A DNA stretch of 26,362 nucleotides, from positions 1,613 to 27,974 of the forward strand of contig CAZHVX010000005.1 of the NCBI GenBank assembly GCA_964536295.1, given 5' to 3'. This stretch comes from an uncultured Pseudomonadota bacterium. Its GTDB lineage: Bacteria; UBA10199; CAZHVX01. The notes below the pieces were generated by a model, which had not been told where the DNA came from, searched no databases, and was given only the letters and a program-made list of their open reading frames with translations. This document shows positions 1 to 26,362 of the stretch, piece by piece (positions within the stretch are counted from its first letter, which is position 1; the number at the start of each line of letters is the position of its first letter). Made by a program: the position numbers and the translations under genes.

Positions 1-71
1 CTTCAGTGGAAACATATTTGAAGTATGCCGAAGCTATTGGCTTAACAGCTTCAGCCGCAACTCCTGCATAG
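1..71 (+). CDS. gvpA: Partial gas vesicle structural protein GvpA. Only the 3' end is present, truncated by the window edge. The C-terminus reads ...[22 protein letters not shown].
   Basis: In-frame translation of 3-71 matches the C-terminus of the complete gvpA at 330-545 residue for residue. Synonymous nucleotide differences (gcc/gct, cct gca/cca gcg) show a tandem paralog rather than an assembly duplicate. Stop codon TAG lies at 69-71. Confidence 0.8.
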   Translation, partial: SVETYLKYAEAIGLTASAATPA

Positions 72-79
72 AACCGTTT

Positions 80-145
80 AGCAACGCAGTCCGCAAAAGG
101 CGGACGAGGAGCTTAGCGGTTCTTGCCCCGATATTTATCGGGGCG
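80..145 (+). other. Nested or tandem RNA hairpins in the gvpA1-gvpA2 spacer: GTCCGCaaaaGGCGGAC and CCCCGATAtttATCGGGG, enclosed by GAACCG...CGGTTC.
   Basis: Perfect inverted repeats are visible directly in the sequence. There is no T-tract immediately after them, so they look more like processing or stability elements than a clean intrinsic terminator. Confidence 0.45.
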
Positions 146-329
146 TAAATAGTGAACTGCTTAGCTAGGGATTGAAACATTGTGGAGGGTATGCCGAGAT
201 ATCCTGCAAACGCAAAAACGCAAAGAATATTTTTCGCGATTTCGCGGTTACAGCACATCCCGCCAGGAGTCTTCCCGACGGTCAATCCAACAAGGAGAAA
301 AAAATCCATAATAAAGGAGGTGAGTGATC

Positions 330-545
330 ATGGCAGTAGAAAAAAATATGGCATCCTCGAGTCTAGTTGAGGTTATCGATCGTATTTTGGACAAGGGCGT
401 TGTAATTGACGCTTGGGCAAGAGTTTCATTGGTCGGTATCGAACTGTTATCCATCGAAGCAAGAATCGTTTTGGCTTCAGTGGAAACATATTTGAAGTAT
501 GCCGAAGCTATTGGCTTAACAGCTTCAGCTGCAACTCCAGCGTAA
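330..545 (+). CDS. gvpA: Gas vesicle structural protein GvpA.
   Basis: The protein [63 protein letters not shown]... carries the canonical GvpA signature ([43 protein letters not shown]). The RBS AGGAGGTG sits 7 nt upstream of ATG 330. The ORF-track start at 324 is a GTG just upstream in the same frame. Confidence 0.92.
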
Positions 546-650
546 TAGGGGTTTTTTAGTATTGGGCGATGTTTGTCAATGCACCCTAGAAAATAATTTG
601 TAGTGTGTATCGCCAAGTATTCGCACATTCATCATCATGGTGGGGGAAAT

Positions 651-1274
651 ATGTCAGCAACAAATACAGCAACAAAACTAGCGCCGGAAGAAGTAATGGA
701 TTTGAGGGCCTTGGCCGAAGAGATCGTTGCTTCGTATGAAGCACGCGTTGAGGCGGTTGGAAACATTATCGACGCAACTCACGAGATGTTAGAAGGCTAT
801 CGTAACGAGCGGCAAAAAGTGGGTATCGAACTCAAAGAAATCTTGGCCAACGGGGCTTCACTCAGGCGGAAGGATTTTGACAAGATGATGTCTGAGATCT
901 TTGCAAAGCAAGATGAGGCCGAAAAAGAGATTCGCAAGGTTCTAAAGGTGTTTTTACGTGAGCAAAAAGAAATTGCATCGCAGCTAAAGGCCGCTTTGGC
1001 GGGAGGCGATTTTGAAATGCTGAGAAAGATGCAGCTAGAAGTTATTGATATGGTTGAGAAAATGAAAAAAATACTATTGTTGTTTCACAATGAACAACAA
1101 AAATTTACAAAGATTCTTAAAGATTTAAGAAACAAAGGAAGTTCTTTAACAATAAGAGAGTTCAAAGAAGTGATAAGTCAGATGCGAGAACGCGAGAAGC
1201 GAACATCTCCAGTTCAGGAAATGACTGTACCTGATATGGCGGAGATGAGCAGGGTAGCATCGGCAGTGACCTAA
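651..1274 (+). CDS. Coiled-coil, charged hypothetical protein. It is a paralog of the N-terminal and repeat region of the 1377-2369 protein and may be gas-vesicle associated.
   Basis: The RBS GGTGGGGG lies before ATG 651. The ORF-track start at 603 has no RBS and adds an unlikely MCIAKYSHIHHHGGGN leader. It shares the motifs ASYEARVEAV / EAMYENRVKF and EKEIRKVLKVFLREQKEIASQL ~ EIKARTKEVASLLKFFHTEHAKMAKEL with the downstream repeat protein. Confidence 0.5.
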   Translation: MSATNTATKLAPEEVMDLRALAEEIVASYEARVEAVGNIIDATHEMLEGYRNERQKVGIELKEILANGASLRRKDFDKMMSEIFAKQDEAEKEIRKVLKVFLREQKEIASQLKAALAGGDFEMLRKMQLEVIDMVEKMKKILLLFHNEQQKFTKILKDLRNKGSSLTIREFKEVISQMREREKRTSPVQEMTVPDMAEMSRVASAVT

Positions 1275-1376
1275 GGTGAAACGTGTGTGACTGGGTGCGC
1301 AAGCGCTTGGGCTATTATTTAGTCGAAGGGCCTACGCGCTTAGGCACTTAACATAAGCAATCAAGGAGGTGAGATT

Positions 1377-2369
1377 ATGGGGATGTCAGATGATATAAGA
1401 AATTTGGGCAAAGAAATTGAGGCGATGTATGAAAATCGAGTCAAATTCTGCGGACAAATGATAAAAGACGAGTCTGATCGCGTGAAAATGACACGTGATG
1501 AGATCCGCAAACGAATCAAAGAGGTTGGTGGGATGCTCCTAAATTTCAACAAGGAACATTCTGATATGGCAGATGTGCTCCTGAGCACACTTGATAAGAA
1601 TGAAAAACAGAGACAACGCGAAACCAAGGCTGAAAACAAACAGCGTCGCAAGGATGTATTTGCATTCTTGAGCGAAGAAGAGACAAGGCGTTTCAAGGAA
1701 GCCTCAGCCGAAATTAAGGCTCGGACTAAGGAGGTTGCTAGCTTATTGAAGTTCTTCCACACCGAACATGCCAAGATGGCCAAGGAATTGTGTGCGAAGC
1801 TTTCAACTGAAGAGGCTCAAAGATTCAAAGAGACAACTCAAGAGATCAAGCAGAGGATTGTCGAGGTTAGTGAACTCCTGGCCCTTTTCGACGAAGAGCA
1901 TGCCAAGATGGCAAAGGAACTTCGGAGGAAGTTGTCTACTGAGGAGGCACAGAGAGTAAAGGAGACAACCGCTGAAATCGAGGCACGTATCAAGGAGACA
2001 GCAAAACTGCTTAGGTTCTTCCACACAGAACATGCCAAGATGGCTAAAGAACTGTTTAAGAAACTTTCTACTGAGGAGACTCAGAGGGTCAAAGAGACTC
2101 AGGCTGAAATCGAGGCCAGACATCGTGATGTTACCAAGTTCCTGGCTGATTTTCATGCCGAAATGGATGCATTGCACGATGCCTTCGAAAAGATCTTTGC
2201 AACGATGGGCAGGAAAAGATCAGGTGGCGCACGTCATTTGAAGACGGAAAGCAAGCAAGCTCATAGCCAGCTGACTACTACAACCGGGGAGGCAAAACCG
2301 GCGACAAAGCACAAAAAGACCGCACATAAACAGAAGAAAAAAACCAAAAGAAGAACGAAACGTAGTTAA
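1377..2369 (+). CDS. Repeat protein with four tandem 44-aa units (LSTEEAQRxKETTxEIxxRIxExxxLLxFFHTEHAKMAKELxxK) and a basic K/R-rich C-terminal tail. Candidate functional analogue of GvpC.
   Basis: Strong RBS AAGGAGGTG precedes the start. Four near-identical 44-aa repeats span residues 98-273, with degenerate copies further N-terminal. Predicted amphipathic helices resemble the ~33-aa repeat architecture of GvpC, though the unit length differs. The assignment is by analogy only. Confidence 0.55.
   Translation: MGMSDDIRNLGKEIEAMYENRVKFCGQMIKDESDRVKMTRDEIRKRIKEVGGMLLNFNKEHSDMADVLLSTLDKNEKQRQRETKAENKQRRKDVFAFLSEEETRRFKEASAEIKARTKEVASLLKFFHTEHAKMAKELCAKLSTEEAQRFKETTQEIKQRIVEVSELLALFDEEHAKMAKELRRKLSTEEAQRVKETTAEIEARIKETAKLLRFFHTEHAKMAKELFKKLSTEETQRVKETQAEIEARHRDVTKFLADFHAEMDALHDAFEKIFATMGRKRSGGARHLKTESKQAHSQLTTTTGEAKPATKHKKTAHKQKKKTKRRTKRS
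1668..2195 (+). repeat. In-frame 132-bp tandem repeat, four units, encoding the 44-aa repeats of the 1377-2369 protein.
   Basis: Repeated nucleotide strings are visible directly, for example gaacatgccaagatggc(c/a)aa(g/a)gaa(t/c)t three times and ctactgaggag several times. Confidence 0.8.
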
Positions 2370-2439
2370 TATCGATTTTTATCCAGAATCGGCAGGGAGC
2401 CTTTAGAGTTCCCTGTCGGTCAACTGGAGGGAGGATATT

Positions 2440-2754
2440 ATGGGGAACTTGAGATGCGCATTTTGCCACGGCTCTGGAAAGGATCCCTTTGAAATATTAT
2501 CTAAGATGTCAACCTGTCAGGTCTGCAACGGCGTAGGCAAGAATAACATTGAGGATCCAACTCGAACGTGCGTCTTTTGTCAGGGAACAGGGGTTCATCC
2601 TTTTTCAAGGCTTTCTTGCACGGTGTGCAAAGGTAAGGGCCAGATTACATCTAAAGGTAAAGGAAAGAAGTGTTCCGATTGTCATGGGACAGGAAAATCT
2701 TTCGGCGAAAATATGCCGTGTTTGACATGTAAGGGAATGGGGGTTCTCAAATGA
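2440..2754 (+). CDS. Small zinc-finger protein made of six CxxCxGxG repeats. This is the DnaJ cysteine-rich-domain motif, here as a stand-alone DnaJ-like zinc-finger protein.
   Basis: The motifs CAFCHGSG, CQVCNGVG, CVFCQGTG, CTVCKGKG, CSDCHGTG and CLTCKGMG are present. The RBS GGAGGGAGG precedes the start. CxxCxGxG is the defining repeat of the DnaJ/Hsp40 CR domain. Confidence 0.7.
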   Translation: MGNLRCAFCHGSGKDPFEILSKMSTCQVCNGVGKNNIEDPTRTCVFCQGTGVHPFSRLSCTVCKGKGQITSKGKGKKCSDCHGTGKSFGENMPCLTCKGMGVLK

Positions 2755-3215
2755 AACCCAAGATTCTCAAAAAAAGCAATGGAAGGGCCACAATTAAGTG
2801 TACCTTTTGTCATGGTAAAGGCACGGATCCCTTTGAGGTTATGTCTAAGCTATCCCGTTGTTCGATTTGTCATGGCAAAGGTGAGGTGATGATCCAAGAA
2901 CCGTTTGCCCCCTGTGCCTATTGTCATGGTACGGGAGTCCACCGGGACAGCCGTATGAGCTGCCTGGTTTGTCATGGCAAAGGGGTTGTGCATATTGATA
3001 GATCATCGAACACCTGTGAACTTTGTGGCGGAACCGGCAGGCAGCCAGGGGAATATCTCCCTTGTCTAATGTGTAAAGGAAAAGGATTTCTTGTTCCGGG
3101 TGAAATTGTGGCCAAGCGAAAAATTAAGAGTACAGACAAAACAAAGAAGCTGGGCAAAAGTGATAGGTTGAAATTGATGAAAAAAAGAGCAACTTTTGTT
3201 AAACGTGAAACCTGA
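2751..3215 (+). CDS. Second stand-alone CxxCxGxG-repeat zinc-finger protein (six repeats) with a K-rich C-terminal tail.
   Basis: The motifs CTFCHGKG, CSICHGKG, CAYCHGTG, CLVCHGKG, CELCGGTG and CLMCKGKG are present. It shares a 4-bp ATGA overlap with the upstream paralog. Confidence 0.7.
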   Translation: MKPKILKKSNGRATIKCTFCHGKGTDPFEVMSKLSRCSICHGKGEVMIQEPFAPCAYCHGTGVHRDSRMSCLVCHGKGVVHIDRSSNTCELCGGTGRQPGEYLPCLMCKGKGFLVPGEIVAKRKIKSTDKTKKLGKSDRLKLMKKRATFVKRET

Positions 3216-3275
3216 GTTCCTTAAGTAAGGAACCAGTTATCTGTTGGGTTCGTTGTTTTCGTTGTTTTAGTTAGC
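3216..3275 (+). terminator. Candidate intrinsic terminator: hairpin GTTCCTTAagTAAGGAAC followed by a T-rich tract (gttgttttcgttgtttt).
   Basis: A perfect 8-bp inverted repeat sits immediately after the stop at 3213-3215, with T-runs downstream. Confidence 0.5.
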
Positions 3276-3304
3276 TAAATCAACCAACCCAACCGAGGTT
3301 AGAG

Positions 3305-3748
3305 ATGTCAGAGCCCACTAAAAAAGAAGTTTTACAGGAACTCTCCGATTTTTATGACAGAGCTACTTCTCGTACACAATTCTTGAAGAAAAAAACCCAA
3401 GAGGCCTTAAGAACAGGTGAGATTTCCGATGATGTAGATCCACATACACGTGAAGTTATTCGCATGACGATCAATGCCCGTATGAGCCGTCTAAAAAGAA
3501 AATCAGATGTCAAAGAAATAATGCAAAAAATCCATAAAGATAAGATGAAACGACAAGGAGCGGATGAATCTCGTCAGAAGGAAGTTAAAGAATTACTCGG
3601 TGCCTTTCATAAGGACAGGATGAAACTGAAAAAAGCATGGCAAGAGTTGGATGAGACAATGCAACGCCTCAGGCAAGAGGCAGGAGGCACGAAGCAGAAA
3701 TCAGGAATCAGGACGCAGGAAGCGATGATCAAGAAGGCGGGAACGTGA
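3305..3748 (+). CDS. Hypothetical charged, helical protein.
   Basis: The ORF is long with no recognisable motif. Its RBS is weak (GAGGT). Confidence 0.4.
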   Translation: MSEPTKKEVLQELSDFYDRATSRTQFLKKKTQEALRTGEISDDVDPHTREVIRMTINARMSRLKRKSDVKEIMQKIHKDKMKRQGADESRQKEVKELLGAFHKDRMKLKKAWQELDETMQRLRQEAGGTKQKSGIRTQEAMIKKAGT

Positions 3749-3845
3749 ATCATGCCTCATGTTTCGTGTTTCATGCTTCATAAAATTAACAATGGTCGCG
3801 GCAACCGTCCGCCGGACGTTTGAAGCGCCCAAAAAGGAGGGTAAA

Positions 3846-4766
3846 ATGGTAGAAGAATTAACAACAGTATTGGAGCCACAATCACTACCTAATTTTGTAG
3901 AGACACCATATGTAAAAGGGGTTACTGAGCGAGCTTTAGACTATATCAAAGCTGGCTTTCCAGTCCATTTTCGTGGCGTCTCCGGCACAGGTAAGACAAC
4001 CTTGGCCATGCATGTCGCTAGTATTCTTGGCAGACCCGTGGTTATGATCCACGGTGATGAGGAATTCTCTACATCAGACCTGGTGGGAGGTGAACATGGC
4101 TACAGCATGCGGAAGGTGGTCGATAATTTTATCCATTCGGTCTTGAAGACACAGGAAGATATGACCAAAAAGTGGGTAGATAACCGCCTGACGGTTGCAT
4201 GTAAATATGGTTTTACATTGATCTATGATGAATTCACGCGGTCCCGTCCAGAGGCAAACAACGTCCTGCTTTCAATCTTGCAAGAAAAGATGATGGACCT
4301 TCCAGCGGCAAGGGAGGGTGGAGAAGGTTACCTGAAGGTAGACCCAAATTTTACCGCCATCTTTACAAGCAACCCCGAGGAATATGCCGGCGTTCATCGT
4401 TCACAGGATGCCCTTCGTGACCGGATGGTAACACTGGATCTAGATTTTTTCGATGAAGAGACAGAGGTAGAAATTACTACGGCCAAATCTGGTTTGATAA
4501 AACCGGATGCAACAAAGATAGTCAGGATCGTTCGTGACCTAAGGGAATCGGGCGTATGCGAATTTGAGCCGACCGTTCGTGGTTGTATCATGATTGCAAA
4601 GACGTTGTCCGTATCGGATGGAAATAAAGCGATTTCAGCTGATAACCGCAGGTTTGTGGCTATAGCTCAAGATATTTTGGCATCAGAGACATCACGAATC
4701 GGCTCTAAGAGCAATGAAAAGAAGGTAAAAGAAGCAATATTAAAAAGTGTTGAAAAGTACTGCTAA
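3846..4766 (+). CDS. gvpN: Gas vesicle AAA+ ATPase GvpN, copy 1.
   Basis: It has the Walker A motif GVSGTGKTT and Walker B motif LIYDEF. Its length and arrangement match GvpN, and it is ~60% identical by eye to the second copy at 5110. The RBS AAAGGAGGG precedes ATG 3846. The ORF-track start at 3759 adds an implausible leader. Confidence 0.9.
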   Translation: MVEELTTVLEPQSLPNFVETPYVKGVTERALDYIKAGFPVHFRGVSGTGKTTLAMHVASILGRPVVMIHGDEEFSTSDLVGGEHGYSMRKVVDNFIHSVLKTQEDMTKKWVDNRLTVACKYGFTLIYDEFTRSRPEANNVLLSILQEKMMDLPAAREGGEGYLKVDPNFTAIFTSNPEEYAGVHRSQDALRDRMVTLDLDFFDEETEVEITTAKSGLIKPDATKIVRIVRDLRESGVCEFEPTVRGCIMIAKTLSVSDGNKAISADNRRFVAIAQDILASETSRIGSKSNEKKVKEAILKSVEKYC

Positions 4767-4802
4767 TGGCTGATGTAGAAAAATGATCATAGGAGGTAAA
4801 TT

Positions 4803-4973
4803 ATGTCACTACTAAGAGGATTTTCAAATGTGGATAAGGAAGGAAAGATTCCGATTCCCAATAATATTAAAAGGGAATTGAAGCTAAAACCGGGCGCAAT
4901 GGTGGAGATTAGGGTAAGCGGACCCAATAATGCCCCATACATCATTGTCCGACCGAAGAAGACATTACGTTAG
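4803..4973 (+). CDS. Small protein of 56 aa with an AbrB/MazE/SpoVT-type swapped-hairpin-like motif. Candidate DNA-binding regulator or antitoxin-like protein. It is absent from the ORF track because it is under 60 aa.
   Basis: The RBS is strong (AGGAGGT, 7 nt upstream). The protein MSLLRGFSNVDKEGKIPIPNNIKRELKLKPGAMVEIRVSGPNNAPYIIVRPKKTLR contains 'G.I.IP..IR..L.L..GD.VEI' resembling the AbrB-N/MazE signature. Confidence 0.45.
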   Translation: MSLLRGFSNVDKEGKIPIPNNIKRELKLKPGAMVEIRVSGPNNAPYIIVRPKKTLR

Positions 4974-4980
4974 TTGTGTA

Positions 4981-5087
4981 CGCGGATCTAACGCCGATCT
5001 GCTACACGGATCTAACGCGGATCCATCTATTATAAATGAAAAGATCGGCGTTTGATCAGCGTTGTCGGTCTGCGTTTGATCAGCGCC
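4981..5087 (+). repeat. GATC-rich imperfect palindromic element, copy 1 of 3. It is built from GATCTAACGC / GCGTTTGATC half-sites around an AT-rich centre TTATAAAT, and ends about 10 nt before the gvpN2 RBS.
   Basis: The element cgcGGATCTAACGCcGATCTgctacacgGATCTAACGCgGATCcatctattataaatgaaaaGATCggcgtttGATCagcgttgtcggtctgcgtttGATCagcgcc has at least 8 GATC sites and dyad symmetry. Confidence 0.8.
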
Positions 5088-5109
5088 ACAAAAATATAGG
5101 AGGTGAATC

Positions 5110-6063
5110 ATGGACTTTTTAGAATCATGTGCTATTCAAATTTCCCCGGATCAACCATCATTTGTTAAATCTCCATATATTGAGGAAATTGTTGGCCGTG
5201 CCATGAACTACATTAAAATTGGGGCACCTGTCCACTTTCAGGGACCGTCCGGTACGGGTAAGACCACATTGGCCATGTACATTGCGGGTAAATTGGGGAA
5301 GCCCACAATACTTATACATGGCGATGAGGAATTTGGCACATCAGATCTGGTTGGGAAAAGCAATGGATATCGTTCCAAACGGGTTTATGACAACTTTATA
5401 CAATCGGTTAAAAAGTTTGATGAAAAGTTCGAATCATCATGGGTTGATAACCGCCTCACCTTGGCCTGCAAACATGGCTGCACTCTTATTTACGATGAAT
5501 TTACTCGTTCGCGACCAGAGGCCAATAATGTCCTTTTATCGGTCCTGGAAGAAAAAATACTTGATATTCCAACTGCTGCTGGTTCCGAAGATGCAAACCT
5601 ACTCCACGTTCATCCGGATTTTACAGTCATTTTTACAAGCAATCCTGAAGAATATGCCGGTGTTCATAAATCGCAGGATGCCTTAAGGGATCGGATGATA
5701 ACGATTAACCTGGATCATTATGACCGGGATTCTGAAATTACTATTACAGAGAAAAAGGCGCAGGTCCCGCGAAAACAGGCCTCGATAATAGTAGATCTGG
5801 TTCGTGATTTTCGAAAAACTGAACAATATAAATTCAGTCCCACGGTGCGCGCTTGCATTATGATTGCAAAAATTTTAAAACTTGGCGGTGCAAAACCAAA
5901 CAGCAAAGACGATTTATTTATGAGGACCTGCTTTGACATCCTTGATCCGGAGACATATCGCGTTGTCGGCACTGGAAAGGAAGAGATGAATAGAAACAAG
6001 GCACGTACAATCATAACGAAGTTGGTGGCAAAACACTGCGATAATGGGGGAAAGACAAAATAA
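5110..6063 (+). CDS. gvpN: Gas vesicle AAA+ ATPase GvpN, copy 2.
   Basis: It has the Walker A motif GPSGTGKTT and is collinear with copy 1 (the motifs NRLT.ACK.G.TLIYDEFTRSRPEANNVLLS and FTSNPEEYAGVH.SQDALRDRM are shared). The RBS AGGAGGTG is present. Confidence 0.9.
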   Translation: MDFLESCAIQISPDQPSFVKSPYIEEIVGRAMNYIKIGAPVHFQGPSGTGKTTLAMYIAGKLGKPTILIHGDEEFGTSDLVGKSNGYRSKRVYDNFIQSVKKFDEKFESSWVDNRLTLACKHGCTLIYDEFTRSRPEANNVLLSVLEEKILDIPTAAGSEDANLLHVHPDFTVIFTSNPEEYAGVHKSQDALRDRMITINLDHYDRDSEITITEKKAQVPRKQASIIVDLVRDFRKTEQYKFSPTVRACIMIAKILKLGGAKPNSKDDLFMRTCFDILDPETYRVVGTGKEEMNRNKARTIITKLVAKHCDNGGKTK

Positions 6064-6076
6064 AAAGAGGTGTCCT

Positions 6077-6406
6077 ATGAAAAATAAATTTCAGGGTTTA
6101 GACGCTATTCCCACAATGCAGAAAAAGAAAATTCGCTCTATGCCCAAAACAGAAGGACAGGACTATCTGGATCTTTATATCCTGGAGAAGGAGAAAAATA
6201 GATTAAAGCAGGAGGAACATCAGGCAAAGAAGCGTTCCAAACAGGTTGAGGAAGGATTAAAATTTGCGGAAGAAGAGATAGGGAGATTAGAAAAAGAACT
6301 GCCTGAGAGAAGTAAGGAAACAAGAGAGGGAAAAGGCAAGAAAAAAGACGAGTTCAAAAAACGGCTACCAAAAAAACCGTTTAAGGTGATGAAACTTGAC
6401 TACTGA
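6077..6406 (+). CDS. Hypothetical K/E-rich coiled-coil protein.
   Basis: The RBS AAAGAGGTG precedes ATG 6077. No recognisable motif is present. The sequence is strongly charged (EKEKNRLKQEEHQAKKRSKQVEE). Confidence 0.4.
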   Translation: MKNKFQGLDAIPTMQKKKIRSMPKTEGQDYLDLYILEKEKNRLKQEEHQAKKRSKQVEEGLKFAEEEIGRLEKELPERSKETREGKGKKKDEFKKRLPKKPFKVMKLDY

Positions 6407-6407
6407 T

Positions 6408-6504
6408 GCCGCTGATCTAACGCGGATCTACTACGCTGATCAAGCACAGATCTTTATAATAAAGGATCAGCGTTAGATCGGCGTTGTGGATCAGCGTTAG
6501 ATCC
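6408..6504 (+). repeat. GATC-rich imperfect palindromic element, copy 2 of 3, ending about 10 nt before the RBS of the 6525 gene.
   Basis: The element gctGATCTAACGCgGATCTactacgctGATCaagcacaGATCTttataataaagGATCaGCGTTAGATCggcgttgtgGATCaGCGTTAGATCcg has the same half-sites and AT-rich centre as copies 1 and 3. Confidence 0.8.
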
Positions 6505-6524
6505 GTGTTTACAAAGGAGGGAAA

Positions 6525-6923
6525 ATGGAAAAACATACCGAAGAATTCACATGGCAACCATATCGACATGCAGGTGGAAAGGCTAGAGTTGGGAAAAAAG
6601 GACAACTATTAAAAGGCTCGACGTTCGATTGCGCCTTTTGTAATGGCACCGGAGAAAAGCCGCGTGGATCAAAGTGTTCAGTTTGTCGGGGCGAAGGAAA
6701 GATAAAGGTTGATCCACCAGCTGTATATTGCGCCTATTGTCATGGACGGGGTGAGACTCCACCACGCAGCAATTGTACCTGTACCGTTTGTCGTGGTAAG
6801 GGCGTGGTAAGTATCCAACAGCCGGTTGAGGCCTGTGCTCATTGTCGTGGAACGGGGGCCGAACCGGGCAACAAACTGCCTTGTTTAAAGTGCCGCGGTA
6901 AGGGTGTTGTAGCGAAGAAATAA
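6525..6923 (+). CDS. Third stand-alone CxxCxGxG-repeat zinc-finger protein (DnaJ CR-like), with an N-terminal extension.
   Basis: The motifs CAFCNGTG, CSVCRGEG, CAYCHGRG, CTVCRGKG, CAHCRGTG and CLKCRGKG are present. The RBS AAAGGAGGG precedes the start. Confidence 0.7.
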   Translation: MEKHTEEFTWQPYRHAGGKARVGKKGQLLKGSTFDCAFCNGTGEKPRGSKCSVCRGEGKIKVDPPAVYCAYCHGRGETPPRSNCTCTVCRGKGVVSIQQPVEACAHCRGTGAEPGNKLPCLKCRGKGVVAKK

Positions 6924-6924
6924 G

Positions 6925-6952
6925 ATCCCCTCTTCCCTTGGGGAGAGGGTCA
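6925..6952 (+). terminator. Imperfect GC-rich hairpin (CCCCTCTTCCCttGGGGAGAGGG) just after the stop at 6923. Possible terminator or attenuator.
   Basis: The inverted repeat is seen directly. There is no clear T-tract, because the next gene's RBS follows. Confidence 0.3.
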
Positions 6953-6967
6953 GAGTGAGGAGGAGAT

Positions 6968-7285
6968 ATGCCCAACGGAACAGAAAAAAAGGCCTTAGAG
7001 GCTATGTATGAATTGGGCGGCAAGGCAGATATCCGTACAGTAAGCCGTCATATCAGTGTAGATACAAACTATGCGCGTCTTCTTTGTAATGCCTTAGGGA
7101 GGGCGGACTATATCGATATCGATCGGACCGGGCTCTGCGTCCTGGCACCTAAGGGTAAGTCAGAGTTGAAGGCCATGGGAAAGTGGAAAGTCGCTGAAGG
7201 TGATTCAGAAACCAGGCCGGATCCGATGGATGTCGATATCCAAGAACGAATCGATGCATATCAGAAAAAACACCGAGCGTCTTAA
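6968..7285 (+). CDS. Small protein with a winged-helix-like region. Candidate transcriptional regulator.
   Basis: The RBS GAGGAGGAG precedes the start. The segment KALEAMYELGGKADIRTVSRHISVDTNYARLLCNALGRADYIDIDRTGLCVLAPKG reads like an HTH plus wing, but the assignment is by pattern only. Confidence 0.4.
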   Translation: MPNGTEKKALEAMYELGGKADIRTVSRHISVDTNYARLLCNALGRADYIDIDRTGLCVLAPKGKSELKAMGKWKVAEGDSETRPDPMDVDIQERIDAYQKKHRAS

Positions 7286-7297
7286 GGAGTATATGTT

Positions 7298-8092
7298 ATG
7301 AAAAAAGCCTTTGGGAGAGAACCCATTAGAACAAAGTCAGAGAAGGTTGGCAATGTCAGTCGTGAGGCCCATGCCGCCATGCGCGCGGAAAAGGCACGAA
7401 TAATCAGCGACATAGAGGTGCCGAGATTGTCAAAGATGAAGTATACCGTTCAGCACTGGGAGGAAAAACAAAAAGAGATTGCTGAAGAGGTTACTAAGGA
7501 CGAAGGAAAAATTGAAGTGGTAAGCGAAGTGGTCGAACCAGATGAAGAAAAGCAATCCTTAGAAGAGGGACAGCCCTTAAAGGAGATGGCAAACGATAGT
7601 TTGGAAAAATTTATCTCTAAGAAGGACGTGAAAGCAGGTATTAAGGGCGATTTGGAAACCTGGCAGCCCGTAGTCATAAATTTGAATGGCCAAAAGGTAG
7701 ATAAGGACAAAAAGGAGCCGCCTATAAAGGTAAATACGGCCTCGATATGGAGAGTTGCCCGAGCGGCGATGGCCCAGGAGTGGAGAAGAGCCTTGGGTCG
7801 ACCGCAGAAGAGTAGAACAGAATCGTATTATGAACGAGAGGCACGGGAGTGGGAGAAGAAGAAGATAGAGGAAAAAGAGCGGGTAGTGCGGGAAAAAGAA
7901 GAGGTCATGAGAAAGAGACAGGCCAAAATTGAAGCAAAAAGGTTGGAAAAAGAGAGGAAAGAGGCAGAAGAGAAGATGCGTAAAATGGAGAAGGCCCATA
8001 ATTGGGCAAGCGGTGGAAAAGGTGACTTAGGTATGGAGACGTCAAATTGGGATAAGAAAATTGCAAATGCAAAGGATGGAAAATTATTATAG
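7298..8092 (+). CDS. Hypothetical highly charged (E/K-rich) protein with a coiled-coil C-terminal half.
   Basis: The ORF is long and has an upstream RBS (AAGGAGTAT). No recognisable motif is present. Confidence 0.45.
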   Translation: MKKAFGREPIRTKSEKVGNVSREAHAAMRAEKARIISDIEVPRLSKMKYTVQHWEEKQKEIAEEVTKDEGKIEVVSEVVEPDEEKQSLEEGQPLKEMANDSLEKFISKKDVKAGIKGDLETWQPVVINLNGQKVDKDKKEPPIKVNTASIWRVARAAMAQEWRRALGRPQKSRTESYYEREAREWEKKKIEEKERVVREKEEVMRKRQAKIEAKRLEKERKEAEEKMRKMEKAHNWASGGKGDLGMETSNWDKKIANAKDGKLL

Positions 8093-8101
8093 GAGGGGAA
8101 A

Positions 8102-8383
8102 ATGAATGAAAAGTGTTTTACAGCAAAGGAGGTCGTAGCGACCATCACCAAGTTCTTTGAAGATGACCTGGGCAAGGTAGGGCGTGTGATCGAGGTGACC
8201 AACAAGGGAAATGGTGATGGCTGGAACGCCAGAGTTGAGGCCCTGGAAGAAAGCGCCTATATGCGTTCAATGGGCCGGGGAGACATGCTGGGTGTTTACG
8301 ACGTAACGCTGGATAATAATTTAAATGTTATGACTTATTCACGAAAAAAACTCCGTGAACGGACGTCGTTGGAAGAAGAATAA
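8102..8383 (+). CDS. gvpO: GvpO-like gas vesicle protein, paralog 1.
   Basis: The C-terminal motif ...GDGWNARVEALEESAYMRSMGRGDMLGVYDVTLDNNLNVMTYSRKK matches the GvpO pattern (GW.V.VEV.ER......D..G.Y.V..D....V.GYE). It is paralogous to 14739-15005. Confidence 0.6.
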   Translation: MNEKCFTAKEVVATITKFFEDDLGKVGRVIEVTNKGNGDGWNARVEALEESAYMRSMGRGDMLGVYDVTLDNNLNVMTYSRKKLRERTSLEEE

Positions 8384-8387
8384 ACGC

Positions 8388-8490
8388 GTTTATCCCCCTC
8401 CCTTGAGGGGAGGGGTTAGGGGAGGGTGGTCACGTGATCACCCCCACCTAGCCTCCCCCATCTCCGCCAAAGGCGGATCAGCCTCAGGCT
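8388..8490 (+). other. Hairpin-dense spacer: CCCCTCCCttgaGGGGAGGGG, a GGTGGTCACGTGATCACC region with the palindromic core TCACGTGA, CCGCCaaaGGCGG, and AGCCTcAGGCT.
   Basis: Four separate inverted repeats lie within about 100 bp between gvpO1 and hsp20. They could act as terminators, RNA-processing elements or operators. Confidence 0.4.
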
Positions 8491-8546
8491 GAAAGGATAT
8501 AATGGAGGTAGACTAAGGATGGAAAATTATTATAGGAGGAAATAAA

Positions 8547-9110
8547 ATGACCGAAAAGAAAAAAGAAAAAGAAAAGGATGGAGCCGATTTTGACATTGGT
8601 AGTCTTGGAGATTTGGGTGGAACAATTGGCGGTATATTTAAGGGACTAGGTGGTTTGATTGATTTGGCTTCAAAGTTAAAAGAAGCCGGTGGTGAGATGA
8701 ACAAGGCCGGTGAGTTCGATTTAGGTGAGAAGTTTAAAAATCTCAAAGGCGCCTATGGTTTTAACATCCGAACGGCAACTGGTAAAGATGGTACGGAAAA
8801 ACCGATAGTTGAACCCATTGGCAGAAAGGTGAGGGAAACTCCCGAAGGGCCGGTGGTGGAGGAAGAACTAGAACCGATTGTCGATGTATTCGATGAGGTC
8901 GATAAAATACAGGTAGTTGCTGAATTACCGGGCGTTACAGAAGATAAGATTAGTTATGAAATCGAAGGTGATATCCTAACCTTACATGCCGAGGGAAAAA
9001 AGAAATACAGCAAGGAGATATTGCTTTCATCCGCAGTTGATAAGGATGGTGTTACTACTTCGTACAAGAATGGAGTCTATGAATTAAAGATGAAGAAAGT
9101 AAAGCAGTAG
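8547..9110 (+). CDS. Hsp20/alpha-crystallin family small heat-shock protein, with a G-rich N-terminal region.
   Basis: The C-terminal alpha-crystallin-like fold VDVFDEVDKIQVVAELPGVTEDKISYEIEGDILTLHAEG...YELKM carries the 'AELPGV' and I-x-I/V-like motifs. The RBS AGGAGGAAA precedes the start. Confidence 0.75.
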   Translation: MTEKKKEKEKDGADFDIGSLGDLGGTIGGIFKGLGGLIDLASKLKEAGGEMNKAGEFDLGEKFKNLKGAYGFNIRTATGKDGTEKPIVEPIGRKVRETPEGPVVEEELEPIVDVFDEVDKIQVVAELPGVTEDKISYEIEGDILTLHAEGKKKYSKEILLSSAVDKDGVTTSYKNGVYELKMKKVKQ

Positions 9111-9119
9111 GAGAACAAA

Positions 9120-11309
9120 GTGGCAGACAAAAAACCAAAGAAATCGCAAAAAGGCACGACAAAAAAGAATGGCCTTCCGCTCAAGGTGGCCGAGGCCTTG
9201 AGTAAAGACGTCGGTCGCGGTATTGCCAGAATTGATCCTGCTTATATGGAAAACCTGGGCGTTTCTATCGGAGATATCGTTCAAATCGATGGGAAGCGTA
9301 AAACTGTTGCCAAGATTATGCCCACATATATGGATGACCGCGGCAAGAAGCTTATACAAATAGACGGTGTTGTCAGGGAAAATGCCAAATCTGGTCTTGA
9401 TGACAGGGTGTTTGTTGACAAGGCATCACATAATCCGGCCAGTCAAATTGTCCTGACTGCGTTGACTGCGGCTCCGGCACGTGGTGAAGATGCCCGTTAT
9501 ATTGGCAGGCTTTTCGAAGGGCTTCCTTTGGTGTCGGGCGATAGGGTAAGGGCCACACTCTTTGGTACACGCTCGCGTGATTTTAAAGTGGTCAGCACCA
9601 GCCCTGAAGGTGTGGTTTTGGTAACACCCACAACAAACATAAAGATCAAGGGTGAAAAGAAGGCTGCAGAGGAAAGGGGACCTCACGAGGTTTCATATGA
9701 AGACGTTGGAGGCTTGGGTAAGGAAATAAATAAGATTCGCGAGATGATCGAACTTCCATTACGGTATCCGCAGGTCTTTGATCGTCTGGGCATTGATCCT
9801 CCAAAGGGCGTGTTATTACACGGACCTCCAGGAACTGGAAAAACTTTAATTGCAAGGGCGGTTGCCCATGAATCGGAGGCAAACTTTTTTTCCGTTAACG
9901 GTCCTGAGATTGTGCATAAATTTTACGGTGAATCAGAGGCGCATCTTCGATCCATTTTTGAAAAGGCGGCGGAGGCGGCTCCTTCAATAATCTTTATTGA
10001 TGAAATAGATGCCATTGCGCCCAAACGTGCCGAGGTGACTGGCGATGTGGAAAAGCGCATCGTTGCTACACTTCTGGCTATGATGGACGGGCTTAAAGGT
10101 CGGGGTCAAGTCATTGTTATTGGCGCCACAAATATTCCAGATGTTATGGATCCGGCGCTTCGTCGTCCGGGCCGTTTTGATCGAGAGATTGTGATCGGTA
10201 TTCCAGACAAGAATGGCCGTGAACAAATTTTAGATATTCACACGCGAGGTATGCCACTGACCGAAGATGTCGACATTGGACATTTTGCGGCAATTACGCA
10301 TGGCTATGTTGGCGCCGATTTGGAAGCGCTTGCTCGTGAAGCAGCTATGATTTCGCTTCGTAAGGTCTTCGATAAGGTGGATTTTAATCTCGATGAAATA
10401 CCTTATGAAACATTGGTTTCTTTGGAAGTCAACATGGATTGTTTTATTCGGGCGCTCAACGAAGTTACACCCTCGGCCATACGCGAGGTCTTTGTAGAGG
10501 TTCCGGATGTTAAGTGGGAAGATGTTGGCGGTCTTGAAGATACGAAAGAGATCCTTAAAGAAACAGTGGAGTGGCCTTTAAAATATGAAAGACTTTTTGC
10601 TCATGCGAACGCCAAGGCGGCCAAAGGTATTTTGTTGGACGGCCCTCCGGGAACGGGTAAGACCTTGCTAGCAAAGGCCCTGGCCAATGAGAGTGAGGTG
10701 AACTTTATCTCCATTAAAGGACCTGAGCTCATAAGTAAATGGGTCGGCGAAAGTGAAAAGGGCGTTCGTGAAATATTCAAAAAAGCCAGACAGGCTGCTC
10801 CTTGCATTTTGTTCTTTGATGAAATCGACAGCATTGCACCAAGACGCGGTGGAGGCGAAGGAGATTCCGGTGTTACCCAAAGGGTTATAAGCCAATTTTT
10901 GACTGAACTCGACGGCCTTGAAGAGTTAAAGGGCGTGGTGATCCTGGGGGCAACCAACCGAAAAGACATCCTTGATCCAGCATTGATTCGTACCGGCAGG
11001 TTTGATTTATCAATAACACTCCCGATACCCGATTTCAAATCCAGAGAGGCAATATTCGAGGTCCATACAAGGAATAAGCCATTGGAGAAAAAGATCAATT
11101 TTAAGGAGATGGCCAGGGCAACTGAAGGTATGGTTGGGTCCGATATCGAGGAAGTGTGCCGGCAGGCTATCATGTTGGCGTTAAGAGAGTTTATCCACAA
11201 ATATGAGGATGACGCCAACAAGGAATGTGAGAAGTTCAAGGTCAAGGCCTCTCATTTTACAGAGGCATTAAAATACATAAAGAAGCAAAAAAGAGGTACA
11301 AGCCAATGA
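9120..11309 (+). CDS. Cdc48/VCP/VAT-type ATPase with two AAA domains and an N-terminal Cdc48-N domain.
   Basis: N-domain: [37 protein letters not shown]1 has Walker A GPPGTGKT, Walker B IIFIDEID and the SRH motif [14 protein letters not shown]2 has [17 protein letters not shown] and [10 protein letters not shown]. The start is GTG with AGGAG 8 nt upstream. Confidence 0.9.
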
Positions 11310-12346
11310 AATATTTTCATGGTATCATAAGTAAGGGGGAGGAAATAAATTTCGGCTCCATTGGATTTCCACTTGCGGATTTTGAAACAAAATTTGGTAA
11401 TGTATTTACAGTTCCCTATGAAAATATGGGGGCAGTAGTCAGCGACATAGACGATATGGATTTTCAAACCCCGGATAAAGAGATGTTGGTACGAAGACTT
11501 TTGGTTCATCAAAAGGTGTTGGAGCATGTTGTTAAAGAAGGTTGTGGAATTTTGCCTGTGAAATTTGGTACGTGTCTAAATGATGTCGATGAGGCCTTGA
11601 AAGTTATGAAGATTGGTTATTTTAAATTCGAAGATGCAAGCAGAAGAATGGGGAAAAAACACGAGCTGGATTTGGTGGTTACATGGGATACTAATAAGAA
11701 GCTTAAAGAGGTAGCCCTGGAAAGTCAGGAAATACAACACTTTAAGCAGAAGATTGAAAAGATGCCAGAATCTAAATCTGCCGCTGAAAAGATGAAGATA
11801 GGGATGATGCTTCAAAAAGAGCTTCATCACGTCCGGGACGGAATTTCACGTGAGATTTTGTCGACCCTGGTTGATATTACCAAGAGTCGATCGGACCACG
11901 AGCTTATGGATGATAATATGGTAATTAATTCATCTTTTCTTTTGAATGACATGGAGGAAAAGACATTTGATAAAATATTGGCTGGGCTGGATTCCAGGTT
12001 TAACGGCGAATTGAATTTTAAATGTTTAACACCACTACCACCATATAGTTTTGCTACTGTTGAAATCAAAACGATAGAATTTGAAGAAATAGAAAAGGCC
12101 TGGAACTTGTTTGATTTTGGGAAAAAGACAACACTTAATGAAATTAAGGAAGTTAATCGGAAACTAACCAAGGAATGGCATCCTGATAAAAGGCCAGGGG
12201 ATCATGAGGCCCAGATCAAATTTGAAGGCCTGAACACCTCATATAAAACACTTTTGGATTATTGTGAAAGTGGGAAGGCCTCCCTTCCCAAAAAGGGCGA
12301 GAAGTTTTTTAAAGTAAATGTCGTTAAGGCAGAGGAGATGTTATGA
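11306..12346 (+). CDS. gvpF: GvpF/GvpL-family protein fused to a C-terminal J-domain (DnaJ-type, HPD motif).
   Basis: The N-terminus and core (YFHGIIS...AVVSD..., LVHQKVLEHV, LPVKFGT, and C-terminal LNFKCLTPLPPYSF) are collinear with the GvpF paralogs at 12343 and 13201. The C-terminal 75 aa, NEIKEVNRKLTKEWHPDKRPGDHEAQIKFEGLNTSYKTLLDY, carries the J-domain HPD tripeptide. There is a 4-bp overlap with the upstream cdc48-like gene. Confidence 0.8.
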   Translation: MKYFHGIISKGEEINFGSIGFPLADFETKFGNVFTVPYENMGAVVSDIDDMDFQTPDKEMLVRRLLVHQKVLEHVVKEGCGILPVKFGTCLNDVDEALKVMKIGYFKFEDASRRMGKKHELDLVVTWDTNKKLKEVALESQEIQHFKQKIEKMPESKSAAEKMKIGMMLQKELHHVRDGISREILSTLVDITKSRSDHELMDDNMVINSSFLLNDMEEKTFDKILAGLDSRFNGELNFKCLTPLPPYSFATVEIKTIEFEEIEKAWNLFDFGKKTTLNEIKEVNRKLTKEWHPDKRPGDHEAQIKFEGLNTSYKTLLDYCESGKASLPKKGEKFFKVNVVKAEEML

Positions 12347-13092
12347 CTACAGAAGGCAAGTATATATATTGCATCATCGGAACCAGTGATCCAAGGCACT
12401 TTGGTCCCATCGGCATCGGTGAACGGAACGATGAGGTGACTACAATTGGTGCCAGGGATATCTCTGCCATTGTCAGCAATACTCCGATGGAAAAGTATGT
12501 TGTCAGTAGAGAAAATCTAACTGCCCATGAAAAGATAATTGAAAAGGTGATGTCAGAATATACGGTGTTACCCGTCCGCTTTTGTACCGTTGCTACCAGT
12601 ACGCAGGAGGTGATGGATTGCTTGAAGAGGCGTTATCCCGAGTTCAAAAACCTGCTAAGAGATATGGATAACAAGGTAGAAGTTGGTTTGAAGGTAGTTT
12701 GGAATGACATGCAAACGGTGTTCGATGAACTTGTAGCTGAAAATGATGATATAAGACAGATGAAAGAAGCTGGCAAAATAAAGAAACGTAATGATTTAAT
12801 AAATGCTGGTAAAATTGTCGAAGCCATCTTGGAAGAGAAAAGAAGTATGGAGGAGGGAAGATTATTTCGTGACTTAAAGAAGGTTGCATCAGATTTTAAG
12901 AGTGCCAAGCGACATGGTGATAATATGTTGACCAATGCTGCGTTTCTGCTCGATAAGGGACGGCAGCGAGCATTTGATAATCAAGTAGAAACTTTGGTGG
13001 AGGAGAATAAGGATCGATTTACGGTTAATTATGTCGGTCCGGCACCTCCGTTTAATTTTGTAAACATTGAGATAAAATTTGCAGGGGAATAA
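12343..13092 (+). CDS. gvpF: Gas vesicle protein GvpF/L family.
   Basis: The N-terminus KYIYCIIG... and the C-terminal VGPAPPFNFV are typical GvpF features. There is a 4-bp overlap with the upstream gene. Confidence 0.85.
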   Translation: MTTEGKYIYCIIGTSDPRHFGPIGIGERNDEVTTIGARDISAIVSNTPMEKYVVSRENLTAHEKIIEKVMSEYTVLPVRFCTVATSTQEVMDCLKRRYPEFKNLLRDMDNKVEVGLKVVWNDMQTVFDELVAENDDIRQMKEAGKIKKRNDLINAGKIVEAILEEKRSMEEGRLFRDLKKVASDFKSAKRHGDNMLTNAAFLLDKGRQRAFDNQVETLVEENKDRFTVNYVGPAPPFNFVNIEIKFAGE

Positions 13093-13200
13093 AAAGTGTA
13101 TAGGTGTATAAGTGTATGAGTTTTTAAGTTAGGAAATGAAAAATTTAGACATTTTAACTTATATACTTATACACTCAAAAACTTATACACTAGTAAAGAT
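13093..13200 (+). promoter_or_regulatory. Intergenic module 1. Forward 8-bp tandem units (GTGTATAG GTGTATAA GTGTATGA GTTTTTAA) are followed by a central AT-rich segment and then the same units in reverse orientation (CTTATATA CTTATACA CTCAAAAA CTTATACAC).
   Basis: The direct and inverted octamer arrays are seen directly. The module lies immediately upstream of the gvpF at 13201. Confidence 0.55.
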
Positions 13201-13959
13201 ATGACAGAGCTTGGACAATACATATATTGCATAATAGGGGCCGACGAACCGAAACAGTTCGAATCGATTGGAATAGACGATTCTCATCCAGAGATATATA
13301 CTGTTAATTATGAAGGCTTGGCTGCCGTGGTGAGCGATTCGCCGGTGAAGACATATCAACTCTCACGCGCCAATATGATGGCCCATCAAAAGGTCTGTGA
13401 AGAGGCAATGAAAGGACATACAGTCTTGCCGGTCAAGTTTTGTACGATTGCCGAGAAGAAAGGAATGATAGAAGAAAAGGTCTTAAAGAGACGCTATAAA
13501 GAATTTCAAAAAATGATGATAGATATGAATGGTAAAACTGAACATGGCCTTAAGATGCTTTGGATGGATATAGACAAGGTGTTTGCACAGATCGTGGAGG
13601 AAAACGAGGATATCAAGGGACTGCGTGATTCTTTAAAATGGAAGCCGCATACGAAAATTCACTACGATATGATTCATGTGGGTGAAATGGTTGAAGCGGC
13701 CCTGAAGGAAAAGAAGAAGAATTTCGTAAAGGAAATAGTTAAACCTCTTAAGTTGCTTGCTGAGGATTGCCGTGAAAATGATACTCATGGAGACAAAATG
13801 ATCATAAATGCATCTTTTCTAGTGAGTGAAGAGAATCAATCCGAATTTGATAATCGAATTGGTGAATTAGAAGCTTCTTATAAAGAGGATATAAAAATAA
13901 AATACGTAGGTCCCATTCCACCATTCAATTTTGTAGAAATTGTGGTGCATTGGGACTGA
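13201..13959 (+). CDS. gvpF: Gas vesicle protein GvpF/L family.
   Basis: QYIYCIIG..., AAVVSD, LPVKF.T and C-terminal VGPIPPFNFV are present. It is paralogous to 12343-13092. Confidence 0.85.
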   Translation: MTELGQYIYCIIGADEPKQFESIGIDDSHPEIYTVNYEGLAAVVSDSPVKTYQLSRANMMAHQKVCEEAMKGHTVLPVKFCTIAEKKGMIEEKVLKRRYKEFQKMMIDMNGKTEHGLKMLWMDIDKVFAQIVEENEDIKGLRDSLKWKPHTKIHYDMIHVGEMVEAALKEKKKNFVKEIVKPLKLLAEDCRENDTHGDKMIINASFLVSEENQSEFDNRIGELEASYKEDIKIKYVGPIPPFNFVEIVVHWD

Positions 13960-14061
13960 TGGGAGTGTATGAGTATATGAGTGCATAAGTACATAAGCAT
14001 ATAAGTTGAAGTGATTGAAATTTCTATAATCTAATTTAGAAACTTATACACTGAGGTTAAT
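13960..14061 (+). promoter_or_regulatory. Intergenic module 2. An octamer array (GTGTATGA GTATATGA GTGCATAA GTACATAA GCATATAA) is followed by the conserved core AGTTGAAGTGATTGAAATTTCTATAATCTAATTTAGAAACTTATACAC, which contains a perfect TATAAT at 14025-14030. Candidate gvpG promoter or operator.
   Basis: The ~48-bp core is ~90% identical to 17126-17173. TATAAT is present. The -35 is ambiguous: TTGAAG sits 13 bp upstream. Confidence 0.55.
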
Positions 14062-14427
14062 ATGGGTTTAATATTAAACATACTGGGGGCACCGATAGCG
14101 GGGCCAATTAGGTTCTTACAGTGGACGGCCGAAAAGGTAAATGAAACCGTTCATAAAGAAAGGACTGACAAATCTAAGATCCAGGCGGAACTTCTATCGC
14201 TCCAGATGCGCATGGAAATGGATGATATTACCGAAGAAGAATTTACAAAGAGAGAAGATGAACTTCTGGCGCGATTAGATGAAATTAATAAAATCGAAAC
14301 AGGTGAACCAATAGAAAAGAAAACAAAAAAGAAAAGGGGGGCTTATGCCAAAGAAAAGAAAGCTGGGCAGGTCGATCAGCAAAAAGAAGAAAACGACAAA
14401 GAAAGTGACGAAGAAGAAGACGTTTAA
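14062..14427 (+). CDS. gvpG: Gas vesicle protein GvpG, with an acidic/basic low-complexity C-terminal extension.
   Basis: The N-terminus MGLILNILGAPIAGPIRFLQWTAEKV..., followed by EEEF..RE.EL...L, is the conserved GvpG pattern. The last ~35 aa come from purine-rich low-complexity DNA that is also read in another frame by the 14345 ORF. Confidence 0.75.
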   Translation: MGLILNILGAPIAGPIRFLQWTAEKVNETVHKERTDKSKIQAELLSLQMRMEMDDITEEEFTKREDELLARLDEINKIETGEPIEKKTKKKRGAYAKEKKAGQVDQQKEENDKESDEEEDV

Positions 14428-14716
14428 GAAAGCAGCAAAGAAAAAGACAGCGAAGAAGGCGACAAAGAAGACAACAAAGAAGACGACAAAGAAGACAACG
14501 GCAAAGAAAAAGACAGCTAAGAAGGCGACAAAGAAGACAACCAAGAAGAAAGCGGCAAAGAAAAAAACAGCTAAGAGAAAAGACAAAGCCACTTTACTAA
14601 AAGTAGAAAAGAGGCAGGTCCTTTCAGAAATTCAGGCATTACGTGAAAAGTTAAGAAAAGCACGTGCTAAGAATATTAAGCAAAGACAAACAGATTTTAC
14701 TAAATACACACGCTGA
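14345..14716 (+). CDS. Lysine-rich, histone-H1-like basic protein with K-K-T/A-T/A-K-K repeats. Candidate DNA- or surface-binding protein. It overlaps the 3' end of gvpG in the +1 frame.
   Basis: An independent RBS-like run AAAAGGGGGG sits 5 nt before ATG 14345. The protein MPKKRKLG...KKTTKKVTKKKTFKKAAKKKTAKKATKKTTKKTTKK... has a non-repetitive C-terminal 40 aa (LLKVEKRQVLSEIQALREKLRKARAKN), which suggests real coding. Low-complexity DNA gives open frames easily, so caution is needed. Confidence 0.45.
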   Translation: MPKKRKLGRSISKKKKTTKKVTKKKTFKKAAKKKTAKKATKKTTKKTTKKTTAKKKTAKKATKKTTKKKAAKKKTAKRKDKATLLKVEKRQVLSEIQALREKLRKARAKNIKQRQTDFTKYTR

Positions 14717-14738
14717 AACGCAAAGGGAGGTGAGCCTT

Positions 14739-15005
14739 ATGGCCGATTTATCAAAAGCAAAAGAAAAGATAGGTCAGTTTTTCACTGACGAACTCAAGAA
14801 GGATAAGGATGCTCTCAAGTTCCTAGAGGTTACTAAAACAGATGCCGGTTGGTGTGGAAGGGTAGAAGTGGCCGAGAGAAACATCTATCTTAAGAAAATG
14901 GGTTTTCCCAATGTGCTCGACAAAAATACGTACAACGTTCAGTTAGATCCCAGTCTTAACGTTATTGGGTACAAGCAGGAAGGCAACGAAAAAGAAGAAG
15001 AATAA
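14739..15005 (+). CDS. gvpO: GvpO-like gas vesicle protein, paralog 2.
   Basis: The RBS AAGGGAGGTG precedes ATG 14739. The motif DAGWCGRVEVAERNIYLKKMGFPNVLDKNTYNVQLDPSLNVIGYKQ parallels 8102-8383 and the GvpO pattern. The ORF-track start at 14664 lacks an RBS. Confidence 0.6.
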   Translation: MADLSKAKEKIGQFFTDELKKDKDALKFLEVTKTDAGWCGRVEVAERNIYLKKMGFPNVLDKNTYNVQLDPSLNVIGYKQEGNEKEEE

Positions 15006-15112
15006 AACGTAGAATCGCGGTGCCCCCCGATGTGTAGGGTGCGCCATGCGCCCTTTGACAAGGAAGCAAATAAAGGCAGCTTCTTTGTTAAAGCGCCCAT
15101 GAAAGGTGATTT

Positions 15113-17089
15113 ATGGAGAATAAAAAATCTCCATCCTTTTTGACTAATGGTCAAAAAAGACTGATATTTTTTGGTGGCAAAGGCGGCGTGGGTAAAACCA
15201 CCACCGCCGCCGCGTCAGCCATTTTTATAGCCAGGCAATTTCCTCAAAAAAAGGTTCTTGTTCTCTCCACCGATCCCGCACATTCCTTGTCCGATTGTTT
15301 TGAGATATTGCTTAATGATGAGGTTTCTTCGATAAATGGGTTGTCGAACCTCTTTGCTAGAGAATTAGATGCTGCTCGTTTATTAGATGCGTTCAAAGAT
15401 AAGAATGAAAAGATTATCAAGGTGTTGGCCGAAAGGGGAACCTATTTTGATAATGAGGATATTGAAAGTTTCTTTTCTTTATCACTCCCCGGTATGGATG
15501 AAGTAATGGCGGTTATAGAGATATATAATCTTTTTGTAAAAGGTGAGTATGAAACGATTATTATCGATACCGCGCCTACCGGCCATACTATGAGACTGCT
15601 TTTACTTCCTAACCAACTGGAGCAATGGATAGATCTTTTTAACTTGATGCAAGAAAAGCATCGGATCATGACTCGCCGTTTTTCCGGAAGATATGCGCCT
15701 GATGAGGCAGATAAATTTCTTGAAGATTTGACTCATGACCTGAAAGAAATGAGGAGCCTGCTTTCCAATCCTGCTATTACGGAGTTTGTTCCAATCACCA
15801 TCCCTGAGAAAATGAGCTTTAATGAAACGTGTAGACTTCTTGGGGTCTTGAGAGATTGTCATATGCCGGTAAGGAATATTATTGTTAACAACGTGATAAA
15901 GTCTGAGTCTTGTGAATATTGCCAAAAACAATATGAGGCACAAAAATCTGCCATAGAAAAAATCAGGAATTTATTTAAAGATTTTAATATAATGCACATG
16001 CCGCTATATCCGAAGGAGGTGCGGGGAGTCAATGCGCTCAGCGAATTTGCAGGCAGTTTAGTGGGTGAAGAAGTAAACTTTCAAGGGATGGTTCATAGGT
16101 CCAAAAGGAGTGATGGTGATCAACGTATCAAACTTGAACGTTTTCTAAACGACGATTTACAGATGTTGCTTGTTGGAGGCAAAGGAGGAGTTGGAAAGAC
16201 ATCAATTGCAACTGCACTTGCATTAAAGTTTTCCGGGAAATATCCAGATAAAAAAGTCTTACTTTTTTCTACCGATCCTGCCCATTCCTTGTCGGATAGC
16301 CTTGGGCAAGAAATAGGGAATAAAGTAACACAAGTCCAGGCAAGGCCTCTTGCTTCAAATTTATTTGCCATCGAAATCAATGCTGAAAAACTATTTGATG
16401 ATTTCGCAAAAAAATACAAAAGAGAAATAGATGATGTATTTGATGGTTTTTTCAATAGCTCATCTACAGCGGGAATGGATTTTAGCTACGATCGAAGTCT
16501 GATGAAAAAACTTATAAACGTATCGCCTCCTGGACTGGATGAATTGATGGCCTTAAAGGAAATCATGAATTACATAGATAAAGATACATACGATTTCTAC
16601 ATCTTGGATACCGCTCCAACTGGGCATTTGCTACGTTTTTTGGAGCTGCCTTCATTGGTACAAGGCTGGCTGAAGGCAATCTTTAGGCTTTTGATTAAAT
16701 ATGAAGGTATGGTGAATTTGAACAGTGTGGCAGAAAAGATGGTGGAACTTTCAAAGAGTGTAAAGCGGATCAAGGCGATCCTTTGCGATTCCAAAAGGGC
16801 CAAATTTCTTGCAGTTACTATTCCTGAAGCAATGGGGTTTGAAGAGACAAAAAGGCTTGTGGATTCACTTCACAATTTGGATATAGCGTGCACGGGTCTT
16901 GTCATTAATAAAATTTTCCCCAGTGTAAAGTGTGGCTTTTGTGGAATAAAAAGGGACGAACAATTAGAATATGCTAAAAAGATAGAGAAGAAACTTAATA
17001 TAAAACATGTTGCCCGCGTACCTCTGTTTCCATCAGAGATCGTGGGGGTTGAAAAATTAACAAAGTTTGGAGACAGAGCTTTTTATTAG
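15113..17089 (+). CDS. Fused tandem ArsA/Get3-family ATPase (two complete ArsA-like halves).
   Basis: There are two deviant Walker A P-loops (GGKGGVGKTTTAA and GGKGGVGKTSIAT). There are two STDPAHSLSD motifs. Two A-loop or signature motifs, DTAPTGHT(M/L)R(L/F)L, are present. The fused-dimer architecture is typical of ArsA and Get3 anion-pump or tail-anchored targeting ATPases. Confidence 0.85.
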   Translation: MENKKSPSFLTNGQKRLIFFGGKGGVGKTTTAAASAIFIARQFPQKKVLVLSTDPAHSLSDCFEILLNDEVSSINGLSNLFARELDAARLLDAFKDKNEKIIKVLAERGTYFDNEDIESFFSLSLPGMDEVMAVIEIYNLFVKGEYETIIIDTAPTGHTMRLLLLPNQLEQWIDLFNLMQEKHRIMTRRFSGRYAPDEADKFLEDLTHDLKEMRSLLSNPAITEFVPITIPEKMSFNETCRLLGVLRDCHMPVRNIIVNNVIKSESCEYCQKQYEAQKSAIEKIRNLFKDFNIMHMPLYPKEVRGVNALSEFAGSLVGEEVNFQGMVHRSKRSDGDQRIKLERFLNDDLQMLLVGGKGGVGKTSIATALALKFSGKYPDKKVLLFSTDPAHSLSDSLGQEIGNKVTQVQARPLASNLFAIEINAEKLFDDFAKKYKREIDDVFDGFFNSSSTAGMDFSYDRSLMKKLINVSPPGLDELMALKEIMNYIDKDTYDFYILDTAPTGHLLRFLELPSLVQGWLKAIFRLLIKYEGMVNLNSVAEKMVELSKSVKRIKAILCDSKRAKFLAVTIPEAMGFEETKRLVDSLHNLDIACTGLVINKIFPSVKCGFCGIKRDEQLEYAKKIEKKLNIKHVARVPLFPSEIVGVEKLTKFGDRAFY

Positions 17090-17214
17090 TGCAAAAGTGT
17101 TTAAGTGTATAAGTGTATGAGTATATAAGTGTAGAAGTTGAAGTAATTGAAATTTCTATAATCTAACTTAAAAACTCATACACTTAAACACTTATGGACT
17201 TAAGGGAGGTATTT
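17090..17214 (+). promoter_or_regulatory. Intergenic module 3. An octamer array (GTGTTTAA GTGTATAA GTGTATGA GTATATAA GTGTAGAA) is followed by the conserved core AGTTGAAGTAATTGAAATTTCTATAATCTAACTTAAAAACTCATACAC, with TATAAT at 17156-17161, and then reverse octamers. Candidate gvpJ-K-L promoter or operator.
   Basis: The core is near-identical to module 2. It sits immediately upstream of gvpJ. Confidence 0.55.
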
Positions 17215-17571
17215 ATGACATTAGAAGCCAGGCGAGAAGGGTCAGATAGCCTTGCCGATGCAATCGATCGTATATTGGATAAGGGATTAATTATTAATGC
17301 CGATATTCAGGTATCTTTGGCAGGCGTGGAGCTCTTAGGAATAAAGATACGTGCGGCGCTGGCGTCCTTTGAGACGGCGGCCAAGTATGGCCTGGAATTT
17401 CCGTCAGGTACATCTATCGAAGGACCTGCTTGGGAAGAAGCAAAGATACCAAAGGAAGCATGCCCGCAGTGTGAAAAGCGCGTGCCAACTGAGCATCTTA
17501 TGAATGGAGGTTGTCCGTGGTGTGGTTGGATTAGCGCAAAGGCACTTAAAGCAACACCTGAGGCTAAGTGA
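17215..17571 (+). CDS. gvpJ: Gas vesicle protein GvpJ (GvpA-family core with a C-terminal Cys-rich extension).
   Basis: The segment [49 protein letters not shown] is the GvpA/J/M-family core. The RBS AAGGGAGGT precedes ATG 17215. The C-terminal CPQC...CPWC forms a putative Zn-ribbon. Confidence 0.85.
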   Translation: MTLEARREGSDSLADAIDRILDKGLIINADIQVSLAGVELLGIKIRAALASFETAAKYGLEFPSGTSIEGPAWEEAKIPKEACPQCEKRVPTEHLMNGGCPWCGWISAKALKATPEAK

Positions 17572-17885
17572 TGCCAATAAATATAGATGAAAAAAATCTA
17601 AAGCATGGTCTCTTAGGTTTGGTGCTAGCCTTGGTGGAAATCATAAGAGATACGTTAAAGATCCAGGCTACAAAAAGAATGGATGGAAAAAGTCTTACCG
17701 AGGAAGAGATCGAACGGTTAGGGCGGGCCTTGATGGAGTTGGATGTGGCCATCGAACAAATGAAGGAAGACCAAGGCGTTTCTGAGGCAGTAGCTTCCGT
17801 CCGTGACGGACTGGACGACATTGTTAATGATGCAATTCATACAATTATTAATCCAGTTGAAGGGAGGCAAATTGATAAATCCTAA
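17568..17885 (+). CDS. gvpK: Gas vesicle protein GvpK.
   Basis: The motif LKHGLLGLVLALVEIIRDTLKIQATKRMDGKSLTEEEIERLGRAL is the conserved GvpK pattern. There is a 4-bp overlap with gvpJ. Confidence 0.85.
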   Translation: MMPINIDEKNLKHGLLGLVLALVEIIRDTLKIQATKRMDGKSLTEEEIERLGRALMELDVAIEQMKEDQGVSEAVASVRDGLDDIVNDAIHTIINPVEGRQIDKS

Positions 17886-18651
17886 AGTTGCAAAATATCT
17901 CTATTGTATTGTCGACGCGAGTGAAGAGGTTAATTTGGGCAACGTTGGTATTGAAAGAGGTGAGGTTTATACAATTGTTTACAAAGATATCGCAGCAATA
18001 GCGCACGATTGTCATCCTGAGCCTTATCAATCGGATGATAAGCAGGTGGTAGAGAGCTGGGTCAAATCTCATCAAGCGGTCATTGATCTATGCTGGGAGC
18101 GATTTGGTACAATACTGCCTTTTGGATTCGATACCATAATCCAGGGGAGTGAAGAAAGAAATCCTCTTGAAAACACAAAAAAATGGATTAGCGATGATCA
18201 TGATAAGTTAAAGGGACAAATTGAGAAGCTTCGTGGAAAGGCGGAATATGGGATTCAGATTTCCTGGGATCCAAAAATTATCATAAATGAATTTTGCAAA
18301 ACCAACAAAGAGATTAAAGCCTTGGAAAAAGAGATATCTACAAAATTAGAAGGTGCGGCATATATGTATAGGCAAAAGCTGGAGGGGTTGTTTCGCAGCG
18401 AATTGGAGAAAAAGGCAAATGAGTTTTTTAAAGAAGCATTCGATAATTTTAAGGTCTATCTGAAAGATGTCAAAGTAGAAAAGGTCAAGAAAATGGATGA
18501 CGGTAGGCAGATGCTGATGAACCTTTCGTGTCTTTTAGAAAAGGGTGAAACTAAAGATCTTGGGGACGAATTGGAGAAAATTGATAAGCGGGAAGGCTTC
18601 TTTGTGAAATTTACCGGCCCATGGCCACCTTATTCTTTCGTAAGTGCATAA
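17872..18651 (+). CDS. gvpL: Gas vesicle protein GvpL/GvpF family.
   Basis: The N-terminus AKYLYCIVD... and the C-terminal FTGPWPPYSFV are GvpF/L hallmarks. The start is taken as TTG 17872, preceded by GAAGGGAGG 5 nt upstream. The ATG at 17803 is an alternative in-frame start that would overlap gvpK by 83 nt. Confidence 0.75.
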   Translation: MINPKVAKYLYCIVDASEEVNLGNVGIERGEVYTIVYKDIAAIAHDCHPEPYQSDDKQVVESWVKSHQAVIDLCWERFGTILPFGFDTIIQGSEERNPLENTKKWISDDHDKLKGQIEKLRGKAEYGIQISWDPKIIINEFCKTNKEIKALEKEISTKLEGAAYMYRQKLEGLFRSELEKKANEFFKEAFDNFKVYLKDVKVEKVKKMDDGRQMLMNLSCLLEKGETKDLGDELEKIDKREGFFVKFTGPWPPYSFVSA

Positions 18652-18682
18652 GTGTATGAGTGTATGAGTTGGAGAGTTGAAT
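18640..18682 (+). promoter_or_regulatory. Intergenic module 4 (short): GTGCATAA GTGTATGA GTGTATGA GTTGGAGA octamer units upstream of the four-helix-bundle gene.
   Basis: The GTGTATRA unit family is the same as in modules 1 to 3. Confidence 0.45.
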
Positions 18683-19048
18683 ATGAAAATAGAGAGATTT
18701 GAAGAATTAGATTGCTGGAAGGCAGCACGGGAACTAGTGACAATAGTTTACAAACTTACACGAGAGAAAATGTTTAGTAGGGATTTTGGATTGAGGGATC
18801 AAATTCAAAAAGCTGCTATTTCAACAATGGCAAATATCGCCGAGGGGTTTGCTGCCAATTCGGATAGGGAATTCATTAGATTCCTAGGATATGCAAGTCG
18901 TTCTGCTATTGAAGTTCAATCACATTTATATGCTACCCTCGATTTAGAATATATAGAGCATGATCAATTTGATAAGGCCTTCAATAAGGCTCAAGATTGT
19001 ACAAATTTATGTAGAGGTTTAATTCGATATTTAAAAACAAAAACTTAA
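18683..19048 (+). CDS. Four-helix-bundle protein of the '23S rRNA intervening-sequence / S23 ribosomal protein' family.
   Basis: The protein MKIERFEELDCWKAARELVTIVYKLTREK...RDQIQKAAISTMANIAEGFAANSDREFIRFLGYASRSAIEVQSHLY is the characteristic pattern of this small, widely scattered family (..W..A..L...IY.LT..FP..E...L..QL.RAA.SI..NIAEG....S..E...FL..A.GS..E....L). The assignment is motif-based. Confidence 0.6.
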   Translation: MKIERFEELDCWKAARELVTIVYKLTREKMFSRDFGLRDQIQKAAISTMANIAEGFAANSDREFIRFLGYASRSAIEVQSHLYATLDLEYIEHDQFDKAFNKAQDCTNLCRGLIRYLKTKT

Positions 19049-19096
19049 AAACAAAAACTTATGGACTTATAAACTTATACACTCATACACTTATTT
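19049..19096 (+). promoter_or_regulatory. Intergenic module 5: reverse-orientation octamers (ACTTATGG ACTTATAA ACTTATAC ACTCATAC ACTTATTT) directly abutting the gvpM start.
   Basis: These are the reverse complement of the GTGTATRA family. There is no RBS between the module and ATG 19097. Confidence 0.45.
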
Positions 19097-19369
19097 ATGG
19101 AACCAACAAGAAACGGTAGAGCGACATTAGTAGACCTTCTTGACAGGGTGTTGGACAAGGGGTTGGTTATCAACGCCGATATCATCATCTCCTTGGCCGG
19201 TGTGCCCTTAATTGGCGTGAACTTGCGGGCAGCGCTGGCGGGCATGGAGACTATGGTTAAATATGGAATGATGCGCGATTATGATCTCAAGTCACGCAAG
19301 TGGGAGAGCGAAAAACGTCGCGAAGAAGAAAAAAAGAAAATAACACCACAGCCATTGGTGCAAAAGTAA
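19097..19369 (+). CDS. gvpM: Gas vesicle protein GvpM/GvpJ-type (GvpA family).
   Basis: The segment TLVDLLDRVLDKGLVINADIIISLAGVPLIGVNLRAALAGMETMVKYGMM is the GvpA-family core. The C-terminal tail is basic and acidic. Confidence 0.8.
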   Translation: MEPTRNGRATLVDLLDRVLDKGLVINADIIISLAGVPLIGVNLRAALAGMETMVKYGMMRDYDLKSRKWESEKRREEEKKKITPQPLVQK

Positions 19370-19380
19370 CAGGGGGATTT

Positions 19381-19560
19381 ATGACATTTGATCCATTCAA
19401 AATAGTAAAAGAGATTCAAAAAGGTTTGAGAGGTTTGTCCAAAAAAGCCGGAAAATCTGGAAATCCGAAATTCAAAGAAATTGAAAAGCGCCTCAAAGAA
19501 ATCGATGAAAAGTTGGAAGAGAAGTTTAGTGACAAACAAGGTGATGAAGAAAACAAGTAG
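19381..19560 (+). CDS. Small hypothetical K/E-rich protein of 59 aa.
   Basis: The RBS ACAGGGGGA precedes ATG 19381 (MTFDPFKIVKEIQKGL...). The ORF-track start at 19300 lies inside gvpM, so it is less likely. Confidence 0.35.
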   Translation: MTFDPFKIVKEIQKGLRGLSKKAGKSGNPKFKEIEKRLKEIDEKLEEKFSDKQGDEENK

Positions 19561-19568
19561 GGGGCTCG

Positions 19569-19952
19569 ATGGCGAGGATTCCTTCAAAAAGTGGGCTGGA
19601 TACATTAAAGGTGCGCAGGGAGCCAAGGCTCGTTAATAACGAACCGGTCCTTTTGTGGCAACAAGGTTCTTACGATTGCGGCAGCTCCTTATCGTCAAGC
19701 TGGAAGCTGGGATTTATATGCTTAACAAAGAATAACATATACTTCCTCCAGGGAAAGCGATGTGTCCTGGAGATAGACTCTCAGCAGATAAGAGAAATTA
19801 CTATTCTAAAAAGAAGTTGGGTCTTGGGGAAGGTGATTGATCAATTGTTTATTAGGATCGTAGACGCAATACAAAGGACAAAGAAATATTACTTTGGTGT
19901 CGATAAACCTGAAAGGTGGAAAGAGGCAATCGAGGGGGTAATAGATGGCTAA
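19569..19952 (+). CDS. Bacterial PH/GRAM-like domain protein, translationally coupled to the DnaK-like gene by an 8-bp overlap.
   Basis: The segment PVLLWQQGSYDCG...WKLGFICLTKNNIYFL resembles the N-terminal PH/GRAM-like module of 21678-22550 (EKVILKSKGGLNDG..WRMGEICLTNERLLFL). It is shared by two proteins flanking dnaK. Confidence 0.5.
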   Translation: MARIPSKSGLDTLKVRREPRLVNNEPVLLWQQGSYDCGSSLSSSWKLGFICLTKNNIYFLQGKRCVLEIDSQQIREITILKRSWVLGKVIDQLFIRIVDAIQRTKKYYFGVDKPERWKEAIEGVIDG

Positions 19953-21681
19953 AGTCATAGGTATAGACCTAGGGACAACGTATTCAGTAATGGCTTACTT
20001 GGATAACGGTAAGGCGAAGATCATCCCTAACGCCGAAAAAGAGCACCTAACTCCTTCTGTGGTGGGCTTTGATGCCTTGGAACACGCCTTTGTTGGGGAT
20101 CTTGCCAGGCGCCAATCTGCCATTCATCCCGATCGAACGGTTGCATCCATCAAACGAAAGATGGGAACTAACCATCGTGTAAAAATAGGATCGAAAGAAT
20201 ATTCGCCTCAAGAAATCTCGGCGTTTATACTCAAAAAACTAAAAAGGGATGCAGAAAAATATCTTGGCGACGAAGTCAAGCAAGCTGTGATTACAGTTCC
20301 AGCATATTTTAACGATTCACAACGTCAAGCTACCAAAGATGCAGGAAAGATTGCAGGGCTAGAAGTGCTGCGTATAATCAACGAACCAACGGCAGCATCA
20401 TTGGCTTATGGTCTTGGCCACGGCGGAACACAAACCGTTTTGGTGTGGGACTTAGGAGGTGGAACATTTGATGTTTCCATACTGGAAATTGGCGAAGGGG
20501 TGTTCGAAGTTAAATCAACTTGTGGAAATACACAGTTGGGTGGTGACGATTGGACGGAACGGATTGCCGATTTTGCCATAAAAGAATTTGAATCGAAACA
20601 TGGCGCCTTTCCCAAAGATAACCTGATTGCAATGCAAAGGGTAATAAATGCTGCGGAAGAGGTCAAAATAAAAATTTCTCATGCAAGGGAAGTGAATATA
20701 AACGTACCGTTCATATCTAACAATGGAGATAAACCAGAGCATTTGGATTGTAATCTTTCCAGAGAAGTTTATGAAGACTTTACCGCTGATCTTTTGGAGA
20801 AGCTGATTGGTCCTACCAGGCGAGCTTTAGAAGATGCCGGGCTTACGCCGGAAAAAATAAACCACGCGGTTTTGGTTGGCGGCTCTACCAGGATGCCTGC
20901 GGTTCAAGCTAAAGTCGCTGAACTGATGAGCAAACAGCCTTTTAAAGGTGTAAACCCAGATGAGGTGGTTGCCATTGGTGCGGCAATTCAGGCCGGGGTC
21001 TTAACCGGAGAGGTGACCGATGTAGTCTTGGTGGACGTTGTTCCACTTTCATTAGGGATTGAGACACTCGGCGGTATATTTGCCAAAATAATGAGTCGCA
21101 ATACCACCGTTCCTACTTCCAAGAGCCAGATATTTACAACTTCGGCAGACAATCAAATCGAAGTCGATATCCACATCCTTCAAGGTGAACGTGAGCTGGT
21201 TGCAAATAATACTTCATTAGGCAATTTTAAACTGGTGGACGTTTCACCTGAAGCTCGGGGCGTTCCTAAAATTGAAGTGACCTTTGATGTTGATGCCGAT
21301 GGTATTCTAAGCGTTTCTGCAAAAGATCTATATACAGAGAATGAACAACGAATTCAAATTAGCTCACCAACGGCATTATCTTCTGAAGAAGTGGAACAAA
21401 TGGTTACGGAAGCCAAGTCACATGCCGAAGATGATCGCAAAAAACGAGAGGAAATAGAACTTACTATCAAGGCAGACAATGTTGTTTATGCCGCATTGGA
21501 AACAATGGAAGAAAAAGGCGATTTGTTTGACAAGGTTGAATTGAAACAGGCAAATACGTTGGTGAATAAAATAAAAGCAGCCTTGAAAGAAAACAACTGC
21601 GAACCTTTACCAAGTTTGATGGAAGAGTTAAGGGTGTTGATGGAAACCGTGTGCAACAAAAAAACTAAGGAAAAGGTATGA
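19945..21681 (+). CDS. dnaK: Hsp70/DnaK-family chaperone, a short paralog of 578 aa.
   Basis: The Hsp70 signature motifs IGIDLGTTYS, DLGGGTFDVS and VVLVDVVPLSLGIETLGG (substrate-binding domain) are present. It lacks roughly 50 to 60 C-terminal residues, including the lid end, compared with canonical DnaK. Confidence 0.9.
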   Translation: MAKVIGIDLGTTYSVMAYLDNGKAKIIPNAEKEHLTPSVVGFDALEHAFVGDLARRQSAIHPDRTVASIKRKMGTNHRVKIGSKEYSPQEISAFILKKLKRDAEKYLGDEVKQAVITVPAYFNDSQRQATKDAGKIAGLEVLRIINEPTAASLAYGLGHGGTQTVLVWDLGGGTFDVSILEIGEGVFEVKSTCGNTQLGGDDWTERIADFAIKEFESKHGAFPKDNLIAMQRVINAAEEVKIKISHAREVNINVPFISNNGDKPEHLDCNLSREVYEDFTADLLEKLIGPTRRALEDAGLTPEKINHAVLVGGSTRMPAVQAKVAELMSKQPFKGVNPDEVVAIGAAIQAGVLTGEVTDVVLVDVVPLSLGIETLGGIFAKIMSRNTTVPTSKSQIFTTSADNQIEVDIHILQGERELVANNTSLGNFKLVDVSPEARGVPKIEVTFDVDADGILSVSAKDLYTENEQRIQISSPTALSSEEVEQMVTEAKSHAEDDRKKREEIELTIKADNVVYAALETMEEKGDLFDKVELKQANTLVNKIKAALKENNCEPLPSLMEELRVLMETVCNKKTKEKV

Positions 21682-22550
21682 AAAAAGTAGCATTAAATCC
21701 CAATGAAAAAGTAATCCTCAAAAGCAAAGGCGGCCTAAACGATGGTAGTCAGTCACGTTGGCGAATGGGAGAAATTTGTCTTACAAACGAGAGGCTTTTA
21801 TTTCTCCAACCCTTTGGAATTACTTGTGAAATAGCATTATCCTCGATGGACGAAGTGGGTGTGGAGAAAAAGGACTATGCCTTCGGTCAGAAAAATGCGT
21901 TGTTCTTGAAATATAAGCACAATAATGAGGGCAATGATAAGCATGGCACAATTTGGGTAGTTACGCCAGAGCTGGATAGGTGGAAGGAAAAGCTTTGTGG
22001 TTGGATGCTGATTCAAGTGACTGAAGAAGATTTGGGCAAGGTCTGTGAAAAATTAGATCCGGACTCGGAACGAATTGTTTGGCACTTTTGGGAGGTATCG
22101 CACGCTCGCATCGATGAGCTGGCAACTCTCATTGGTGCTTCGGCGCATATGGATGTGCTCATAAAGATAAGGAACGAGATCAACAAGGTTGCCAGTGAAA
22201 TATTAGGATATCCGTTATTGACATTTGATGTATCCAAAAAAGATCCGGAAACCGAAAAGGATGTTACCTATAGTTGGTGGCTGATAGGCCGTGGCGGTAG
22301 GACAATATCCAAAGAGACTTTTTGCGATGTGTTTGACGAGGGAAAACAATTGGTGGTGGTGGTTGAATTGCTTGGCGTTGATGATAAAGACCTCGATCTT
22401 CAAATAGATCAAAAACGTATTCGGATCAACAATTCAAGTAATGGGAATTGTGAAAAGGAGGTATTCTTGCCCGTCGAAATTGTAGTCGATAAGATCCAGC
22501 AACGTTTTAATAATGGGATTTTGGAAATCAGGGCAACAAAAAGGGGCTGA
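21678..22550 (+). CDS. Two-domain protein: an N-terminal bacterial PH/GRAM-like domain and a C-terminal Hsp20/alpha-crystallin-like domain.
   Basis: The N-terminus parallels 19569-19952. The C-terminal segment QLVVVVELLGVDDKDLDLQIDQKRIRINN...VFLPVEIVVDKIQQRFNNGILEIRATK resembles an alpha-crystallin beta-sandwich. There is a 4-bp overlap with dnaK. Confidence 0.55.
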   Translation: MKKVALNPNEKVILKSKGGLNDGSQSRWRMGEICLTNERLLFLQPFGITCEIALSSMDEVGVEKKDYAFGQKNALFLKYKHNNEGNDKHGTIWVVTPELDRWKEKLCGWMLIQVTEEDLGKVCEKLDPDSERIVWHFWEVSHARIDELATLIGASAHMDVLIKIRNEINKVASEILGYPLLTFDVSKKDPETEKDVTYSWWLIGRGGRTISKETFCDVFDEGKQLVVVVELLGVDDKDLDLQIDQKRIRINNSSNGNCEKEVFLPVEIVVDKIQQRFNNGILEIRATKRG

Positions 22551-22657
22551 AATGGTAGAAAAATCTAGCGAGATTAAATGTTCAATATTTCAAAAGGAAG
22601 AGTGGGTTGCAAAACAACTAACTTCCTACATTATATTGATGTAAAATAAACGAACTT

Positions 22658-23380
22658 ATGAAAGATTATTACGAAATATTGGAGGTGCATCCACGAGCTA
22701 GCCAGGAGGTTATCAAAAAGGCCTATCTGGTTTTGTCCAAGCGTTATCACCCGGATGCCCATGACAGTGAAAGGGCTGGCTGGGCCGAGGAAAAGTTCAA
22801 GGTGATAAATGAGGCCTTTCAGACATTGGGTGATTTAGTTAAGCGCAAGGGGTATGATTTGGATCGAGAGGGTAGCGATGATTATGAATACTGCGAGGAA
22901 GAAGAAGTTGAAATCGATGAGAAGGCATATTTTCACTATCGCTTAGGGTTAGATCATTTTGAAAAAACGGATAAAAGAAGATTCATGTCGGTATTGCTGG
23001 GTAGTTGGCAACGAAACTTGAAGTTGGCTCAAAAATATTTTTTAAAGGTTGTTCGTACATTCCCTACTAGTTATTATACTGACCAATCTCAGTATCATTA
23101 TATAGTATGCTTGATGCGTGAGTATGATTACTCAGAAAAACATGCACAATTGGTAGAAAAAGAGACAGAAATGTTTTTAAAATGTTATCCGGAAAGTGAA
23201 TGTAGAGACATTTTTTACTATCAACTAGGTCAGTTTTATTTGTTAAAGCGACAAGACTATAATAAAGCCATTGAAAACTTGAAGCTATTTTTGGCAGCCT
23301 GTCCTGAATCCTCTAATGCAAAGGATGCAAGATGTTTGCTAAAGTATACTATCAGTCGTCAGTCATCAGCTGACAGCTGA
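22658..23380 (+). CDS. J-domain protein (N-terminal DnaJ J-domain with HPD motif) with a C-terminal helical, TPR-like region.
   Basis: The segment DYYEILEVHPRASQEVIKKAYLVLSKRYHPDAH...KFKVINEAFQTLGD is a canonical J-domain. The remainder is helical with Y/L/K-rich repeats resembling TPR. Confidence 0.75.
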   Translation: MKDYYEILEVHPRASQEVIKKAYLVLSKRYHPDAHDSERAGWAEEKFKVINEAFQTLGDLVKRKGYDLDREGSDDYEYCEEEEVEIDEKAYFHYRLGLDHFEKTDKRRFMSVLLGSWQRNLKLAQKYFLKVVRTFPTSYYTDQSQYHYIVCLMREYDYSEKHAQLVEKETEMFLKCYPESECRDIFYYQLGQFYLLKRQDYNKAIENLKLFLAACPESSNAKDARCLLKYTISRQSSADS

Positions 23381-23396
23381 AAGCTTAATTAACGAT

Positions 23397-23732
23397 ATGA
23401 CTTGGATAATTATTATTAGTGTAATAATCGGCATTCTGAGCGGTGTCATGCTGGGTGCATGCCTCGGTAGAACAGGTGTCGTTGAGATGTTTCTGGCTAT
23501 ATGTCGGATCCCTGCATTATTAATCAAATCTCCAAATAAGATAAAATCGATATGGCGGCAATGGCACGAGGAAAGGGCAAAGGTTGCCGTTGCATTCATG
23601 AAGCGCAAAGAACAAATTGCCACGTTAGGAGAGCGGATTGCCAAAAAGAAGGAGGAAATTTGTGGATTAAAGCGTGATATCCGCAAAGTAAGATGGCAAA
23701 TGAAGGAACCGCGGAAAGATAAAACTGTTTGA
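23397..23732 (+). CDS. Small hypothetical protein with an N-terminal transmembrane helix and a charged C-terminal half.
   Basis: MTWIIIISVIIGILSGVMLGACLG is hydrophobic, followed by a K/R/E-rich region. No RBS is evident. Confidence 0.3.
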   Translation: MTWIIIISVIIGILSGVMLGACLGRTGVVEMFLAICRIPALLIKSPNKIKSIWRQWHEERAKVAVAFMKRKEQIATLGERIAKKKEEICGLKRDIRKVRWQMKEPRKDKTV

Positions 23733-23813
23733 TAAAGATGTTGACTGTTACAAAAACTCACCGTAAAAAGATAATTTCAATTTGAAAGAAAATAATTCAA
23801 AGAGGTGTTTTTA

Positions 23814-24200
23814 ATGAAAACGGTATTTATTGTAGATGATAATAGTGAAATTAGAAAGCTTTTCACCAAAGTATTAAAAAAAGAAGGCGTAACGCGTATA
23901 CTTACTGCCTCCAATGGCGAAGGTGCCGTTAAAATAGTGAAAAAGAGGCGAAAAGGGAGCATTGACCTGGTGTTGTTGGACCTGCGGCTTCCAGATATGA
24001 ATGGAATTGAGGTTTTAAAACAGATAAAGTTGATTGATAAAAAGATTAAAGTGATCATAGTGAGTGGAACCTTGAGCGCTGCCCTTGTTGTACAAGTCGG
24101 AAAACTTGGAGCATTTGACATCTTCGGCAAACCCTTTGATTTATTTGAACTGCAGGATGCCATCAAAAAAGCGCTGGCGGCTAATCCGCGTAAACAGTGA
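23814..24200 (+). CDS. Stand-alone response-regulator receiver domain (CheY-like).
   Basis: The segment VFIVDDNSEIRKLF...DLVLLDLRLPDMNGIEVL...IIVSG...KLGAFDIFGKPFD contains the conserved DD, phospho-acceptor D (LLDLRLPD), and S/K residues. The RBS AAAGAGGTG precedes ATG 23814. Confidence 0.8.
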   Translation: MKTVFIVDDNSEIRKLFTKVLKKEGVTRILTASNGEGAVKIVKKRRKGSIDLVLLDLRLPDMNGIEVLKQIKLIDKKIKVIIVSGTLSAALVVQVGKLGAFDIFGKPFDLFELQDAIKKALAANPRKQ

Positions 24201-24379
24201 TTTTCCCGTCCCTGTTGTCAAGAAAATAATTTTACAAAACTCCAATTTATTAATAATATCAAGCAGTTATACGCGCTCAAAAGATCAGAGATTGTTCGTT
24301 TCAACTTGACTCTACGTCTGTATAAGAGTAAAAACGACGTTGCTCAAAACCAATAATTTTTAACAAAAAGGAGGAATTT

Positions 24380-24778
24380 ATGGCAAAAGCAGTATTAGTA
24401 AAAGGGCTTGGCGTTCGTGTACCAGATGCGATTGGTTCGCTTCAAAGTGTCCTGACACCTTTGGCAGAGGCTCGTGTAAATATTGACGCCTTGATAGGTG
24501 GAAGCGTAATTGGCGAAGGCCAGGTTACAGTGGTGTTGCAAGATGTTGTCAAGGCTGTGGATGTACTCAAAAATGTGAACATCGTTCCTTGGGAAACCGA
24601 TGTAGTAGCGGTGGAAGTGAACAATGAGCCAGGTGCGTTGGCCGAGGTTGTATCCAAAGTTACCCAAGCGGGTGTGAATATCCGTTCAACCTGGGTGACC
24701 ACAGGCATTAGTGATGCACTAACACGTCTTTACTTGATCACCGATGACAATACAAAAGTTCTGAATGTCATTGTGTAA
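24380..24778 (+). CDS. ACT-domain protein.
   Basis: The RBS AAAGGAGGA precedes the start. The G-rich loops and beta-alpha-beta pattern ([23 protein letters not shown]...[23 protein letters not shown]) are typical of tandem ACT domains. Confidence 0.55.
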
Positions 24779-24789
24779 TTCTTTTGAAT

Positions 24790-24892
24790 CGCGGATCTAA
24801 CGCCGATCTGCTACACGGATCAAACGCTGATCTATTTATTATAAAAGGATCTGTGTTAGATCTGTGTAGTAGATCTGCGTTAGATCGGCGGC
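24790..24892 (+). repeat. GATC-rich imperfect palindromic element, copy 3 of 3, ending just before the aminotransferase start.
   Basis: The element cgcGGATCTAACGCcGATCTgctacacgGATCAAACGCtGATCTatttattataaaagGATCTgtGTTAGATCtgtgtagtaGATCtGCGTTAGATCggcggc has a left arm nearly identical to copy 1. Confidence 0.8.
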
Positions 24893-24900
24893 TTCAAAAA

Positions 24901-26070
24901 ATGAAATTTAAAAGAATACAACAACTTCCTCCATATCAGCTAGGTGTAGTCTCACAGTTAATGAAAGAGGCGCGTCGAAGGGGTGATGATATCATCAACT
25001 TGGGGATGGGTAATCCTGATTTGCCCACACCGCAAAGAATCGTGGATAAGCTCAAAGAGGCTGTGGACAAGCCCCAGAATCATCGCTATTCGCTTTCGCG
25101 TGGAATTCCTAAGCTTCGCGAGGCCATCTGTGACTGGTACCGGCGCAAGTTCGGTGTAGAACTCGACTATGAGACCGAAGCCATCGTTACAATCGGTGCC
25201 AAGGAGGGGATTTCAAGTCTGATGCCGGCGATAACCGAACCCGGTAATGTGGTCTTGGTTCCCGATCCTGGTTATCCAATCCATCAATATGCTTCGGTGA
25301 TAGCTGGCGCCTTTGCAGAGAGTATTAGGGTCGATGACATGTCTTCCTTTTTTCCAAACTTAGATCGGGCAGTTGCCATGCATGGATCTCAGGCAAAGGT
25401 TTTAATTATAAGTTTTCCATCAAATCCAACGACAACGGTAGTAGAACGTCCCTTTTTCGAAGAGATAGTCGCGTTTGCTAAAAAACACAATATATTGGTT
25501 ATTCACGATTTCGTATATGCAGATTTTGTATTTGATGGATACAAGGCTCCTTCTATCCTTGAAGTTCCTGGTGCCAAGGATGTTGCCGTGGAGATCATGT
25601 CTTTGTCTAAGAGTTACAGTATGCCAGGTTGGCGGGTTGGATTTGTATGTGGAAATAATGAAATGGTTTATGCCCTTGCAAAGTTAAAAGGGTACATGGA
25701 TTATGGAGTGTTTCAACCCATTCAGATTGCAGCAACTGTTGCGCTGAATCATTCCGAAGAGAATGTCAAAGAAATCATCACAACGTATCAAAAACGACGG
25801 GATGTATTGTGTGACGGTTTGCAAAAGATTGGTTGGGATGTCCCGAAACCCCTTGCGACAATGTTTGTTTGGGCAAGGCTACCCGAACGATTCACCCTCA
25901 TGGGGTCACTCGCTTTTAGCAAACTTCTTCTTGAAAAGGGGAAGGTTGCGGTGAGTCCCGGAGTTGGGTTTGGAAAATATGGTGAGGGTTACGTTCGATT
26001 TGCCCTTGTCGAGAACGAACACCGCATCCGTCAGGCCATTCGGGGCATAAGAGAGGTTCTTAACGACTAA
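24901..26070 (+). CDS. Class I pyridoxal-phosphate-dependent aminotransferase (AlaT/AspC-like).
   Basis: The N-terminus [15 protein letters not shown]...[13 protein letters not shown], the PLP-lysine region [15 protein letters not shown], and the C-terminal RFAL are all present. The ORF-track start at 24784 reads through the palindromic repeat and is rejected. Confidence 0.85.
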
Positions 26071-26080
26071 CTCTCTATTC

Positions 26081-26125
26081 CAACCTCGGAGGTTGGGGTG
26101 GTACAGATTTTATCTGTACGGAAGC
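26081..26125 (+). terminator. Two hairpins downstream of the aminotransferase: CCAACCTCgGAGGTTGG and GTACAGATtttATCTGTAC, followed by a T7 run at 26132-26138.
   Basis: Perfect inverted repeats are seen directly. The T-run is not immediately adjacent, so this is only a moderate terminator candidate. Confidence 0.5.
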
Positions 26126-26216
26126 TGTTTTTTTATTGACGGATGTTGGATTTCTAACTAGTTGTAATTATTGGTAGTAAGTTCCATATTTCAATTTTTT
26201 CTTACATACGATAGTG

Positions 26217-26245
26217 TTGACAAAATTTCACCCTTCGTGTAGATA
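26217..26245 (+). promoter_or_regulatory. Sigma70-like promoter candidate: TTGACA, a 17-bp spacer, then TAGATA.
   Basis: The -35 TTGACA at 26217-26222 is consensus. Spacer: aaatttcacccttcgtg (17 bp). The -10 TAGATA lies at 26240-26245. It would drive a gene beyond the window. Confidence 0.45.
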
Positions 26246-26362
26246 AACAAAACTTTGATAGTTCTTTTAAAGTAAATAATATTCCGCAGTAGTCCCGAAG
26301 TTTCGTCAGAATTTCAGAAGGAAATTCTTACAGGAAACTTCGAGGATCTCGCCGAAGCCCAC

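Follow-up and report, generated by a model that had tools for sequence, protein, structure and literature searches.

GvpC serves as a handle for tuning and functionalising gas vesicles as acoustic reporters and, apart from the width of the vesicle, nothing else is known to determine the strength of the shell. Cyanobacterial GvpC is built of 33-residue repeats. Residues Q26, L30, F33, L4, F11 and L12 have been named as conserved in it, and the GvpA subunits of Anabaena are spaced at 12.7 Å (PMC9994262). The GvpC of Halobacterium salinarum shows less regular helical repeats of 32 to 40 residues, followed by a linker and a compact C-terminal zinc-finger domain (PMC10903477, PMC9372576). A gas-vesicle cluster of Desulfobacterium vacuolatum has been shown to yield vesicles in E. 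coli. Here we analyzed two proteins, A and B, encoded downstream of gvpA in a 26,362-nucleotide stretch of DNA from an uncultured Pseudomonadota bacterium (the window). Judged by profile comparison, both are members of an unannotated family that appears to be distantly related to GvpC. The literature was found to contain no description of it, and its genes are currently annotated as "hypothetical".

The window opens on the forward strand, which carries all the genes described here, within the last 70 nucleotides of a gvpA copy (positions 1-70) that translates into the GvpA C-terminus. Because this copy is 96% identical to positions 475-544, the tandem gvpA arrangement reported in the preliminary description is real. 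The complete gene for the shell protein GvpA lies at 330-545 (Pfam Gas_vesicle, 3.4e-16; NCBIfam GvpA, 1.8e-39) and is followed, in the order given before, by the genes of A (651-1274, 207 amino acids) and B (1377-2369, 330 amino acids), both with good Shine-Dalgarno sites. Next come the gene of a CxxCxGxG zinc-finger protein of the DnaJ central-domain type (2440-2754; Pfam DnaJ_CXXCXGXG, 2.8e-10) and that of a second CxxCxGxG zinc-finger protein (2751-3215; same model, 3.5e-12). The small helical ORF at 3305-3748 carries the end motif of the family, LLGAFHKDR..KKAWQEL, and its weak profile matches (B-family HMM, E 2.8e-9; phmmer to B-type proteins, E 1e-4) suggest that it is possibly a third paralog of the A/B family. 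The downstream limit of the gvpC slot is set by gvpN, an AAA+ gene at 3759-4766 (Pfam AAA_5, 9.3e-19). A scan of positions 1-3900 for promoters and terminators returned no more than expected by chance. The gvp cluster of the window is unusually rich in chaperones, with Hsp20, a Cdc48-like AAA protein, ArsA, DnaK and a GvpL/F protein fused to a J domain.

An exhaustive search at E<1e-3 collected 56 cluster representatives of the A/B family, and an N-terminal head motif is common to nearly all of its members. By comparison, a word-index homolog search gave only two relatives of B and one of A besides A itself, and a metagenome scan with B gave distant relatives only (34-42% identity); the A protein of the window was also found in run SRR11548473. 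A genome-locus scan seeded with the A-type alignment revealed the order gvpA, A-type gene, B-type gene, CxxCxGxG zinc-finger protein gene and gvpN at 35 genome loci, which represent about ten phyla, and the same order is seen in six metagenome contexts besides. The family ranges over Planctomycetota, Omnitrophota, Ignavibacteriota, Nitrospirota, Desulfobacterota and Verrucomicrobiota-related lineages and reaches even Patescibacteria MAGs. Wherever a related locus extends far enough, gvpA and gvpN flank the A-B pair, and the window GvpN matches the GvpN of all these loci with 360 to 506 bits. The zinc-finger protein at 2440-2754 is a conserved member of the module, its ortholog adjoining the B-type gene in most loci. 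None of the related loci has a separate canonical GvpC, and at E<1 the GvpC HMM matches only ORFs of the A/B family in them. Pfam and NCBIfam scans of A, B and their relatives gave nothing over threshold, the C2H2 finger of one relative described below excepted.

The repeat period varies across the family: 51 residues was found 45 times, 44 residues 12 times, 69 residues 11 times and 33 and 58 residues three times each. The differences between these periods, 7, 11 or 18 residues, all amount to whole helical turns. At a GvpA spacing of 12.7 Å they correspond to 3.9 (33 residues), 5.2 (44), 6.0 (51), 6.9 (58) and 8.1 (69) subunits, and the 44-residue repeat (66 Å) is not a whole number of subunits at this Anabaena spacing. 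The proposal that each period equals a whole number of GvpA subunits fits the five values no better than chance allows and is kept as a prediction only.

Protein B begins with the N-terminal head MGMSDDIRNLGKEIEAMYENRV and degenerate repeats (amino acids 1-87; 1377-1637); the head aligns to the GvpC N-terminus in the same register. Four 44-residue repeats follow (amino acids 88-263; 1638-2165), as seen by repeat search and register comparison. The units at amino acids 132-175, 176-219 and 220-263 have 26 to 30 of 44 residues in common (59-68%), the unit at 88-131 shares 20 to 24 of 44 with these three, and the units before amino acid 88 only 5 to 7. Thus, the four 44-residue repeats of the preliminary description stand, three of them good and the fourth weaker, but they are not the near-perfect copies it announced. 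In the encoding DNA the 132-nucleotide copies are only about 61-63% identical in the 44-residue register, a DNA repeat search located three copies at 132-nucleotide spacing with 62-72% identity, and Tandem Repeats Finder did not report them. Family-wide, the units have the consensus LLkdFdeeHaEMA.ELKAKLakdEaeRVKETqAEIKeRiaEV, and the conserved unit positions (1, 2, 5, 9, 12, 13, 16, 20, 24, 27, 34, 35, 38 and 42) are calculated to form one stripe with a period of 11 residues, at 3.67 residues per turn.

AlphaFold predicts B as a single continuous helix from residue 3 to residue 281, with pLDDT mostly of 85-95 and a length of roughly 42 nm. The maximum of its hydrophobic moment is at 98 degrees per residue, equal to 3.67 residues per turn (z 3.9). 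Both proteins had been described as coiled coils, a description that is not supported, because the moment is 0.239 for B and 0.250 for A at 98.2 degrees and falls to 0.064 and 0.021, respectively, at the heptad angle of 102.9 degrees, and the predicted helix of B is unbroken; neither A nor B behaves as a canonical heptad coiled coil (3.5 residues per turn). At the C-terminus, residues 276-330 (2202-2366) form a tail, disordered in the AlphaFold model, with 19 Lys and Arg against 2 Asp and Glu and a pI of 12. The earlier comparison of this tail to GvpC was correct as to its basic character, but cyanobacterial GvpC has no such tail.

We looked for the relationship between these proteins and GvpC at several levels. 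The models PF01304 (Pfam) and TIGR02641 (NCBIfam) matched neither A nor B at E<=1, nor any relative, including intermediates with 33-residue repeats, in a scan in which the positive controls P0062 and P0067 reached 123 and 100 bits. Likewise, a cyanobacterial GvpC HMM found no window ORF with an E-value better than 0.96, in agreement with the earlier statement that the window holds no canonical GvpC. A direct hhalign comparison of the window-B family with GvpC gave a probability of 1% (E 0.054), and a search of PDB sequences with the B-family profile returned no relative and no GvpC chain. However, there is among the relatives a B-type subset with 33-residue repeats. The cyanobacterial GvpC HMM matched the B-type ORFs of loci L024, L028 and L019 with 35.8, 25.3 and 22.9 bits (E 8e-10 to 1e-5), and others too, compared with no more than 8.6 bits for shuffled residues and about 1.7 bits for reversed sequences. 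The sequences align collinearly over the head and three repeats and keep Q26, L30, F33, L4, F11 and L12 in register, with GvpC Arg19 replaced by His in the A/B family. In the reverse search the 33-type proteins found GvpC at E 5.5e-10, with no unrelated ORF above it, and hhalign related them both to GvpC (probability 65%, E 5.9e-5) and to the window-B family (100%, E 7e-49). An HMM built from them matched window A at E 1.3e-12 and window B at E 2e-17, the latter with high composition bias.

Since the 33-type subset matches both cyanobacterial GvpC and window B, B appears to be a very divergent GvpC homolog, and its repeat the 33-residue unit with three helical turns added (33+11), 44 residues in all. 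The chain from B through the 33-type relatives to cyanobacterial GvpC, as read from these profiles, is convincing but transitive, because significance is not reached when the window-B family is compared with GvpC directly. The preliminary description had taken A and B for GvpC stand-ins, either convergent or very divergent, and had proposed comparison with GvpC and structure prediction as a check. Of its two options, the 33-type intermediates, the position in the gvpC slot and the helix favour the very divergent homolog. At the level of sequence analysis its core reading is upheld: B is predicted to be a long amphipathic helix and is linked to GvpC via the 33-type relatives, the direct hhalign probability being 1%.

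Protein A is a true paralog of B, as had been claimed (BLASTP E 2e-7 with 25% identity; B-family HMM, E 4e-24), but it is not merely a short copy of it. It shows an N-terminal head with SYEARV, followed by three or four helices, each about 45 residues long and starting with SLRRKDFDKMM or variants, and the A-type alignment contains 15 invariant columns and an invariant motif of its own, SYExR ... SLRRKDFDKMM, which identify a separately conserved subfamily. AlphaFold places helices at residues 12-68, 73-118, 121-162 and 168-184 in what is a weak model (pLDDT 68), built from a shallow two-sequence alignment. The duplication that gave rise to A is ancient, and A is encoded together with B in every case; it probably represents a second surface-bound or B-assisting component.

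The helix alpha2 of GvpA (residues 51-61), the surface to which GvpC binds in Anabaena, is the same in the window save for V61I, and the two GvpA proteins have 60 of 71 residues in common. B, whose gene occupies the gvpC slot in a gas-vesicle cluster that is complete, belongs in our opinion to the GvpC lineage as a very divergent member and is most likely an external brace on the GvpA ribs. Its helix would follow a rib on the outer face of the vesicle, with the Leu/Phe/Met face packed between the exposed alpha2 helices, near-identical here and in Anabaena, and with basic and His residues that could pair with Glu52 and Glu59 of GvpA. In this position B would tie about 33 neighbouring GvpA subunits and raise the collapse pressure. 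We infer both the surface binding and the strengthening. The basic C-terminal tail would be an add-on module projecting from the shell.

The same locus could be read as encoding assembly factors. In that case A and/or B would be a scaffold or holdase that binds transiently to GvpA or nascent ribs during growth, cooperating with GvpN and the neighbouring DnaJ-type zinc-finger proteins, and mature vesicles would lack it. [quoted passage not shown] In spite of these points we regard a scaffold as unlikely, because the protein to which B appears to be homologous, GvpC, is a stable surface component, because the long unbroken amphipathic helix of B with its single conserved stripe suits a periodic lattice better than an unfolded client, and because the whole-turn changes in repeat period suggest a rigid, periodic partner. 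Still less probable, to the point of being hardly credible, is an unrelated helical coat or cytoskeletal protein, similar to phasins, PspA/Vipp1 or apolipoproteins, that merely happens to lie beside gvpA. Some relatives do show sub-threshold matches to the Pfam models Apolipoprotein, ApoLp-III and PhaP_Bmeg (the last in two relatives, at E 0.002-0.004), and a Foldseek comparison of the A model with the PDB lists only generic long-helix proteins, including BAR domains and PspA/Vipp1, all at E>0.1 and PspA/Vipp1 only at E>0.2. However, no threshold was reached by any of these families, the linkage to gvpA and gvpN holds without exception from phylum to phylum, and the reciprocal significant matches go to GvpC. 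Homology to phasins or PspA, named earlier as what would refute a GvpC-like role, was not seen in A or B with Phasin, Phasin_2, PhaP_Bmeg or PspA_IM30; among phasin-type models of Pfam and NCBIfam the best was phas_rel_Lepto at E 0.53.

A further possibility concerns the C-terminal end. B could be a tether or regulator whose helix docks on the vesicle while its C-terminal module binds DNA or RNA, for nucleoid anchoring or for feedback on gvp transcription; this would be compatible with bracing. The B tail has a pI of 12, and what stands in its place in the relatives is a winged-helix-like domain, a C2H2 finger, a helix-hairpin-helix-like end or a tail rich in Lys and Arg. In the majority of them this is a domain of roughly 55 residues whose profile finds the winged helices of MarR, IclR, CAP and Z-alpha at E 1e-3 to 0.1, and Pfam gives weak MarR_2, HTH_24 and IclR matches in several; the C2H2 finger, in relative L030, is over the Pfam cut-off, and the helix-hairpin-helix-like end was seen in relative P0031. 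Yet the fold assignments of the C-terminal domains are all weak, winged helices also serve in protein-protein contacts, some relatives end in short acidic stretches, the related loci already encode dedicated regulators upstream of gvpA, and the partners of the globular C-terminal domain in haloarchaeal GvpC are other Gvp proteins and not DNA (PMC9372576). We therefore consider a tether or regulator quite unlikely. Both functions could also be united in a bifunctional GvpC lineage, a possibility to which we assign a low probability, with a rod that coats the vesicle, a swappable C-terminal module that binds nucleic acid, and A and the zinc-finger protein as parts of the same layer. If this were true, a physical link to the nucleoid would serve the positioning or partition of the vesicles, or else protein not bound to vesicles would act back on gvp transcription and so match the supply of shell protein to the shell area.

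GvpC-type proteins would be far more widespread than annotation implies, and the "hypothetical" genes of the A/B family could receive a profile model. The natural series of repeat lengths (33, 44, 51, 58 and 69) would offer a test of the register of a helical brace on the GvpA lattice. The family would also add to GvpC-type proteins a set of C-terminal modules and two unstudied, always co-encoded partners, the paralog A and the DnaJ-type zinc-finger protein.

Compared with known systems, B has the periodicity of apolipoproteins and perilipins, whose 11-mer repeats form long helices of 3.67 residues per turn lying flat on the surface they bind, and PhaF-type phasins join a granule-binding helix to a Lys-rich, histone-like tail that binds DNA. 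These are analogies only: B shows no significant sequence or fold match to apolipoproteins, perilipins or phasins and its putative surface is a protein lattice and not lipid or polyester. Haloarchaeal GvpC is similar in overall architecture, with repeats, a linker and a C-terminal domain, and relative L030 also ends in a zinc finger. It differs in the C-terminal module, which here is a winged-helix-like domain or a basic tail, and in being acidic. The 44-residue repeat of B falls outside both the 33 residues of cyanobacterial GvpC and the 32-40 of the haloarchaeal protein. The likeness to cyanobacterial GvpC, as in Anabaena flos-aquae, includes the gene position between gvpA and gvpN, the all-helical structure with an N-terminal head and tandem repeats (predicted for B), the conserved Leu and Phe on one helix face and the bound GvpA surface alpha2, which is conserved in the window. 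The differences are a repeat of 44 residues in B, and of 51 or 69 in most of its relatives, instead of 33; a hydrophobic-moment peak at 98 degrees instead of the 109 degrees given by the same measure for Anabaena GvpC; the hallmark LLxxFxxxHxxMAxxL of the A/B family, with His at the position of Arg19; a basic tail in B and a globular C-terminal domain in relatives; and the constant company of the paralog A and the zinc-finger protein.

The genes here called A (651-1274, + strand, 207 aa) and B (1377-2369, + strand, 330 aa), each with a good ribosome-binding site, lie downstream of a complete gvpA (330-545; Pfam Gas_vesicle, 3.4e-16; NCBIfam GvpA, 1.8e-39), and the first 70 nt of the window hold the 3' end of an upstream gvpA copy (96% identical to 475-544). 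B is followed by two genes for CxxCxGxG zinc-finger proteins (2440-2754 and 2751-3215, both +; Pfam DnaJ_CXXCXGXG), a 147-aa helical ORF (3305-3748, +) and two gvpN genes (3759-4766 and 5110-6063; AAA_5). A third, small CxxCxGxG protein, with repeats of the DnaJ central zinc-finger domain type, is encoded at 6525-6923 (+). Downstream genes complete a full gas-vesicle cluster: GvpO, Hsp20, a Cdc48-like AAA protein, GvpL/F (one copy is a fusion with a J domain), GvpG, ArsA, GvpJ, GvpK and DnaK.

Scanning genomes for the A-type motif LR[RK]KD[FY][DE][KS]M yielded 35 loci, each in a MAG or a single-cell genome. By record title they fall in Ignavibacteriales/Melioribacteraceae, Victivallales, Planctomycetia/Pirellulales, Nitrospirae/Thermodesulfovibrionia, Omnitrophota, many Patescibacteria, and Syntrophaceae, Desulfobacula and other Proteobacteria. 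When the ORFs of these loci were annotated with HMMs of A and B together with the window GvpA, zinc-finger and GvpN proteins, the order was gvpA, A-type, B-type, zinc finger, gvpN every time, with a Patescibacteria variant that places the zinc-finger gene between A and B. A family member was found 3' of gvpA and 5' of gvpN wherever enough sequence was at hand. In cyanobacteria, haloarchaea and Serratia this is the place of gvpC, and A and B jointly occupy it here; the GvpC-like position directly after gvpA that the preliminary description had pointed out is kept in the annotated loci. Because the same gene order is found in all of them, A and B are paralogs each conserved in its own right and not the product of a recent duplication.

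Across phyla, almost all related loci include a CxxCxGxG gene in the gvpA-A-B-gvpN module, which suggests that this gene encodes a dedicated, undescribed gas-vesicle accessory protein. Complete-looking gvpA-A-ZnF-B-gvpN modules were also seen on contigs assigned to Patescibacteria/CPR, an assignment that may reflect misbinning (scan loci L027, L029-L037, L039, L040 and L043; MAGs and one single-cell genome of Saccharibacteria, Falkowbacteria, Gribaldobacteria and Minisyncoccales). If these putative Patescibacteria contigs are correctly binned, they would be a notable case of ultrasmall episymbionts with gas vesicles.

The paralogy of A and B was confirmed by BLASTP (E 2e-7) and by the match of a B-family HMM to A (E 4e-24). 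B had been credited with four near-perfect 44-residue repeats; the periodicity is real, but the copies are not near-perfect. Three good units (aa 132-263) have 26-30 of 44 residues in common pairwise, a fourth (aa 88-131) is weaker (20-24/44), and those before aa 88 are barely recognisable (5-7/44). At the DNA level, the copies in the 44-residue register are 61-63% identical; find_repeats listed three at 132-nt spacing, and Tandem Repeats Finder gave no report there. The C-terminal 55 residues of B have a pI of 12. The helical ORF at 3305-3748 carries the closing motif of the B family (LLGAFHKDR..KKAWQEL..M..LR; B-family HMM, E 2.8e-9), which makes it a candidate for a third, short paralog; in L010, L019 and L045, small ORFs that the B HMM matches weakly are placed likewise.

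Pfam and NCBIfam scans of A and B returned nothing significant, neither GvpC nor the phasin and PspA families whose clear homology would have spoken against a GvpC analogue. The curated models PF01304 and TIGR02641 missed the whole group, and when the window-B family was set directly against GvpC, profile to profile, the match fell short of significance (probability 1%), though the two N-terminal heads were paired. The Anabaena GvpC sequence used was validated by near-identical database proteins carrying PF01304. A full-length GvpC HMM matched B-position ORFs of L024 (35.8 bits, E 8e-10), L028 (25.3) and L019/L045 (22.9), with more down to E 1e-3, and matched no A-type ORF; in the controls, shuffling of residues gave no more than 8.6 bits, reversal of the sequences about 1.7, and shuffling of 11-residue blocks up to 25.6, 22.9 and 22.5. 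The matched ORFs have 33-residue repeats, and in these 33-type proteins QAKDLADFVDDLSRTVKGFLTGFRKNHQQMSKE, for example, is in register with QAQELQAFYKDLQETSQQFLSETAQARIAQAEK of GvpC. Of the conserved GvpC residues given in PMC9994262 they keep Q26, L30, F33, L4, F11 and L12, with a family His opposite GvpC Arg19. An HMM of five 33-type proteins found cyanobacterial GvpC (E 5.5e-10 to 1e-9, no unrelated ORF scoring higher), window A (E 1.3e-12) and window B (E 2e-17, with high composition bias), and hhalign linked the group to GvpC (65%, E 5.9e-5) and to the window-B family (100%, E 7e-49). We conclude from these sequence comparisons that B, and more distantly A, probably belong to the GvpC lineage through a transitive link, so that what had been proposed as a convergent or very divergent stand-in for GvpC appears as its homolog by way of the 33-type proteins.

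AlphaFold (34-sequence alignment) predicted B as a single helix over residues 3-281 (pLDDT mostly 85-95), about 42 nm long at 1.5 A per residue, with a disordered tail. Its hydrophobicity keeps a coherent step of 98 degrees per residue throughout the helix (3.67 residues per turn, z 3.9) and has almost no power at the heptad angle, so the earlier label of coiled coil is wrong; this is the pattern of helices lying on a surface. By calculation, the conserved positions of the 44-residue consensus (1, 2, 5, 9, 12, 13, 16, 20, 24, 27, 34, 35, 38 and 42) form one stripe at 3.67 residues per turn. Repeat anchors across the family are spaced by 51 residues (45 times), 44 (12), 69 (11), 33 (3) and 58 (3). 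These periods differ by whole helical turns (7, 11 or 18 residues), as would be expected of a stripe that has to keep its phase along a rigid partner. The window unit of 44 residues is the 33-residue unit plus three turns. For A, a weak model (pLDDT 68, pTM 0.52, two-sequence alignment) placed helices at 12-68, 73-118, 121-162 and 168-184, broken at Gly-containing turns, and had no significant structural neighbour.

When 1.84 billion cluster representatives were searched exhaustively with phmmer, 56 proteins reached E<1e-3, 16 of them below 1e-10. Nearly all share an N-terminal head (M-G-I-A-D-D-I-K-x-L-G-E-E-I-V-A-S-Y-E-x-R-V), a repeat core (LLxxFxxxHxEMAxxLxxxL) and a closing motif (ER..MA..WQ.L...M...R.G), and the A-types have 15 invariant columns, among them SYExR and SLRRKDFDKMM. 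In the source databases they are named only 'hypothetical protein', apart from one spurious label; B had no close relative in the collections searched, and no description of the family was found in the searchable literature. We regard it as a new form of GvpC, widespread in uncultured anaerobes, in which the repeats are longer and vary, a paralog is obligate, a zinc-finger protein is the partner and the C-terminal modules are exchangeable.

Other features of the window were also recorded. The cluster is chaperone-rich (11306-12346 (+), 8547-11309, 15113-17089 and 19945-23380), with the GvpL/F-DnaJ J-domain fusion, Hsp20, a Cdc48-like double AAA ATPase, a two-domain ArsA, DnaK and a J-domain/TPR-like protein. 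A Lys-rich ORF of histone-H1-like composition (14345-14716, +; TKK/AKK repeats, then a helical end) lies over tandem DNA repeats (14378-14585) and overlaps the gvpG 3' end in another frame. Arrays of 8-bp units, a repeated intergenic element (13092-13202, 13964-14071, 17085-17203, 18640-18702 and 19034-19102), combine AAGTGTAT and its complement ATACACTT into long imperfect hairpins between gvp genes, such as the 36-nt arms 17095-17130 and 17166-17201 (83% complementary). A GATC-rich element (CGCGGATCTAACGCCGATCTGCTACACGGATC..., about 55 nt), in both orientations and with copies 71-93% identical, flanks the second gvpN region (4974-5036, 6410-6516) and recurs after the cluster (24781-24845).

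The window GvpA has 60 of 71 residues in common with the Anabaena GvpA sequence, which is consistent with the numbering in PMC9994262; in helix alpha2 V61I is the sole difference, and Glu52 and Glu59 are both present. In Anabaena, GvpC runs along the ribs on this helix, each 33-residue repeat covering four subunits (PMC9994262; PMC10903477). The best-supported reading is that B would lie on the GvpA ribs in the same manner and stiffen the vesicle shell, both binding and strengthening being drawn from a homolog in the same slot. One main rival is that A and/or B would act transiently as an assembly scaffold. In the other, compatible with bracing, the C-terminal module would serve as a tether or regulator. 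Most relatives end in a Pro/Glu/Lys-rich linker and a domain of about 55 residues whose profile matches winged-helix proteins (MarR, IclR/TtgV, CAP, Z-alpha; E 1e-3 to 0.1), in agreement with weak Pfam winged-helix matches in several of them; other members share the K/R-rich tail of B, and one has a helix-hairpin-helix-like segment at its end.

A gvp cluster similar in size to that of the window is the one listed by Hurt et al. for Desulfobacterium vacuolatum DSM 3385 (FWXY01000008:1268-24724), reported to form vesicles in E. coli. In haloarchaeal GvpC the repeats are looser and are followed by a linker and a compact C-terminal domain, to which GvpN, GvpO and further Gvp proteins bind (PMC10903477; PMC9372576). 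The zinc-finger globular end of this GvpC is echoed by the B-type protein of a Saccharibacteria MAG (L030:2725-3303), which terminates in a C2H2 finger that passes the Pfam cut-off (zf-C2H2_6, 28 bits).

Follow-up and report, generated by a model that had tools for sequence, protein, structure and literature searches.

The three GATC-rich palindromes of the window, i.e. the whole analysed stretch of 26,362 nucleotides, are probably (probability of about 0.6) ORF-less selfish cassettes, similar to rRNA intervening sequences or to MITEs, that belong to a horizontally spread family of inverted-arm elements and are co-transcribed with the operon. The initial annotation had noticed these palindromes, and they are real (Table 1). 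Each is ~100 nt long and imperfect, and comprises two 40-nt arms, the second one being the same module inverted. The arm module reads [CGC]N-GATC-N-AACGC-N-GATC-(TnCw)ACGC-N-GATC-N-AACGC-N-GATC. Every arm carries four GATC, with a spacing of 11/13/11 nt as deduced from the site positions in the window copies, and an ACGC (ACRC) motif is located one free base 5' of each GATC, the positions in between being unconstrained. As a single conserved motif array is present in two copies, the second inverted, the dyad is best understood as a by-product. The annotated extreme local enrichment in GATC is confirmed, since the ~300 nt of the elements hold 23 of the 130 sites of the window, while over its full length the window shows no enrichment (130 sites found versus 135 expected under a Markov model). 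The count of 8-10 sites per copy was too high: copies 1, 2 and 3 contain 7, 8 and 8, copy 1 having lost one to GGTC. The spurious 14-residue peptide generated by in-frame translation of the repeat is also real.

Table 1. Inverted-arm elements located in the window (positions refer to the whole stretch).
Feature	Position	Strand	Anatomy or location
GATC-type hairpin copy 1	4974..5093	.	left arm 4981-5024, AT-rich centre 5025-5042, right arm 5043-5087
GATC-type hairpin copy 2	6408..6507	.	left arm 6410-6452, centre 6453-6464, right arm 6465-6507
GATC-type hairpin copy 3	24781..24900	.	left arm 24790-24832, centre 24833-24847, right arm 24848-24892
ORF-less octamer hairpin	13091..13200	.	between two gvpF/L paralogues
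ORF-less octamer hairpin, partly decayed	13964..14071	.	between gvpF/L and gvpG
ORF-less octamer hairpin	17085..17203	.	between ArsA-like ATPase gene and gvpA (ATG 17194)
Octamer cassette with gene	18640..19096	+	inverted AAGTGTAT-type arms 18640-18676 and 19050-19096 flank ORF 18677-19048

All six arms fit the pattern GATCWAACGCNGATC-N9-GATC when one mismatch is allowed, against no match expected from 100 dinucleotide-preserving shuffles. A matrix was built from 29 modules found in no fewer than 15 unrelated contigs. In this matrix, the upstream CGC, the third AACGC and the fourth GATC are conserved even though the search pattern did not fix them, while the N positions carry ~0.1 bit; the window arms fit this matrix. 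Family membership rests on these two results, the match of 6/6 arms versus zero in shuffles and the conservation of unsearched positions. Only three copies are visible, all within one 26-kb window, which would fit chance similarity or simple local duplication without wider meaning; such an origin is nonetheless extremely improbable, given the absence of any shuffle match and the specific matches in many unrelated contigs, even at positions left free by the search. The initial annotation had named local duplication as one outcome that would overturn its view, and such duplication is already refuted by the shuffles and the unrelated contigs. Within the window, the left arms of copies 1 and 3, 19.8 kb apart, are 93% identical, unconstrained positions included, and share the same base at the first ~eight of these. 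As they agree even where the module imposes nothing, recent intragenomic spread or gene conversion may have occurred. Copy 1 is the most decayed and copy 3 the best preserved, and in both the palindrome reaches into the flanks through an outer stem (TTGTG/CACAA and TTTTGAA/TTCAAAA, respectively).

The same arm module is found in Chlamydiota, Myxococcota, Omnitrophota, CPR bacteria and others, in four types of setting: around a GxxExxY gene, empty in stop-to-start spacers of operons, as a single arm, and once within a 23S rRNA gene. In two Chlamydiota MAGs (loci L026 and L086), the tldD-pmbA spacer contains a GxxExxY gene (TIGR04256, 101 bits; PF13366) bounded precisely by one left and one right arm, and the same arm-GxxExxY-arm layout occurs at L071 and L088. 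Among the homologue clusters of that GxxExxY protein, 80 out of 120 end in SA, QR, PR or LR, which corresponds to the translated arm, as compared with 0/120 in each of two control sets. The family is listed as being of unknown function (PMC3424549). Empty copies occupy stop-to-start spacers at L050, L057, L073, L076, L079 and L080. The module is also present between ribosomal protein genes, and the rRNA, ribosomal and selfish-ORF settings together span at least five phyla. At L074, 128 nt replace eight model positions of the 23S rRNA following GGAGGAAAAGAAA, which places the insert at the intervening-sequence site of helix 9. This helix is a well-known location for such sequences, which are selfish elements excised by RNase III (PMC4990558), and short uncharacterised inserts have been reported at such rRNA sites in CPR bacteria (PMC11270868). 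The initial annotation was correct in not regarding the element as gas-vesicle-specific. The same module adjoins unrelated genes in unrelated phyla.

The window itself provides an internal parallel, a sister family whose arms are of the octamer AAGTGTAT type and which comprises three empty hairpins and one gene-bearing copy. The latter is inserted between gvpF/L and a gvpA-like gene, its arms are complementary at 24 of 29 positions, and its ORF encodes a 23S_rRNA_IVP protein, a four-helix bundle (PF05635, 103 bits for a cut-off of 33.8). As a point against the selfish-cassette reading, no GxxExxY gene is present within the window. The centres of its GATC hairpins, only 12-18 nt long, contain no ORF. 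Across the loci, sister arms swap GATC for GAAC/GTTC or for octamers while keeping the architecture, and the arm type tracks the cargo: arms with a 7-8-nt period accompany 3/3 IVP genes, and arms of the ACGC-N-GAWC type 5/5 GxxExxY genes. Among the loci found, copies with an ORF are fewer than those that are empty or consist of a single arm. This imbalance would fit a scheme in which the hairpins are older and primary, serving as landing pads into whose loops small nuclease-like genes (GxxExxY, IVP) home, the window copies then being uninvaded targets; the complementary flanks of copies 1 and 3 and the rRNA copy at a helix tip would likewise suit entry at hairpin tips (PMC4990558). We consider this order of events rather unlikely, because the centre of the empty hairpin 13091-13200 still has the ATG and ~20 nt similar to the beginning of the IVP ORF, which points to a deletion, and because the arm type follows the ORF family.

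Regarding the neighbouring genes, the whole unit, both arms included, fills the intergenic spacer in all three GATC copies. Copy 1 lies between a 56-aa AbrB-like small ORF (4803-4973) and the ribosome-binding site of gvpN2 (ATG 5110); gvpN1 was rejected as its direct upstream neighbour, as this small ORF intervenes. Copy 2 begins 2 nt past a stop codon (6404-6406) and precedes a Zn-finger gene (ATG at 6525), and copy 3 begins 3 nt past the stop codon of the ACT gene (24776-24778). Each copy had been described as ending shortly before a strong ribosome-binding site. This holds for copies 1 and 2, which are followed by AGGAGG-type sites 6-11 nt beyond the element end (~6-8 nt for copy 2), but not for copy 3, whose end lies 1-8 nt from, or abuts, the conserved aminotransferase start (MKFKR, ATG 24901), with no strong site between the two.

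The predicted folds of copies 1, 2 and 3 comprise 41, 40 and 52 pairs (-46.8, -55.5 and -72.1 kcal/mol; z-scores of -4.6, -9.3 and -12.9). The long dyad with a stem of ~45 bp that had been proposed is borne out as a long hairpin of 40-52 pairs, but its stem is not continuous: regular 1x1 mismatches break it on either side of each GATC, where the sequence is unconstrained. Of 18 such positions, only 2 form Watson-Crick pairs and 2 form G-U pairs. No helix of copy 1 exceeds 5 bp, which is expected to make this copy a poor RNase III substrate. As a test of selection at the RNA level, the following data are weak: five of the six window hairpins, GATC and octamer types together, fold 8-15 kcal/mol better as sense than as antisense RNA, and among the GATC copies this applies to copies 2 and 3, but not to copy 1 nor to several relatives. 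Sense and antisense G-U pairs number 13 versus 5 in the window (p ~0.1) and 23 versus 16 in the whole arm family. No Rfam match reaches the gathering score in the window, and the elements display neither a terminator-like tail nor a promoter-like signal beyond chance.

REP, ERIC and Correia elements can set relative expression as processing or stability determinants. The placement of all copies in sense orientation within a single long operon, precisely in its spacers, the better sense folds and the extension of copy 3 up to the start codon might similarly suggest host-adopted RNA elements, whose processing or stabilisation by RNase III/RNase E would set the relative expression of gas-vesicle genes. 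This is unlikely, as covariation is lacking at the unconstrained positions, the strand bias of G-U pairs falls short of significance, Rfam matches and terminator-like tails are lacking, and unrelated phyla carry the same module beside unrelated genes. Moreover, the syntenic gas-vesicle cluster of a relative (L081) contains no GATC module in 21 kb. Upstream of the aminotransferase, relatives have either hairpins of different types or a GATC hairpin whose context is rearranged. On current evidence, the elements are not conserved with the host genes and behave as passengers rather than as gas-vesicle regulators. Against this reading, copies 1 and 2 yielded no orthologous empty site, the nearest homologues of GvpN2 reaching no more than 60% identity.

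The same comparison bears on the methylation-sensitive operator suggested in the initial annotation. Dam/SeqA GATC clusters, such as those of oriC, pap and agn43, are host regulatory sites kept at orthologous loci. The window elements resemble them in their local GATC clustering and spacing of about one turn. Four GATC per arm at 11/13/11 spacing, with conserved motif positions and free intervening ones as in a sequence read by a protein, could indeed reflect a protein-binding array on double-stranded DNA, either an operator of Dam/SeqA type or tandem regulator sites about one helical turn apart. Unlike such clusters, however, the elements are absent from the related gas-vesicle cluster, and in at least five phyla the module surrounds selfish ORFs, lies between ribosomal protein genes or is embedded in a 23S rRNA gene. 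With sister arms devoid of GATC and no promoter-like signal beyond chance, the operator is not supported, and a regulatory array of any kind is very unlikely.

As for the working of the selfish cassettes, each element would be transcribed within the polycistronic mRNA and would fold into a tolerated imperfect hairpin. Copies 2 and 3, whose pairing is better, might be cleaved by RNase III in the manner of rRNA intervening sequences, a processing that is plausible by analogy, and the stem of copy 3, which reaches the start codon, could lower translation of the aminotransferase. Modulation of translational coupling was a further possible role named in the initial annotation. The ORF-less copies would derive from ORF-bearing cassettes by internal deletion, and a trans-acting protein that reads the ACGC-N-GATC array would spread or homogenise them, the candidate being the nuclease-like (PD-(D/E)XK-like) GxxExxY. 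More tentatively, and with considerable doubt, the array might be the recognition site of an undescribed cross-phylum class of mobile cassettes, in which the cassette's own small protein reads its cognate arms and drives the invasion of hairpin tips and operon spacers by a homing-like process, with GxxExxY serving the 11/13-nt arms and the four-helix-bundle 23S_rRNA_IVP protein those of 7-8-nt period. If true, this would account for how rRNA intervening sequences arose and for what two very large orphan protein families do. Selfish spacer palindromes and rRNA intervening sequences are both already known kinds of elements. A single arm module linking empty spacer hairpins, GxxExxY cassettes and a 23S rRNA intervening sequence across phyla, as well as an arm type that tracks the cargo family, appear undescribed in the searchable literature. 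Should these links hold up, the GxxExxY and 23S_rRNA_IVP families would gain a function that can be tested, and two annotation artefacts, spurious peptide tails of SNADL/IRVRSA type and false CRISPR-like calls, would be explained. Conspicuous GATC clusters would not need to imply Dam regulation, and at least seven spacers of the gas-vesicle cluster would be occupied by passengers that may still perturb expression, for example at the aminotransferase start site.

Among known systems, Neisseria Correia/NEMIS, enterobacterial ERIC and pneumococcal BOX/RUP are MITE-like intergenic palindromes co-transcribed with their neighbours, with possible RNase III processing or effects on mRNA stability. The window elements share with them the format of ~100-150-nt imperfect palindromes in transcribed spacers and the presence of several copies per genome (three in 26 kb here). 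They differ by arms built from tandem sub-repeats, by an arm sequence recurring across phyla, and by ORF-bearing relatives that carry a nuclease-like GxxExxY gene, not a recognised transposase; no related IS transposase was seen with them, and the direct target-site duplication of MITEs is absent, the flanks of copies 1 and 3 being inverted-complementary instead. With REP/BIME and REPIN-RAYT, they have in common short extragenic palindromes, often between convergent or co-directional genes. REPs measure 20-40 bp and carry a GTAG or CGTC head (PMC3733652). The GATC arms lack such a head, and no RAYT gene is seen in the window; the one IS200-like-looking ORF, near L075, returned no Pfam match. 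The MITE- or REP-like selfish repeat proposed at the outset thus stands as regards selfishness, by virtue of a cross-phylum family with GxxExxY arms and a 23S rRNA intervening sequence, but not as regards target duplication or head, and probably not as regards a transposase. GxxExxY (TIGR04256/PF13366) is the cargo of the ORF-bearing GATC-type cassettes, while the window GATC copies encode no protein, and 23S_rRNA_IVP (PF05635) is the cargo of octamer- or heptamer-armed ones. Lastly, the 23S rRNA intervening sequences of Salmonella, Leptospira, Coxiella and alphaproteobacterial helix 9 reside in the rRNA gene, where they replace the tip of helix 9, 25 or 45, possess a near-perfect stem, and are excised by RNase III without religation, which for the window copies is plausible by analogy only. 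The window GATC copies are instead located in mRNA spacers between protein genes, are devoid of an ORF, and have arms made of phased short-motif arrays with regular mismatches. Both nevertheless exhibit terminal complementary arms that form an extended stem-loop (here with many 1x1 mismatches), an optional small ORF, of the IVP (S23p) family in the sister cassette of the window, a sporadic distribution across lineages and a selfish character, and one member of the arm family, L074, occupies the helix-9 site of a 23S gene (PMC4990558).

By their arm sequence, the three GATC-type hairpins of the gas-vesicle gene cluster (copies 1-3, each made of two inverted arms of ~40 nt) are members of a cross-phylum family, other members of which enclose a GxxExxY gene or are inserted in rRNA. 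They lie where the initial annotation had placed them, and the window repeat search reports their left halves as one direct-repeat family and their right halves as another, besides recovering them as mutual inverted repeats (D6, D8, I3-I9, I13). Each arm carries four GATC whose starts lie 11, 13 and 11 nt apart; copies 1, 2 and 3 have 7, 8 and 8 such sites, and not 8-10 as first given, since one site of copy 1 has decayed to GGTC. Away from the elements, GATC occurs at expectation in the window (130 observed vs 135 expected, Markov model). The GATC-type arm follows the sequence pattern GATCNAACGCNGATCNNNNACRCNGATC, and the pattern GATCWAACGCNGATC-N9-GATC matches 6/6 arms with at most one mismatch, returning 0 matches in 100 shuffles. 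The sense RNA of copies 1, 2 and 3 is predicted to form one single hairpin each, of 41, 40 and 52 pairs, with fold energies of -46.8, -55.5 and -72.1 kcal/mol (z = -4.6, -9.3 and -12.9). The stems are broken at regular intervals; copies 2 and 3 have helices of 9-17 bp, and copy 1 has none above 5 bp. The spurious peptide said to be encoded by the repeat is real. The upstream neighbour of copy 1 is a 56-aa AbrB-like ORF ending at 4973, not gvpN1, and the strong RBS described after copy 3 is absent; this copy abuts the aminotransferase start codon, which is conserved (MKFKR). Between copies 1 and 3, which lie 19.8 kb from each other, the left arm together with part of the centre (56 nt) is 93% identical, and this identity extends to positions that are free across the arm family, which indicates recent copying or gene conversion inside this genome.

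Coordinates of the hairpin elements, their cargo and neighbouring features, in the window unless a locus on another genome or contig (L) is named
Feature	Location	Remarks
70-nt segment, present twice	1-70 and 475-544	96% identical; fits tandem gvpA-type copies at the left window edge
Three tandem 132-nt (44-aa) repeats	1677-2098	62-72% identical; within ORF 1377-2369, a 330-aa protein without Pfam family
Three small proteins, almost wholly DnaJ-type CXXCXGXG zinc-finger repeats	2440-3215 and 6525-6923	inside the gas-vesicle cluster; beside them Hsp70, a J-domain protein and a Cdc48-like ATPase
56-aa ORF (MSLLRGFSNVDKEGKIPIPNNIKRELKLKPGAMVEIRV...)	4803-4973	AbrB/SpoVT-like by appearance; between gvpN1 and copy 1; also called as a gene on a Logan contig of identical sequence
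Copy 1	4974-5093	AT-rich centre 5025-5042
Copy 2	6408-6507	AT-rich centre 6453-6464
Copy 3	24781-24900	AT-rich centre 24833-24847
Empty octamer hairpins	13091-13200, 13964-14071, 17085-17203	between gas-vesicle genes
12/15-nt tandem repeats	14383-14588	AAG/ACA codon-rich; encode a low-complexity, Lys/Thr-rich tail that follows the GvpG domain
Fourth octamer copy, arms apart	18640-18676 and 19050-19096	complementary at 24/29 positions
23S_rRNA_IVP ORF	18677-19048	enclosed by octamer arms; PF05635, 103 bits
L082, region 3560-4200	3580-3625; 4108-4195	single GATC arm; GATC hairpin; ACT gene opposite to window
L088, GxxExxY flanks	3860-3935, 4310-4385	
L086, sequence preceding ATG	9985-10005	
L080, in-frame TAG	~1250-1290	minus strand
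Other spacer elements in relatives	L081 2974-3081; L084 1495-1555; L085 165-225; L083 2895-2975	

Alignment of 29 non-redundant arms from the window and other loci gives the module [CGC]N-GATC-N-AACGC-N-GATC-(TnCw)ACGC-N-GATC-N-AACGC-N-GATC, in which the upstream CGC, the third AACGC and the fourth GATC are conserved though unfixed by the search patterns, and the single bases flanking each GATC hold ~0.1 bit. Where free positions face each other in the window hairpins, 2/18 form Watson-Crick and 2/18 G-U pairs, no better than chance, so that the dyad looks like the same conserved motif array placed twice in inverted orientation, a by-product of that arrangement, and not like the outcome of selection for base pairing. 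Strand bias of G-U relative to A-C, as a test of RNA-level selection, showed a trend that was not significant, with sense vs antisense G-U at 13 vs 5 in the window and 23 vs 16 in the family.

The arm pattern hit 66 loci in 185,579 species genomes. Most were single matches due to chance, but several had the complete array, and about eight were true family members; a stricter pattern applied to metagenome contigs returned 13 loci, the majority genuine. Among the hosts are Chlamydiota, Myxococcales, Omnitrophota, Saccharibacteria and low-GC CPR-like contigs; the search of viral contigs, plasmids and phages for the arm module gave no match, nor did the Rfam search of the window, and no description of a GATC/ACGC arm family was found in the literature, the coverage of which was incomplete. 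As in the window, empty hairpins fill stop-to-start spacers at L050, L057, L073, L076, L079 and L080, and single arms either immediately precede a start codon or lie between two genes at L018, L028, L058, L069 and L070, that of L058 lying between rpsL and rpsG. The CPR-type copies L073, L076 and L079 have a nested design of two outer arm units, an inner GATC palindrome and a variable hairpin, and share a conserved 3' mini-hairpin, TTTTTCAC-GAAG-TGAAAAA, directly 5' of the downstream start codon. Downstream of the L080 element, a hydrogenase or NuoD-like gene has an in-frame TAG within the conserved RICGIC motif, which could reflect either recoding or an error in sequencing.

At L026, in a Chlamydiota MAG, a left and a right arm enclose a gene of the GxxExxY small-protein family (TIGR04256, 101 bits), and this cassette lies in the spacer that separates a tldD-like from a pmbA-like gene. 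GxxExxY is not known to have any activity (PMC3424549). The arm-GxxExxY-arm arrangement recurs at the same site in a second Chlamydiota MAG (L086, gene at 10001-10477), and further arm-bracketed GxxExxY genes are found at L071 and L088, the flanks of the latter showing the same arm architecture with GAAC in place of GATC in one flank and GTTC in the other. Homologues 60-80% identical to the L026 protein occur in Chlamydiota and several CPR phyla. The C-terminus is SA, QR, PR or LR in 80/120 homologue clusters of this protein, these endings being the three-frame translation of GATC-N-GCGT arms with the stop codon inside the arm; they occur in 0/120 aminotransferases and 0/120 GvpN proteins used as control sets. 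Some GxxExxY clusters have long tails such as DQRQIRVADPRLIRVVDPRLIR, or NADQ extensions at the N-terminus. GIY-YIG (L068) and UPF0102 (L077) genes were rejected as cargo because they adjoin arms and are not enclosed; also rejected was an IS200/RAYT-looking ORF near L075, which has no Pfam match and whose neighbouring ORF is SpoVG. There is a likeness between the AT-rich centres of copies 1-3 and the ORF junctions in GxxExxY cassettes: the GATCTATTTAT of copy 3 is the sequence preceding the ATG in L086, and copy 1 has ATGAAAA and reads FIYN on the minus strand, to be compared with the conserved (I/V)YD tail. Such matches may be what is left of an ORF that was deleted.

A parallel family of palindromes, with octamers as sub-repeats (AAGTGTAT and the complementary octamer), occupies spacers of the gas-vesicle operon and has filled and empty copies within this one operon. 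The first of the empty octamer hairpins aligns with the 5' end of the filled cassette, running from the arm into the ATG and ~20 nt of the IVP (23S_rRNA_IVP) ORF, which points to an origin by internal deletion. L086 has another IVP gene, flanked by inverted ATTTCGA-type arms. Setting arm type against cargo, in a small sample, gives arms of 7-8-nt period for three IVP genes and ACGC-N-GAWC arms for five GxxExxY genes, 1/5 having GAAC/GTTC where the others have GATC.

The genes of the window all lie on the + strand. They comprise gas-vesicle genes (two GvpN paralogues, GvpA-type, GvpF/L, GvpG, GvpO and GvpH/Hsp20-like), Cdc48-like and ArsA-like ATPases, three small DnaJ-type zinc-finger proteins, and Hsp70 and DnaJ followed by a response regulator, an ACT protein and the aminotransferase, the nearest named relatives of which are from Deltaproteobacteria MAGs (~65-67% identity). 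On this ground a Bacillus-type source, to which the gene names might point, is rejected in favour of an uncultured bacterium. Read set SRR11548473 contains identical sequence. Comparison with relatives indicates that copies 1-3 are not conserved with the gas-vesicle genes. L081, a relative with a 73% identical aminotransferase, has a syntenic gas-vesicle cluster, in which the 21 kb read contain no GATC module; it carries instead a different, CGTATCTCGT-type palindrome. The Dam-type methylation-sensitive operator proposed in the initial annotation is not supported. Upstream of the aminotransferase, L083, L084 and L085 have unrelated hairpins or tandem repeats. The spacer elements of these relatives are CGTATCTCGT/ACGAGATACG palindromes, tandem GAGATAC heptamers and a GGGGAGAGGG-type hairpin; 3/4 occupy the aminotransferase-upstream position of copy 3, and the L081 palindrome lies within its gas-vesicle cluster. 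At L082, a GATC hairpin and a single arm are found upstream of the aminotransferase with the ACT gene inverted between them, which hints at inversion by recombination between arms. Orthologous empty sites were sought via GvpN2 and gave no usable junction, because its closest homologues are at most 60% identical.

We infer that copies 1-3 are ORF-less derivatives of selfish cassettes, co-transcribed with the operon, and that they would be tolerated in the transcript because the element RNA folds back on itself; RNase III might cut copies 2 and 3, given their 9-17-bp helices. More speculatively, a protein, possibly GxxExxY itself, would read the ACGC-N-GATC array and mediate spread. It is also possible that the hairpins have a host-adopted role in mRNA processing, and copy 3 may well influence how the aminotransferase is translated. 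Terminator and promoter scans at copies 1-3 returned nothing above chance. Equally speculative is entry into pre-existing hairpins, at which two things hint: copies 1 and 3 have flanks that are complementary, and the rRNA insertion has a helix-tip position. In that insertion (L074), 128 nt stand in place of 8 consensus 23S rRNA positions, immediately after GGAGGAAAAGAAA, at a site corresponding to the helix-9 region. Of the three sites classically occupied by intervening sequences, helix 9 is one; these sequences are selfish stem-loops excised by RNase III (PMC4990558). For CPR bacteria, short uncharacterised inserts at such rRNA sites are on record (PMC11270868).

Follow-up and report, generated by a model that had tools for sequence, protein, structure and literature searches.

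A large co-directional gas-vesicle gene cluster with a proposed client-specific chaperone system of its own in uncultured bacteria

Why should gas-vesicle (gvp) genes share one stretch of DNA with genes for an Hsp70, J-domain proteins, small heat-shock proteins and a Cdc48-type unfoldase? GvpA that is produced before its assembly factors leads to aggregation and proteotoxicity (PMC12848028), and GvpF is a proposed chaperone of GvpA (PMC9501494; PMC11445434). We examined a 26,362-nucleotide stretch (“the window”) from an uncultured Pseudomonadota bacterium, and found that from its first letter to about position 23380 it is a single large co-directional gvp cluster with a proposed client-specific chaperone system of its own. 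The first-pass annotation had placed the cluster at 8547-23380 and missed its first half; the true beginning lies upstream, at gvpA (324-545), whose translation is 75-87% identical by tblastn to gvpA of related loci. An upstream copy, of which the window edge leaves only the 3' end (1-70, 96% identical to 475-544), makes this a tandem gvpA. Every cluster gene in 8547-23380 is on the + strand, as are the upstream features described here, and 4-nt overlaps at 11306/11309, 12343/12346, 17568/17571 and 21678/21681 fit the overlapping operon structure that had been proposed.

One link between the vesicle and chaperone genes is a gene fusion. GvpF-J (11306-12346) joins a GvpF/L-family assembly factor (Pfam GvpL_GvpF, 2e-41) to a C-terminal J-domain (DnaJ, 4e-9). 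The HPD motif of the J-domain is invariant in 6/6 aligned fusions (alignment A1), and it was found in 81/81 GvpF-J ORFs of related loci. Relatives of GvpF-J occur at 259 loci in GTDB species-representative genomes; the best 80 of these 259 span more than 20 phylum-level labels and all keep the J-domain fusion. Since these 80 loci are the best query matches and not random gvp clusters, the frequencies given for them are valid for this cluster type only.

Three further GvpF/L paralogs lie at 12343-13092 (Pfam, 3e-59; PDB GvpF 6l5d, 1e-20), 13201-13959 (3e-62; 6l5d, 7e-27) and 17803-18651 (2e-61), the last of which is GvpL-like, matches the PDB GvpF weakly (6e-4) and probably starts later than 17803. 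The paralog at 13201-13959 is the nearest to the crystallised cyanobacterial GvpF, while GvpF-J lies furthest from it among the F-like paralogs (1.5e-12 compared to 7e-27). GvpF binds monomeric GvpA in model systems; because of this divergence, binding of GvpA by GvpF-J would be an extrapolation. Profile searches also supported the calls of GvpG (14062-14427, Pfam GvpG 4e-20), GvpK (17568-17885, GvpK 6.5e-19) and two proteins of the GvpA family: a GvpJ-like protein whose C-terminus forms a CxxC...CxxC zinc ribbon (17194-17571, Gas_vesicle 1.8e-16) and a GvpM-like protein (19097-19369, Gas_vesicle 8.5e-18). The gvpO paralog called at 14739 (14739-15005) is a divergent GvpO-like protein that falls under the Pfam cut-off (E = 0.0035), but it has homologues at the equivalent position in 14 of the best 80 loci. 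The gene for a 23S-rRNA-IVS protein at 18677-19048 is an unrelated insertion; it and REP-like elements are situated inside the cluster, and a weak AbrB/MazE-like ORF was also detected.

The upstream half contributes two GvpN genes, one GvpO and three DnaJ-type zinc-finger proteins. GvpN-type AAA+ ATPases are encoded at 3759-4766 (Pfam AAA_5, 1.2e-18) and 5110-6063 (4.2e-20), the first with homologues of 52-75% identity in 48 of the best 80 loci, and GvpO at 8102-8383 (Pfam GvpO 2.2e-6, 28 bits against a cut-off of 25). The zinc-finger proteins (2440-2754, 2751-3215 and 6525-6923; Pfam DnaJ_CXXCXGXG 2.8e-10, 3.5e-12 and 2.3e-11) each have six CXXCXGXG motifs. At least one gene of the 2751-3215 kind occurs in 45 of the best 80 loci, and homologues of the 6525-6923 protein in 27. 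Two genes downstream of gvpA found no family in Pfam: a conserved coiled-coil protein to which no function is assigned (603-1274), placed after gvpA in 25 of these 80 loci, and a protein of 132-nt (44-aa) repeats, repeat family D3 (1377-2369), with homologues in 6 of the 80, which is a candidate GvpC-like outer-surface protein.

The Hsp20, the Cdc48/VAT unfoldase and the fused ArsA/Get3 ATPase named in the first-pass annotation were each supported by domain searches. The Hsp20/GvpH-like small heat-shock protein (8547-9110; Pfam HSP20 4e-5, 24.1 bits against a cut-off of 20.8, with an additional weak GvpH match of 0.0015) opens an Hsp20-Cdc48-GvpF-J module; Hsp20 was found in 44 of the best 80 loci, typically immediately 5' of Cdc48. 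The double-ring AAA+ protein (9120-11309) has Pfam CDC48_N, CDC48_2 and two AAA domains, scores 952 bits with NCBIfam TIGR01243 (cut-off 803), and finds VAT (5g4f, 2e-219) as its top solved structure in a PDB profile search. It carries two Walker A and two Walker B motifs and pore loops KFYGESE and KWVGESE, aromatic like those of VAT, and it lacks the C-terminal HbYX motif, a proteasome-docking tail. Among Cdc48s of related loci, two Walker A motifs are present in 48/49, and the D1 and D2 pore loops are aromatic. The two-domain P-loop ATPase (15113-17089; Pfam ArsA_ATPase 8e-150, in two stretches) matches Chlamydomonas ARSA1 (5zme, 2e-78) and Get3 (2e-50) better than it does E. coli ArsA (1f48, 1e-32).

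The DnaK paralog (19945-21681) is short (578 aa). It matches Pfam HSP70 at 6e-207 and NCBIfam NF001413 with 778 bits (cut-off 648), falls under the cut-off of TIGR02350, and is 61% identical to its closest non-self homologue. Window-type, gvp-linked DnaKs lack the diderm-type insert of E. coli DnaK, even in Desulfobacterota. Those from Desulfobacterota, Aerophobetes and Actinomycetota form a separate clade, monophyletic in 100/100 NJ bootstraps of a tree in which the canonical DnaKs are the nearest database matches only (Bacillota, Actinomycetota). A second, insert-bearing type of Hsp70 adjoins gvpF-J in Anaerolineales.

Two PH-like proteins flank this DnaK. The first, small and GRAM/GLUE-like (19569-19952), has a stop codon that overlaps the start of dnaK; it is homologous to the N-terminus of the second (E = 2e-10) and to the PH-like portion of a GvpM-PH fusion from Actinomycetota (E = 8e-5), which is itself above the Pfam GRAM and Vps36 cut-offs. 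The second, the 290-aa PH-ACD (21678-22550, NCBIfam 4e-15), consists of a PH-like domain, a conserved helical middle domain and a C-terminal alpha-crystallin domain (PDB profile 4rzk, 3e-17). PH-ACD is the partner of the gvp-linked DnaK and lies immediately 3' of it in 8/17 genome loci and 18/51 metagenome loci. The family is small, with 38 representatives at E<=1e-30 among 1.84 billion, and gvp or companion genes dominate all 25 of the fully listed metagenome PH-ACD loci of at least 11 kb, two of which have no canonical gvp gene. The last cluster gene encodes a J-domain protein with TPRs (22658-23380; Pfam DnaJ 9e-21, YfiO/TPR; HPD at residues 31-33); tblastn of related loci gave matches at the level of the J-domain only, and the gene is not conserved. 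The DnaK paralog, the two J-domain proteins and the Hsp20-domain fusion thus agree with what had been read from the sequence, and the Hsp70, AAA and J-domain assignments all have profile support. On the other hand, a “full Hsp70 machine” was an overstatement, as the cluster encodes no GrpE.

Synteny of the chaperone genes with gvp genes had been set beforehand as the point that would tell association from coincidence, and its conservation across unrelated lineages is strong. Cdc48 lies immediately 5' of gvpF-J in 51/72 loci and DnaK in a further 8/72. In the 26 full 20-kb loci, Cdc48 occurs 23 times, DnaK 14, ArsA 18 and Hsp20 23, and either Cdc48 or DnaK is present in 26/26; in the 12/26 where DnaK was not found, either its gene may be situated outside the 10-kb flank or the cell may rely on its housekeeping DnaK. 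In Ca. Hakubella (Actinomycetota), the order is that of the window: Cdc48, GvpF-J, GvpF, GvpG, GvpO, ArsA and GvpJ, followed by Hsp20, GvpK, GvpF, GvpM, Hsp70 and PH-ACD. The juxtaposition is not coincidental.

It could still be argued that general stress genes hitch-hike on a mobile gvp island without any specific tie to gas vesicles. The cluster's identity to loci of many phyla is flat (~57-60%) and the DnaK indel type is at odds with the host phylum, both consistent with horizontal spread, and the REP-like elements and inserted IVS-protein gene point the same way. However, the J-domain is physically fused to GvpF with its HPD retained throughout, gene order is kept over the many phylum-level labels of the best 80 loci, the gvp-linked DnaKs form their own clade, the PH-ACD family occurs almost exclusively beside gvp genes, and a GvpM-PH fusion is known. 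The GvpF-J fusion and the synteny largely refute this explanation, which we regard as very improbable.

Gene fusion, synteny and co-evolution instead suggest that the chaperones are dedicated to building or dismantling gas vesicles. The explanation that we consider more likely than not is that GvpF-J passes GvpA-family proteins to Hsp70, with Hsp20, Cdc48 and the Get3-like ATPase serving to hold these proteins, to extract them or to recycle them. It starts from the domain identities, the HPD-invariant fusion, the adjacency across phyla and the separate DnaK clade; from these we infer the pairing of client and chaperone, the order of hand-off and a role in assembly, repair or turnover. The clients would be the shell proteins GvpA, GvpJ and GvpM, which are extremely hydrophobic and tend to aggregate. 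The GvpF-family factor would bind such a client, and the fused J-domain, with its intact HPD, would recruit Hsp70 and trigger its ATPase, the Hsp70 being the cluster's DnaK paralog where present and otherwise the housekeeping DnaK. Hsp70 would then keep the client soluble and pass it on to be built into the growing shell. Hsp20 as a holdase and the VAT-like Cdc48 as an unfoldase may extract shell protein that is mis-assembled or aggregated or that comes from collapsed vesicles; the Get3-like ATPase and the zinc-finger proteins may shield hydrophobic segments, and the PH-like proteins could anchor the Hsp70 module on GvpM or the vesicle. Points against this hand-off are the divergence of GvpF-J, the missing GrpE, the absence of DnaK from 12/26 full-length loci and the non-conservation of the J-TPR gene.

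Another possibility is that Cdc48 and Hsp20, possibly with DnaK, dismantle and recycle, pulling GvpA from collapsed or unwanted vesicles; this would lower buoyancy and recover a large protein investment. Cdc48/VAT enzymes are motors for extraction and unfolding, in keeping with the aromatic pore loops, and it is established that collapsed gas vesicles cannot be re-inflated. The cluster already encodes two copies of GvpN, an ATPase that work on model systems ties to the growth of vesicles (PMC11445434), so a second kind of motor may act differently. We nevertheless think this unlikely as the main role, since the tightest linkage is to an assembly-factor family member and the cluster encodes no protease to go with a Cdc48 that lacks the HbYX tail, although assembly cannot be told from disassembly by sequence data.

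More doubtful still is a regulatory role, in which the AAA+ protein and Hsp70 set vesicle number by unfolding or sequestering either a transcription factor or a Gvp that is in limiting supply, like the haloarchaeal repressor GvpD acting on GvpE. GvpD is described as binding NTP (PMC9501494), and a stand-alone receiver-domain gene (23805-24200 in the window) is recurrent (19/80 and 20/80 loci), often directly 5' of DnaK. However, the search for a GvpE-like activator or a DNA-binding domain gave nothing beyond the weak AbrB/MazE-like ORF, and a GvpF-fused J-domain together with zinc-finger, sHSP and Get3-like holdases argues for bulk client handling, not signalling.

All hosts of this cluster type that we found are uncultured (MAGs or SAGs), and gas-vesicle production by it is predicted from its genes; the type is widespread and apparently undescribed. 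For the model clusters of Halobacterium, Anabaena, Bacillus megaterium and Serratia, the table of a 2022 review has gvp and gvr genes only (PMC9501494), in line with the earlier statement that classical loci do not carry a full Hsp70 machine plus a Cdc48, and our literature search found no paper linking gvp clusters to Hsp70, J-domain or Cdc48 proteins. The association of ArsA and Hsp20 with gvp clusters was reported in 2010 (Castillo & Saier, PMC2963123). Compared to these systems, the ArsA and Hsp20 links were therefore already known, while those to Hsp70, J-domain proteins and Cdc48 are apparently new.

The first-pass annotation had placed a gas-vesicle (gvp) gene cluster with an embedded Hsp70, J-protein, Hsp20 and Cdc48 system at 8547-23380. 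Pfam, NCBIfam and PDB sequence searches supported each of its domain calls, and the genes are co-directional and overlapping as described: all sizeable ones lie on the + strand, several neighbors overlap by 4 nt and the GC skew is positive throughout. The content of the cluster stood, but its extent did not. The cluster is about twice as long, and the upstream half that had been missed includes a typical gvpA at 324-545, with 75-87% identity to the gvpA genes of related loci. A second, truncated copy at window positions 1-70 is 96% identical to 475-544, the 3' end of the first, which makes at least two gvpA copies in tandem. Further downstream are genes for a conserved coiled-coil protein, a protein of 44-aa repeats, GvpO and two ATPases of the GvpN (AAA_5) type, and this half also encodes three small, chaperone-like zinc-finger proteins with six DnaJ-type CXXCXGXG motifs each.

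Together with GvpA, a set of clustered accessory genes above the Pfam cut-offs (GvpL_GvpF four times, GvpG, GvpK, Gas_vesicle twice, GvpO at 8102-8383 and GvpN-like AAA_5 twice) assigns the locus, by gene content, to the gvp gene-cluster class. Besides the J-domain fusion GvpF-J discussed below, these are three further GvpF/L paralogs (12343-13092, 13201-13959 and 17803-18651), GvpG (14062-14427), GvpK (17568-17885) and two Gas_vesicle proteins, one GvpJ-like (17194-17571) and one GvpM-like (19097-19369). The GvpJ-like protein ends in a zinc-ribbon-like tail, CPQC...x14...CPWC, that is unusual for GvpA-family proteins. GvpF paralog 3 is closest to the crystallized cyanobacterial GvpF (7e-27) while GvpF-J is more diverged from it (1.5e-12), and paralog 4 is probably GvpL-like. 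The "gvpO paralog" announced at 14739 fell below the Pfam threshold (E 0.0035), although its position is conserved in 14 related loci. All window proteins are singletons at 90% identity.

Promoter scans gave no enrichment over shuffled sequences, and terminator scans found no convincing internal terminators; together, these scans neither prove nor disprove a single operon. Rfam returned no known RNA family. Minus-strand ORFs were rejected as genes: they had no family hits and run antisense to conserved genes.

Several repeats and small ORFs punctuate the cluster. Arrays of an 8-nt unit, AAGTGTAT, followed by its inverse, ATACACTT, occupy the gaps at 13090-13203, 17085-17205 and also 13960-14072; two of them fold as long hairpins (-35 and -39 kcal/mol, z = -6.7 and -6.6), match no known Rfam family and may be processing, stability or regulatory elements. 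Inverted copies of the repeat at 18648-18670 and 19072-19094 (96% complementary) flank a 23S rRNA IVS protein gene at 18677-19048, which looks as if it had been inserted into the loop of an 8-nt-repeat hairpin (18641-19094). This gene is an unrelated insertion in the gvp cluster, and the varying positions of its homologues in seven of 80 related gvp loci suggest a small mobile element. A perfect 25-nt direct repeat, AAGGATGGAAAATTATTATAGGAGG, at 8072-8096 and 8515-8539 forms the ribosome-binding regions of gvpO (8102) and hsp20 (8547), and a similar pair precedes gvpJ (17201-17225) and a small ORF at 19381 (19367-19391). REP-like, GATC-rich elements with GGATCTAACGC units in direct and inverted orientation are intergenic at 4974-5063, 6410-6514 and 24781-24892; the predicted TTG start of an aminotransferase gene (24784) runs through the last and is probably too far upstream.

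The gene at 1377-2369, 3' of gvpA and the coiled-coil gene, encodes a 330-aa protein with 132-nt (44-aa) repeats, FHTEHAKMAKEL...STEEAQR.KET. The protein matched no Pfam family; functionally, it may correspond to the repeat protein GvpC. Between the gvpN genes, a 56-aa ORF (4803-4973) shows a weak AbrB/MazE (SpoVT-AbrB) likeness below cut-off (Pfam MazE_antitoxin, E 0.002) and is a possible small regulator. A putative lysine-rich ORF (14345-14716), with KKTTKKxTKK repeats and tandem repeats of 12, 27 and 66 nt, lies across the 3' end of gvpG in a different frame and had no match in a family search.

In GvpF-J (11306-12346), a GvpL_GvpF domain (2e-41) is fused to a C-terminal DnaJ domain (4e-9). 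Both J-domains of the window carry the HPD motif, as WHPDK in GvpF-J and as YHPDA in J-TPR, a J-domain and TPR protein (22658-23380; DnaJ 9e-21). HPD is invariant in an alignment of six GvpF-J fusions, and scanning this alignment against one genome per GTDB species yielded 259 relatives. Word-indexed homologue searches had returned four relatives of GvpF-J and none of PH-ACD (described below), and pattern scans of genome and metagenome contigs were used instead.

Among the best 80 of the 259 relatives, the J-domain was covered in all, and more than 20 phylum-level labels were represented: Actinomycetota, Bacillota, Aerophobetes, Anaerolineae, Dehalococcoidia, Ignavibacteria, Zixibacteria, Verrucomicrobiota, Latescibacteria, Desulfobacterota/Syntrophales, Nitrospirota, Nitrospinae, Omnitrophota, Planctomycetota, Elusimicrobia, Acidobacteria, Saganbacteria and others. 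All of these loci (some identified here by handles from L001 to L084) come from MAGs or SAGs; the labels Candidatus Methanoperedens and Patescibacteria, on L023 and L044, may reflect binning errors or real horizontal transfers.

Neighboring genes were counted by tblastn of all window proteins against the best 80 loci. Cdc48 lies immediately 5' of gvpF-J in 51 of the 72 loci with upstream sequence, and DnaK takes that place in eight more. Where the full 10-kb flanks were available (26 loci), Cdc48 and Hsp20 were each found in 23, ArsA in 18 and DnaK in 14; every locus had Cdc48 or DnaK, and 11 had both. Zinc-finger proteins occur in 45 of the 80. The order in Candidatus Hakubella thermalkaliphila (Actinomycetota) is Cdc48, a GvpF and DnaJ fusion, GvpF, GvpG, GvpO, two-domain ArsA and GvpJ, followed as the next genes by Hsp20, GvpK, GvpF, GvpM, Hsp70 and a 303-aa PH-ACD homologue.

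The chaperone genes could in principle be hitch-hiking stress genes, and a lack of synteny with gvp genes in related genomes would have pointed that way. Instead, the synteny is conserved across more than 20 phylum-level labels, HPD is present in all 81 GvpF-J ORFs of the related loci and the motifs of the Cdc48 proteins are kept, which together exclude coincidental juxtaposition; we regard hitch-hiking as highly improbable. Retention of the fusion in 81 of 81 suggests that GvpF-type factors are client adaptors able to feed Hsp70.

The Hsp70 gene at 19945-21681 (HSP70, 6e-207) scored 778 bits against the NCBIfam DnaK model NF001413 (cut-off 648), with residues 1-575 aligned to profile positions 1-596 of 625, and its profile matches span the nucleotide-binding and substrate-binding domains of Hsp70/DnaK. 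Its score against TIGR02350 (760) was below the cut-off of 822, which marks it as a divergent DnaK. The closest non-self matches were 59-61% identical, and both of the short matches whose context was checked lie inside gvp clusters. The description of a "full Hsp70 machine" was overstated: no GrpE match was found among the window ORFs scanned, and of the parts of such a machine Hsp70 and two J-domain proteins are encoded.

The gvp-linked Hsp70s are of two kinds. Those of the window type (536-586 aa) lie at the 3' end of the cluster, are usually followed by the PH-ACD gene and lack an insert of about 24 residues found in Escherichia coli DnaK; they occur in the window, in eight Desulfobacterota/Syntrophales loci, in Aerophobetes and in Actinomycetota. 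DnaKs of monoderms and archaea are characteristically without this insert. The second type (603-637 aa), from Anaerolineales, has the insert and is encoded directly upstream of gvpF-J. In a neighbor-joining tree that included the next-best database matches of the window protein as canonical DnaKs, the window-type proteins formed one clade, apart from the canonical ones, in 100 of 100 bootstraps. This separation indicates a paralog that travels with the cluster rather than a local duplicate of the host chaperone. We rejected the possibility that it is the housekeeping copy of the organism: the protein is short, belongs to a separate clade, lacks the insert even where the host is a diderm and is encoded at a conserved position. 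Two Hsp70 types beside the same J-fused GvpF argue that the link between Hsp70 and GvpF-J is functional.

In the Anaerolineales loci (L010, L012, L017, L025, L030, L031, L038 and L039) the full-length, insert-bearing DnaK of the other clade stands in the place of Cdc48, directly 5' of gvpF-J, and up to four zinc-finger genes then follow; L030 and L031 also have a Cdc48 gene, several kb farther 5', and in L020 the second-type DnaK is about 1.9 kb upstream of gvpF-J. Genes for a stand-alone receiver domain (CheY-like; for example L057:16790-17098) turn up repeatedly, in 19 of 80 loci from genomes and in 20 of 80 from metagenomes, often directly 5' of DnaK or PH-ACD; the copy in the window (23805-24200) is just 3' of the cluster.

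Directly upstream of GvpF-J, the window encodes an Hsp20 (8547-9110; Pfam HSP20 24.1 bits, cut-off 20.8, with a weak GvpH match), whose alpha-crystallin domain is recognized by Pfam, and a Cdc48 (9120-11309). The latter comprises CDC48_N, CDC48_2 and two AAA modules (TIGR01243 952 bits, cut-off 803; nearest solved structure Thermoplasma VAT 5g4f, 2e-219), with GPPGTGKT and DEID each occurring twice. Of the 49 complete related Cdc48 proteins, 48 have both Walker A motifs and, in each ring, aromatic pore loops. The window protein ends in ...KRGTSQ, which is not an HbYX proteasome-docking tail, and no conserved HbYX tail was found among the 49, one of which ends in a Tyr-X-like tail. The module of Hsp20, Cdc48 and GvpF-J points to a candidate physiological substrate for a bacterial Cdc48/VAT homologue. 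A regulatory role for the chaperone and unfoldase genes, analogous to that of GvpD, seems to us improbable.

Many related loci carry a single-domain ArsA gene between Hsp20 and Cdc48. In this sub-variant (L018, L056, L061-L063, L070, L071, L073, L078, L080, L083 and L084) the half-size ArsA/Get3-like gene extends the module to Hsp20, Get3-like, Cdc48 and GvpF-J. The window instead has a fused two-domain ArsA-family ATPase (15113-17089; 8e-150) with two ArsA_ATPase halves in one chain. Its best PDB match is the fused Chlamydomonas ARSA1 (5zme, 2e-78), ahead of Get3 (2e-50) and E. coli ArsA (1e-32), and no ars genes (arsB, acr3, arsD) were found in the window. Metalloid-binding cysteines are reported to be kept only in the ars-associated Cluster 1 of ArsA homologues (PMC2963123), so that the other clusters, the gvp-linked ones among them, would be without them.

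The window encodes no type I DnaJ with J, G/F, zinc-finger and C-terminal regions in one chain: one J-domain is joined to GvpF and the other to TPR repeats, and its CXXCXGXG zinc fingers are separate small proteins. J-TPR was rejected as a member of the conserved core, as no homologues were found in related loci beyond the J-domain, and we regard it as a lineage-specific addition.

On either side of the DnaK gene lie genes for PH-like proteins. That for a 127-aa protein (19569-19952) overlaps the dnaK start, and that for PH-ACD (290 aa, 21678-22550) overlaps its stop. PH-ACD consists of a PH-like domain, a highly conserved helical middle domain and a C-terminal alpha-crystallin domain, the last recognized by a PDB profile (4rzk, 3e-17) and by NCBIfam Hsp20 (4e-15, a domain-level match below the equivalog cut-off). 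The 127-aa protein is homologous to its N-terminus (E 2e-10). The PH-like assignment is one of resemblance in sequence profiles: the window proteins matched PH families weakly and below threshold (bPH_3 0.004, Vps36 0.006), and a single-sequence AlphaFold model of PH-ACD was unusable (pLDDT 36). An actinobacterial homologue, in which a PH-like domain is fused to a GvpM-like Gas_vesicle domain, scored above the cut-offs for GRAM (27.7 bits, cut-off 23.6) and Vps36-GLUE (29.2 bits, cut-off 24.1). Here the PH-like domain is physically joined, in one chain, to a nucleation protein of the GvpA family. Such GvpM-PH fusions are encoded directly 5' of the gvp-linked DnaK in two Actinomycetota loci (L001:2942-4051 and L003:9240-9980). 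In L001, ArsA, GvpM-PH, DnaK and PH-ACD form a mini-module bounded by the EF-Tu/L33 genes on one side and the SecE/NusG genes on the other, and the 12-kb contig has no further gvp gene.

The PH-ACD family is small, with 38 representatives at E<=1e-30 among 1.84 billion clusters. In a metagenome scan anchored on PH-ACD, gvp or companion genes dominate all 25 of the loci of at least 11 kb shown in full; most have gvpJ, K, F and M upstream, and two are without a canonical gvp gene. DnaK is immediately 5' of PH-ACD in 18 of 51 metagenome loci, and a second PH-ACD variant has no adjacent DnaK and, in its longer loci, a receiver-domain gene upstream.

The extremely hydrophobic GvpA has to be kept soluble, brought to the growing gas vesicle and inserted into it. 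In model systems GvpF binds monomeric GvpA and has been proposed as its chaperone (PMC9501494; PMC11445434), a role that for GvpF and GvpN alike is hypothesized only (PMC11445434, PMC9501494). GvpA made ahead of the assembly factors aggregates and is proteotoxic (PMC12848028). The gene content and synteny support, at the genomic level, a chaperone reading of the cluster, and we consider it fairly probable that a client-specific J-protein, GvpF-J, feeds Hsp70 with the aid of Hsp20, Cdc48, Get3-like, zinc-finger and PH-like partners. The clients, the order of hand-off and the direction (assembly or recycling) we infer. The GvpF part of GvpF-J would bind a GvpA-family protein, and its J-domain would recruit and activate Hsp70, either the private DnaK or the housekeeping one, which would hold the client in solution until it is inserted. 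Extra holdase activity for hydrophobic segments may come from the Get3-like ATPase and the zinc-finger proteins, and the PH-like proteins may anchor the Hsp70 module on GvpM or on the vesicle.

The two proteins encoded just 5' of GvpF-J, Hsp20 and the VAT-like Cdc48, would hold and extract misassembled or aggregated shell protein. A rival reading, in which the chaperone and unfoldase genes serve disassembly or recycling, we find rather unlikely. The GvpF-J reading may be taken one step further, to a self-contained, client-dedicated targeting relay in which GvpF-J and zinc-finger holdases pass clients to the private Hsp70 with its PH-ACD and TPR partners and then to the Get3-like ATPase, with the VAT-like Cdc48 and Hsp20 as an extraction and proofreading motor. 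Amphipathic shell proteins would thereby be delivered to a gas-water interface rather than a lipid membrane. We propose this relay tentatively, as possible though doubtful; if true, bacteria would have in it a counterpart to the Hsp70/Sgt2/Get3 and Cdc48 pathways of eukaryotes, and a bacterial Cdc48 would gain its first defined physiological client. Gas vesicles serve as acoustic reporter genes, a use limited by the proteotoxicity of GvpA in E. coli (PMC12848028) and by the fact that only 5 of 15 native clusters form vesicles there (PMC10344784). Cluster-encoded, client-matched chaperones are obvious candidate parts for engineering such reporters.

The window shares GvpA, GvpN, GvpO, GvpF/L paralogs, GvpG, J, K and M, as well as tandem gvpA and an Hsp20-like, GvpH-type gene, with the classical clusters of Halobacterium (gvpACNO/DEFGHIJKLM), Anabaena flos-aquae (gvpA-C-N-J-K-F-G-V-W), Bacillus megaterium (gvpAPQBRNFGLSKJTU) and Serratia (gvpA1-gvpY/gvrA-gvrC). 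In contrast to these, its GvpF itself bears a J-domain. The gene-content table of a 2022 review lists only gvp and gvr genes for the model clusters; the Hsp70, J-domain, Cdc48, Get3-like ATPase, DnaJ-type zinc-finger and PH-ACD genes are present in the window and absent from that table (PMC9501494). In gvp operons of several phyla (Bacteroidetes/Chlorobi, cyanobacteria, a delta-proteobacterium and Acidobacteria), Castillo and Saier (2010) described hsp20 and an ArsA homologue with two domains, and they proposed that the ArsA-like ATPase energizes a step of biogenesis (PMC2963123). DnaK, J-domains, Cdc48, zinc-finger proteins and PH-ACD are not mentioned there, and by comparison with that account the window homologue is nearer to Get3/ARSA1 than to E. 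coli ArsA. The Hakubella genome paper notes hsp20 alone among chaperones near gvp genes (PMC7325909), and a search of the openly accessible literature found no report linking Hsp70/DnaK, J-domains or Cdc48 to gvp clusters. The ArsA and Hsp20 links were thus already known, while the layer of Hsp70, J-domain, Cdc48, PH-ACD and zinc-finger genes appears undescribed. An entire chaperone network, with a separate Hsp70 lineage among its parts, appears to move together with an organelle gene cluster through more than 20 phyla.

Individual parts resemble known systems. Like the stand-alone DnaJ-like zinc-finger chaperones (plant BSD2 for Rubisco; Bacillus anti-TRAP), the zinc-finger proteins are small, consist almost purely of CXXCXGXG repeats and match Pfam DnaJ_CXXCXGXG and Anti-TRAP; unlike them, they have six motifs each and are encoded in a gvp operon as putative chaperones. 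The Cdc48 shares with archaeal VAT/Cdc48 (Thermoplasma VAT, PDB 5g4f) the N-D1-D2 architecture, intact Walker motifs in both rings and aromatic D1/D2 pore loops; it differs in being bacterial, in lacking HbYX and in lying in an organelle-biogenesis operon beside a J-protein. In a purely functional analogy with HscA/HscB of Fe-S cluster biogenesis, a specialized Hsp70 paralog and a specialized J-protein share an operon with the genes of the pathway they would serve, apparently for one client class. However, the window DnaK prefers DnaK over HscA models (778 versus 582 bits), and its J-domain is fused to a client-binding Gvp factor rather than to an HscB-type domain.

In the eukaryotic GET/TRC pathway, tail-anchored proteins pass from Hsp70 to the TPR co-chaperone Sgt2 and then to Get3. 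The window likewise has an Hsp70, a TPR co-chaperone candidate (J-TPR), a Get3-like ATPase and putative clients with an exposed hydrophobic segment, a resemblance drawn from general knowledge of that pathway and offered as a lead only. In contrast to GET/TRC, the window has no membrane receptor (Get1/2), and related loci do not share its TPR part, the J-TPR gene. Nor are the clients tail-anchored proteins; their destination would be the protein shell between gas and water.

Follow-up and report, generated by a model that had tools for sequence, protein, structure and literature searches.

A conserved fusion of GvpF with a J-domain in bacterial gas-vesicle gene clusters, a candidate client-specific partner of DnaK

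Background

Here we describe FJ, our label for the GvpF-J fusion gene and protein encoded at 11306..12346 on the forward strand of the window, the 26,362-nucleotide stretch of DNA from an uncultured Pseudomonadota bacterium that was analysed. FJ joins a GvpF-type body to a C-terminal J-domain with an intact HPD motif, and its gene sits inside a gas-vesicle gene cluster (gvpA, N, G, K, J/M). Its domain identities and fold, and the conservation, synteny and co-occurrence of its gene, are documented below. The reading that we favour, with moderate confidence, is that FJ is a client-specific (class C / type III) J-domain protein that would couple GvpF-bound shell protein to DnaK. The fusion marks out a new family of client-specific J-domain proteins; no description of a GvpF–J-domain fusion was found in the literature on gas vesicles and Hsp70/J-domain chaperones or CDC48.

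The solubility of the extremely hydrophobic GvpA and its insertion into the vesicle constitute an open question, to which FJ is relevant. GvpF is the sole GvpA-binding accessory protein in haloarchaea (PMC7688916), and a chaperone role for GvpA2 has been proposed for it (PMC11445434). The idea of GvpF as a chaperone of GvpA (Iburg et al. 2024) drew exclusively on interaction screens.

The FJ gene and its cluster

The FJ ORF lies exactly where the initial annotation placed it, and it is indeed the first of four GvpL/GvpF-family genes (11306, 12343, 13201 and 17803). It overlaps both of its neighbours by a 4-bp ATGA, at the stop of the CDC48 gene (11306-11309) and at the start of the next gvpF (12343-12346). 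The genes referred to in this analysis are the following:

324..545, forward strand: gvpA, gene for the 73-aa major shell protein, which is presumed to be the client (E = 6.7e-15 in a phmmer comparison with GvpA-family proteins of the window)
2440-2754 and 2751-3215, forward strand: two small proteins with DnaJ-type CXXCXGXG zinc-finger repeats only (Pfam PF00684)
6525-6923: third small DnaJ-type zinc-finger-repeat protein (Pfam PF00684)
8547..9110, forward strand: Hsp20 small heat-shock protein
9120..11309, forward strand: CDC48-family double AAA+ ATPase, directly upstream of FJ and translationally coupled to it (TIGR01243, 952 bits against a cutoff of 803)
11306..12346, forward strand: FJ, the GvpF-J fusion gene, 346 aa
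12343..13092, forward strand: unfused GvpF paralogue 2 (Pfam, 201 bits)
13201..13959, forward strand: unfused GvpF paralogue 3 (Pfam, 211 bits)
14062..14427, forward strand: GvpG (Pfam PF05120, E = 4e-20)
15113..17089, forward strand: two-domain ArsA/Get3-family ATPase
17194 and 19097: further GvpA-family proteins
17803..18651, forward strand: GvpL-like paralogue 4 (NCBIfam GvpL, 188.6 bits)
19945..21681, forward strand: cluster DnaK, 578 aa, a short form and the presumed Hsp70 partner (NF001413, 778 bits against a cutoff of 648)
21678..22550, forward strand: conserved DnaK partner gene, whose 290-aa product has a PH/GRAM-like motif at its N-terminus and an α-crystallin (Hsp20-like) domain at its C-terminus (NCBIfam NF041800, E = 4e-15)
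22658..23380, forward strand: DnaJ-TPR, a stand-alone 240-aa protein with a J-domain and TPR, and so a second, complete J-protein at the locus (Pfam DnaJ at 74.2 bits, covering profile positions 1-63)

FJ belongs to a chaperone-rich type of gvp cluster that carries sHsp, CDC48-type AAA+, ArsA/Get3, DnaJ-type zinc-finger proteins and DnaK. DnaJ-type zinc-finger-only proteins recur in most FJ loci. Among the 24 loci that we call fully flanked, meaning FJ loci with at least 8 kb on either side, CDC48 is present in 20 and Hsp20 likewise in 20.

The GvpF body

11306..12055, forward strand: GvpF-type body of FJ (aa 1-250, ending in LTPLPPYSF; Pfam PF06386)

The GvpL_GvpF profile (PF06386) matches aa 31-250 with E = 2e-41 and 143.1 bits (Pfam cutoff 23.6), and the LTPLPPYSF motif, said in the initial annotation to close the body, was located at aa 241-249. 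The body has the two-domain GvpF fold, as judged by Foldseek matches to 6l5d_B (E = 9.3e-12, TM-score on target 0.79) and to the GvpF structure 4qsg (E = 3.4e-10). By NCBIfam scores it is nearer GvpF (78 bits) than GvpL (45.9 bits), both values being below the equivalog cutoffs (350 for GvpF, NF052351; 200 for GvpL, NF045778). FJ is a subfamily distinct from the GvpF and GvpL equivalogs.

The C-terminal J-domain

12080..12268, forward strand: J-domain helices I-III of FJ, aa 259-321 (Pfam PF00226, AF2 model, PDB fold matches)
12155..12157, forward strand: Asn284, at the DnaJ Tyr25 position in helix II (family alignment)
12179..12187, forward strand: HPD motif (H292, P293, D294), which the models place in the loop from helix 277-291 to helix 300-321
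12305..12325, forward strand: terminal β-strand (FFKVNVV, aa 334-340), in the place of helix IV (DSSP, conservation)

The extension beyond PPYSF is 97 residues long rather than the 85 or so first estimated, and the string originally quoted from it, ...NEIKEVNRKLTKEWHPDKRPGDHEAQIKFEGLNTSYKTLL, is present in the FJ translation. The DnaJ profile (PF00226) matches aa 273-318 with E = 4.2e-9 and 36.8 bits against a Pfam cutoff of 27.8, or with 40.2 bits against the same cutoff when the tail is searched alone, the match being partial (profile positions 10-55 of 63). Thus the two profiles proposed as a check on the fusion, PF00226 and PF06386, both exceed their curated cutoffs. A PDB sequence search with the tail returned J-domain proteins only.

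AF2 predicts the J-domain module with a pLDDT of 86.5, and J-domains make up all of the top 50 PDB fold matches to the tail model. For core-length matches, among them the DnaK-bound 5nro_B, superposition gives an rmsd of 1.3-2.5 Å over ~55-60 columns. In the model, helix I packs on the antiparallel hairpin formed by helices II and III. The initial reading of the tail as helix II, HPD loop and helix III therefore stands, with a helix I (aa 259-268) that it had not included. It had also held that the module should fold with four helices and superpose on J-domains; the superposition was obtained, but the fold consists of three helices and a β-strand. DSSP assignments of the AF2 models lack helix IV, and helix III is followed by coil and then by strand 334-340, in which the hydrophobic columns 335-339 are conserved across orthologues. 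In the models this terminal strand seems to form a pair with strand 252-257 in the GvpF body. Although the module has three helices only, the elements of the DnaK-contacting core (helix II, HPD and helix III) are all present.

Zero Pfam matches were obtained in FJ for a G/F-rich region, a CXXCXGXG zinc finger (PF00684) or C-terminal client-binding domains (PF01556), and FJ reaches 18-30 bits with the DnaJ equivalog models, whose cutoffs exceed 330. Because the class A/B DnaJ domains are absent and the equivalog scores are below cutoff, the architecture of FJ is that of class C.

One contact position in the window's copy stands out. DnaJ Y25 contacts DnaK (PMC13012618), and the equivalent residue in FJ is Asn284, an unusual substitution: the position is Y in 78, F in two and N in one among 82 FJ orthologues, and Y in 107, H in 15, F in 12 and N in three among 139 HPD-bearing representatives. 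Other DnaK-contacting positions (roles from PMC13012618) are conserved, K26 as R285 and F47 as F306. The window's FJ departs from the family consensus also at R266W, L269F, G270D and A283V.

Spread and conservation of the fusion

The FJ subfamily is present in at least 80 species-level genomes and, grouped at 50% identity, makes up at least 139 clusters. It turns up in uncultured members of many phyla, and 81 independent loci show the same domain order and length. The cultured Dictyobacter sp. S3.2.2.5 (GCA_036245075.1) also carries an FJ gene, at 8162-9151 of locus L083. All FJ bodies fall into one clade apart from the other GvpF/L paralogues, and FJ is a single-origin orthologous subfamily. 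Among genomes of the GTDB species set, no FJ homologue more than 39% identical to that of the window was found, and an exact-sequence look-up of the window's protein matched no contig. In its cluster organisation and in the relatives of its DnaK, the window bears a loose resemblance to Actinomycetota-like MAGs. Across orthologues, linker strand, J-domain and terminal strand keep the same register, and the basic residues of helix II and the F47 equivalent are conserved in the family.

In FJ orthologues from other genomes, the HPD motif is nearly invariant (H in 81/82, P in 82/82, D in 82/82), and this conservation in 81 of 82 places the J-domain match far beyond chance and speaks for selection on the catalytic motif. 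Of the 148 representatives at 50% identity, 139 retain it, so that retention is ~94-99% across the two samples. A few members (P0055, P0228, P0296, P0334-6, P0341 and L054) have lost HPD and kept the fold; the module may therefore also have a structural role that is independent of HPD.

Two candidates were rejected in the course of this survey. The closest unfused matches (P0063-P0066), considered as possible orthologues of FJ minus its J-domain, are neighbouring GvpF paralogues of FJ-bearing clusters. Also, the single 1002-aa Hsp70-FJ polypeptide of L007, a would-be "Rosetta stone", is an artefact: its two parts are joined by a stretch of masked N that was rendered as X in translation.

DnaK and other J-proteins at FJ loci

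The gene at 19945, called a cluster-encoded DnaK in the initial annotation, is a genuine DnaK by its NF001413 score. Its three nearest relatives, from a search of 5.8 billion proteins, all occupy the same slot of gvp clusters. It retains the RIINEPTAA segment, the FEV segment and a hydrophobic interdomain linker, segments that we take to map onto the corresponding residues of E. coli DnaK. Counting FJ-bearing gvp clusters only, a DnaK gene occurs in 15 of the 24 fully flanked loci, and in seven Anaerolineae/Anaerolineales loci it directly adjoins FJ (gap -2 to -46 nt). In the remaining nine of the 24 no DnaK was found within 10 kb of FJ; the partner of FJ therefore need not be encoded in the cluster. 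FJ is the sole J-domain ORF nearby in 23 of 24 DnaK-bearing loci, and no GrpE-type exchange factor was seen in any FJ cluster.

The notion that all cluster-linked Hsp70s form one dedicated clade found no support, since they share 44-55% identity across phyla versus 54-61% with Geobacillus DnaK. They vary in a ~24-aa insertion in the NBD, and linkage to gvp clusters is demonstrable only for the short-DnaK subgroup to which that of the window belongs. Homologues of the PH/GRAM-like and α-crystallin protein follow DnaK in loci L086-L088. No homologue of DnaJ-TPR was found in any other FJ locus. TopJ models match DnaJ-TPR, and locus L065 has a short J-domain ORF of a different kind.

Proposed mechanism and alternatives

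In the mechanism that we propose, the GvpF body of FJ would bind GvpA, the hydrophobic shell protein, or the related GvpJ/M, and the J-domain (helices I-III and HPD), held on the C-terminal sheet of GvpF by the terminal β-strand, would dock on ATP-bound DnaK. ATP hydrolysis would then be triggered and DnaK would clamp the GvpF-bound client, which might be kept soluble and delivered to the growing vesicle, or else released and recycled from GvpF. The Hsp70 partner would be the cluster DnaK where one is encoded (here 19945-21681) and presumably the housekeeping DnaK elsewhere. We thus infer GvpA binding by FJ, stimulation of DnaK by FJ and the direction of client hand-over. FJ would recruit and activate DnaK at the nascent vesicle, as the initial annotation had suggested, and DnaJ-TPR, encoded beside DnaK, could serve as an alternative or additional co-chaperone.

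The reading of FJ as a recruiter of DnaK gains support from the conservation of the fusion across phyla with an almost invariant HPD, from the presence of DnaK in 15 of 24 loci and its abutment on FJ in Anaerolineales, from the status of FJ as the only J-domain ORF in 23 of 24 DnaK-bearing loci and from the placement of the nearest relatives of the window's DnaK, all in gvp clusters. The GvpF-like body, together with the binding of GvpA by GvpF in haloarchaea (PMC7688916) and the chaperone role proposed for GvpF towards GvpA2 (PMC11445434), supports a role as client-binding module. Against coupling to DnaK stand Asn284, the absence of helix IV, the nine of 24 loci without an Hsp70, the HPD-less members, DnaJ-TPR and the lack of GrpE.

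Alternatively, in the window the FJ J-domain might be weakened or mainly structural, leaving FJ with its GvpF function only and DnaJ-TPR, two genes past DnaK, as the true activator. Asn284 in place of the conserved Tyr, the other departures from consensus in this copy, a J-domain score of 36.8 bits vs 74.2 for DnaJ-TPR and the persistence of the fold in HPD-less members all point this way. We nevertheless consider this explanation improbable: the window's copy retains HPD, R285/K286, F306, Y313 and L316, Asn occupies the same position in three of 139 other HPD-bearing members, and it is the norm for one Hsp70 to be shared by several J-proteins. Furthermore, DnaJ-TPR is absent from all other loci and FJ is universal, and therefore the ancestral system worked with FJ alone. 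An artefact, whether a frameshift or assembly error merging gvpF with a small J-protein gene or a chance DnaJ match, might be suspected from the partial, modestly scoring Pfam match, but it is refuted by the recurrence of the same architecture, order and length in 81 independent loci and in no fewer than 139 representative clusters, by the in-register conservation of linker strand, J-domain and terminal strand and by the confident structure prediction, so that its probability is negligible.

The J-domain might instead serve mainly to unite DnaK with the upstream CDC48-type ATPase in a machine for extraction or disaggregation of mis-assembled or aggregated GvpA, the GvpF body being the targeting adaptor; DnaK-ClpB offers an analogue for such a bi-chaperone. 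In 32 of 62 loci the gene directly upstream of FJ is CDC48, with stop and start often overlapping, as in the ATGA of the window, and in fully flanked loci CDC48 is commoner than DnaK (20 versus 15 of 24). Hsp20 holdases, partners of DnaK and ClpB in known systems, are found in 20 of 24. However, the adjacency of CDC48 and FJ may reflect mere operon order, FJ occurs without CDC48 nearby in some loci (e.g. L008 and L029), and to our knowledge no interaction of J-domains or DnaK with CDC48-type ATPases is known in bacteria. We regard this arrangement as quite unlikely to be the main function of the J-domain; it is compatible with FJ being a class C J-protein, and the two are not mutually exclusive.

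Our preferred account, FJ as a client-specific J-domain protein, can be extended, more tentatively, to a scheme that we view as possible but doubtful: shell growth in this widespread type of cluster could be driven by Hsp70, with FJ as the adaptor that couples the ATP cycle of DnaK to GvpA handling or insertion, acting alongside a dedicated proteostasis set from its own operon. This set would comprise sHsp holdases, an unfoldase of the CDC48 type, a Get3/ArsA-type ATPase and the PH-like/α-crystallin protein that is paired with DnaK, and the stand-alone DnaJ-type zinc-finger proteins would represent "DnaJ in pieces". If true, one protein organelle would be served by a complete chaperone pathway dedicated to its client.

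The recurrence of the fusion in uncultured bacteria of many phyla makes it probable that gas-vesicle building in FJ-bearing bacteria uses the Hsp70 machinery directly. With its conserved J-domain and intact HPD, and often beside its own DnaK, FJ provides independent evolutionary evidence for the idea of GvpF as a chaperone and makes that idea testable. For the engineering of acoustic reporters, it suggests that gvp clusters which do not assemble in E. coli may require an Hsp70 and J-protein set that matches them.

Comparison with known systems

The ArsA- and Hsp20-containing gvp clusters of Castillo & Saier 2010 (PMC2963123) are of the same type as that of the window, with several GvpF/L paralogues, Hsp20 and a two-domain ArsA homologue; DnaK, J-domain, CDC48 and zinc-finger proteins go unmentioned for such clusters there and in the Hakubella paper (PMC7325909). 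With cyanobacterial GvpF (Microcystis 4QSG, Anabaena 6L5D) and haloarchaeal GvpF, FJ has in common the two-domain α+β body, the PF06386 match, the C-terminal PPYSF-type motif and a gvpG neighbour within the gvp cluster. Whereas the known GvpFs stop a few residues past the last β-strand, FJ adds 97 residues that form a J-domain and an extra strand, and, unlike them, it falls far below the NCBIfam equivalog cutoffs and forms a separate clade.

Helices I-III and the HPD loop of FJ superpose on the E. coli DnaJ J-domain (1XBL; 5NRO chain B) at 2.4 Å over 60 columns, with a TM-score on target of 0.80. The alignment with DnaJ residues 17 to 59 is gap-free, and K26, R27, H33, P34, D35, F47, Y54 and L57 are identical or conservatively replaced, whereas Tyr25 is Asn in the window's FJ. 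The J-domain is C-terminal in FJ and N-terminal in DnaJ, and helix IV, the G/F region, the zinc-finger domain and the C-terminal client-binding domains of DnaJ are lacking.

Auxilin with Hsc70, in clathrin uncoating, and TopJ of the Mycoplasma terminal organelle are J-domain proteins that bind a self-assembling protein lattice or organelle and bring in Hsp70 for its remodelling or assembly. Their targeting domains are unrelated to that of FJ, and the analogy is one of function only. HscB, a class C J-protein of the dedicated Hsp70 system for Fe-S cluster assembly, has a client-specific binding domain and is encoded in the same operon as its dedicated Hsp70 paralogue HscA and their client IscU. 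Homology with FJ is confined to the J-domain, and the HscB models (TIGR00714 / NF003449) do not match FJ; moreover, the Hsp70 of the FJ cluster is DnaK (NF001413, above cutoff), not HscA, and many FJ loci have no dedicated Hsp70. FJ nonetheless most plausibly works in the manner of HscB/HscA with IscU, with FJ, a gvp-linked DnaK lineage and gvpA brought together in one cluster.

Domain organization and predicted structure of the GvpF-J fusion

The open reading frame at 11306..12346 (+), here termed FJ for GvpF-J fusion, encodes 346 aa; as the initial annotation had it, three further GvpF/L-family genes follow it in the window, making four in all. The LTPLPPYSF motif reported at the end of its GvpF body lies at aa 241-249, and the HPD motif is indeed intact (aa 292-294, nt 12179-12187). 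Profile searches bore out both modules: the Pfam GvpL_GvpF model matches aa 31-250 with 143.1 bits against a gathering cutoff of 23.6, and the DnaJ model (PF00226) matches aa 273-318 with 36.8 bits in the whole protein and 40.2 bits in the tail alone, against a cutoff of 27.8. By NCBIfam scores the body is nearer to GvpF than to GvpL and far under both equivalog cutoffs. When the last 93 residues were searched by sequence against the PDB, only J-domain proteins were returned; E. coli DnaJ is one of them, with residues 10-60 aligned gap-free. FJ overlaps its neighbors by 4 bp at both ends, its start with the stop of the upstream CDC48-type ATPase gene (ATGA, 11306-11309) and its stop with the start codon of the gvpF paralogue that follows (12343-12346), which suggests translational coupling to both genes.

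A full-length AlphaFold2 model (mean pLDDT 80) was compared with solved structures. The body fits the crystal structures of GvpF (6l5d, E = 9e-12; 4qsg, E = 3e-10), and the tail fits solved J-domains at ~2.1-2.4 Å over 59-60 columns, among them the DnaK-bound J-domain of DnaJ (5nro_B). A second model was confined to aa 251-346 (49-sequence alignment, pLDDT 86.5); all of its top 50 PDB fold matches are J-domains.

Secondary structure elements of the isolated C-terminal module
aa 252-257: strand
aa 259-268: helix I
aa 277-291: helix II
between helices II and III: HPD
aa 300-320: helix III
aa 334-339: terminal strand

The four-helix fold anticipated for the extension was thus upheld in part: the module superposes on J-domains with helices I-III, and helix IV is absent from the FJ models. 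The isolated module has only these two strands, both assigned β by DSSP, so pairing between them is most likely; as inferred from the model, the J-domain would be a three-helix excursion clamped on the final strand of the C-terminal sheet of GvpF. In the stretch that links helix III to the terminal strand (window aa 319-327, nt 12260-12286), many FJ members also keep a cysteine pair, Y-C ... C-S-F; the window protein retains the first cysteine only (C320), with Ala and Leu replacing the Cys and Phe of the second half.

Distribution and conservation of the fusion family

A GTDB scan with one genome per species identified 187 relatives, the best 80 of which are without exception full-length fusions. 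The MAGs carrying the fusion are labelled Chloroflexota (Anaerolineae, Dehalococcoidia, Ktedonobacteria), Nitrospirota, Omnitrophota, Desulfobacterota, Planctomycetota, Verrucomicrobiota, Actinomycetota, Bacillota, Acidobacteriota, Gemmatimonadota, NC10, Zixibacteria, Bipolaricaulia, Alpha- and Gammaproteobacteria, and others besides. ORF calling recovered the fusion in 81 of 82 loci, at lengths of 319-435 aa. An exhaustive HMMER search through 1.84 billion representatives yielded 703 matches at E ≤ 1e-30, and each of the top 150 reached E ≤ 2e-68. In a neighbor-joining tree of the bodies only, all FJ proteins form a single clade, apart from the clade of the unfused GvpF paralogues and that of the GvpL-like paralogue; the fusion therefore had a single origin.

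In an alignment of 82 proteins, P293 and D294 are invariant and H292 is kept in 81, and the helix II/III core (K281, A283, Y284, L287, F306, A312, Y313, L316) fits the standard J-domain consensus. HPD is likewise found in the tail of 139 of 148 new representatives. A few members keep the fold without HPD: protein P0055 has HGP, protein P0228 and the copy at locus L054 have QPD, and five more are degenerate. The L054 gene (9995-11059) is an orphan with no gvp cluster around it, and its canonical QPD is followed four residues downstream by a second HPD (SQPDAHPDD); related Dehalococcoidia copies carry a tandem HPDAHPD. In the window protein, Asn284 takes the place of DnaJ Tyr25 (numbering cross-checked with PMC4063869), one of the J-domain residues that touch DnaK R167, E217, L391 and L392 (PMC13012618). 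This position is Y78/F2/N1 in the 82-protein alignment and Y107/H15/F12/N3 in the independent representative set.

Genetic context of FJ

The gvp cluster of the window spans about 324-23380.

Genes of the window's gvp cluster, in order
324-545: gvpA, the first gene
2440-2754 and 2751-3215: two zinc-finger proteins
3759-4766 and 5110-6063: two GvpN-like AAA_5 ATPases
6525-6923: third zinc-finger protein
then GvpO, Hsp20 and, at 9120-11309 (+), CDC48
11306-12346 (+): FJ, then two GvpF paralogues and GvpG
then a two-domain ArsA/Get3 ATPase
17194-17571: GvpA-family gene, then GvpK and a GvpL-like gene
18677-19048: 23S rRNA intervening-sequence protein (IVP), then a second GvpA-family gene
19569-19952: unknown protein of 127 aa, just before DnaK
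19945-21681 (+): DnaK
21678-22550: protein of 290 aa, α-crystallin domain at the C terminus
22658-23380: DnaJ-TPR protein, the last gene

This gene order is seen again in the other FJ loci. Where enough sequence was available, CDC48 lies directly upstream of FJ in 32 of 62 loci and an unfused GvpF/L paralogue directly downstream in 63 of 72. In the 24 loci flanked on either side by 8 kb or more, CDC48 (20/24) is the most constant neighbor; Hsp20 is found in 20, Hsp70 in 15 and ArsA in 10, with no Hsp70 nearby in the other nine. No GrpE gene was found in any cluster compared. Dictyobacter sp. S3.2.2.5 (GCA_036245075.1; locus L083, 8162-9151, minus strand), a Ktedonobacteria isolate in culture and so a candidate experimental model, has FJ in a gvp cluster that also encodes ArsA, CDC48 and Hsp20, with no DnaK within 20 kb.

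Several other features of the cluster deserve mention. The zinc-finger proteins (104, 154 and 132 aa) consist almost wholly of DnaJ-type CXXCXGXG repeats (PF00684); counting the J-domain on GvpF, the cluster has the parts of a DnaJ distributed over separate polypeptides. Comparable genes occur in most related loci. The GvpN-like genes stand in tandem (gap about 340 nt) in place of the usual single gvpN, and the CDC48/VAT-type double-ring ATPase, with N-terminal CDC48_N and CDC48_2 domains, sits in a bacterial gvp cluster. The 125-aa GvpA-family protein at 17194-17571 has a C-terminal CxxC...CxxC extension (CPQCEKRVPTEHLMNGGCPWCG), possibly a zinc ribbon on a shell-protein homologue. The IVP gene (PF05635, E = 1e-29), between the GvpL-like and GvpA-family genes, recurs as the same insertion in locus L086, and IVP-like ORFs occur in loci L005 and L029. 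The 290-aa protein (α-crystallin/Hsp20-like domain, NCBIfam E = 4e-15) has an N-terminal GEICLT..LLFLQ motif that also occurs in the 127-aa protein on the other side of DnaK and may be PH/GRAM-like; the DnaK-290-aa gene pair is kept in loci L086-L088 and 13 FJ loci.

The putative DnaK partner

The Hsp70 of the window is a canonical DnaK: it reaches 778 bits with the NF001413 model (cutoff 648) and shares 58.5% identity with the Geobacillus protein. It retains the RIINEPTAA and FEV segments and the hydrophobic interdomain linker, which we take to correspond to E. coli R167, E217 and L391-392. In a set of 5.8 billion proteins its nearest relatives, short DnaKs (583-586 aa) of Actinomycetota MAGs including Ca. 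Hakubella thermalkaliphila, reach no more than 59-61% identity; the three that were checked all occupy the same gvp-cluster slot, in the order GvpA-family gene, DnaK, homologue of the 290-aa protein. The cluster Hsp70s, with or without an NBD insertion, do not form a single clade across phyla, their mutual identity being 44-55% versus 54-61% to Geobacillus DnaK, which suggests that DnaK genes were recruited repeatedly.

By our own estimate, chance alone would be expected to place dnaK less than 10 kb from any one gene in ~1% of genomes, so its presence in 15 of 24 full-flank loci is a strong association. In seven Anaerolineae/Anaerolineales loci DnaK directly abuts FJ (gap -2 to -46 nt). An apparent single Hsp70-FJ ORF (L007, 1-3009) was rejected, because a masked run of N spans the intergenic junction. 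A J-domain HMM run over all ORFs of the loci detected one other J-domain ORF only, in L065, leaving FJ as the sole J-protein encoded nearby in 23 of the 24 Hsp70-bearing loci. That L065 ORF is a different, 87-aa one, positioned similarly to the window's DnaJ-TPR gene. The stand-alone DnaJ-TPR protein itself (22658-23380) combines a complete, HPD-bearing J-domain (74 bits) with TPR/BamD-like repeats after it; none of the 81 other loci has a counterpart.

Comparison with known systems

ArsA and Hsp20 were reported in gvp clusters in 2010 (PMC2963123), and hsp20 in the Hakubella gvp cluster in 2020 (PMC7325909); DnaK and the J-domain are absent from both papers. Full-text literature searches found no description of the GvpF-J fusion, and the annotations of FJ proteins in source databases are all automatic ("Chaperone protein DnaJ", "GvpL/GvpF family gas vesicle protein", "DnaJ-domain-containing protein 1"). 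Although it is present in sequence databases, the architecture seems to have escaped analysis. We regard FJ as a new, putatively client-specific J-domain protein family.

[quoted passage not shown] In the B. megaterium system it is the primary GvpA2 partner, is displaced by GvpG, and has been explicitly proposed as a GvpA2 chaperone (PMC11445434). With a GvpF body joined to a J-domain, FJ is built like a class C J-domain protein, in which one module binds the client and another activates Hsp70. From these client-binding results, the class C architecture and analogy, we propose that FJ would present GvpF-bound shell protein to DnaK and trigger ATP hydrolysis by DnaK through its HPD, the nearest functional analogue being HscB/HscA/IscU.

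Follow-up and report, generated by a model that had tools for sequence, protein, structure and literature searches.

The window, i.e., the whole stretch of 26,362 nucleotides that was analyzed, carries gas vesicle (gvp) genes, genes for several classes of molecular chaperone and, at 9120–11309 of the forward strand, a gene for a Cdc48/VAT-type double-AAA ATPase. The features relevant to this report are as follows, with positions given in window coordinates and the forward strand denoted by a plus sign.

330–545, +: gvpA, the major shell protein and presumed ultimate client class (NCBIfam GvpA, 133.8 bits vs. a cut-off of 100)
2440–2754 and 2751–3215, +: two stand-alone DnaJ-type CXXCXGXG zinc-finger proteins (PF00684)
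3759–4766, +: GvpN copy 1, the canonical gvp AAA+ protein, of the MoxR/AAA_5 type (TIGR02640, 343 bits vs. 267)
5110–6063, +: GvpN copy 2 (TIGR02640, 329 bits vs. 267)
6525–6923: a third DnaJ-type zinc-finger protein (PF00684)
8547–9110, +: Hsp20/GvpH-like small heat-shock protein, the conserved upstream partner of cdc48 (Pfam HSP20, NCBIfam archaeal Hsp20)
9120–11309, +: Cdc48/VAT-type double-AAA ATPase, 729 residues from a GTG start (TIGR01243, VAT match, Pfam, motifs)
9180–9662, +: Cdc48 N-domain (CDC48_N plus CDC48_2), residues 21–181 (PF02359 and PF02933)
9810–10385, +: D1 AAA domain and lid, residues 231–422 (Walker A GPPGTGKT, Walker B DEID, arginine fingers RRPGR)
10629–11189, +: D2 AAA domain and lid, residues ~504–690 (Walker A GPPGTGKT, Walker B DEID, second region of homology RTGRFD)
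11306–12346, +: GvpF/L fused to a C-terminal J-domain (GvpL_GvpF, 143 bits; DnaJ, 36.8 bits vs. 27.8, with an HPD motif)
12343–13092, +: GvpF/L paralogue (GvpL_GvpF, 201 bits), the end of a tight Hsp20-Cdc48-GvpFJ-GvpF block
15113–17089, +: two-domain ArsA/Get3-type ATPase (TIGR00345, 488 bits; Castillo & Saier 2010, PMC2963123)
19945–21681, +: cluster-encoded DnaK (Hsp70), 578 residues (PRK00290, 778 bits vs. 648)
21678–22550, +: C-terminal archaeal-type Hsp20 domain, the second small heat-shock protein of the cluster (NF041800, E = 4e-15, residues 211–288)
22658–23380, +: J-domain and TPR protein, encoded by the final chaperone gene in the cluster (Pfam DnaJ, 74 bits; YfiO/TPR matches)

The three zinc-finger proteins score 40.7, 46.8, and 44.2 bits with PF00684. 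Two coiled-coil genes follow gvpA, and no DNA-level repeats were detected in them by Tandem Repeats Finder.

Identity of the double-AAA ATPase and its gene block

The product of 9120–11309 is a bona fide Cdc48/VAT-type ATPase in which the catalytic and pore-loop residues of both AAA domains are intact. Its GTG start lies 6 nt downstream of a GGAG ribosome-binding site, and residues 21–722 of the 729 match the NCBIfam model TIGR01243 (“CDC48 family AAA ATPase”) with a score of 952.1 bits (cut-off of 802.65). The amino-terminal region is composed of CDC48_N (PF02359; residues 21–103, 93.6 bits vs. 35.1) and CDC48_2 (PF02933; residues 121–181, 53.5 bits vs. 22.4), which together make up the two-part N-domain of double-psi barrel and beta-clam, as recognized by Pfam from sequence. 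When the N-domains of 12 gvp-linked sequences are aligned, 29 columns are invariant. Pfam also recognizes two AAA regions (307 bits) and two AAA_lid_3 regions, and the tandem domains are of the classic clade: Walker A, Walker B, the second region of homology (SRH), and arginine fingers can be read in both. The pore loops read from the alignment, KFYGESE in D1 and KWVGESE in D2, are both aromatic. The initial annotation, which had described a Cdc48 N-domain followed by two AAA domains with intact motifs, is thus borne out by Pfam, TIGR01243, and the aligned motifs.

Its description of the protein as VAT-like also stands. Among solved structures, the best match by sequence is VAT of T. acidophilum (5g4f; 734 bits, E = 1.8e-219, residues 16–690), followed by plant CDC48A (660 bits), p97 (~656 bits), and yeast Cdc48 (616 bits). 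Like VAT and other archaeal Cdc48 proteins, the window protein has the order N-D1-D2, aromatic pore loops in both rings, and intact Walker and SRH motifs; unlike them, it occurs in a bacterial host, belongs to a separate bacterial clade, and has no HbYX-type tail. With p97/VCP/Cdc48 it shares domain order and the TIGR01243 family. However, the D1 pore loop of p97 is non-aromatic, whereas that of the window protein reads KFYG; the C-terminal tail of the latter is short and basic, and no ubiquitin system, UBX, or Ufd1-Npl4 adaptor is found in its context. By homology to VAT (5g4f, 5vc7), the protein would form a hexamer of two stacked rings, with substrate threaded through the central pore.

Several other identities were considered and rejected. 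A GvpN assignment receives only a weak AAA_5 match (43 bits), which is a generic P-loop match. The Mpa/ARC model TIGR03689 scores 407 bits, below its cut-off of 505, and actinobacterial Cpa and ARC/Mpa, which are likewise bacterial double-ring or proteasome-associated AAA proteins, are distant relatives. The PAN models NF047748 and NF047747 also fall short (Pan1, 492 bits vs. 750; Pan2, 469 bits vs. 700), and the cut-offs of the PAN subfamily models PRK03992 and TIGR01242 are passed only through the summed scores of two AAA domains. No ClpB family is among the Pfam and NCBIfam matches listed; in place of ClpB/Hsp104 there is only the generic AAA_2, at 46.6 bits.

Both of the GvpN copies noted in the initial annotation score above the TIGR02640 cut-off. 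GvpN resembles Cdc48 in being an ATPase from gvp clusters and in its degree of conservation, which is about equal (mean pairwise distance of 0.34 for each in this sample). It differs in being a single-domain protein of the MoxR/AAA_5 type, with no N-domain, second ring, or classic-clade pore loops. Since both copies coexist with Cdc48, the latter does not replace GvpN.

The genes that flank cdc48 are as originally described, i.e., an Hsp20 gene before it and a GvpF-J gene after it with a 4-bp overlap, as confirmed by Pfam and the coordinates. The cdc48 gene starts 9 nt past the Hsp20 stop codon. At its other end, the sequence ATGA (11306–11309) holds both the cdc48 stop and the start of the GvpF-J gene, which in turn overlaps the GvpF/L paralogue at 12343 by 4 bp. 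The first of these overlaps had been taken as an argument for “co-translation”; the overlap is real, but what it argues for is translational coupling. A scan of the Hsp20-Cdc48-GvpF block for internal promoters and terminators gave nothing above shuffle background. The same GvpF::J fusion follows cdc48 in six related loci (L001, L086, L087, L088, L091, and L092), and 4-bp Cdc48/GvpF-J overlaps between called genes occur in L001, L085, L086, and L087.

The Hsp20 protein itself matches Pfam HSP20 at 24.1 bits (cut-off of 20.8), and its best NCBIfam model is that of archaeal Hsp20 (E = 1e-31). The Pfam GvpH model matches weakly (19 bits vs. 22). At its N-terminus is the clade-specific motif GGIFKGLGGLIDLA, which is common to gvp-linked Hsp20 proteins and missing from the Hsp20 proteins adjacent to Cdc48 in archaea. 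Written as a consensus, it reads GGLFKG[IL]xxL[IV]DLA. A p97-type SHP box (FxGxGxxh) was considered for this N-terminus and rejected, as it fits only 31 of 84 gvp-linked Hsp20 proteins. Haloarchaeal GvpH is a comparable Hsp20-like accessory gas vesicle protein, and RefSeq refers to the Hsp20 of Methylosinus as “GvpH”. In contrast to the window, Halobacterium has no Cdc48 gene after gvpH.

Distribution and ancestry of the Hsp20-Cdc48 pair

Relatives of the window protein down to ~58% identity lie almost exclusively inside gvp clusters and not at unrelated loci, which upholds the assignment of cdc48 to the gvp cluster. The survey of cdc48 and gvp co-occurrence proposed in the initial annotation yielded gvp genes beside Cdc48 in 56 of 65 metagenomic loci (those with usable flanks of at least 1.5 kb), in 10 of 11 homologues placed on contigs (64–68% identity), in three MAGs (Flavobacteriaceae, Chlorobiaceae, and Peptococcaceae), and on plasmids of two isolates. 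Seven more of the 65 loci have accessory genes of the cluster only, on short contigs, and two, L101 and L133, have no cluster gene at all, the latter lying amid two-component genes. Clusters with Cdc48 are found in many phyla as well as on plasmids, and the position of the gene inside them is conserved across divergent lineages. An earlier characterization of this architecture as “sparsely distributed in bacteria” consequently understates the case: gvp linkage is, in essence, the defining feature of a large bacterial clade.

The gvp neighborhood that had been claimed for cdc48 is therefore upheld, but its invariant member is the upstream Hsp20 gene rather than the downstream one. An Hsp20 gene precedes Cdc48 in all 11 placed homologues; among 74 related loci, 67 have one no more than 1.5 kb upstream of Cdc48. 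A GvpF-type gene directly follows Cdc48 in only 27 of 41 loci; elsewhere, Cdc48 closes the cluster after DnaK-Hsp20. A single-domain ArsA is inserted between Hsp20 and Cdc48 in 22 of the 74 loci, and DnaK belongs to the clusters of L085, L087, L089, and L092 as well. Across a large class of bacterial gvp clusters, the Hsp20-Cdc48 pair is thus a conserved, integral component.

Not all gas vesicle formers possess it. For instance, Octadecabacter arcticus has gvpN-Hsp20-gvpF and no Cdc48, and no Cdc48 was found with the gvp genes of Spartinivicinus. The model gvp clusters of Anabaena, B. megaterium, Serratia, and Halobacterium are not known to contain it either. As Cdc48 is not universal among these organisms, it cannot be a general requirement for shell assembly.

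Concerning ancestry, it had been suggested that a phylogeny of the AAA domains be built, and in neighbor-joining (NJ) trees the gvp-linked proteins group into a bacterial clade adjacent to archaeal Cdc48. In 99.5% of 200 NJ bootstraps, no archaeal sequence falls among the core gvp-linked ones. NJ bootstrap support for strict monophyly of the gvp-linked set is only 46–56%; Cdc48 proteins of Synergistetes that are not linked to gvp genes join the clade. The actinobacterial locus L070 is only 35% identical and on a long branch; the final NJ tree places it weakly (22% bootstrap) with other divergent sequences from bacteria, next to the core clade.

Within the clusters, Cdc48 has diversified together with core gvp genes, as judged from distance correlations. 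The correlation of its pairwise distances is r = 0.85 with those of GvpN, 0.90 with those of Hsp20, and 0.81 with those of GvpF-J (Mantel p = 0.001), and the values remain at 0.82, 0.88, and 0.81, respectively, with outliers removed.

An Hsp20 gene also adjoins Cdc48 in 10 archaeal loci, none with gvp genes, and the Phr and HSR1 heat-shock regulons contain a small heat-shock protein and an AAA+ ATPase (PMC10653856). Since archaeal Cdc48 often adjoins Hsp20 in this manner, the gvp pair resembles an archaeal heat-shock module. The likeness to the Phr regulon of Pyrococcus and the HSR1 operon of Archaeoglobus extends to the window Hsp20, whose best match is the archaeal model. In contrast to archaeal Cdc48 genes at heat-shock or housekeeping loci, the window gene lies inside a gas vesicle operon: here the pair is fixed in a bacterial organelle-biogenesis cluster, and its Hsp20 bears a clade-specific N-terminal motif. 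The window ORFs scanned include no recognizable regulator of the Phr/HSR1 type. The pair probably arose from an archaeal module of small heat-shock protein and AAA+ ATPase, through one recruitment into an ancestral bacterial gvp cluster; because the archaeal sister group lacks resolution, we infer both the direction and the number of transfers.

Possible roles in gas vesicle biogenesis

The favored interpretation, which is held at slightly better than even confidence, is that Cdc48 would function with Hsp20 as a proteasome-independent unfoldase or disaggregase for aggregation-prone Gvp proteins, the pair being of archaeal heat-shock origin. In this scheme, Hsp20 would hold the very hydrophobic, aggregation-prone proteins of the GvpA/GvpJ/GvpM type, or other intermediates of Gvp assembly. 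Cdc48 would then pull apart misassembled or aggregated molecules with no involvement of a proteasome, and the freed molecules might be passed to GvpF (with its own J-domain), DnaK, and ArsA/Get3 for insertion into the growing shell. The client of Cdc48 could be any Gvp protein. A need for such a step is consistent with reports that GvpA, GvpJ, and GvpM aggregate without chaperones and that monomeric GvpA is bound by GvpF (PMC9501494), that the solubility of GvpM may depend on GvpH (PMC4390858), and that heterologous expression of gas vesicles provokes proteotoxic stress (PMC12848028).

The whole scheme would constitute a gvp-dedicated counterpart of the disaggregation triad of small heat-shock protein, Hsp70, and ClpB. 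In the known system (IbpA/B, DnaK/DnaJ, and ClpB), as in the one proposed, a holdase leads to Hsp70 with a J-protein and to a double-ring AAA+ motor, and the window cluster encodes all three classes. It differs in that the motor is of the Cdc48 type, with a Cdc48 N-domain, and not ClpB/Hsp104; cooperation among the three classes is putative.

The initial annotation had instead suggested recycling of GvpA from collapsed vesicles or quality control of misassembled ribs. The gene context fits assembly chaperoning at least as well: it offers Hsp20, a J-domain GvpF, DnaK, zinc fingers of the DnaJ type, and ArsA/Get3, and it has neither a protease nor a proteasome-docking tail. According to the recycling interpretation, Cdc48 would extract GvpA from collapsed or unwanted vesicles, allowing subunits to be re-used or buoyancy to be actively cut. 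Enzymes of the Cdc48/VAT kind do extract subunits from stable assemblies, the aromatic pore loops of the window protein are like those of processive VAT, and a cdc48 gene dedicated to gvp clusters could deliver the extracted subunits to co-encoded Hsp20, DnaK, and J proteins. The sequence, however, contains nothing that separates recycling from chaperoning during assembly, and cdc48 shares a translationally coupled block with genes for assembly factors and is under no visibly separate control. Moreover, no protease for disposal is encoded among the window ORFs scanned, and many gas vesicle formers do without cdc48. Recycling is consequently regarded as unlikely, and a search of the open-access literature on re-use of collapsed vesicles returned nothing relevant. 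A related proposal, that a proteasome- and ubiquitin-independent bacterial Cdc48 has the remodeling of a single organelle shell as its natural task and, guided by a dedicated Hsp20 adaptor, extracts GvpA-family subunits from vesicle walls or amyloid-like off-pathway aggregates, is doubtful to a similar extent. If true, it would give cells an enzyme with which gas vesicles could be edited, repaired, recycled, or dismantled; their loss is otherwise ascribed to collapse or dilution alone.

Another alternative is that the chaperones serve as a general stress buffer on a mobile gvp island, where Hsp20-Cdc48 and DnaK/DnaJ would relieve a host-wide proteotoxic load arising from mass production of Gvp proteins and have no specific Gvp client. 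The archaeal precedent for the pair as a general heat-shock module (PMC10653856), the proteotoxic stress mentioned above, and the spread of the clusters over many phyla and plasmids are all compatible with this idea. It accounts less readily for the fusion of a J-domain straight to GvpF, a member of a GvpA-binding protein family, for an N-terminal motif in gvp-linked Hsp20 that the archaeal Cdc48-adjacent proteins lack, and for the divergence of Cdc48, which follows that of GvpN and GvpF-J tightly. Taken together, the fusion, the motif, and the co-divergence suggest specialization for Gvp clients, and a general buffer seems quite unlikely.

Far less probable is the possibility that Cdc48 feeds a protease, handing over a regulator or one of the Gvp proteins to a peptidase for degradation, in the manner of archaeal Cdc48-20S or GvpD-dependent loss of GvpE. 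Archaeal Cdc48 is able to dock on the 20S proteasome, and models of PAN and Mpa also score the window protein, albeit without reaching their cut-offs or only at the level of a generic AAA match. The window protein, however, ends in ...KRGTSQ rather than in the hydrophobic-Tyr-X (HbYX) motif. A penultimate tyrosine is found in one of 68 clade members, compared with 19 of 45 archaeal sequences; the HbYX tail is missing from 67 of the 68 and present in 19–25 of the 45. The gvp-linked clade has lost this C-terminal motif for proteasome docking. No protease or proteasome family was matched among the window ORFs scanned, and none was called in the related loci listed. Most of the host phyla named for the homologues are not known to have 20S proteasomes.

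Finally, it is scarcely credible that an ordinary housekeeping Cdc48 sits in the gvp cluster by chance: although Halobacterium gvp plasmids carry Cdc48 paralogues outside the cluster, ~27 kb from gvpN, and L133 is a clade member in a non-gvp setting, dozens of divergent clusters, spread over several phyla, have Hsp20-Cdc48 in the same position and Cdc48 divergence follows the gvp genes, so that the survey already contradicts this reading.

Significance for gas vesicle research

Gas vesicle assembly is poorly understood, and the accepted gene list is derived from a few model clusters without Cdc48. No description of an association between Cdc48 and gas vesicles was found in open-access papers and preprints, although subscription journals may differ, and the only use of an unfoldase found in the open-access gas vesicle literature is that of engineered ClpXP. 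A large and phylogenetically widespread class of bacterial gvp clusters nonetheless carries a dedicated Hsp20-Cdc48 pair, often with the addition of a GvpF::J-domain fusion, DnaK, DnaJ-type zinc fingers, and ArsA/Get3. Vesicle biogenesis may therefore include an unstudied, ATP-driven proteostasis step.

Should disaggregation of Gvp proteins prove to be the role of the pair, the window protein would represent a rare prokaryotic Cdc48 with a narrow, identifiable set of clients and no ubiquitin or proteasome, and the adaptor logic of the ancestral enzyme would become directly testable. Dependence on Hsp20-Cdc48 could also help to explain why many clusters fail or are toxic in E. coli when used for acoustic reporter work. 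With respect to expression in that host, Hurt et al. employed the 23.5-kb gvp cluster of Desulfobacterium vacuolatum DSM 3385 (FWXY01000008, 1268–24724). Cultured carriers of the arrangement described here include Methylosinus sp. C49 and Methylocella tundrae T4, in which the plasmid gvp clusters end with the gene order Hsp20/GvpH-x-CDC48.

The Cdc48 protein and its neighbours

Judged by its sequence, the product of the double-AAA gene clearly belongs to the Cdc48/VAT family, with Cdc48-N followed by two intact AAA domains as in the initial annotation, a reading on which Pfam, TIGR01243 and the motifs agree. Pfam places CDC48_N at aa 21–103 and CDC48_2 at aa 121–181, together with two AAA domains and two AAA lids, and the NCBIfam model TIGR01243 (CDC48 family AAA ATPase) matches at 952 bits (cut-off 803). 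The closest solved structure is Thermoplasma VAT (5g4f, 734 bits), followed by plant CDC48A, human p97 and yeast Cdc48. Membership tests rejected GvpN, PAN/Mpa and ClpB as identities. Walker A (GPPGTGKT), Walker B (DEID) and the arginine-finger region are present in both AAA domains, and the pore loops are aromatic in both rings (KFYGESE in D1, KWVGESE in D2), an aromatic D1 loop being the VAT/archaeal rather than the p97 state. The sequence of a double-ring threading motor is intact. The GTG start lies 6 nt past GGAG and 9 nt past the Hsp20 stop, and is a sensible choice since the sole in-frame Met nearby is within the N-domain.

The window holds a single long plus-strand gas-vesicle (gvp) cluster, running from gvpA to a J-domain/TPR gene.

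Principal features of the gvp cluster
330–545, +, gvpA, start of the cluster
603–1274 and 1377–2369, two charged, apparently coiled-coil proteins directly after gvpA
2440–2754, 2751–3215 and 6525–6923, three stand-alone small proteins with DnaJ-type CXXCXGXG zinc-finger repeats
8547–9110, +, Hsp20, directly upstream of Cdc48
9120–11309, +, Cdc48 ORF, 729 aa, GTG start
11306–12346, +, GvpF with C-terminal J-domain (GvpF::J), HPD present, downstream of Cdc48
15113–17089, +, two-domain ArsA/Get3-type ATPase, inside the cluster
within 19945–23380, +, the cluster's own DnaK, 578 aa, at the 3′ end
within 19945–23380, +, after DnaK, 290-aa protein with a C-terminal archaeal-type Hsp20 domain and, N-terminally, weak matches to bacterial PH domains that stay below threshold
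ending at 23380, +, J-domain/TPR protein, last of the cluster, after the 290-aa protein

Hsp20 upstream, GvpF::J downstream, a 4-bp overlap (the Cdc48 TGA and GvpF::J ATG merge as ATGA) and two GvpN genes, both above the GvpN model cut-off, are all as first described. Hsp20, Cdc48, GvpF::J and GvpF follow one another closely, at spacings of 9, −4 and −4 nt, and a terminator scan of this block gave no signal above background. Chaperone genes are abundant in the cluster and comprise GvpF::J, DnaK, the J-TPR protein, the three zinc-finger proteins, ArsA/Get3 and a second Hsp20 domain.

Linkage to gas-vesicle genes and ancestry

A search of 5.8 billion proteins returned one identical match to the Cdc48 protein and then a dense cloud at only 64–68% identity. 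Eleven homologues were placed in context, picked for long contigs and spread over the neighbour-joining (NJ) tree irrespective of context. An Hsp20-like gene precedes Cdc48 in every one of them, and 10 of the 11 have recognisable gvp genes around them, usually in the order gvpA - x - x - gvpN - x - Hsp20 - Cdc48 - GvpF::DnaJ - GvpF - GvpF - GvpG - ... - GvpK - GvpF - GvpA-like. On the truncated contig of the eleventh (protein P0102), the genes ahead of Cdc48 are DnaK, ArsA, a zinc-finger protein and Hsp20. Among species-representative genomes, the closest three bacterial matches (Flavobacteriaceae, Chlorobiaceae and Peptococcaceae MAGs) are all gvp-flanked, while archaeal matches at 45–57% identity are not.

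With the N-domain of gvp-linked proteins as seed, a bias towards the gvp clade that the homologue and genome look-ups do not share, a metagenome scan yielded 80 loci. Usable flanks of at least 1.5 kb were available at 65, with gvp genes at 56, only accessory genes (zinc finger, Hsp20, ArsA, DnaK; short contigs) at seven, and no cluster gene at two (L101, and L133, which lies among two-component genes). Hsp20 lies within 1.5 kb upstream in 67 of 74 cases. A GvpF-type gene directly follows Cdc48 in 27 of 41, and in the other 14 Cdc48 ends the cluster (...GvpK-GvpF-GvpM-DnaK-(PH/Hsp20)-Hsp20-Cdc48). Two isolates, Methylosinus sp. C49 (plasmid pMSC49b) and Methylocella tundrae T4 (plasmid p1), have gvp clusters whose last genes are GvpH/Hsp20, a hypothetical gene and a “CDC48 family AAA ATPase”. 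Relatives thus sit almost throughout in gvp clusters rather than at housekeeping loci, and very probably the gene is a Cdc48 that is dedicated to the gvp cluster and forms a pair with Hsp20.

Not every gvp cluster carries Cdc48. Hsp20 and gvpF are adjacent in the gvpN-Hsp20-gvpF series of Octadecabacter arcticus, the Spartinivicinus ruber cluster has neither Hsp20 nor Cdc48, and cdc48 copies on Halobacterium plasmids lie ~27 kb from gvpN, outside the cluster. In a small sample chosen by gvp genes first, two of five bacterial species with plasmid-borne gvpN had a Cdc48 gene. The classical model clusters are not known to carry one, which is probably why Cdc48 is missing from the gvp canon. In the cyanobacterium Iningainema tapete (L058), a double-AAA protein of ~625 aa (9698–11572) aligns from D1 onward only (query aa 191–724; 47% identity over D1–D2) with no Cdc48-type N-domain detected; its gene is ~1 kb downstream of ArsA and ~6–8 kb from gvpN, gvpJ and gvpF.

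NJ trees from simple distances over 122–125 full-length sequences set the gvp-linked Cdc48s apart as a bacterial clade, with no particular archaeal group supported as its sister. The smallest clade with all core members (Peptococcaceae, methanotroph and cyanobacterial outliers left out) adds L101 and L133 only. Its strict support is modest (46–56%) because two non-gvp Synergistetes sequences shift in and out; with both included it is 53–78%. In 99.5% of 200 bootstrap trees the core groups together to the exclusion of all archaeal sequences. The nearest neighbours of the Peptococcaceae and methanotroph gvp-linked proteins are core members. Two loci from Synergistaceae and Fretibacterium MAGs (L034 and L036) carry Cdc48 without gvp linkage, yet group with the gvp-linked clade, and may be escapees from gvp clusters; D2 of L034 is degenerate (Walker B HFDNID, arginine-finger region lost).

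Across 34 loci, Cdc48 pairwise distances track those of GvpN (r = 0.85), Hsp20 (0.90) and GvpF-J (0.81), with a Mantel p of 0.001, and the correlations hold without the two most divergent loci. Mean pairwise distance in this sample is 0.34 for Cdc48 and GvpN alike; Cdc48 is as conserved as GvpN and hence a long-term cluster resident under strong constraint.

Hsp20 lies directly beside Cdc48, with no gvp genes, in ten archaeal loci, an adjacency that fits the Phr and HSR1 heat-shock regulons of Euryarchaeota, which pair an sHSP with an AAA+ ATPase (PMC10653856). The window's Hsp20 scores far higher against the NCBIfam “archaeal Hsp20” model than against any model for bacterial sHsps. From this we infer that an archaeal-type heat-shock Hsp20-Cdc48 module was co-opted by a gvp cluster in bacteria. 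Archaeal housekeeping Cdc48 genes lie near, usually beside, a same-strand Hsp20 on either side in L007, L008, L009, L011, L014, L019, L020, L021, L035 and L064. The gvp-linked Hsp20s (the window's and 84 related) share an N-terminal GGLFKG[IL]xxL[IV]DLA followed by ...AGGE..K.GE (window aa 20–45). This motif, a candidate docking element, is absent from archaeal Cdc48-adjacent Hsp20s and appears to have been acquired since recruitment. Only 31 of 84 fit FxGxGxxh, so it does not pass as a consistent p97 SHP box.

A possible chaperone relay and its alternatives

Without chaperones GvpA, GvpJ and GvpM aggregate, and monomeric GvpA is bound by GvpF (PMC9501494). GvpH, an Hsp20-like protein, may help GvpM to stay in solution, and vesicles are fragile when GvpH is lost (PMC4390858). 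A further paper describes proteotoxic stress from heterologous gas-vesicle expression (PMC12848028). In the mechanism tentatively preferred here, at just short of an even chance, Hsp20 would hold hydrophobic GvpA-family proteins or misassembled intermediates, Cdc48 would unfold or disaggregate them without degradation, and GvpF::J with DnaK, and ArsA/Get3, would hand them on to the growing shell. Such an Hsp20-Cdc48-DnaK route would mirror the sHsp-Hsp70-ClpB triad, with the Cdc48 motor in place of ClpB. The GvpF::J fusion, common in this cluster type (also L001, L086–L089, L091, L092 and L173), would recruit Hsp70 to a GvpA-binding protein family. A single-domain ArsA between Hsp20 and Cdc48 in 22 of 74 metagenomic loci suggests a functional Hsp20-ArsA-Cdc48 trio. 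It sits exactly there in L096, L104, L113–L118, L173 and others, and some Hsp20s of related loci match Pfam ArsA_HSP20.

Recycling or extraction of vesicle subunits by the same intact motor, among the roles first proposed, is a live rival, if an unlikely one. The remaining explanations are less likely than the relay. A general stress buffer, a role in keeping with heat-shock ancestry and set against the J-domain on GvpF, the N-terminal Hsp20 motif and the close tracking of GvpN and GvpF-J by Cdc48, is slightly more doubtful again. An unfoldase feeding a protease is very improbable: archaeal Cdc48s often end in the proteasome-docking HbYX tail (penultimate Tyr in 19 of 45) versus one of 68 gvp-clade members, a clade that by its sequences is without this tail, and no protease family match was found among the window ORFs scanned. 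Chance adjacency to gvp genes, set beside the recurrent linkage and correlated distances, is scarcely credible.

A search of 8 million open-access papers and preprints turned up no account of gvp clusters with an Hsp20-Cdc48 module of their own. The passages on gvp clusters in Castillo and Saier 2010 (PMC2963123) record arsA and hsp20 in those of Polaribacter, Pelodictyon, Geobacter uraniireducens and cyanobacteria, and make no mention of a Cdc48 gene. RefSeq labels such genes “CDC48 family AAA ATPase”, so the sequences are already public; the association itself appears unreported. Because it can be tested directly, the finding is of real interest to those who study gas vesicles or AAA+ proteins. 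Hurt et al. (2023) obtained vesicles in E. coli with a cluster of 23.5 kb from Desulfobacterium vacuolatum; compared by size alone, that cluster fits the window's cluster type.

Further features of the cluster

The coiled-coil proteins after gvpA may be GvpC-like shell stiffeners. That at 1377–2369 has protein-level repeats (...HAKMAKEL..KLSTEEAQR.KETT.EI..R...), with no DNA-level tandem repeat found in its gene, and homologues follow gvpA in most related loci. Homologues of the zinc-finger proteins likewise recur at matching positions. A small ORF just 5′ of DnaK (19569–19952; no Pfam match) is visibly similar at its N-terminus to the 290-aa protein. A four-helix-bundle “23S rRNA intervening sequence protein” (18677–19048; Pfam 103 bits) lies between GvpF and GvpM and recurs in L091 and L092.

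Between the gvpN copies lies the gene of a small AbrB/MazE/SpoVT-like DNA-binding protein (4803–4973; weak Pfam match), which may regulate the cluster; similar genes occur in L092 (5558–5728) and L175 (16774–17094). An intergenic repeat element resembling a REP or MITE, with copies of GGATCTAACGC(N)GATC in direct and inverted orientation (9 matches versus 0.16 expected by chance), is found at 4984–5058, 6413–6504 and 24793–24887. Two of these sites are within the cluster, one ahead of gvpN2 and the other ahead of the third zinc-finger gene. A PAS histidine kinase and a sigma-54-dependent response regulator precede many related clusters (L085–L087, L174, L175), which points to sigma-54 control of such clusters; the window begins too near gvpA to show these genes. 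Finally, longer Cdc48 homologues of 1024–1520 aa exist (P0002, P0005, L055, L071), and intein and LAGLIDADG domains in P0005 suggest an intein within the AAA domains.

Follow-up and report, generated by a model that had tools for sequence, protein, structure and literature searches.

The p-vac gvpFGHIJKLM cluster of Halobacterium salinarum encodes, downstream of gvpG, the protein GvpI (pK 10.75), which carries 23 lysine or arginine residues in its first 53 amino acids. GvpI has been proposed to bind, oligomerise or connect acidic Gvp proteins, and its loss results in very long gas vesicles (PMC7688916). The locus described here, in the window (the whole stretch of DNA analysed, 26,362 nt), resembles this arrangement in that a lysine-rich open reading frame for a small protein of accessory size (123 aa, versus 144 aa for GvpI) lies downstream of gvpG in a gvp operon. 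Both proteins are extremely basic at the N-terminus, and the protein in the window has 57 basic residues overall (48 K and 9 R) against five D or E. A BLASTP comparison with GvpI (WP_010890525, from pNRC100) gave no detectable similarity (E=2.6, 12.7 bits). While GvpI is rich in R, Q and K, non-repetitive and acidic in its C-terminal half, the protein in the window consists of K/T/A tandem repeats followed by a basic helical C-terminus. In addition, gvpI overlaps its neighbours by 4-8 nt only, compared with 83 nt here, and GvpI is archaeal, whereas the cluster in the window is bacterial in type. From these comparisons we infer that the lysine-rich protein may be functionally analogous, but not homologous, to GvpI.

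Bacteria are also known to produce histone H1-like low-complexity proteins with AKKA or TKKA repeats, such as chlamydial Hc1/Hc2 and AlgP. The lysine-rich protein shares with these its KKAAKK/KKTTKK repeat composition and very high positive charge, and some of the lysine-rich database proteins (P0001-P0003, P0127) likewise have a lysine-rich N-terminus followed by a helical C-terminus. However, neither a family model nor a pairwise alignment supports homology, and the gene sits in a gas-vesicle operon rather than at a nucleoid or developmental locus. The designation "histone-H1-like" in an earlier note on this DNA thus holds for composition only, as no H1, Hc1 or other family was matched in Pfam, NCBIfam or PDB.

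GvpG and its relatives

The plus-strand gvp cluster extends over the whole window and encodes GvpA/J, four GvpF/L proteins, GvpG, GvpK, two GvpN proteins and GvpO, together with Hsp20, CDC48, ArsA, Hsp70 and DnaJ. A search of the whole window against Rfam gave no match. The junction between gvpG and the GvpO-like gene contains the following features.

14062-14427, plus strand: gvpG, 121 aa (Pfam GvpG PF05120, E=4.2e-20).
14325-14331, plus strand: A_AAA_AAG heptamer in the gvpG frame (codons ACA AAA AAG).
14334-14341, plus strand: Shine-Dalgarno (SD) sequence AAGGGGGG of the putative lysine-rich gene, -11.2 kcal/mol with the 16S 3' end.
14338-14427, plus strand: window-specific GvpG tail GAYAKEKKAGQVDQQKEENDKESDEEEDV, 29 residues, acidic, K/E/D-rich.
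14345 (ATG) to 14716 (TGA), plus strand, shifted by +1 from the gvpG frame: orphan ORF of 123 aa, rich in lysine, with a net charge of +52.
14386-14585, plus strand: purine-rich array of three tandem units, each 54-66 nt long and encoding ~22 aa (KKATKKTTKKTTKKTTAKKKTA).
14405-14407, plus strand: alternative GTG start giving a 103-aa product, from a gene caller on the Logan contig (gene 493-804 of L001).
14576-14713, plus strand: non-repetitive 3' part, basic amphipathic helix (RKDKATLLKVEKRQVLSEIQALREKLRKARAKNIKQRQTDFTKYTR) with heptad-like hydrophobic spacing.
14725-15005, plus strand: SD sequence GGGAGGTGA (14725-14733) and GvpO-like gene, 88 aa, ATG 14739.
14275-14592, minus strand: antisense ORF of 105 codons, poly-Phe/Val/Ala, an artefact of the pyrimidine-only complement.

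The coordinates, the overlap, the acidic GvpG tail and the basic ORF in the +1 frame reported in the earlier note were all found again. Positions 13913-15276 of the window contain, as an exact substring, a contig of the independent Logan assembly of run SRR11548473; since the two are identical base for base, the A6 and G6 runs at this junction are not an artefact of one assembler.

The gvpG product belongs to the PF05120 family profile, with 72.1 bits (cut-off 30.6) over residues 10-74 only, and matches the NCBIfam GvpG model weakly (16.8 bits against 85). Its first 92 residues align with the GvpG proteins of nine related clusters, and the synteny gvpF-gvpG-gvpO-like-arsA is kept. In length, however, it departs from them: GvpG has 121 aa in the window compared with 75-91 aa in the relatives, and none of the nine extends beyond window residue 92. 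We thus distinguish a conserved core (residues 1 to ~92, to ~14337) from a lineage-specific tail (residues 93-121) ending in ...QQKEENDKESDEEEDV. The 5' end of the neighbouring gene, read in a different frame, supplies these 29 extra residues. The final 14 tail codons of gvpG coincide with the first repeat copy that the lysine-rich gene reads in its own frame, and the gvpG stop codon TAA (14425-14427) arises from a TTT (Phe) codon in the lysine-rich frame.

No lysine-rich ORF was found at the nine related loci, where gvpG is followed by a GvpO-like gene or other small genes; GvpO-like orthologues lie directly 3' of gvpG in L003, L005, L006, L008, L012 and L014. The short GvpG and the missing lysine-rich gene in all nine relatives indicate that ~400 bp of the window (roughly 14338-14716) are lineage-specific, and the orthologous loci contain no DNA equivalent to this insert. 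Searches for its source by blastn and tblastn in the window and the related loci returned only the insert itself and its internal repeats. The nearest GvpF relatives share only about 50% identity, and a comparison of GvpF with GTDB genomes pointed to Dehalococcoidia at 30-42% identity. In the 5.8-billion collection GvpG matched itself only, and a second metagenome scan with the GvpO-like alignment gave no match. That the ORF is missing from all related clusters counts against reading it as a gene.

The lysine-rich reading frame

The +1 frame (frame 2) is open from 14315, and the ORF overlaps gvpG on the same strand at 14345-14427. The RBS-like run that the earlier note had seen ahead of ATG 14345 proved to be a genome-typical SD sequence, spaced 3-4 nt from the ATG as in the accepted genes of the cluster. 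It holds the only plus-strand G6 run of the window, and the genes at 2751, 19569 and 19945 are also preceded by GGGGG-type SD sequences. An SD sequence this strong at the right spacing is found at 29 of the 572 plus-strand ATGs, about 20 of which are real gene starts. ATG 14345 and its SD sequence are placed exactly where GvpG of the related clusters ends. At the other end, the stop codon is packed tightly against the SD sequence of the GvpO-like gene, 22 nt before its ATG. Without the lysine-rich gene, the gap between gvpG and the GvpO-like gene would be 311 nt, compared with 4-122 nt in the relatives.

GTG 14405 lacks an SD sequence (-1.8 kcal/mol), and the K/T repeat pattern of frame 2 is already present upstream, from 14381. 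Prodigal-type gene callers limit same-strand overlaps. For these reasons, the GTG call is no argument for a shorter gene.

A codon-phased, purine-rich tandem array and a unique tail of ~140 nt make up the insert, which has its own SD sequence and ATG. All array periods detected by TRF are multiples of three, and self-blastn aligned the array at 80.6% identity over 134 nt with a 66-nt offset. The repeat copies differ from one another by changes that include 3-10 synonymous ones per offset when read in frame 2, and none when read in either of the other two frames. The repeat part contains only 1-9% T, so that open frames are expected there, as also seen from the 105-codon ORF on the complementary strand. 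Most of the lysine-rich ORF is low-complexity sequence of this kind, in which open frames are cheap, and this counts against the gene reading. So does the overlap itself, as 83 nt on the same strand is unusually long in bacteria.

The 138-nt unique 3' part has a normal composition (20% T) and is open in frame 2 only. It stays open in frame 2 in 3.9% of dinucleotide shuffles, and the full 286 nt 3' of the gvpG stop codon do so in 1.1%. Its codon score is -1 bit in frame 2, while the other two frames score -39 and -50 bits; these log-odds against local composition are negative in all frames of the repeat part and are usable for frame ranking only. The earlier suggestion of genuine coding in the non-repetitive helical C-terminus is supported in that this part is open and codon-plausible in its own frame only. 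AlphaFold2, run on the single sequence, predicted one long helix (pLDDT 89, pTM 0.35); this is weak evidence and uninformative for the lysine-rich part, because lysine- and alanine-rich sequences are routinely modelled as helices.

An exhaustive phmmer search of 1.84 billion cluster representatives (about 15 billion proteins) found no homologue of the lysine-rich ORF. Its only two matches, with E about 1e-4, were compositional and gave no BLASTP alignment. A word-indexed search of 5.8 billion clusters yielded three further compositional matches, each with an unrelated C-terminal domain, and the C-terminal 50 aa had no match among JGI metagenome contigs. Comparisons with Pfam (E up to 10) and NCBIfam returned noise only, and the PDB contained no match. 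Both the 123-aa and the 103-aa product were missing from the protein collection.

Taken together, the dedicated SD sequence and ATG, the codon-phased repeats and the frame-specific 3' end support the first of the two alternatives offered in the earlier note, namely two overlapping genes. The lysine-rich ORF is most likely a real, separately initiated gene.

The slippery heptamer and alternative explanations

The dnaX-type heptamer is present in the correct phase, as the earlier note had reported, and the two outcomes described there follow from the sequence. A -1 slip at this site would add 25 residues (EKGGLCQRKESWAGRSAKRRKRQRK) before TGA 14406-14408, and with a +1 shift at any point of 14315-14427 translation would continue from GvpG into the lysine-rich frame. 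The further suggestion of recoding fared poorly. Six different genes of the window carry A_AAA_AAG in frame, and in-frame X_XXY_YYZ heptamers total 44. As in Escherichia coli dnaX, the heptamer here is in phase; in contrast to dnaX, the SD-like run lies downstream of it rather than 10 nt upstream, and a 3' hairpin is lacking (the 89 nt 3' of the heptamer have an MFE of -9.8 kcal/mol versus a shuffle mean of -9.1, z = -0.32). In E. coli prfB, an SD-like run lies 3 nt before a shift-prone codon. The AGGGGG-type run here is similar, but no CUU_UGA-type shift codon follows 3 nt past it. Past the run, the zero frame reads GCU UAU GCC, with no stop codon in a prfB-like arrangement, and tRNA re-pairing in the +1 frame on UAU_G is impossible. 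We judge the heptamer to be a chance consequence of two adjacent lysine codons.

A dnaX-type programmed -1 frameshift at 14325-14331, which would give rise to an additional form of GvpG whose 25-residue basic tail ends at 14408, appears exceedingly improbable. Lys-tRNA slips on A_AAA_AAG at a low basal rate, which speaks for it, as do the correct phase and an SD-like AGGUGA upstream. However, that element is weak (-6.8 kcal/mol, the best such pairing 5' of the heptamer) and lies 18 nt away, outside the 10-14 nt at which SD-like stimulators of -1 frameshifting act. Five other genes of the window share the same in-frame heptamer, and the downstream sequence folds no better than its shuffles. The site also falls in the lineage-specific region and shows no conservation in the GvpG protein alignment, where all orthologues, compared as proteins, stop at or before residue 92 and none has an extended shifted frame. 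Hardly more credible, and highly improbable in our view, is a single gene encoding GvpG with a basic tail of ~125 residues, produced by a +1 shift (for example by P-site slippage at GGG_G 14338-14341 or AAA_A 14326-14329), by transcriptional slippage or through an uncorrected 1-nt indel in the A6 or G6 run. Any +1 shift in the open stretch of frame 2 would suffice, both runs permit perfect re-pairing after a +1 slip, and the ends of related GvpG proteins are short and basic (e.g. ...QVERRR and ...GHKKSSV). On the other hand, the two independent assemblies agree in every base, no related GvpG has a long basic tail, and the runs are flanked by neither a slow nor a stop zero-frame codon, with the SD-like run not placed as in prfB. 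An SD sequence and an ATG at the ancestral gvpG end are better explained by an independent start.

A chance ORF would make the ~400-bp insert an untranslated purine-rich spacer or a functionless young proto-gene, with the extended GvpG tail as its only product. T-poor DNA indeed leaves several frames open, the antisense one included, and the ORF has neither homologues nor counterparts in the relatives, nor a product in the protein collection. Nevertheless, we consider this reading somewhat unlikely, given the strong genome-typical SD sequence at the right distance from an ATG, the repeat variation that is codon-phased and synonymous in frame 2 only, the 3' part of normal composition that is open in that frame only, stays so in few shuffles and there reaches a codon score far above that of the other frames, and the stop codon packed against the next SD sequence. 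A real protein that is nucleoid-associated or nucleic-acid-binding (H1/Hc1/AlgP-like), regulating or compacting DNA or RNA, is an unlikely explanation as well. Bacterial H1-like DNA-binding proteins share this composition of AKKA/TKKT repeats, and the best database matches are other lysine-rich proteins, some with a lysine-rich N-terminus followed by a coiled coil (P0127). Against this stand the failure of any H1, Hc1 or other family model to match, the position of the gene in a densely packed gvp operon, where gvpG and the GvpO-like gene flank it, and a cluster full of acidic-tailed partners. A functional dual-coding module, in which one stretch of purine-rich repeat DNA would specify both a polyanionic GvpG tail (frame 0) and the polycationic protein (frame +1), a pair matched in charge that would tether the orphan protein to GvpG at the growing vesicle, seems very unlikely; in one variant, low-level +1 slippage on A6/G6 would give a GvpG-polylysine isoform.

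Proposed origin and function

We therefore favour, with moderate confidence, two separate same-strand overlapping genes, of which the second would be translated independently into a lysine-rich protein with a proposed Gvp role, the acidic GvpG tail being incidental. Independent translation would yield a protein of ~14 kDa, predicted to begin with ~85 strongly polycationic residues in K/T/A repeats and to end in a short helix that is basic, amphipathic and coiled-coil-like. Past the ancestral end of gvpG the DNA contains hardly any T, and hence the gvpG frame meets no stop codon until TAA at 14425. GvpG would thus have gained its 29-residue tail as a by-product of read-through into T-poor repeat DNA.

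By its charge, its neighbourhood and the analogy with GvpI, the lysine-rich product may be a polycationic accessory gas-vesicle protein. Such a product would bind acidic Gvp tails or surfaces, among them the GvpG tail, the GvpO-like ...EKEEE end and the vesicle wall, and binding of acidic gas-vesicle components by the lysine-rich protein is a reasonable expectation on these grounds.

If it is made and acts on vesicles, bacteria would have in this protein a counterpart of haloarchaeal GvpI that is not homologous to it, which would suggest that a polycationic "glue" or regulator of length or clustering arose more than once in gas-vesicle systems. The locus would then also be a clean case of a young gene that arose from codon-repeat expansion and overprinted the end of its neighbour. 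Should the dual-coding module or its slippage variant hold instead, overprinting on a codon-repeat expansion would represent a new way to build an accessory gas-vesicle component. If the protein is not made, the insert is a low-complexity stretch that merely lengthens GvpG. In either case, the heptamer gives no ground for expecting recoding. Where gas vesicles are engineered into acoustic reporters, their assembly or clustering could be adjusted through such a small, charged accessory protein.

Gene context and the overlap at the 3′ end of gvpG

By Pfam assignment, the 26-kb window holds one plus-strand gas-vesicle (gvp) cluster.

Features of the window (genes by Pfam assignment unless stated; single coordinates are starts)
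330-545, +, canonical GvpA, 71 aa (strong SD and ATG)
3759 and 5110, +, two GvpN-type AAA proteins
4803-4973, +, AbrB/MazE-like protein, 56 aa (strong SD and ATG; counterpart in related locus L005)
8102, +, GvpO
8547, +, Hsp20
9120, +, CDC48-type ATPase
11306 (with DnaJ domain), 12343, 13201 and 17803, +, four GvpL/F paralogues
14062, +, GvpG
15113, +, tandem ArsA ATPase
17194 and 19097, +, GvpA/J-type proteins
19381-19560, +, K/E-rich ORF, 59 aa, directly 3′ of gvpA (strong SD and ATG)
19945, +, Hsp70
22658, +, DnaJ
Within the window, +, several small DnaJ-type zinc-finger proteins
13095-13191, 13964-14052, 17096-17192, 18643-18670 and 19056-19091, octamer motif arrays

The genes at 330, 4803 and 19381, below the 70-aa size of the ORF list or mis-started there, were revealed by a strong SD and ATG. 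Judged by SD strength, the internal ATGs 3846, 6077, 17215 and 23814 are the probable true starts of GvpN (3759 ORF), the 6044 ORF, GvpJ (17194 ORF) and the response-regulator-like 23805 ORF.

The gvpG gene (14062-14427) encodes 121 aa, with the Pfam GvpG domain limited to residues 10-74. In the +1 frame, free of stops from 14315 on, a lysine-rich ORF of 123 aa (48 Lys and 9 Arg versus 5 acidic residues) runs from ATG 14345, at gvpG codon 95, to TGA 14716, overlapping gvpG by 83 nt. The gvpG-frame codons ACA AAA AAG form the slippery heptamer A_AAA_AAG at 14325-14331; a −1 slip there would add 25 residues up to a stop at 14406-14408, and a +1 shift would yield a fusion of GvpG with the lysine-rich frame. 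The overlap, the heptamer and the outcomes of the two shifts had been described in an earlier note and are present as claimed. The Logan assembly of run SRR11548473 is identical to window 13913-15276 (exact substring), so the homopolymer runs were reproduced by a second assembler.

We compared nine related loci (L003, L005, L006/7, L008/9 and L011-L014) and Halobacterium pNRC100 (L010). The related loci share the order gvpF, gvpG, gvpO-like, then often arsA and gvpA/J. Their GvpG is 75-91 aa long in every case and, when aligned, stops at or before window residue 92 (9/9), which places the overlap wholly inside a 29-residue tail specific to the window. The lysine-rich ORF was found at the gvpG/gvpO-like junction of none of them. 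On both grounds, the ~400 bp at roughly 14338-14716 is, by alignment, a lineage-specific insert; the orthologous loci have no equivalent DNA and hence no +1 frame to compare. The nearest GvpF relatives are ~50% identical, a GvpG search of 5.8 billion protein clusters gave no match but the protein itself, and on such comparisons the lineage of the window is isolated. In related clusters the junction is a variable slot, occupied by a 69-aa zinc-ribbon gene in locus L011 (4109-4318) and by three small genes in L013 (4034-4817), encoding a DnaJ-type zinc finger, a TPR-like protein and an 86-aa Cys-containing protein with a relative in L014.

Coding evidence in the lysine-rich frame

The repeat part of the ORF has a T content of 1-9%, and its antisense strand bears a 105-codon ORF; low complexity alone explains open frames there. 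The case for coding beyond low complexity comes from the start signal, the repeat structure, the 3′ part and the gene packing. The SD AAGGGGGG lies 3-4 nt upstream of ATG 14345; its pairing energy with the 16S 3′ end, −11.2 kcal/mol, falls among the values for accepted window genes. An SD of such strength precedes 29 of the 572 plus-strand ATGs, ~20 of which are real starts, including GvpA 330 and AbrB/MazE-like 4803; GTG 14405, the start called on the Logan contig, scores −1.8. The same G-run type of SD occurs at genes 2751, 19569 and 19945. This G-run variant (GGGGG, with G-U wobble against the anti-SD) is employed by the genome at several accepted genes, and the window plus strand has no G6 run other than that at 14336-14341.

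Every period reported by Tandem Repeats Finder is a multiple of 3, and the array, read in the lysine-rich frame, comprises three copies of a ~22-residue unit, KKATKKTTKKTTKKTTAKKKTA, beginning at 14387. Differences between the copies include, per offset, 3-10 codon changes that are synonymous in this frame versus 0 in the other two, and repeat codons other than lysine fit [A/G]-C-N, where all four bases occur at the third position. The non-repetitive 3′ part (138 nt, 14576-14713, 20% T) is open in the lysine-rich frame only, an outcome seen in 3.9% of dinucleotide shuffles (1.1% when all 286 nt downstream of the gvpG stop are taken), and its codon score is −1 bit there versus −39 and −50 bits in the others. 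The ORF stops 8 nt upstream of the next gene's SD and 22 nt upstream of its ATG; the gap without it would be 311 nt, versus 4-122 nt at the same junction in relatives.

Exhaustive phmmer against 1.84 billion representatives gave no homologue, only two matches at E ~1e-4 left unaligned by composition-corrected BLASTP. All matches of a word-indexed protein search were K-rich proteins whose C-terminal domains are unrelated, nothing came from metagenomes, Pfam, NCBIfam or PDB, and the product is absent from the protein collection under ATG 14345 and GTG 14405 starts alike. We conclude that the ORF probably represents a genuine gene, young and orphan. The reading of two overlapping genes, suggested earlier, is supported.

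Origin of the acidic tail, recoding and product

Past residue 92, gvpG runs through the SD, start codon and first repeat copy of the lysine-rich gene, and ribosomes on gvpG would have to read on to the first in-frame stop. That stop (TAA 14425-14427) owes its existence solely to a TTT (Phe) codon in the lysine-rich frame; the paralogous copies read ACG ACA at this position, so the gvpG frame would otherwise be open on to 14520. The acidic tail, ending …KEENDKESDEEEDV, thus represents an out-of-frame reading of the repeat, most simply an incidental extension.

The other earlier proposal, recoding, was not borne out. In-frame A_AAA_AAG occurs in six window genes (6968, Hsp20, CDC48, gvpG, arsA and gvpA) among 44 in-frame X_XXY_YYZ heptamers; the 89 nt 3′ of the heptamer are no more stably folded than shuffled sequence (z = −0.32), and the sole SD-like element upstream, AGGUGA (−6.8 kcal/mol), is 18 nt distant. 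E. coli dnaX and prfB are the known frameshift mechanisms for comparison. The heptamer is common to dnaX and gvpG, but here the G-run lies downstream of it, so no dnaX-like action is possible. In prfB the SD-like run stands 3 nt before a shift-prone codon and stop, whereas no such pair follows the G-run 3 nt on. A +1 slip on AAA_A or GGG_G could re-pair perfectly and keeps a small probability, but nothing supports it, and nothing linking gvpG with frameshifting was found in the literature.

As a separate gene, the lysine-rich ORF would encode an N-terminal part of ~85 residues with a charge of ~+50 and, at the C-terminus, a basic amphipathic helix whose hydrophobic residues (L, V, I, L, L) are spaced in a heptad-like manner. 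Single-sequence AlphaFold2 gave one long helix (pLDDT 89, pTM 0.35), to which we give little weight. Haloarchaeal GvpI is the closest functional precedent: a very basic, dispensable accessory protein whose gene lies downstream of gvpG. It oligomerises acidic Gvps, and very long vesicles form when it is lost (PMC7688916). The pNRC100 GvpI shares these traits of charge and position but no sequence similarity with the product (E=2.6), so the comparison is one of analogy, not family membership. Acidic tails are found on neighbouring proteins: GvpO-like (...NEKEEE), GvpO (...SLEEE) and GvpG (...DEEEDV). The main functional rival is a nucleoid-type or nucleic-acid-binding role; the earlier label 'histone-H1-like' suits the composition only and found no further backing in Pfam, NCBIfam or PDB. 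What is new is probably an orphan polycationic gene that arose by codon-repeat expansion and overprints a lineage-specific gvpG extension, a modest novelty. Nothing is demonstrably conserved, and neither K-rich proteins of low complexity nor slippery heptamers arising by chance are rare.

Charged tails and octamer arrays

Tails rich in lysine and arginine also end the GvpC-like 44-aa-repeat protein (1377-2369; ...KHKKTAHKQKKKTKRRTKRS), the zinc-finger protein at 2751-3215 and the 6044 ORF (6044-6406), and acidic runs terminate GvpG, GvpO and the GvpO-like protein; tails of complementary charge seem to recur in this cluster.

A motif with an octamer period, AACTTATACACT (core ACTTATAC; no Rfam match), occurs 27 times at ≤2 mismatches versus 2.0 expected. 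All matches except one within arsA (16509-16520) lie in or border the intergenic gaps before gvpF (13201), gvpG (14062), gvpJ (17194), the 23S-IVP gene and gvpA (19097) (26/27). The three largest gaps contain inverted arrays of tandem octamers, in which the minus-strand copies come first and the plus-strand copies after them, and three genes that follow arrays (13201, 17194 and 19097) are without a good SD. The '23S rRNA intervening sequence protein' gene (PF05635, E=1e-29; 18677-19048) lies between gvpF/L and gvpA, with octamer arrays on both sides.

Follow-up and report, generated by a model that had tools for sequence, protein, structure and literature searches.

A tandem Get3-like ATPase as a regular gene of bacterial gas-vesicle clusters and a candidate chaperone of gas-vesicle proteins

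What is the function of a two-domain ATPase of the ArsA/Get3 family that is encoded among genes for gas-vesicle (Gvp) proteins? The question is raised by a 26,362-nucleotide stretch of DNA (the window) from an uncultured Pseudomonadota bacterium (contig CAZHVX010000005.1, GenBank assembly GCA_964536295.1), in which the ATPase gene lies inside a gas-vesicle (gvp) cluster of about 23 kb that contains gvpA, two gvpN, four gvpF/L, gvpG, gvpK, gvpJ and gvpM genes (Table 1). The placement of the gene in a gvp operon by an earlier reading made from the letters alone (the sequence-only reading) is solid, with many gvp families surrounding it. That reading also named the flanking genes as gvpO and gvpJ. 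The downstream neighbour is indeed gvpJ; its top NCBIfam match is halo GvpJ, and its likelier start is the ATG at 17215, which is preceded by AGGGAGG. The assignment of the upstream neighbour holds in part: its match to Pfam GvpO is below the cutoff (E 0.0035), though its product and the clear GvpO encoded at 8102-8383 share 38% identity (E 6e-12), and it is termed GvpO-like because of this similarity to the window's own GvpO together with the sub-threshold Pfam match. A homologue of its product is encoded directly upstream of the ATPase at another locus (L001), and BLASTP of the product against the GvpO of a further locus (L003) gave no alignment. Promoter and terminator sites around the ATPase gene were no more common than in shuffled sequence.

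Table 1. Coordinates of the ATPase gene, its motifs and neighbouring features in the window
Feature	Position	Strand	Basis
Tandem (pseudo-dimeric) Get3/ArsA-family ATPase, 658 aa	15113..17089	+	Pfam PF02374 matched twice, E 7.8e-150
Shine-Dalgarno AGGTGA upstream of ATG 15113	15104..15109	+	Direct sequence reading
P-loop 1, GGKGGVGKT, residues 21-29	15173..15199	+	Invariant in 67-sequence family alignment
Switch I 1, STDPAHSLSD, residues 52-61	15266..15295	+	D54 equivalent to Get3 catalytic D57
Switch II 1, DTAPTGH, residues 152-158	15566..15586	+	Motif search, family alignment
N-half long helices, residues 156-217 (Get3 helices 7-9 and TRC40-insert)	15578..15763	+	Get3 alignment, AF2
CxxC 1, C267-E-Y-C270	15911..15922	+	Aligned with yeast Get3 NCKRCQ CxxC
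P-loop 2, GGKGGVGKT, residues 355-363	16175..16201	+	Motif search, family alignment
Switch I 2, STDPAHSLSD, residues 386-395	16268..16297	+	Motif search, family alignment
Switch II 2, DTAPTGH, residues 499-505	16607..16627	+	Motif search, family alignment
C-half groove helices (predicted), residues 503-558	16619..16786	+	Get3 alignment, AF2, family conservation
CxxC 2, C607-G-F-C610	16931..16942	+	Motif search, family alignment, Get3 alignment
GvpO-like paralogue, upstream neighbour; likely start ATG 14739	14664..15005	+	Similarity to cluster GvpO
GvpJ (GvpA family), downstream neighbour, C-terminal 4-Cys segment	17194..17571	+	PF00741, E 1.8e-16
gvpA, major shell protein; partial copy at 1-70	330..545	+	86% identical to Nostoc GvpA
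Hsp20	8547..9110	+	HMM matches
CDC48-type double AAA+ ATPase	9120..11309	+	HMM matches
GvpF/L fused to J-domain	11306..12346	+	Pfam GvpL_GvpF and DnaJ
DnaK, distal cluster end	19945..21681	+	HMM matches
bPH/Hsp20-like protein, distal cluster end	21678..22550	+	HMM matches
DnaJ-TPR protein, distal cluster end	22658..23380	+	HMM matches

The ATPase scores 488 bits against the TIGR00345 model (GET3_arsA_TRC40; cutoff 135) in two stretches, and its signature motifs are duplicated, with GKGGVGKT starting at residues 22 and 356, DPAHS at 54 and 388, and DTAPTGH at 152 and 499. [quoted passage not shown] The closest protein in a collection of 5.8 billion is at most 51% identical, and the named relatives come from Zixibacteria, Desulfobacterales, Syntrophales, Chloroflexi and one Pseudomonadota MAG. 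Pfam detected no HSP20/alpha-crystallin domain within the ATPase, and the longest homologues (739-794 aa) contain only insertions inside the ArsA domain, with no Gvp or other fusion partner.

That the protein is a genuine arsenite or antimonite pump ATPase (ArsA), present in a gvp cluster by chance, has a probability close to nil. The two-domain architecture is that of ArsA, ArsA structures are the top whole-chain Foldseek matches, and homologues bear database names such as 'arsenite-transporting ATPase'. Against this, the ATPase fails both equivalog models, reaching 249 bits on the ArsA equivalog TIGR04291 (cutoff 650) and 259 bits on the haloarchaeal ArsA model NF041417 (cutoff 800). In comparison with the ArsA of a Citrobacter arsRDABC operon, the columns of C113 and C422 hold F121 and P472, while the stretch around C172 is divergent and aligns poorly; the cysteines of the ATPase are at residues 62, 240, 249, 267, 270, 558, 593, 607 and 610, with none between 62 and 240. 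Identity to this plasmid-borne ArsA is a mere 24%. The sequence-only reading had seen no arsB, arsC, arsD or arsR nearby, and this is borne out across the window: Pfam scans of the main plus-strand open reading frames found no ars gene, Acr3 included, and tblastn with the Citrobacter ArsR, ArsD, ArsB and ArsC as queries gave no match at E ≤ 10. With a source contig of 27,974 bp, at most about 1.6 kb lies beyond the window. Homologues of ArsR, ArsD, ArsB or ArsC were likewise found at none of the homologue loci collected, the Citrobacter ars reference aside. The pump identity was rejected on four independent tests, namely equivalog score, cysteines, ars partners and the insert described below.

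The window ATPase is a Get3-like tandem protein rather than an ArsA arsenite pump. None of the observations named in the sequence-only reading as refuting its proposal was made: the protein is nearer to Get3 than to ArsA, its metalloid cysteines are absent and no ars genes accompany it. In a PDB sequence search, a single half gave 175 bits with yeast Get3 (E 1.9e-50) and the whole protein only 116 bits with E. coli ArsA, and pairwise BLAST of the N half gave 164 bits with ScGet3 and 90 and 56 bits with the two ArsA halves. The insert region of the N half aligns to that of yeast Get3 with a 1-residue gap, whereas the N and C halves of ArsA show gaps of 13 and 26 residues. Within the N-half helices (residues 156-217) W172, M179, K182 and R184 are invariant, and the C-half insert, which is 7 residues shorter than its N-half equivalent, carries invariant W519 and Y530. 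Nineteen positions aligned to the groove of yeast Get3, using groove residues described in the mutational literature, are hydrophobic in 90-100% of relatives, mostly in both halves. The pattern is rich in Met and Trp, and many residues at such positions are identical across the family (W172/W519, M132, M179 and Y530, with M169 in 65 of 67). The pattern of a hydrophobic, Met-rich groove, a feature raised in the sequence-only reading, is supported by the alignment and by family conservation, and the two helical subdomains are predicted to form such a groove. In the family alignment, polar residues are invariant at K182, H183, R184, D197 and D200 of the N-half lid region, an observation that speaks against a generic hydrophobic lid.

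The CxxC of the C half (C607/C610) aligns at the same position as that of the N half (C267/C270); among the 67 relatives C270 is invariant and C267, C607 and C610 are each conserved in at least 90%, and the two pairs are predicted to bind zinc. In the AF2 model of the ATPase (pLDDT 84.7, pTM 0.83) helices span residues 156-191 and 198-217. Foldseek matched the whole model best to closed ArsA (TMq 0.70-0.71; open form 0.61), a ranking that arises because, apart from ArsA1 of Chlamydomonas reinhardtii (CrArsA1), no two-domain chains with this fold other than ArsA are available, and the single halves matched best to complexes of Get3 with tail-anchored (TA) proteins (4xwo, TMt 0.83, rmsd 3.1-3.3 Å, 32-34% identity).

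Several described groups of proteins share parts of this architecture. The Group 8 tandem Get3 homologues of Farkas et al. 2019 possess two Get3 domains per chain, the insert/groove and CxxC in both domains, and no Get1/2/4-binding residues, all of which holds for the window ATPase, and like it they have no alpha-crystallin domain (PMC6593721). The function of Group 8 was described there as 'unclear', with TA targeting or general chaperoning considered and gas vesicles unmentioned; the cyanobacterial Group 7, which is without CxxC, is its sister group (PMC6593721). The window ATPase aligns N half to N half (194 bits) and C half to C half (145 bits) with a gvp-linked protein of Nostoc, a correspondence that indicates probable descent of the ATPase and Group 7 from one ancient fusion. 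Pairwise BLAST against the ArsA halves showed no N-to-N and C-to-C correspondence, which suggests that the ATPase and ArsA arose by independent fusions. From gene context, Clusters 4 and 6 of Castillo and Saier 2010 are also equivalent to the window ATPase, being two-domain proteins of about 640 aa in gvpFGJKLMNO(+hsp20) clusters with no ars genes and without C113, C172 and C422 (PMC2963123). That study, based on a handful of genomes, reported that the gvp association of two-domain ArsA homologues is independent in four phyla, and did not discuss Get3, TA proteins or a client groove (PMC2963123). Nostoc/Anabaena PCC 7120, Geobacter uraniireducens Rf4 and Pelodictyon luteolum are among the organisms it lists with such a gene in their gvp cluster (PMC2963123). 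Co-evolution of such an ATPase with gvp genes was reported in a 2017 study of cyanobacteria (PMC5464585).

Yeast Get3/TRC40 has in common with the ATPase the P-loop, the catalytic Asp of switch I, switch II, the CxxC, the insert and a periodic hydrophobic pattern along the groove helices, one half being 34% identical, but Get3 is homodimeric whereas the window ATPase is fused. The acidic DELYED patch of yeast Get3 for Get1/2 reads RNLFKD in the N half, which therefore offers no known receptor interface, and KKLNIK in the C half; the Get1/Get2/Get4 binding residues are likewise listed as 'No' for Group 8 in Table 1 of Farkas et al. (PMC6593721). The destination of Get3 is a membrane and its client a TA protein, whereas the presumed destination of the ATPase is a protein shell and the cluster encodes neither TA proteins nor other classic Get3 clients. 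Pfam scans recognised no homologue of a GET receptor, Sgt2 or Get4/5. E. coli R773-type ArsA resembles the ATPase in its fold, in joining two domains in one chain, in having DTAPTGH in both halves and in its closed arrangement (TMq 0.70), and differs in its missing insert, its metalloid cysteines, its ars partners and an identity of only 20-24%. CrArsA1, for its part, has been implicated in TA targeting to chloroplasts. It is a fused Get3 homologue with a groove and the top PDB sequence match (5zme/5zmf, 268 bits), but it is eukaryotic and organelle-related, has no CxxC in the aligned region and differs in domain arrangement (rmsd ~16 Å). Get3d/NostocGet3 (PMC10248533) carries a Get3 fold fused to an sHsp domain, whereas at gvp loci sHsp genes are neighbours instead; it is single-domain with an alpha-crystallin domain, the window ATPase is tandem without one, and the score of the ATPase on the corresponding model, NF050088, is 92 bits (cutoff 325). 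Fusions of alpha-crystallin and Get3 are known in another bacterial Get3 group (PMC6593721).

The gvp linkage of the gene is a property of its clade. A metagenome scan was carried out with alignment A2, in which relatives were chosen by similarity only (at least 36% identity, with at least 4 kb of flanking sequence). At least two gvp gene families were present in 51 of the 54 loci so obtained, and in 35 of 36 loci where the ATPase is fused; ars genes were found in none of the 54. More distant relatives serve as an internal control for this linkage, since they mostly occur without gvp genes (no gvp families at 8 of 12 loci). In total, two or more gvp families occur at 55 metagenomic loci whose flanking sequence is at least 4 kb long. 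A scan of genome contigs with the single protein (query-specific peptides) returned one locus, all four close homologues that were sampled lie in gvp clusters, and so does the best plasmid match, on p4 of Nostoc sphaeroides. Gas-vesicle clusters thus regularly include the gene for the Get3-like two-domain ATPase, and the linkage of its clade is near-obligate. The position of the gene varies from cluster to cluster while the gene stays inside, and single-domain gvp-linked forms also occur. Immediate neighbours of the Get3-like gene are chaperones (Hsp20, CDC48) or the hydrophobic GvpJ/M. CDC48 is encoded at 30 and Hsp20 at 28 of the 43 gvp-linked loci with at least 8 kb of flank, and the order Hsp20, single-domain Get3-like protein, CDC48 recurs at 12 loci.

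The best-supported reading of these observations, to which we give about an even chance, is that the ATPase is a dedicated, ATP-regulated Get3-type holdase or hand-over chaperone for hydrophobic Gvp proteins. As a single-chain pseudo-dimer of two Get3-like domains acting in gas-vesicle biogenesis, it would close on binding ATP, and its two helical subdomains would then jointly line a hydrophobic groove, while the two CxxC pairs would hold the halves together through a zinc clasp like that of Get3. Inside this groove, a hydrophobic stretch of a Gvp client would be kept shielded until the client is handed on to the shell under construction. The likeliest clients would be proteins of the GvpA-family core (GvpA, GvpJ or GvpM), with hydrophobic helices in GvpG or GvpK as a further possibility. 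Among the Gvp proteins, hydrophobicity is highest in the beta-hairpin cores of GvpM and GvpJ and in helices of GvpK and GvpG, none of which is a C-terminal TM helix. The ATPase might work beside Hsp20, DnaK with the J-domain-fused GvpF/L, and the CDC48-type unfoldase. Client identity, the direction of hand-over and the cooperation with neighbouring chaperones are, like the role of targeting factor for GvpA/J/M envisaged in the sequence-only reading, purely inferred. Gas vesicles are walled by protein instead of a lipid bilayer, and insertion into such a shell in the manner of Get3 would therefore be without precedent. Heterologous gvp sets (Anabaena flos-aquae, B. megaterium, Serratia) make vesicles without such an ATPase gene, and the ATPase would therefore be accessory at most.

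Two other functions deserve consideration. The ATPase could power or regulate a different gas-vesicle step, such as ParA/MinD-like vesicle positioning or spacing, or act with GvpN as a nucleotide-dependent scaffold or gate for assembly, rather than chaperone a hydrophobic client. Get3/ArsA shares the SIMIBI class with ParA/MinD, and weak ParA, CbiA and MinD matches occur in the ATPase, although the ParA and MinD models stay below cutoff (ParA_partition 53 versus 180 bits, MinD 35 versus 213). Castillo and Saier proposed only that the protein 'energizes a biogenic step' distinct from that of GvpN (PMC2963123), and the invariant polar lid residues suggest a specific protein-protein interface more than a greasy groove. 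Such a role is nevertheless unlikely: ParA/MinD proteins are without the Get3 helical subdomain, whereas this subdomain, its insert and its hydrophobic pattern are strongly conserved in both halves of the ATPase, the structural matches are Get3-TA complexes, and the gene adjoins chaperones or hydrophobic GvpJ/M.

A general role in chaperoning or targeting is also rather improbable. In such a role the protein would serve TA or other membrane proteins, or would be a holdase switched on by stress or redox change, as oxidised Get3 is; it would have no Gvp-specific client and would merely be co-regulated with gvp genes. The CxxC cysteines of Get3 underlie its redox-switched holdase activity, the window cluster is rich in chaperones of a general type (DnaK, DnaJ, Hsp20, CDC48), and Farkas et al. 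considered that bacterial Get3 homologues containing the insert are perhaps general chaperones (PMC6593721). Some tandem CxxC relatives also occur away from gvp genes, as at one metagenomic locus (L044), where the gene does not adjoin them, and in the Myxococcus protein Mxa1 (PMC2963123). Yet a gvp linkage of 51 in 54 loci (35 of 36 for fused forms), retained despite shuffling of gene order, is unexpected for a housekeeping factor. Conservation of groove positions at the level of residue identity fits a conserved, dedicated ligand, and GvpA itself is 86% identical between the window and Nostoc.

Literature on gas vesicles in combination with Get3, TA proteins or arsenite/anion-transporting ATPase names yielded nothing relevant, and no paper was found that joins gvp-linked ATPases with the tandem CxxC Get3 class. 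The gvp association is already published (PMC2963123; PMC5464585), and the tandem class with CxxC and insert was described in 2019 (PMC6593721). Because the occurrence of the gene in gvp clusters was published as early as 2010, the value of the present analysis lies in joining the two literatures and in a far larger set of loci. A chaperone-like role is currently given to GvpF and GvpG (PMC11445434), and a cluster-encoded Get3-type ATPase is a concrete candidate for part of the job of keeping GvpA soluble and inserting it into the growing vesicle. If the chaperone role is true, the tandem CxxC bacterial Get3 homologues would gain a function. Engineering relevance is possible, since proteotoxic stress limits the production of gas vesicles in heterologous hosts (PMC12848028). 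A broader and more doubtful proposal, advanced only tentatively, is that clusters of this type encode a complete, private proteostasis pathway, in which the Get3-type ATPase would deliver a non-membrane client, the highly hydrophobic and highly conserved fold of the GvpA family, to a protein shell at the gas-water interface, Hsp70, J-domain-GvpF/L and sHsp would act upstream, and CDC48 would pull out subunits or return them for reuse, collapsed vesicles being one conceivable source. Such a pathway would correspond in function, within bacteria, to the eukaryotic Hsp70-to-Get3 relay with Cdc48/Msp1-type extraction, and no bacterial Get3 homologue would have had a defined class of clients before it.

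Small two-TM LiaF-TM-like proteins, which have no counterpart in the window, are encoded at two of the related loci (L002 and L003), and the fusion of GvpF/L to a J-domain recurs at both of these as well as at L005 and L006.

A single co-directional gas-vesicle (gvp) cluster fills the window up to ~23.4 kb, and a tandem ATPase of the ArsA/Get3 family is encoded within it. The sequence-only reading, which proposed an ArsA-family targeting factor for gas-vesicle proteins, had placed this gene between gvpO and gvpJ. The gvpJ side holds; on the other side the call is weak by Pfam, but the product is plainly paralogous to the cluster's GvpO (38% identity, E 6e-12). The absence of arsenic-resistance (ars) partners was upheld, as no ars gene was found in the window by Pfam or by tblastn with ArsR, ArsD, ArsB and ArsC (E <= 10); the source contig measures just 27,974 bp. 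The repeat protein near the start of the cluster may be GvpC-like.

Features of the gas-vesicle cluster and of the tandem ATPase (nucleotide positions in the window unless residues are stated)
Feature	Position	Remarks
gvpA, two copies	1-70 (partial) and 330-545	tandem; 3' ends 96% identical
Repeat protein	1377-2369	three 132-nt tandem repeats at 1677-2098; without Pfam match
Two DnaJ-type zinc-finger proteins	2440-3215	2440-2754, 2751-3215
gvpN, two paralogues	3759-4766 and 5110-6063	
56-nt repeat copies	4981-5036, 6410-6465, 24790-24845	CGCGGATCTAACGCCGATCTGCTACACGGATC...; 71-93% identity
Third zinc-finger protein	6525-6923	
gvpO	8102-8383	
Hsp20	8547-9110	
CDC48-type double AAA+ ATPase	9120-11309	TIGR01243, 952 bits
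GvpF/L fused to J-domain	11306-12346	J-domain C-terminal
Two further gvpF/L	12343-13092 and 13201-13959	
Palindromic element copies	13088-13200, 13960-14075, 17085-17205, 18630-18705, 19050-19100	13088-13200 in reverse orientation
gvpG	14062-14427	
Lysine-rich repeat ORF	14345-14716	KKTAKKATKKTTKK...; tandem 12/15-nt repeats at 14386-14583
GvpO-like paralogue	14664-15005	Pfam E 0.0035, weak call
Tandem ArsA/Get3-family ATPase	15113-17089	+ strand; ORF call, 658 aa
ATPase GKGGVGKT	residues 22 and 356	both halves
ATPase DPAHS	residues 54 and 388	both halves
ATPase DTAPTGH	residues 152 and 499	both halves
gvpJ	17194-17571	
gvpK	17568-17885	
gvpF/L	17803-18651	
'23S rRNA intervening-sequence protein'	18677-19048	PF05635, E 1e-29
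gvpM	19097-19369	
PH/GRAM-like protein	19569-19952	
DnaK	19945-21681	
bPH/Hsp20-like protein	21678-22550	
DnaJ-TPR protein	22658-23380	
Aminotransferase ORF	24784-26070	annotated TTG start

The ATPase ORF follows an AGGTGA ribosome-binding site read from the sequence, and Pfam recognizes two ArsA_ATPase domains (E 7.8e-150), one at residues 16-317 and the other in the C half, confirming a fused ArsA/Get3 ATPase inside a gvp cluster. The signature motifs are indeed duplicated, with both halves intact, and do not vary among 67 aligned relatives. Since both halves also retain the adenine-recognition Asn (N259/N599) and a ...P-x-E-(I/V)-x-G segment, both nucleotide sites look functional from their sequence.

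The protein resembles Get3 rather than the arsenite pump, which fits the hypothesis of the sequence-only reading. It passes the broad TIGR00345 GET3/ArsA/TRC40 model (488 bits, cutoff 135) and fails both ArsA equivalog models (249 bits against 650 and 259 against 800). Its best match among PDB sequences is the fused Get3 homologue CrArsA1 (268 bits); one half scores 175, 167 and 151 bits against yeast Get3, archaeal Get3 and human TRC40, and the full-length protein only 116 bits against E. coli ArsA. In pairwise comparisons the N half gives 164 bits (34%) with yeast Get3, 155 bits with its own C half, and 90 and 56 bits with the two halves of a true ArsA encoded in a Citrobacter arsRDABC operon. 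The ArsA metalloid ligands are not kept: the C113 and C422 columns hold Phe and Pro in the alignment of halves, and there is no cysteine near the C172 position, which is in a divergent segment that aligns poorly. The CxxC of the yeast Get3 zinc clasp is matched by C267-E-Y-C270, with C607-G-F-C610 at the equivalent place in the C half, and each of the four cysteines is at least 90% conserved in the family alignment. In the region of helices 7-9 (Get3 numbering, between switch II and the next strand), which includes the TRC40-insert, the N half differs from yeast Get3 by only a 1-residue gap and the C half is 7 residues shorter, whereas ArsA has gaps of 13 and 26 residues. Unlike these features, the acidic DELYED patch by which Get3 binds Get1/2 is not conserved (RNLFKD). 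With the equivalog failures, the unconserved metalloid cysteines and the lack of ars genes set against it, arsenite-pump identity was rejected as almost certainly wrong.

Linkage to gas-vesicle genes extends across the closer relatives. Each of the four close homologues sampled from long contigs belongs to a gvp cluster, where the gene is placed between gvpG-gvpO and gvpJ, as in the window, or at the distal end, behind DnaK. The best match in 72,556 plasmids is an ArsA-family gene on Nostoc sphaeroides p4, which has an AAA ATPase gene next to it on its downstream side and lies in a gvpAACNJK...FL cluster of the classical cyanobacterial type. A scan of metagenomes that used the P-loop as its sole seed and similarity to the query as its sole ranking yielded 80 loci, whose gvp content was scored by tblastn with the window's Gvp proteins. 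Counting loci with at least 4 kb of flank and taking identity from the best domain, at least two gvp families accompany 51 of 54 relatives at >=36% identity and 35 of 36 fused (two-domain) relatives; below 36%, a class serving as internal control, the figure is 4 of 12, and 8 of 12 have no gvp gene. ArsR, ArsD, ArsB and ArsC were found at none of the scanned loci. Among 43 gvp-linked loci with at least 8 kb of flank, a CDC48-type ATPase occurs in 30 and Hsp20 in 28. Single-domain CxxC-bearing forms of ~312 aa are also present in gvp clusters, typically in the order Hsp20, Get3-like, CDC48 (12 loci); fused forms usually follow gvpF/L or gvpG(-gvpO) and precede gvpJ/M, and some clusters (L002 and L010, on other contigs) carry two fused paralogues.

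In a quick NJ tree of single domains, all first domains group together, as do all second domains; yeast Get3 is placed with single-domain bacterial relatives that are not gvp-linked, and ArsA lies outside. The ATPase matches the Nostoc protein N-to-N (194 bits) and C-to-C (145 bits), which indicates that the fusion is older than the separation of the gvp-linked relatives into a CxxC-bearing group and a cyanobacterial group without CxxC. Pairwise comparison gave no such half-to-half correspondence with ArsA, suggesting that ArsA arose by independent fusion.

A sequence pattern that would fit a hydrophobic, Met-containing groove, as expected of a Get3-type factor, is also apparent. Yeast Get3 groove positions, as listed in the mutational literature, were mapped onto both halves and the family alignment. 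The i/i+3/i+4/i+7 hydrophobic pattern is kept in 90-100% of relatives, for example at (N/C half) F94/F431, F121/I468, M128/L475, V131/L478, M132/M479, L165/L512, M(L)169/V516, W172/W519, I173/L520, F176/I523, M179/L526, M186, F190/Y530, L203/M543, L206/L546, L210/V550 and M213/I553. W172, W519, M132, M179 and Y530 are identical in 67 of 67 sequences. Such identity-level conservation is unusual for a generic TMD-binding groove and would fit one highly conserved ligand; GvpA, which in the window is 86% identical to that of Nostoc, may be such a ligand. The AF2 model (pLDDT 84.7, pTM 0.83) has long helices at 156-191/198-217 and 503-531/537-558 in the N and C halves. In Foldseek searches of the PDB the whole chain fits best on closed two-domain ArsA (9nbw/9nbo, TMq 0.70-0.71, 21-22% identity), with open ArsA states at 0.61; each half matches Get3 with tail-anchor helices (4xwo, 4xtr, 4xvu) and archaeal TRC40 (TMt 0.79-0.84, rmsd 3.1-5.0 Å, 32-34% identity).

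We propose, with the chances about evenly balanced, that the ATPase is an ATP-regulated pseudo-dimeric holdase or hand-over factor for a gas-vesicle protein. A composite groove of both halves, with a Zn(Cys)4 site as the clasp that joins them, would shield a hydrophobic part of the client, and the ATPase would work within a cluster-encoded set of Hsp20, DnaK with the J-domain-GvpF/L, and CDC48. Candidate clients, by 17-residue Kyte-Doolittle maximum, are GvpM (2.12), GvpK (1.71), the N-terminal helix of GvpG (1.62) and GvpJ (1.50), with GvpA itself a further candidate. Against a chaperone stand the lack of a tail-anchored protein, receptor motif or lipid target in this system, and invariant polar residues in the N-half lid region (K182, R184, D197 and D200, with H183 in 64 of 67). 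Also against it, to our knowledge, standard heterologous gvp gene sets work without such an ATPase gene, which would thus be accessory. A role of the ATPase other than as a chaperone, for instance in positioning or in gating assembly, is unlikely; a general or redox-switched chaperone that is only co-located with gvp genes is slightly less likely still. Of the targeting-factor proposal, then, the identity and the non-arsenic role are well supported, and what is said of client and mechanism is inferred.

Two-domain ArsA homologues inside gvp clusters, without ars partners and without the three cysteines, were described by Castillo and Saier (2010) in Chlorobi/Bacteroidetes, Geobacter uraniireducens, cyanobacteria and an acidobacterium, with no mention of Get3-type client binding (PMC2963123). 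In a 2017 phylogenetic-profile study, eight Gvp proteins share a group with a cyanobacterial ArsA (PMC5464585). In the tandem Get3 homologues of bacteria that Farkas et al. (2019) described, with no mention of gas vesicles, both domains have the insert, and the homologues outside cyanobacteria also have a CxxC (PMC6593721). A 2024 interaction study of gas-vesicle assembly assigned the GvpA chaperone-like role to GvpF/GvpG and involved no such ATPase (PMC11445434). At no more than 51% identity to any protein found by similarity search, the ATPase is a new, divergent member of a class already known twice under two names. A literature search for gas vesicle and Get3 found nothing joining both, and the Get3-type groove chaperone dedicated to gas vesicles that we propose is absent from the searchable literature. 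Such an assignment would give the orphan Get3 class a role and the gas-vesicle assembly problem a component.

Chaperone genes also occur in these clusters. The CDC48/VAT-type ATPase lies directly 3' of Hsp20. Most related clusters have this pair too, and on the Nostoc plasmid the gene after the ArsA-like one likewise encodes a CDC48-like AAA ATPase; shell-protein extraction or recycling is one possibility for this unfoldase. The Hsp70 system of the cluster consists of a complete DnaK, a J-domain-TPR protein and the GvpF/L-J fusion. This fusion is conserved in four related loci (L002, L003, L005, L006), which implies recruitment of DnaK to a GvpA-binding protein. A bacterial-PH/GRAM-like N-terminal domain, scoring below threshold, is common to the two proteins on either side of DnaK, one of which has an Hsp20-like C-terminal end, and at L006:4542-5660 a GRAM-like region (a faint precomputed Pfam match) is fused to a GvpA-family protein, hinting at a PH-like module that may bind gas-vesicle components. 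One to three small two-TM 'LiaF-TM-like' proteins directly follow CDC48 in related clusters (L002:2734-3628, L003:5718-5894) and are absent from the window; no other small proteins seen in these clusters look membrane-like.

Zinc-type cysteine motifs are unusually abundant in the cluster: CxxCxGxG repeats of the DnaJ type make up three small proteins, GvpJ has a C-terminal CPQC...CPWC four-cysteine segment, and the ATPase has its two CxxC. The lysine-rich ORF, in a frame other than that of gvpG, overlaps the 3' end of that gene and occupies the gap ahead of the GvpO-like gene; it may be a histone-H1-like protein, a gvpG extension or non-coding. A ~110-nt palindromic intergenic element with 8-nt units ((A/G)AGTGTAT...) occurs in at least five cluster spacers, in both orientations; one copy begins at the stop codon of the ATPase gene and extends over the first ATG of gvpJ. 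The RNA would fold into a long hairpin (-39.4 kcal/mol, z -6.6), and the element may be REP/MITE-like or may act as a signal for mRNA processing or stability. Copies also flank the PF05635 gene (four-helix-bundle family) between gvpF/L and gvpM, which looks like a passenger. The 56-nt dispersed repeat is likewise intergenic, and because one copy spans the annotated N-terminus of the aminotransferase ORF, the true start of that ORF probably lies farther downstream.
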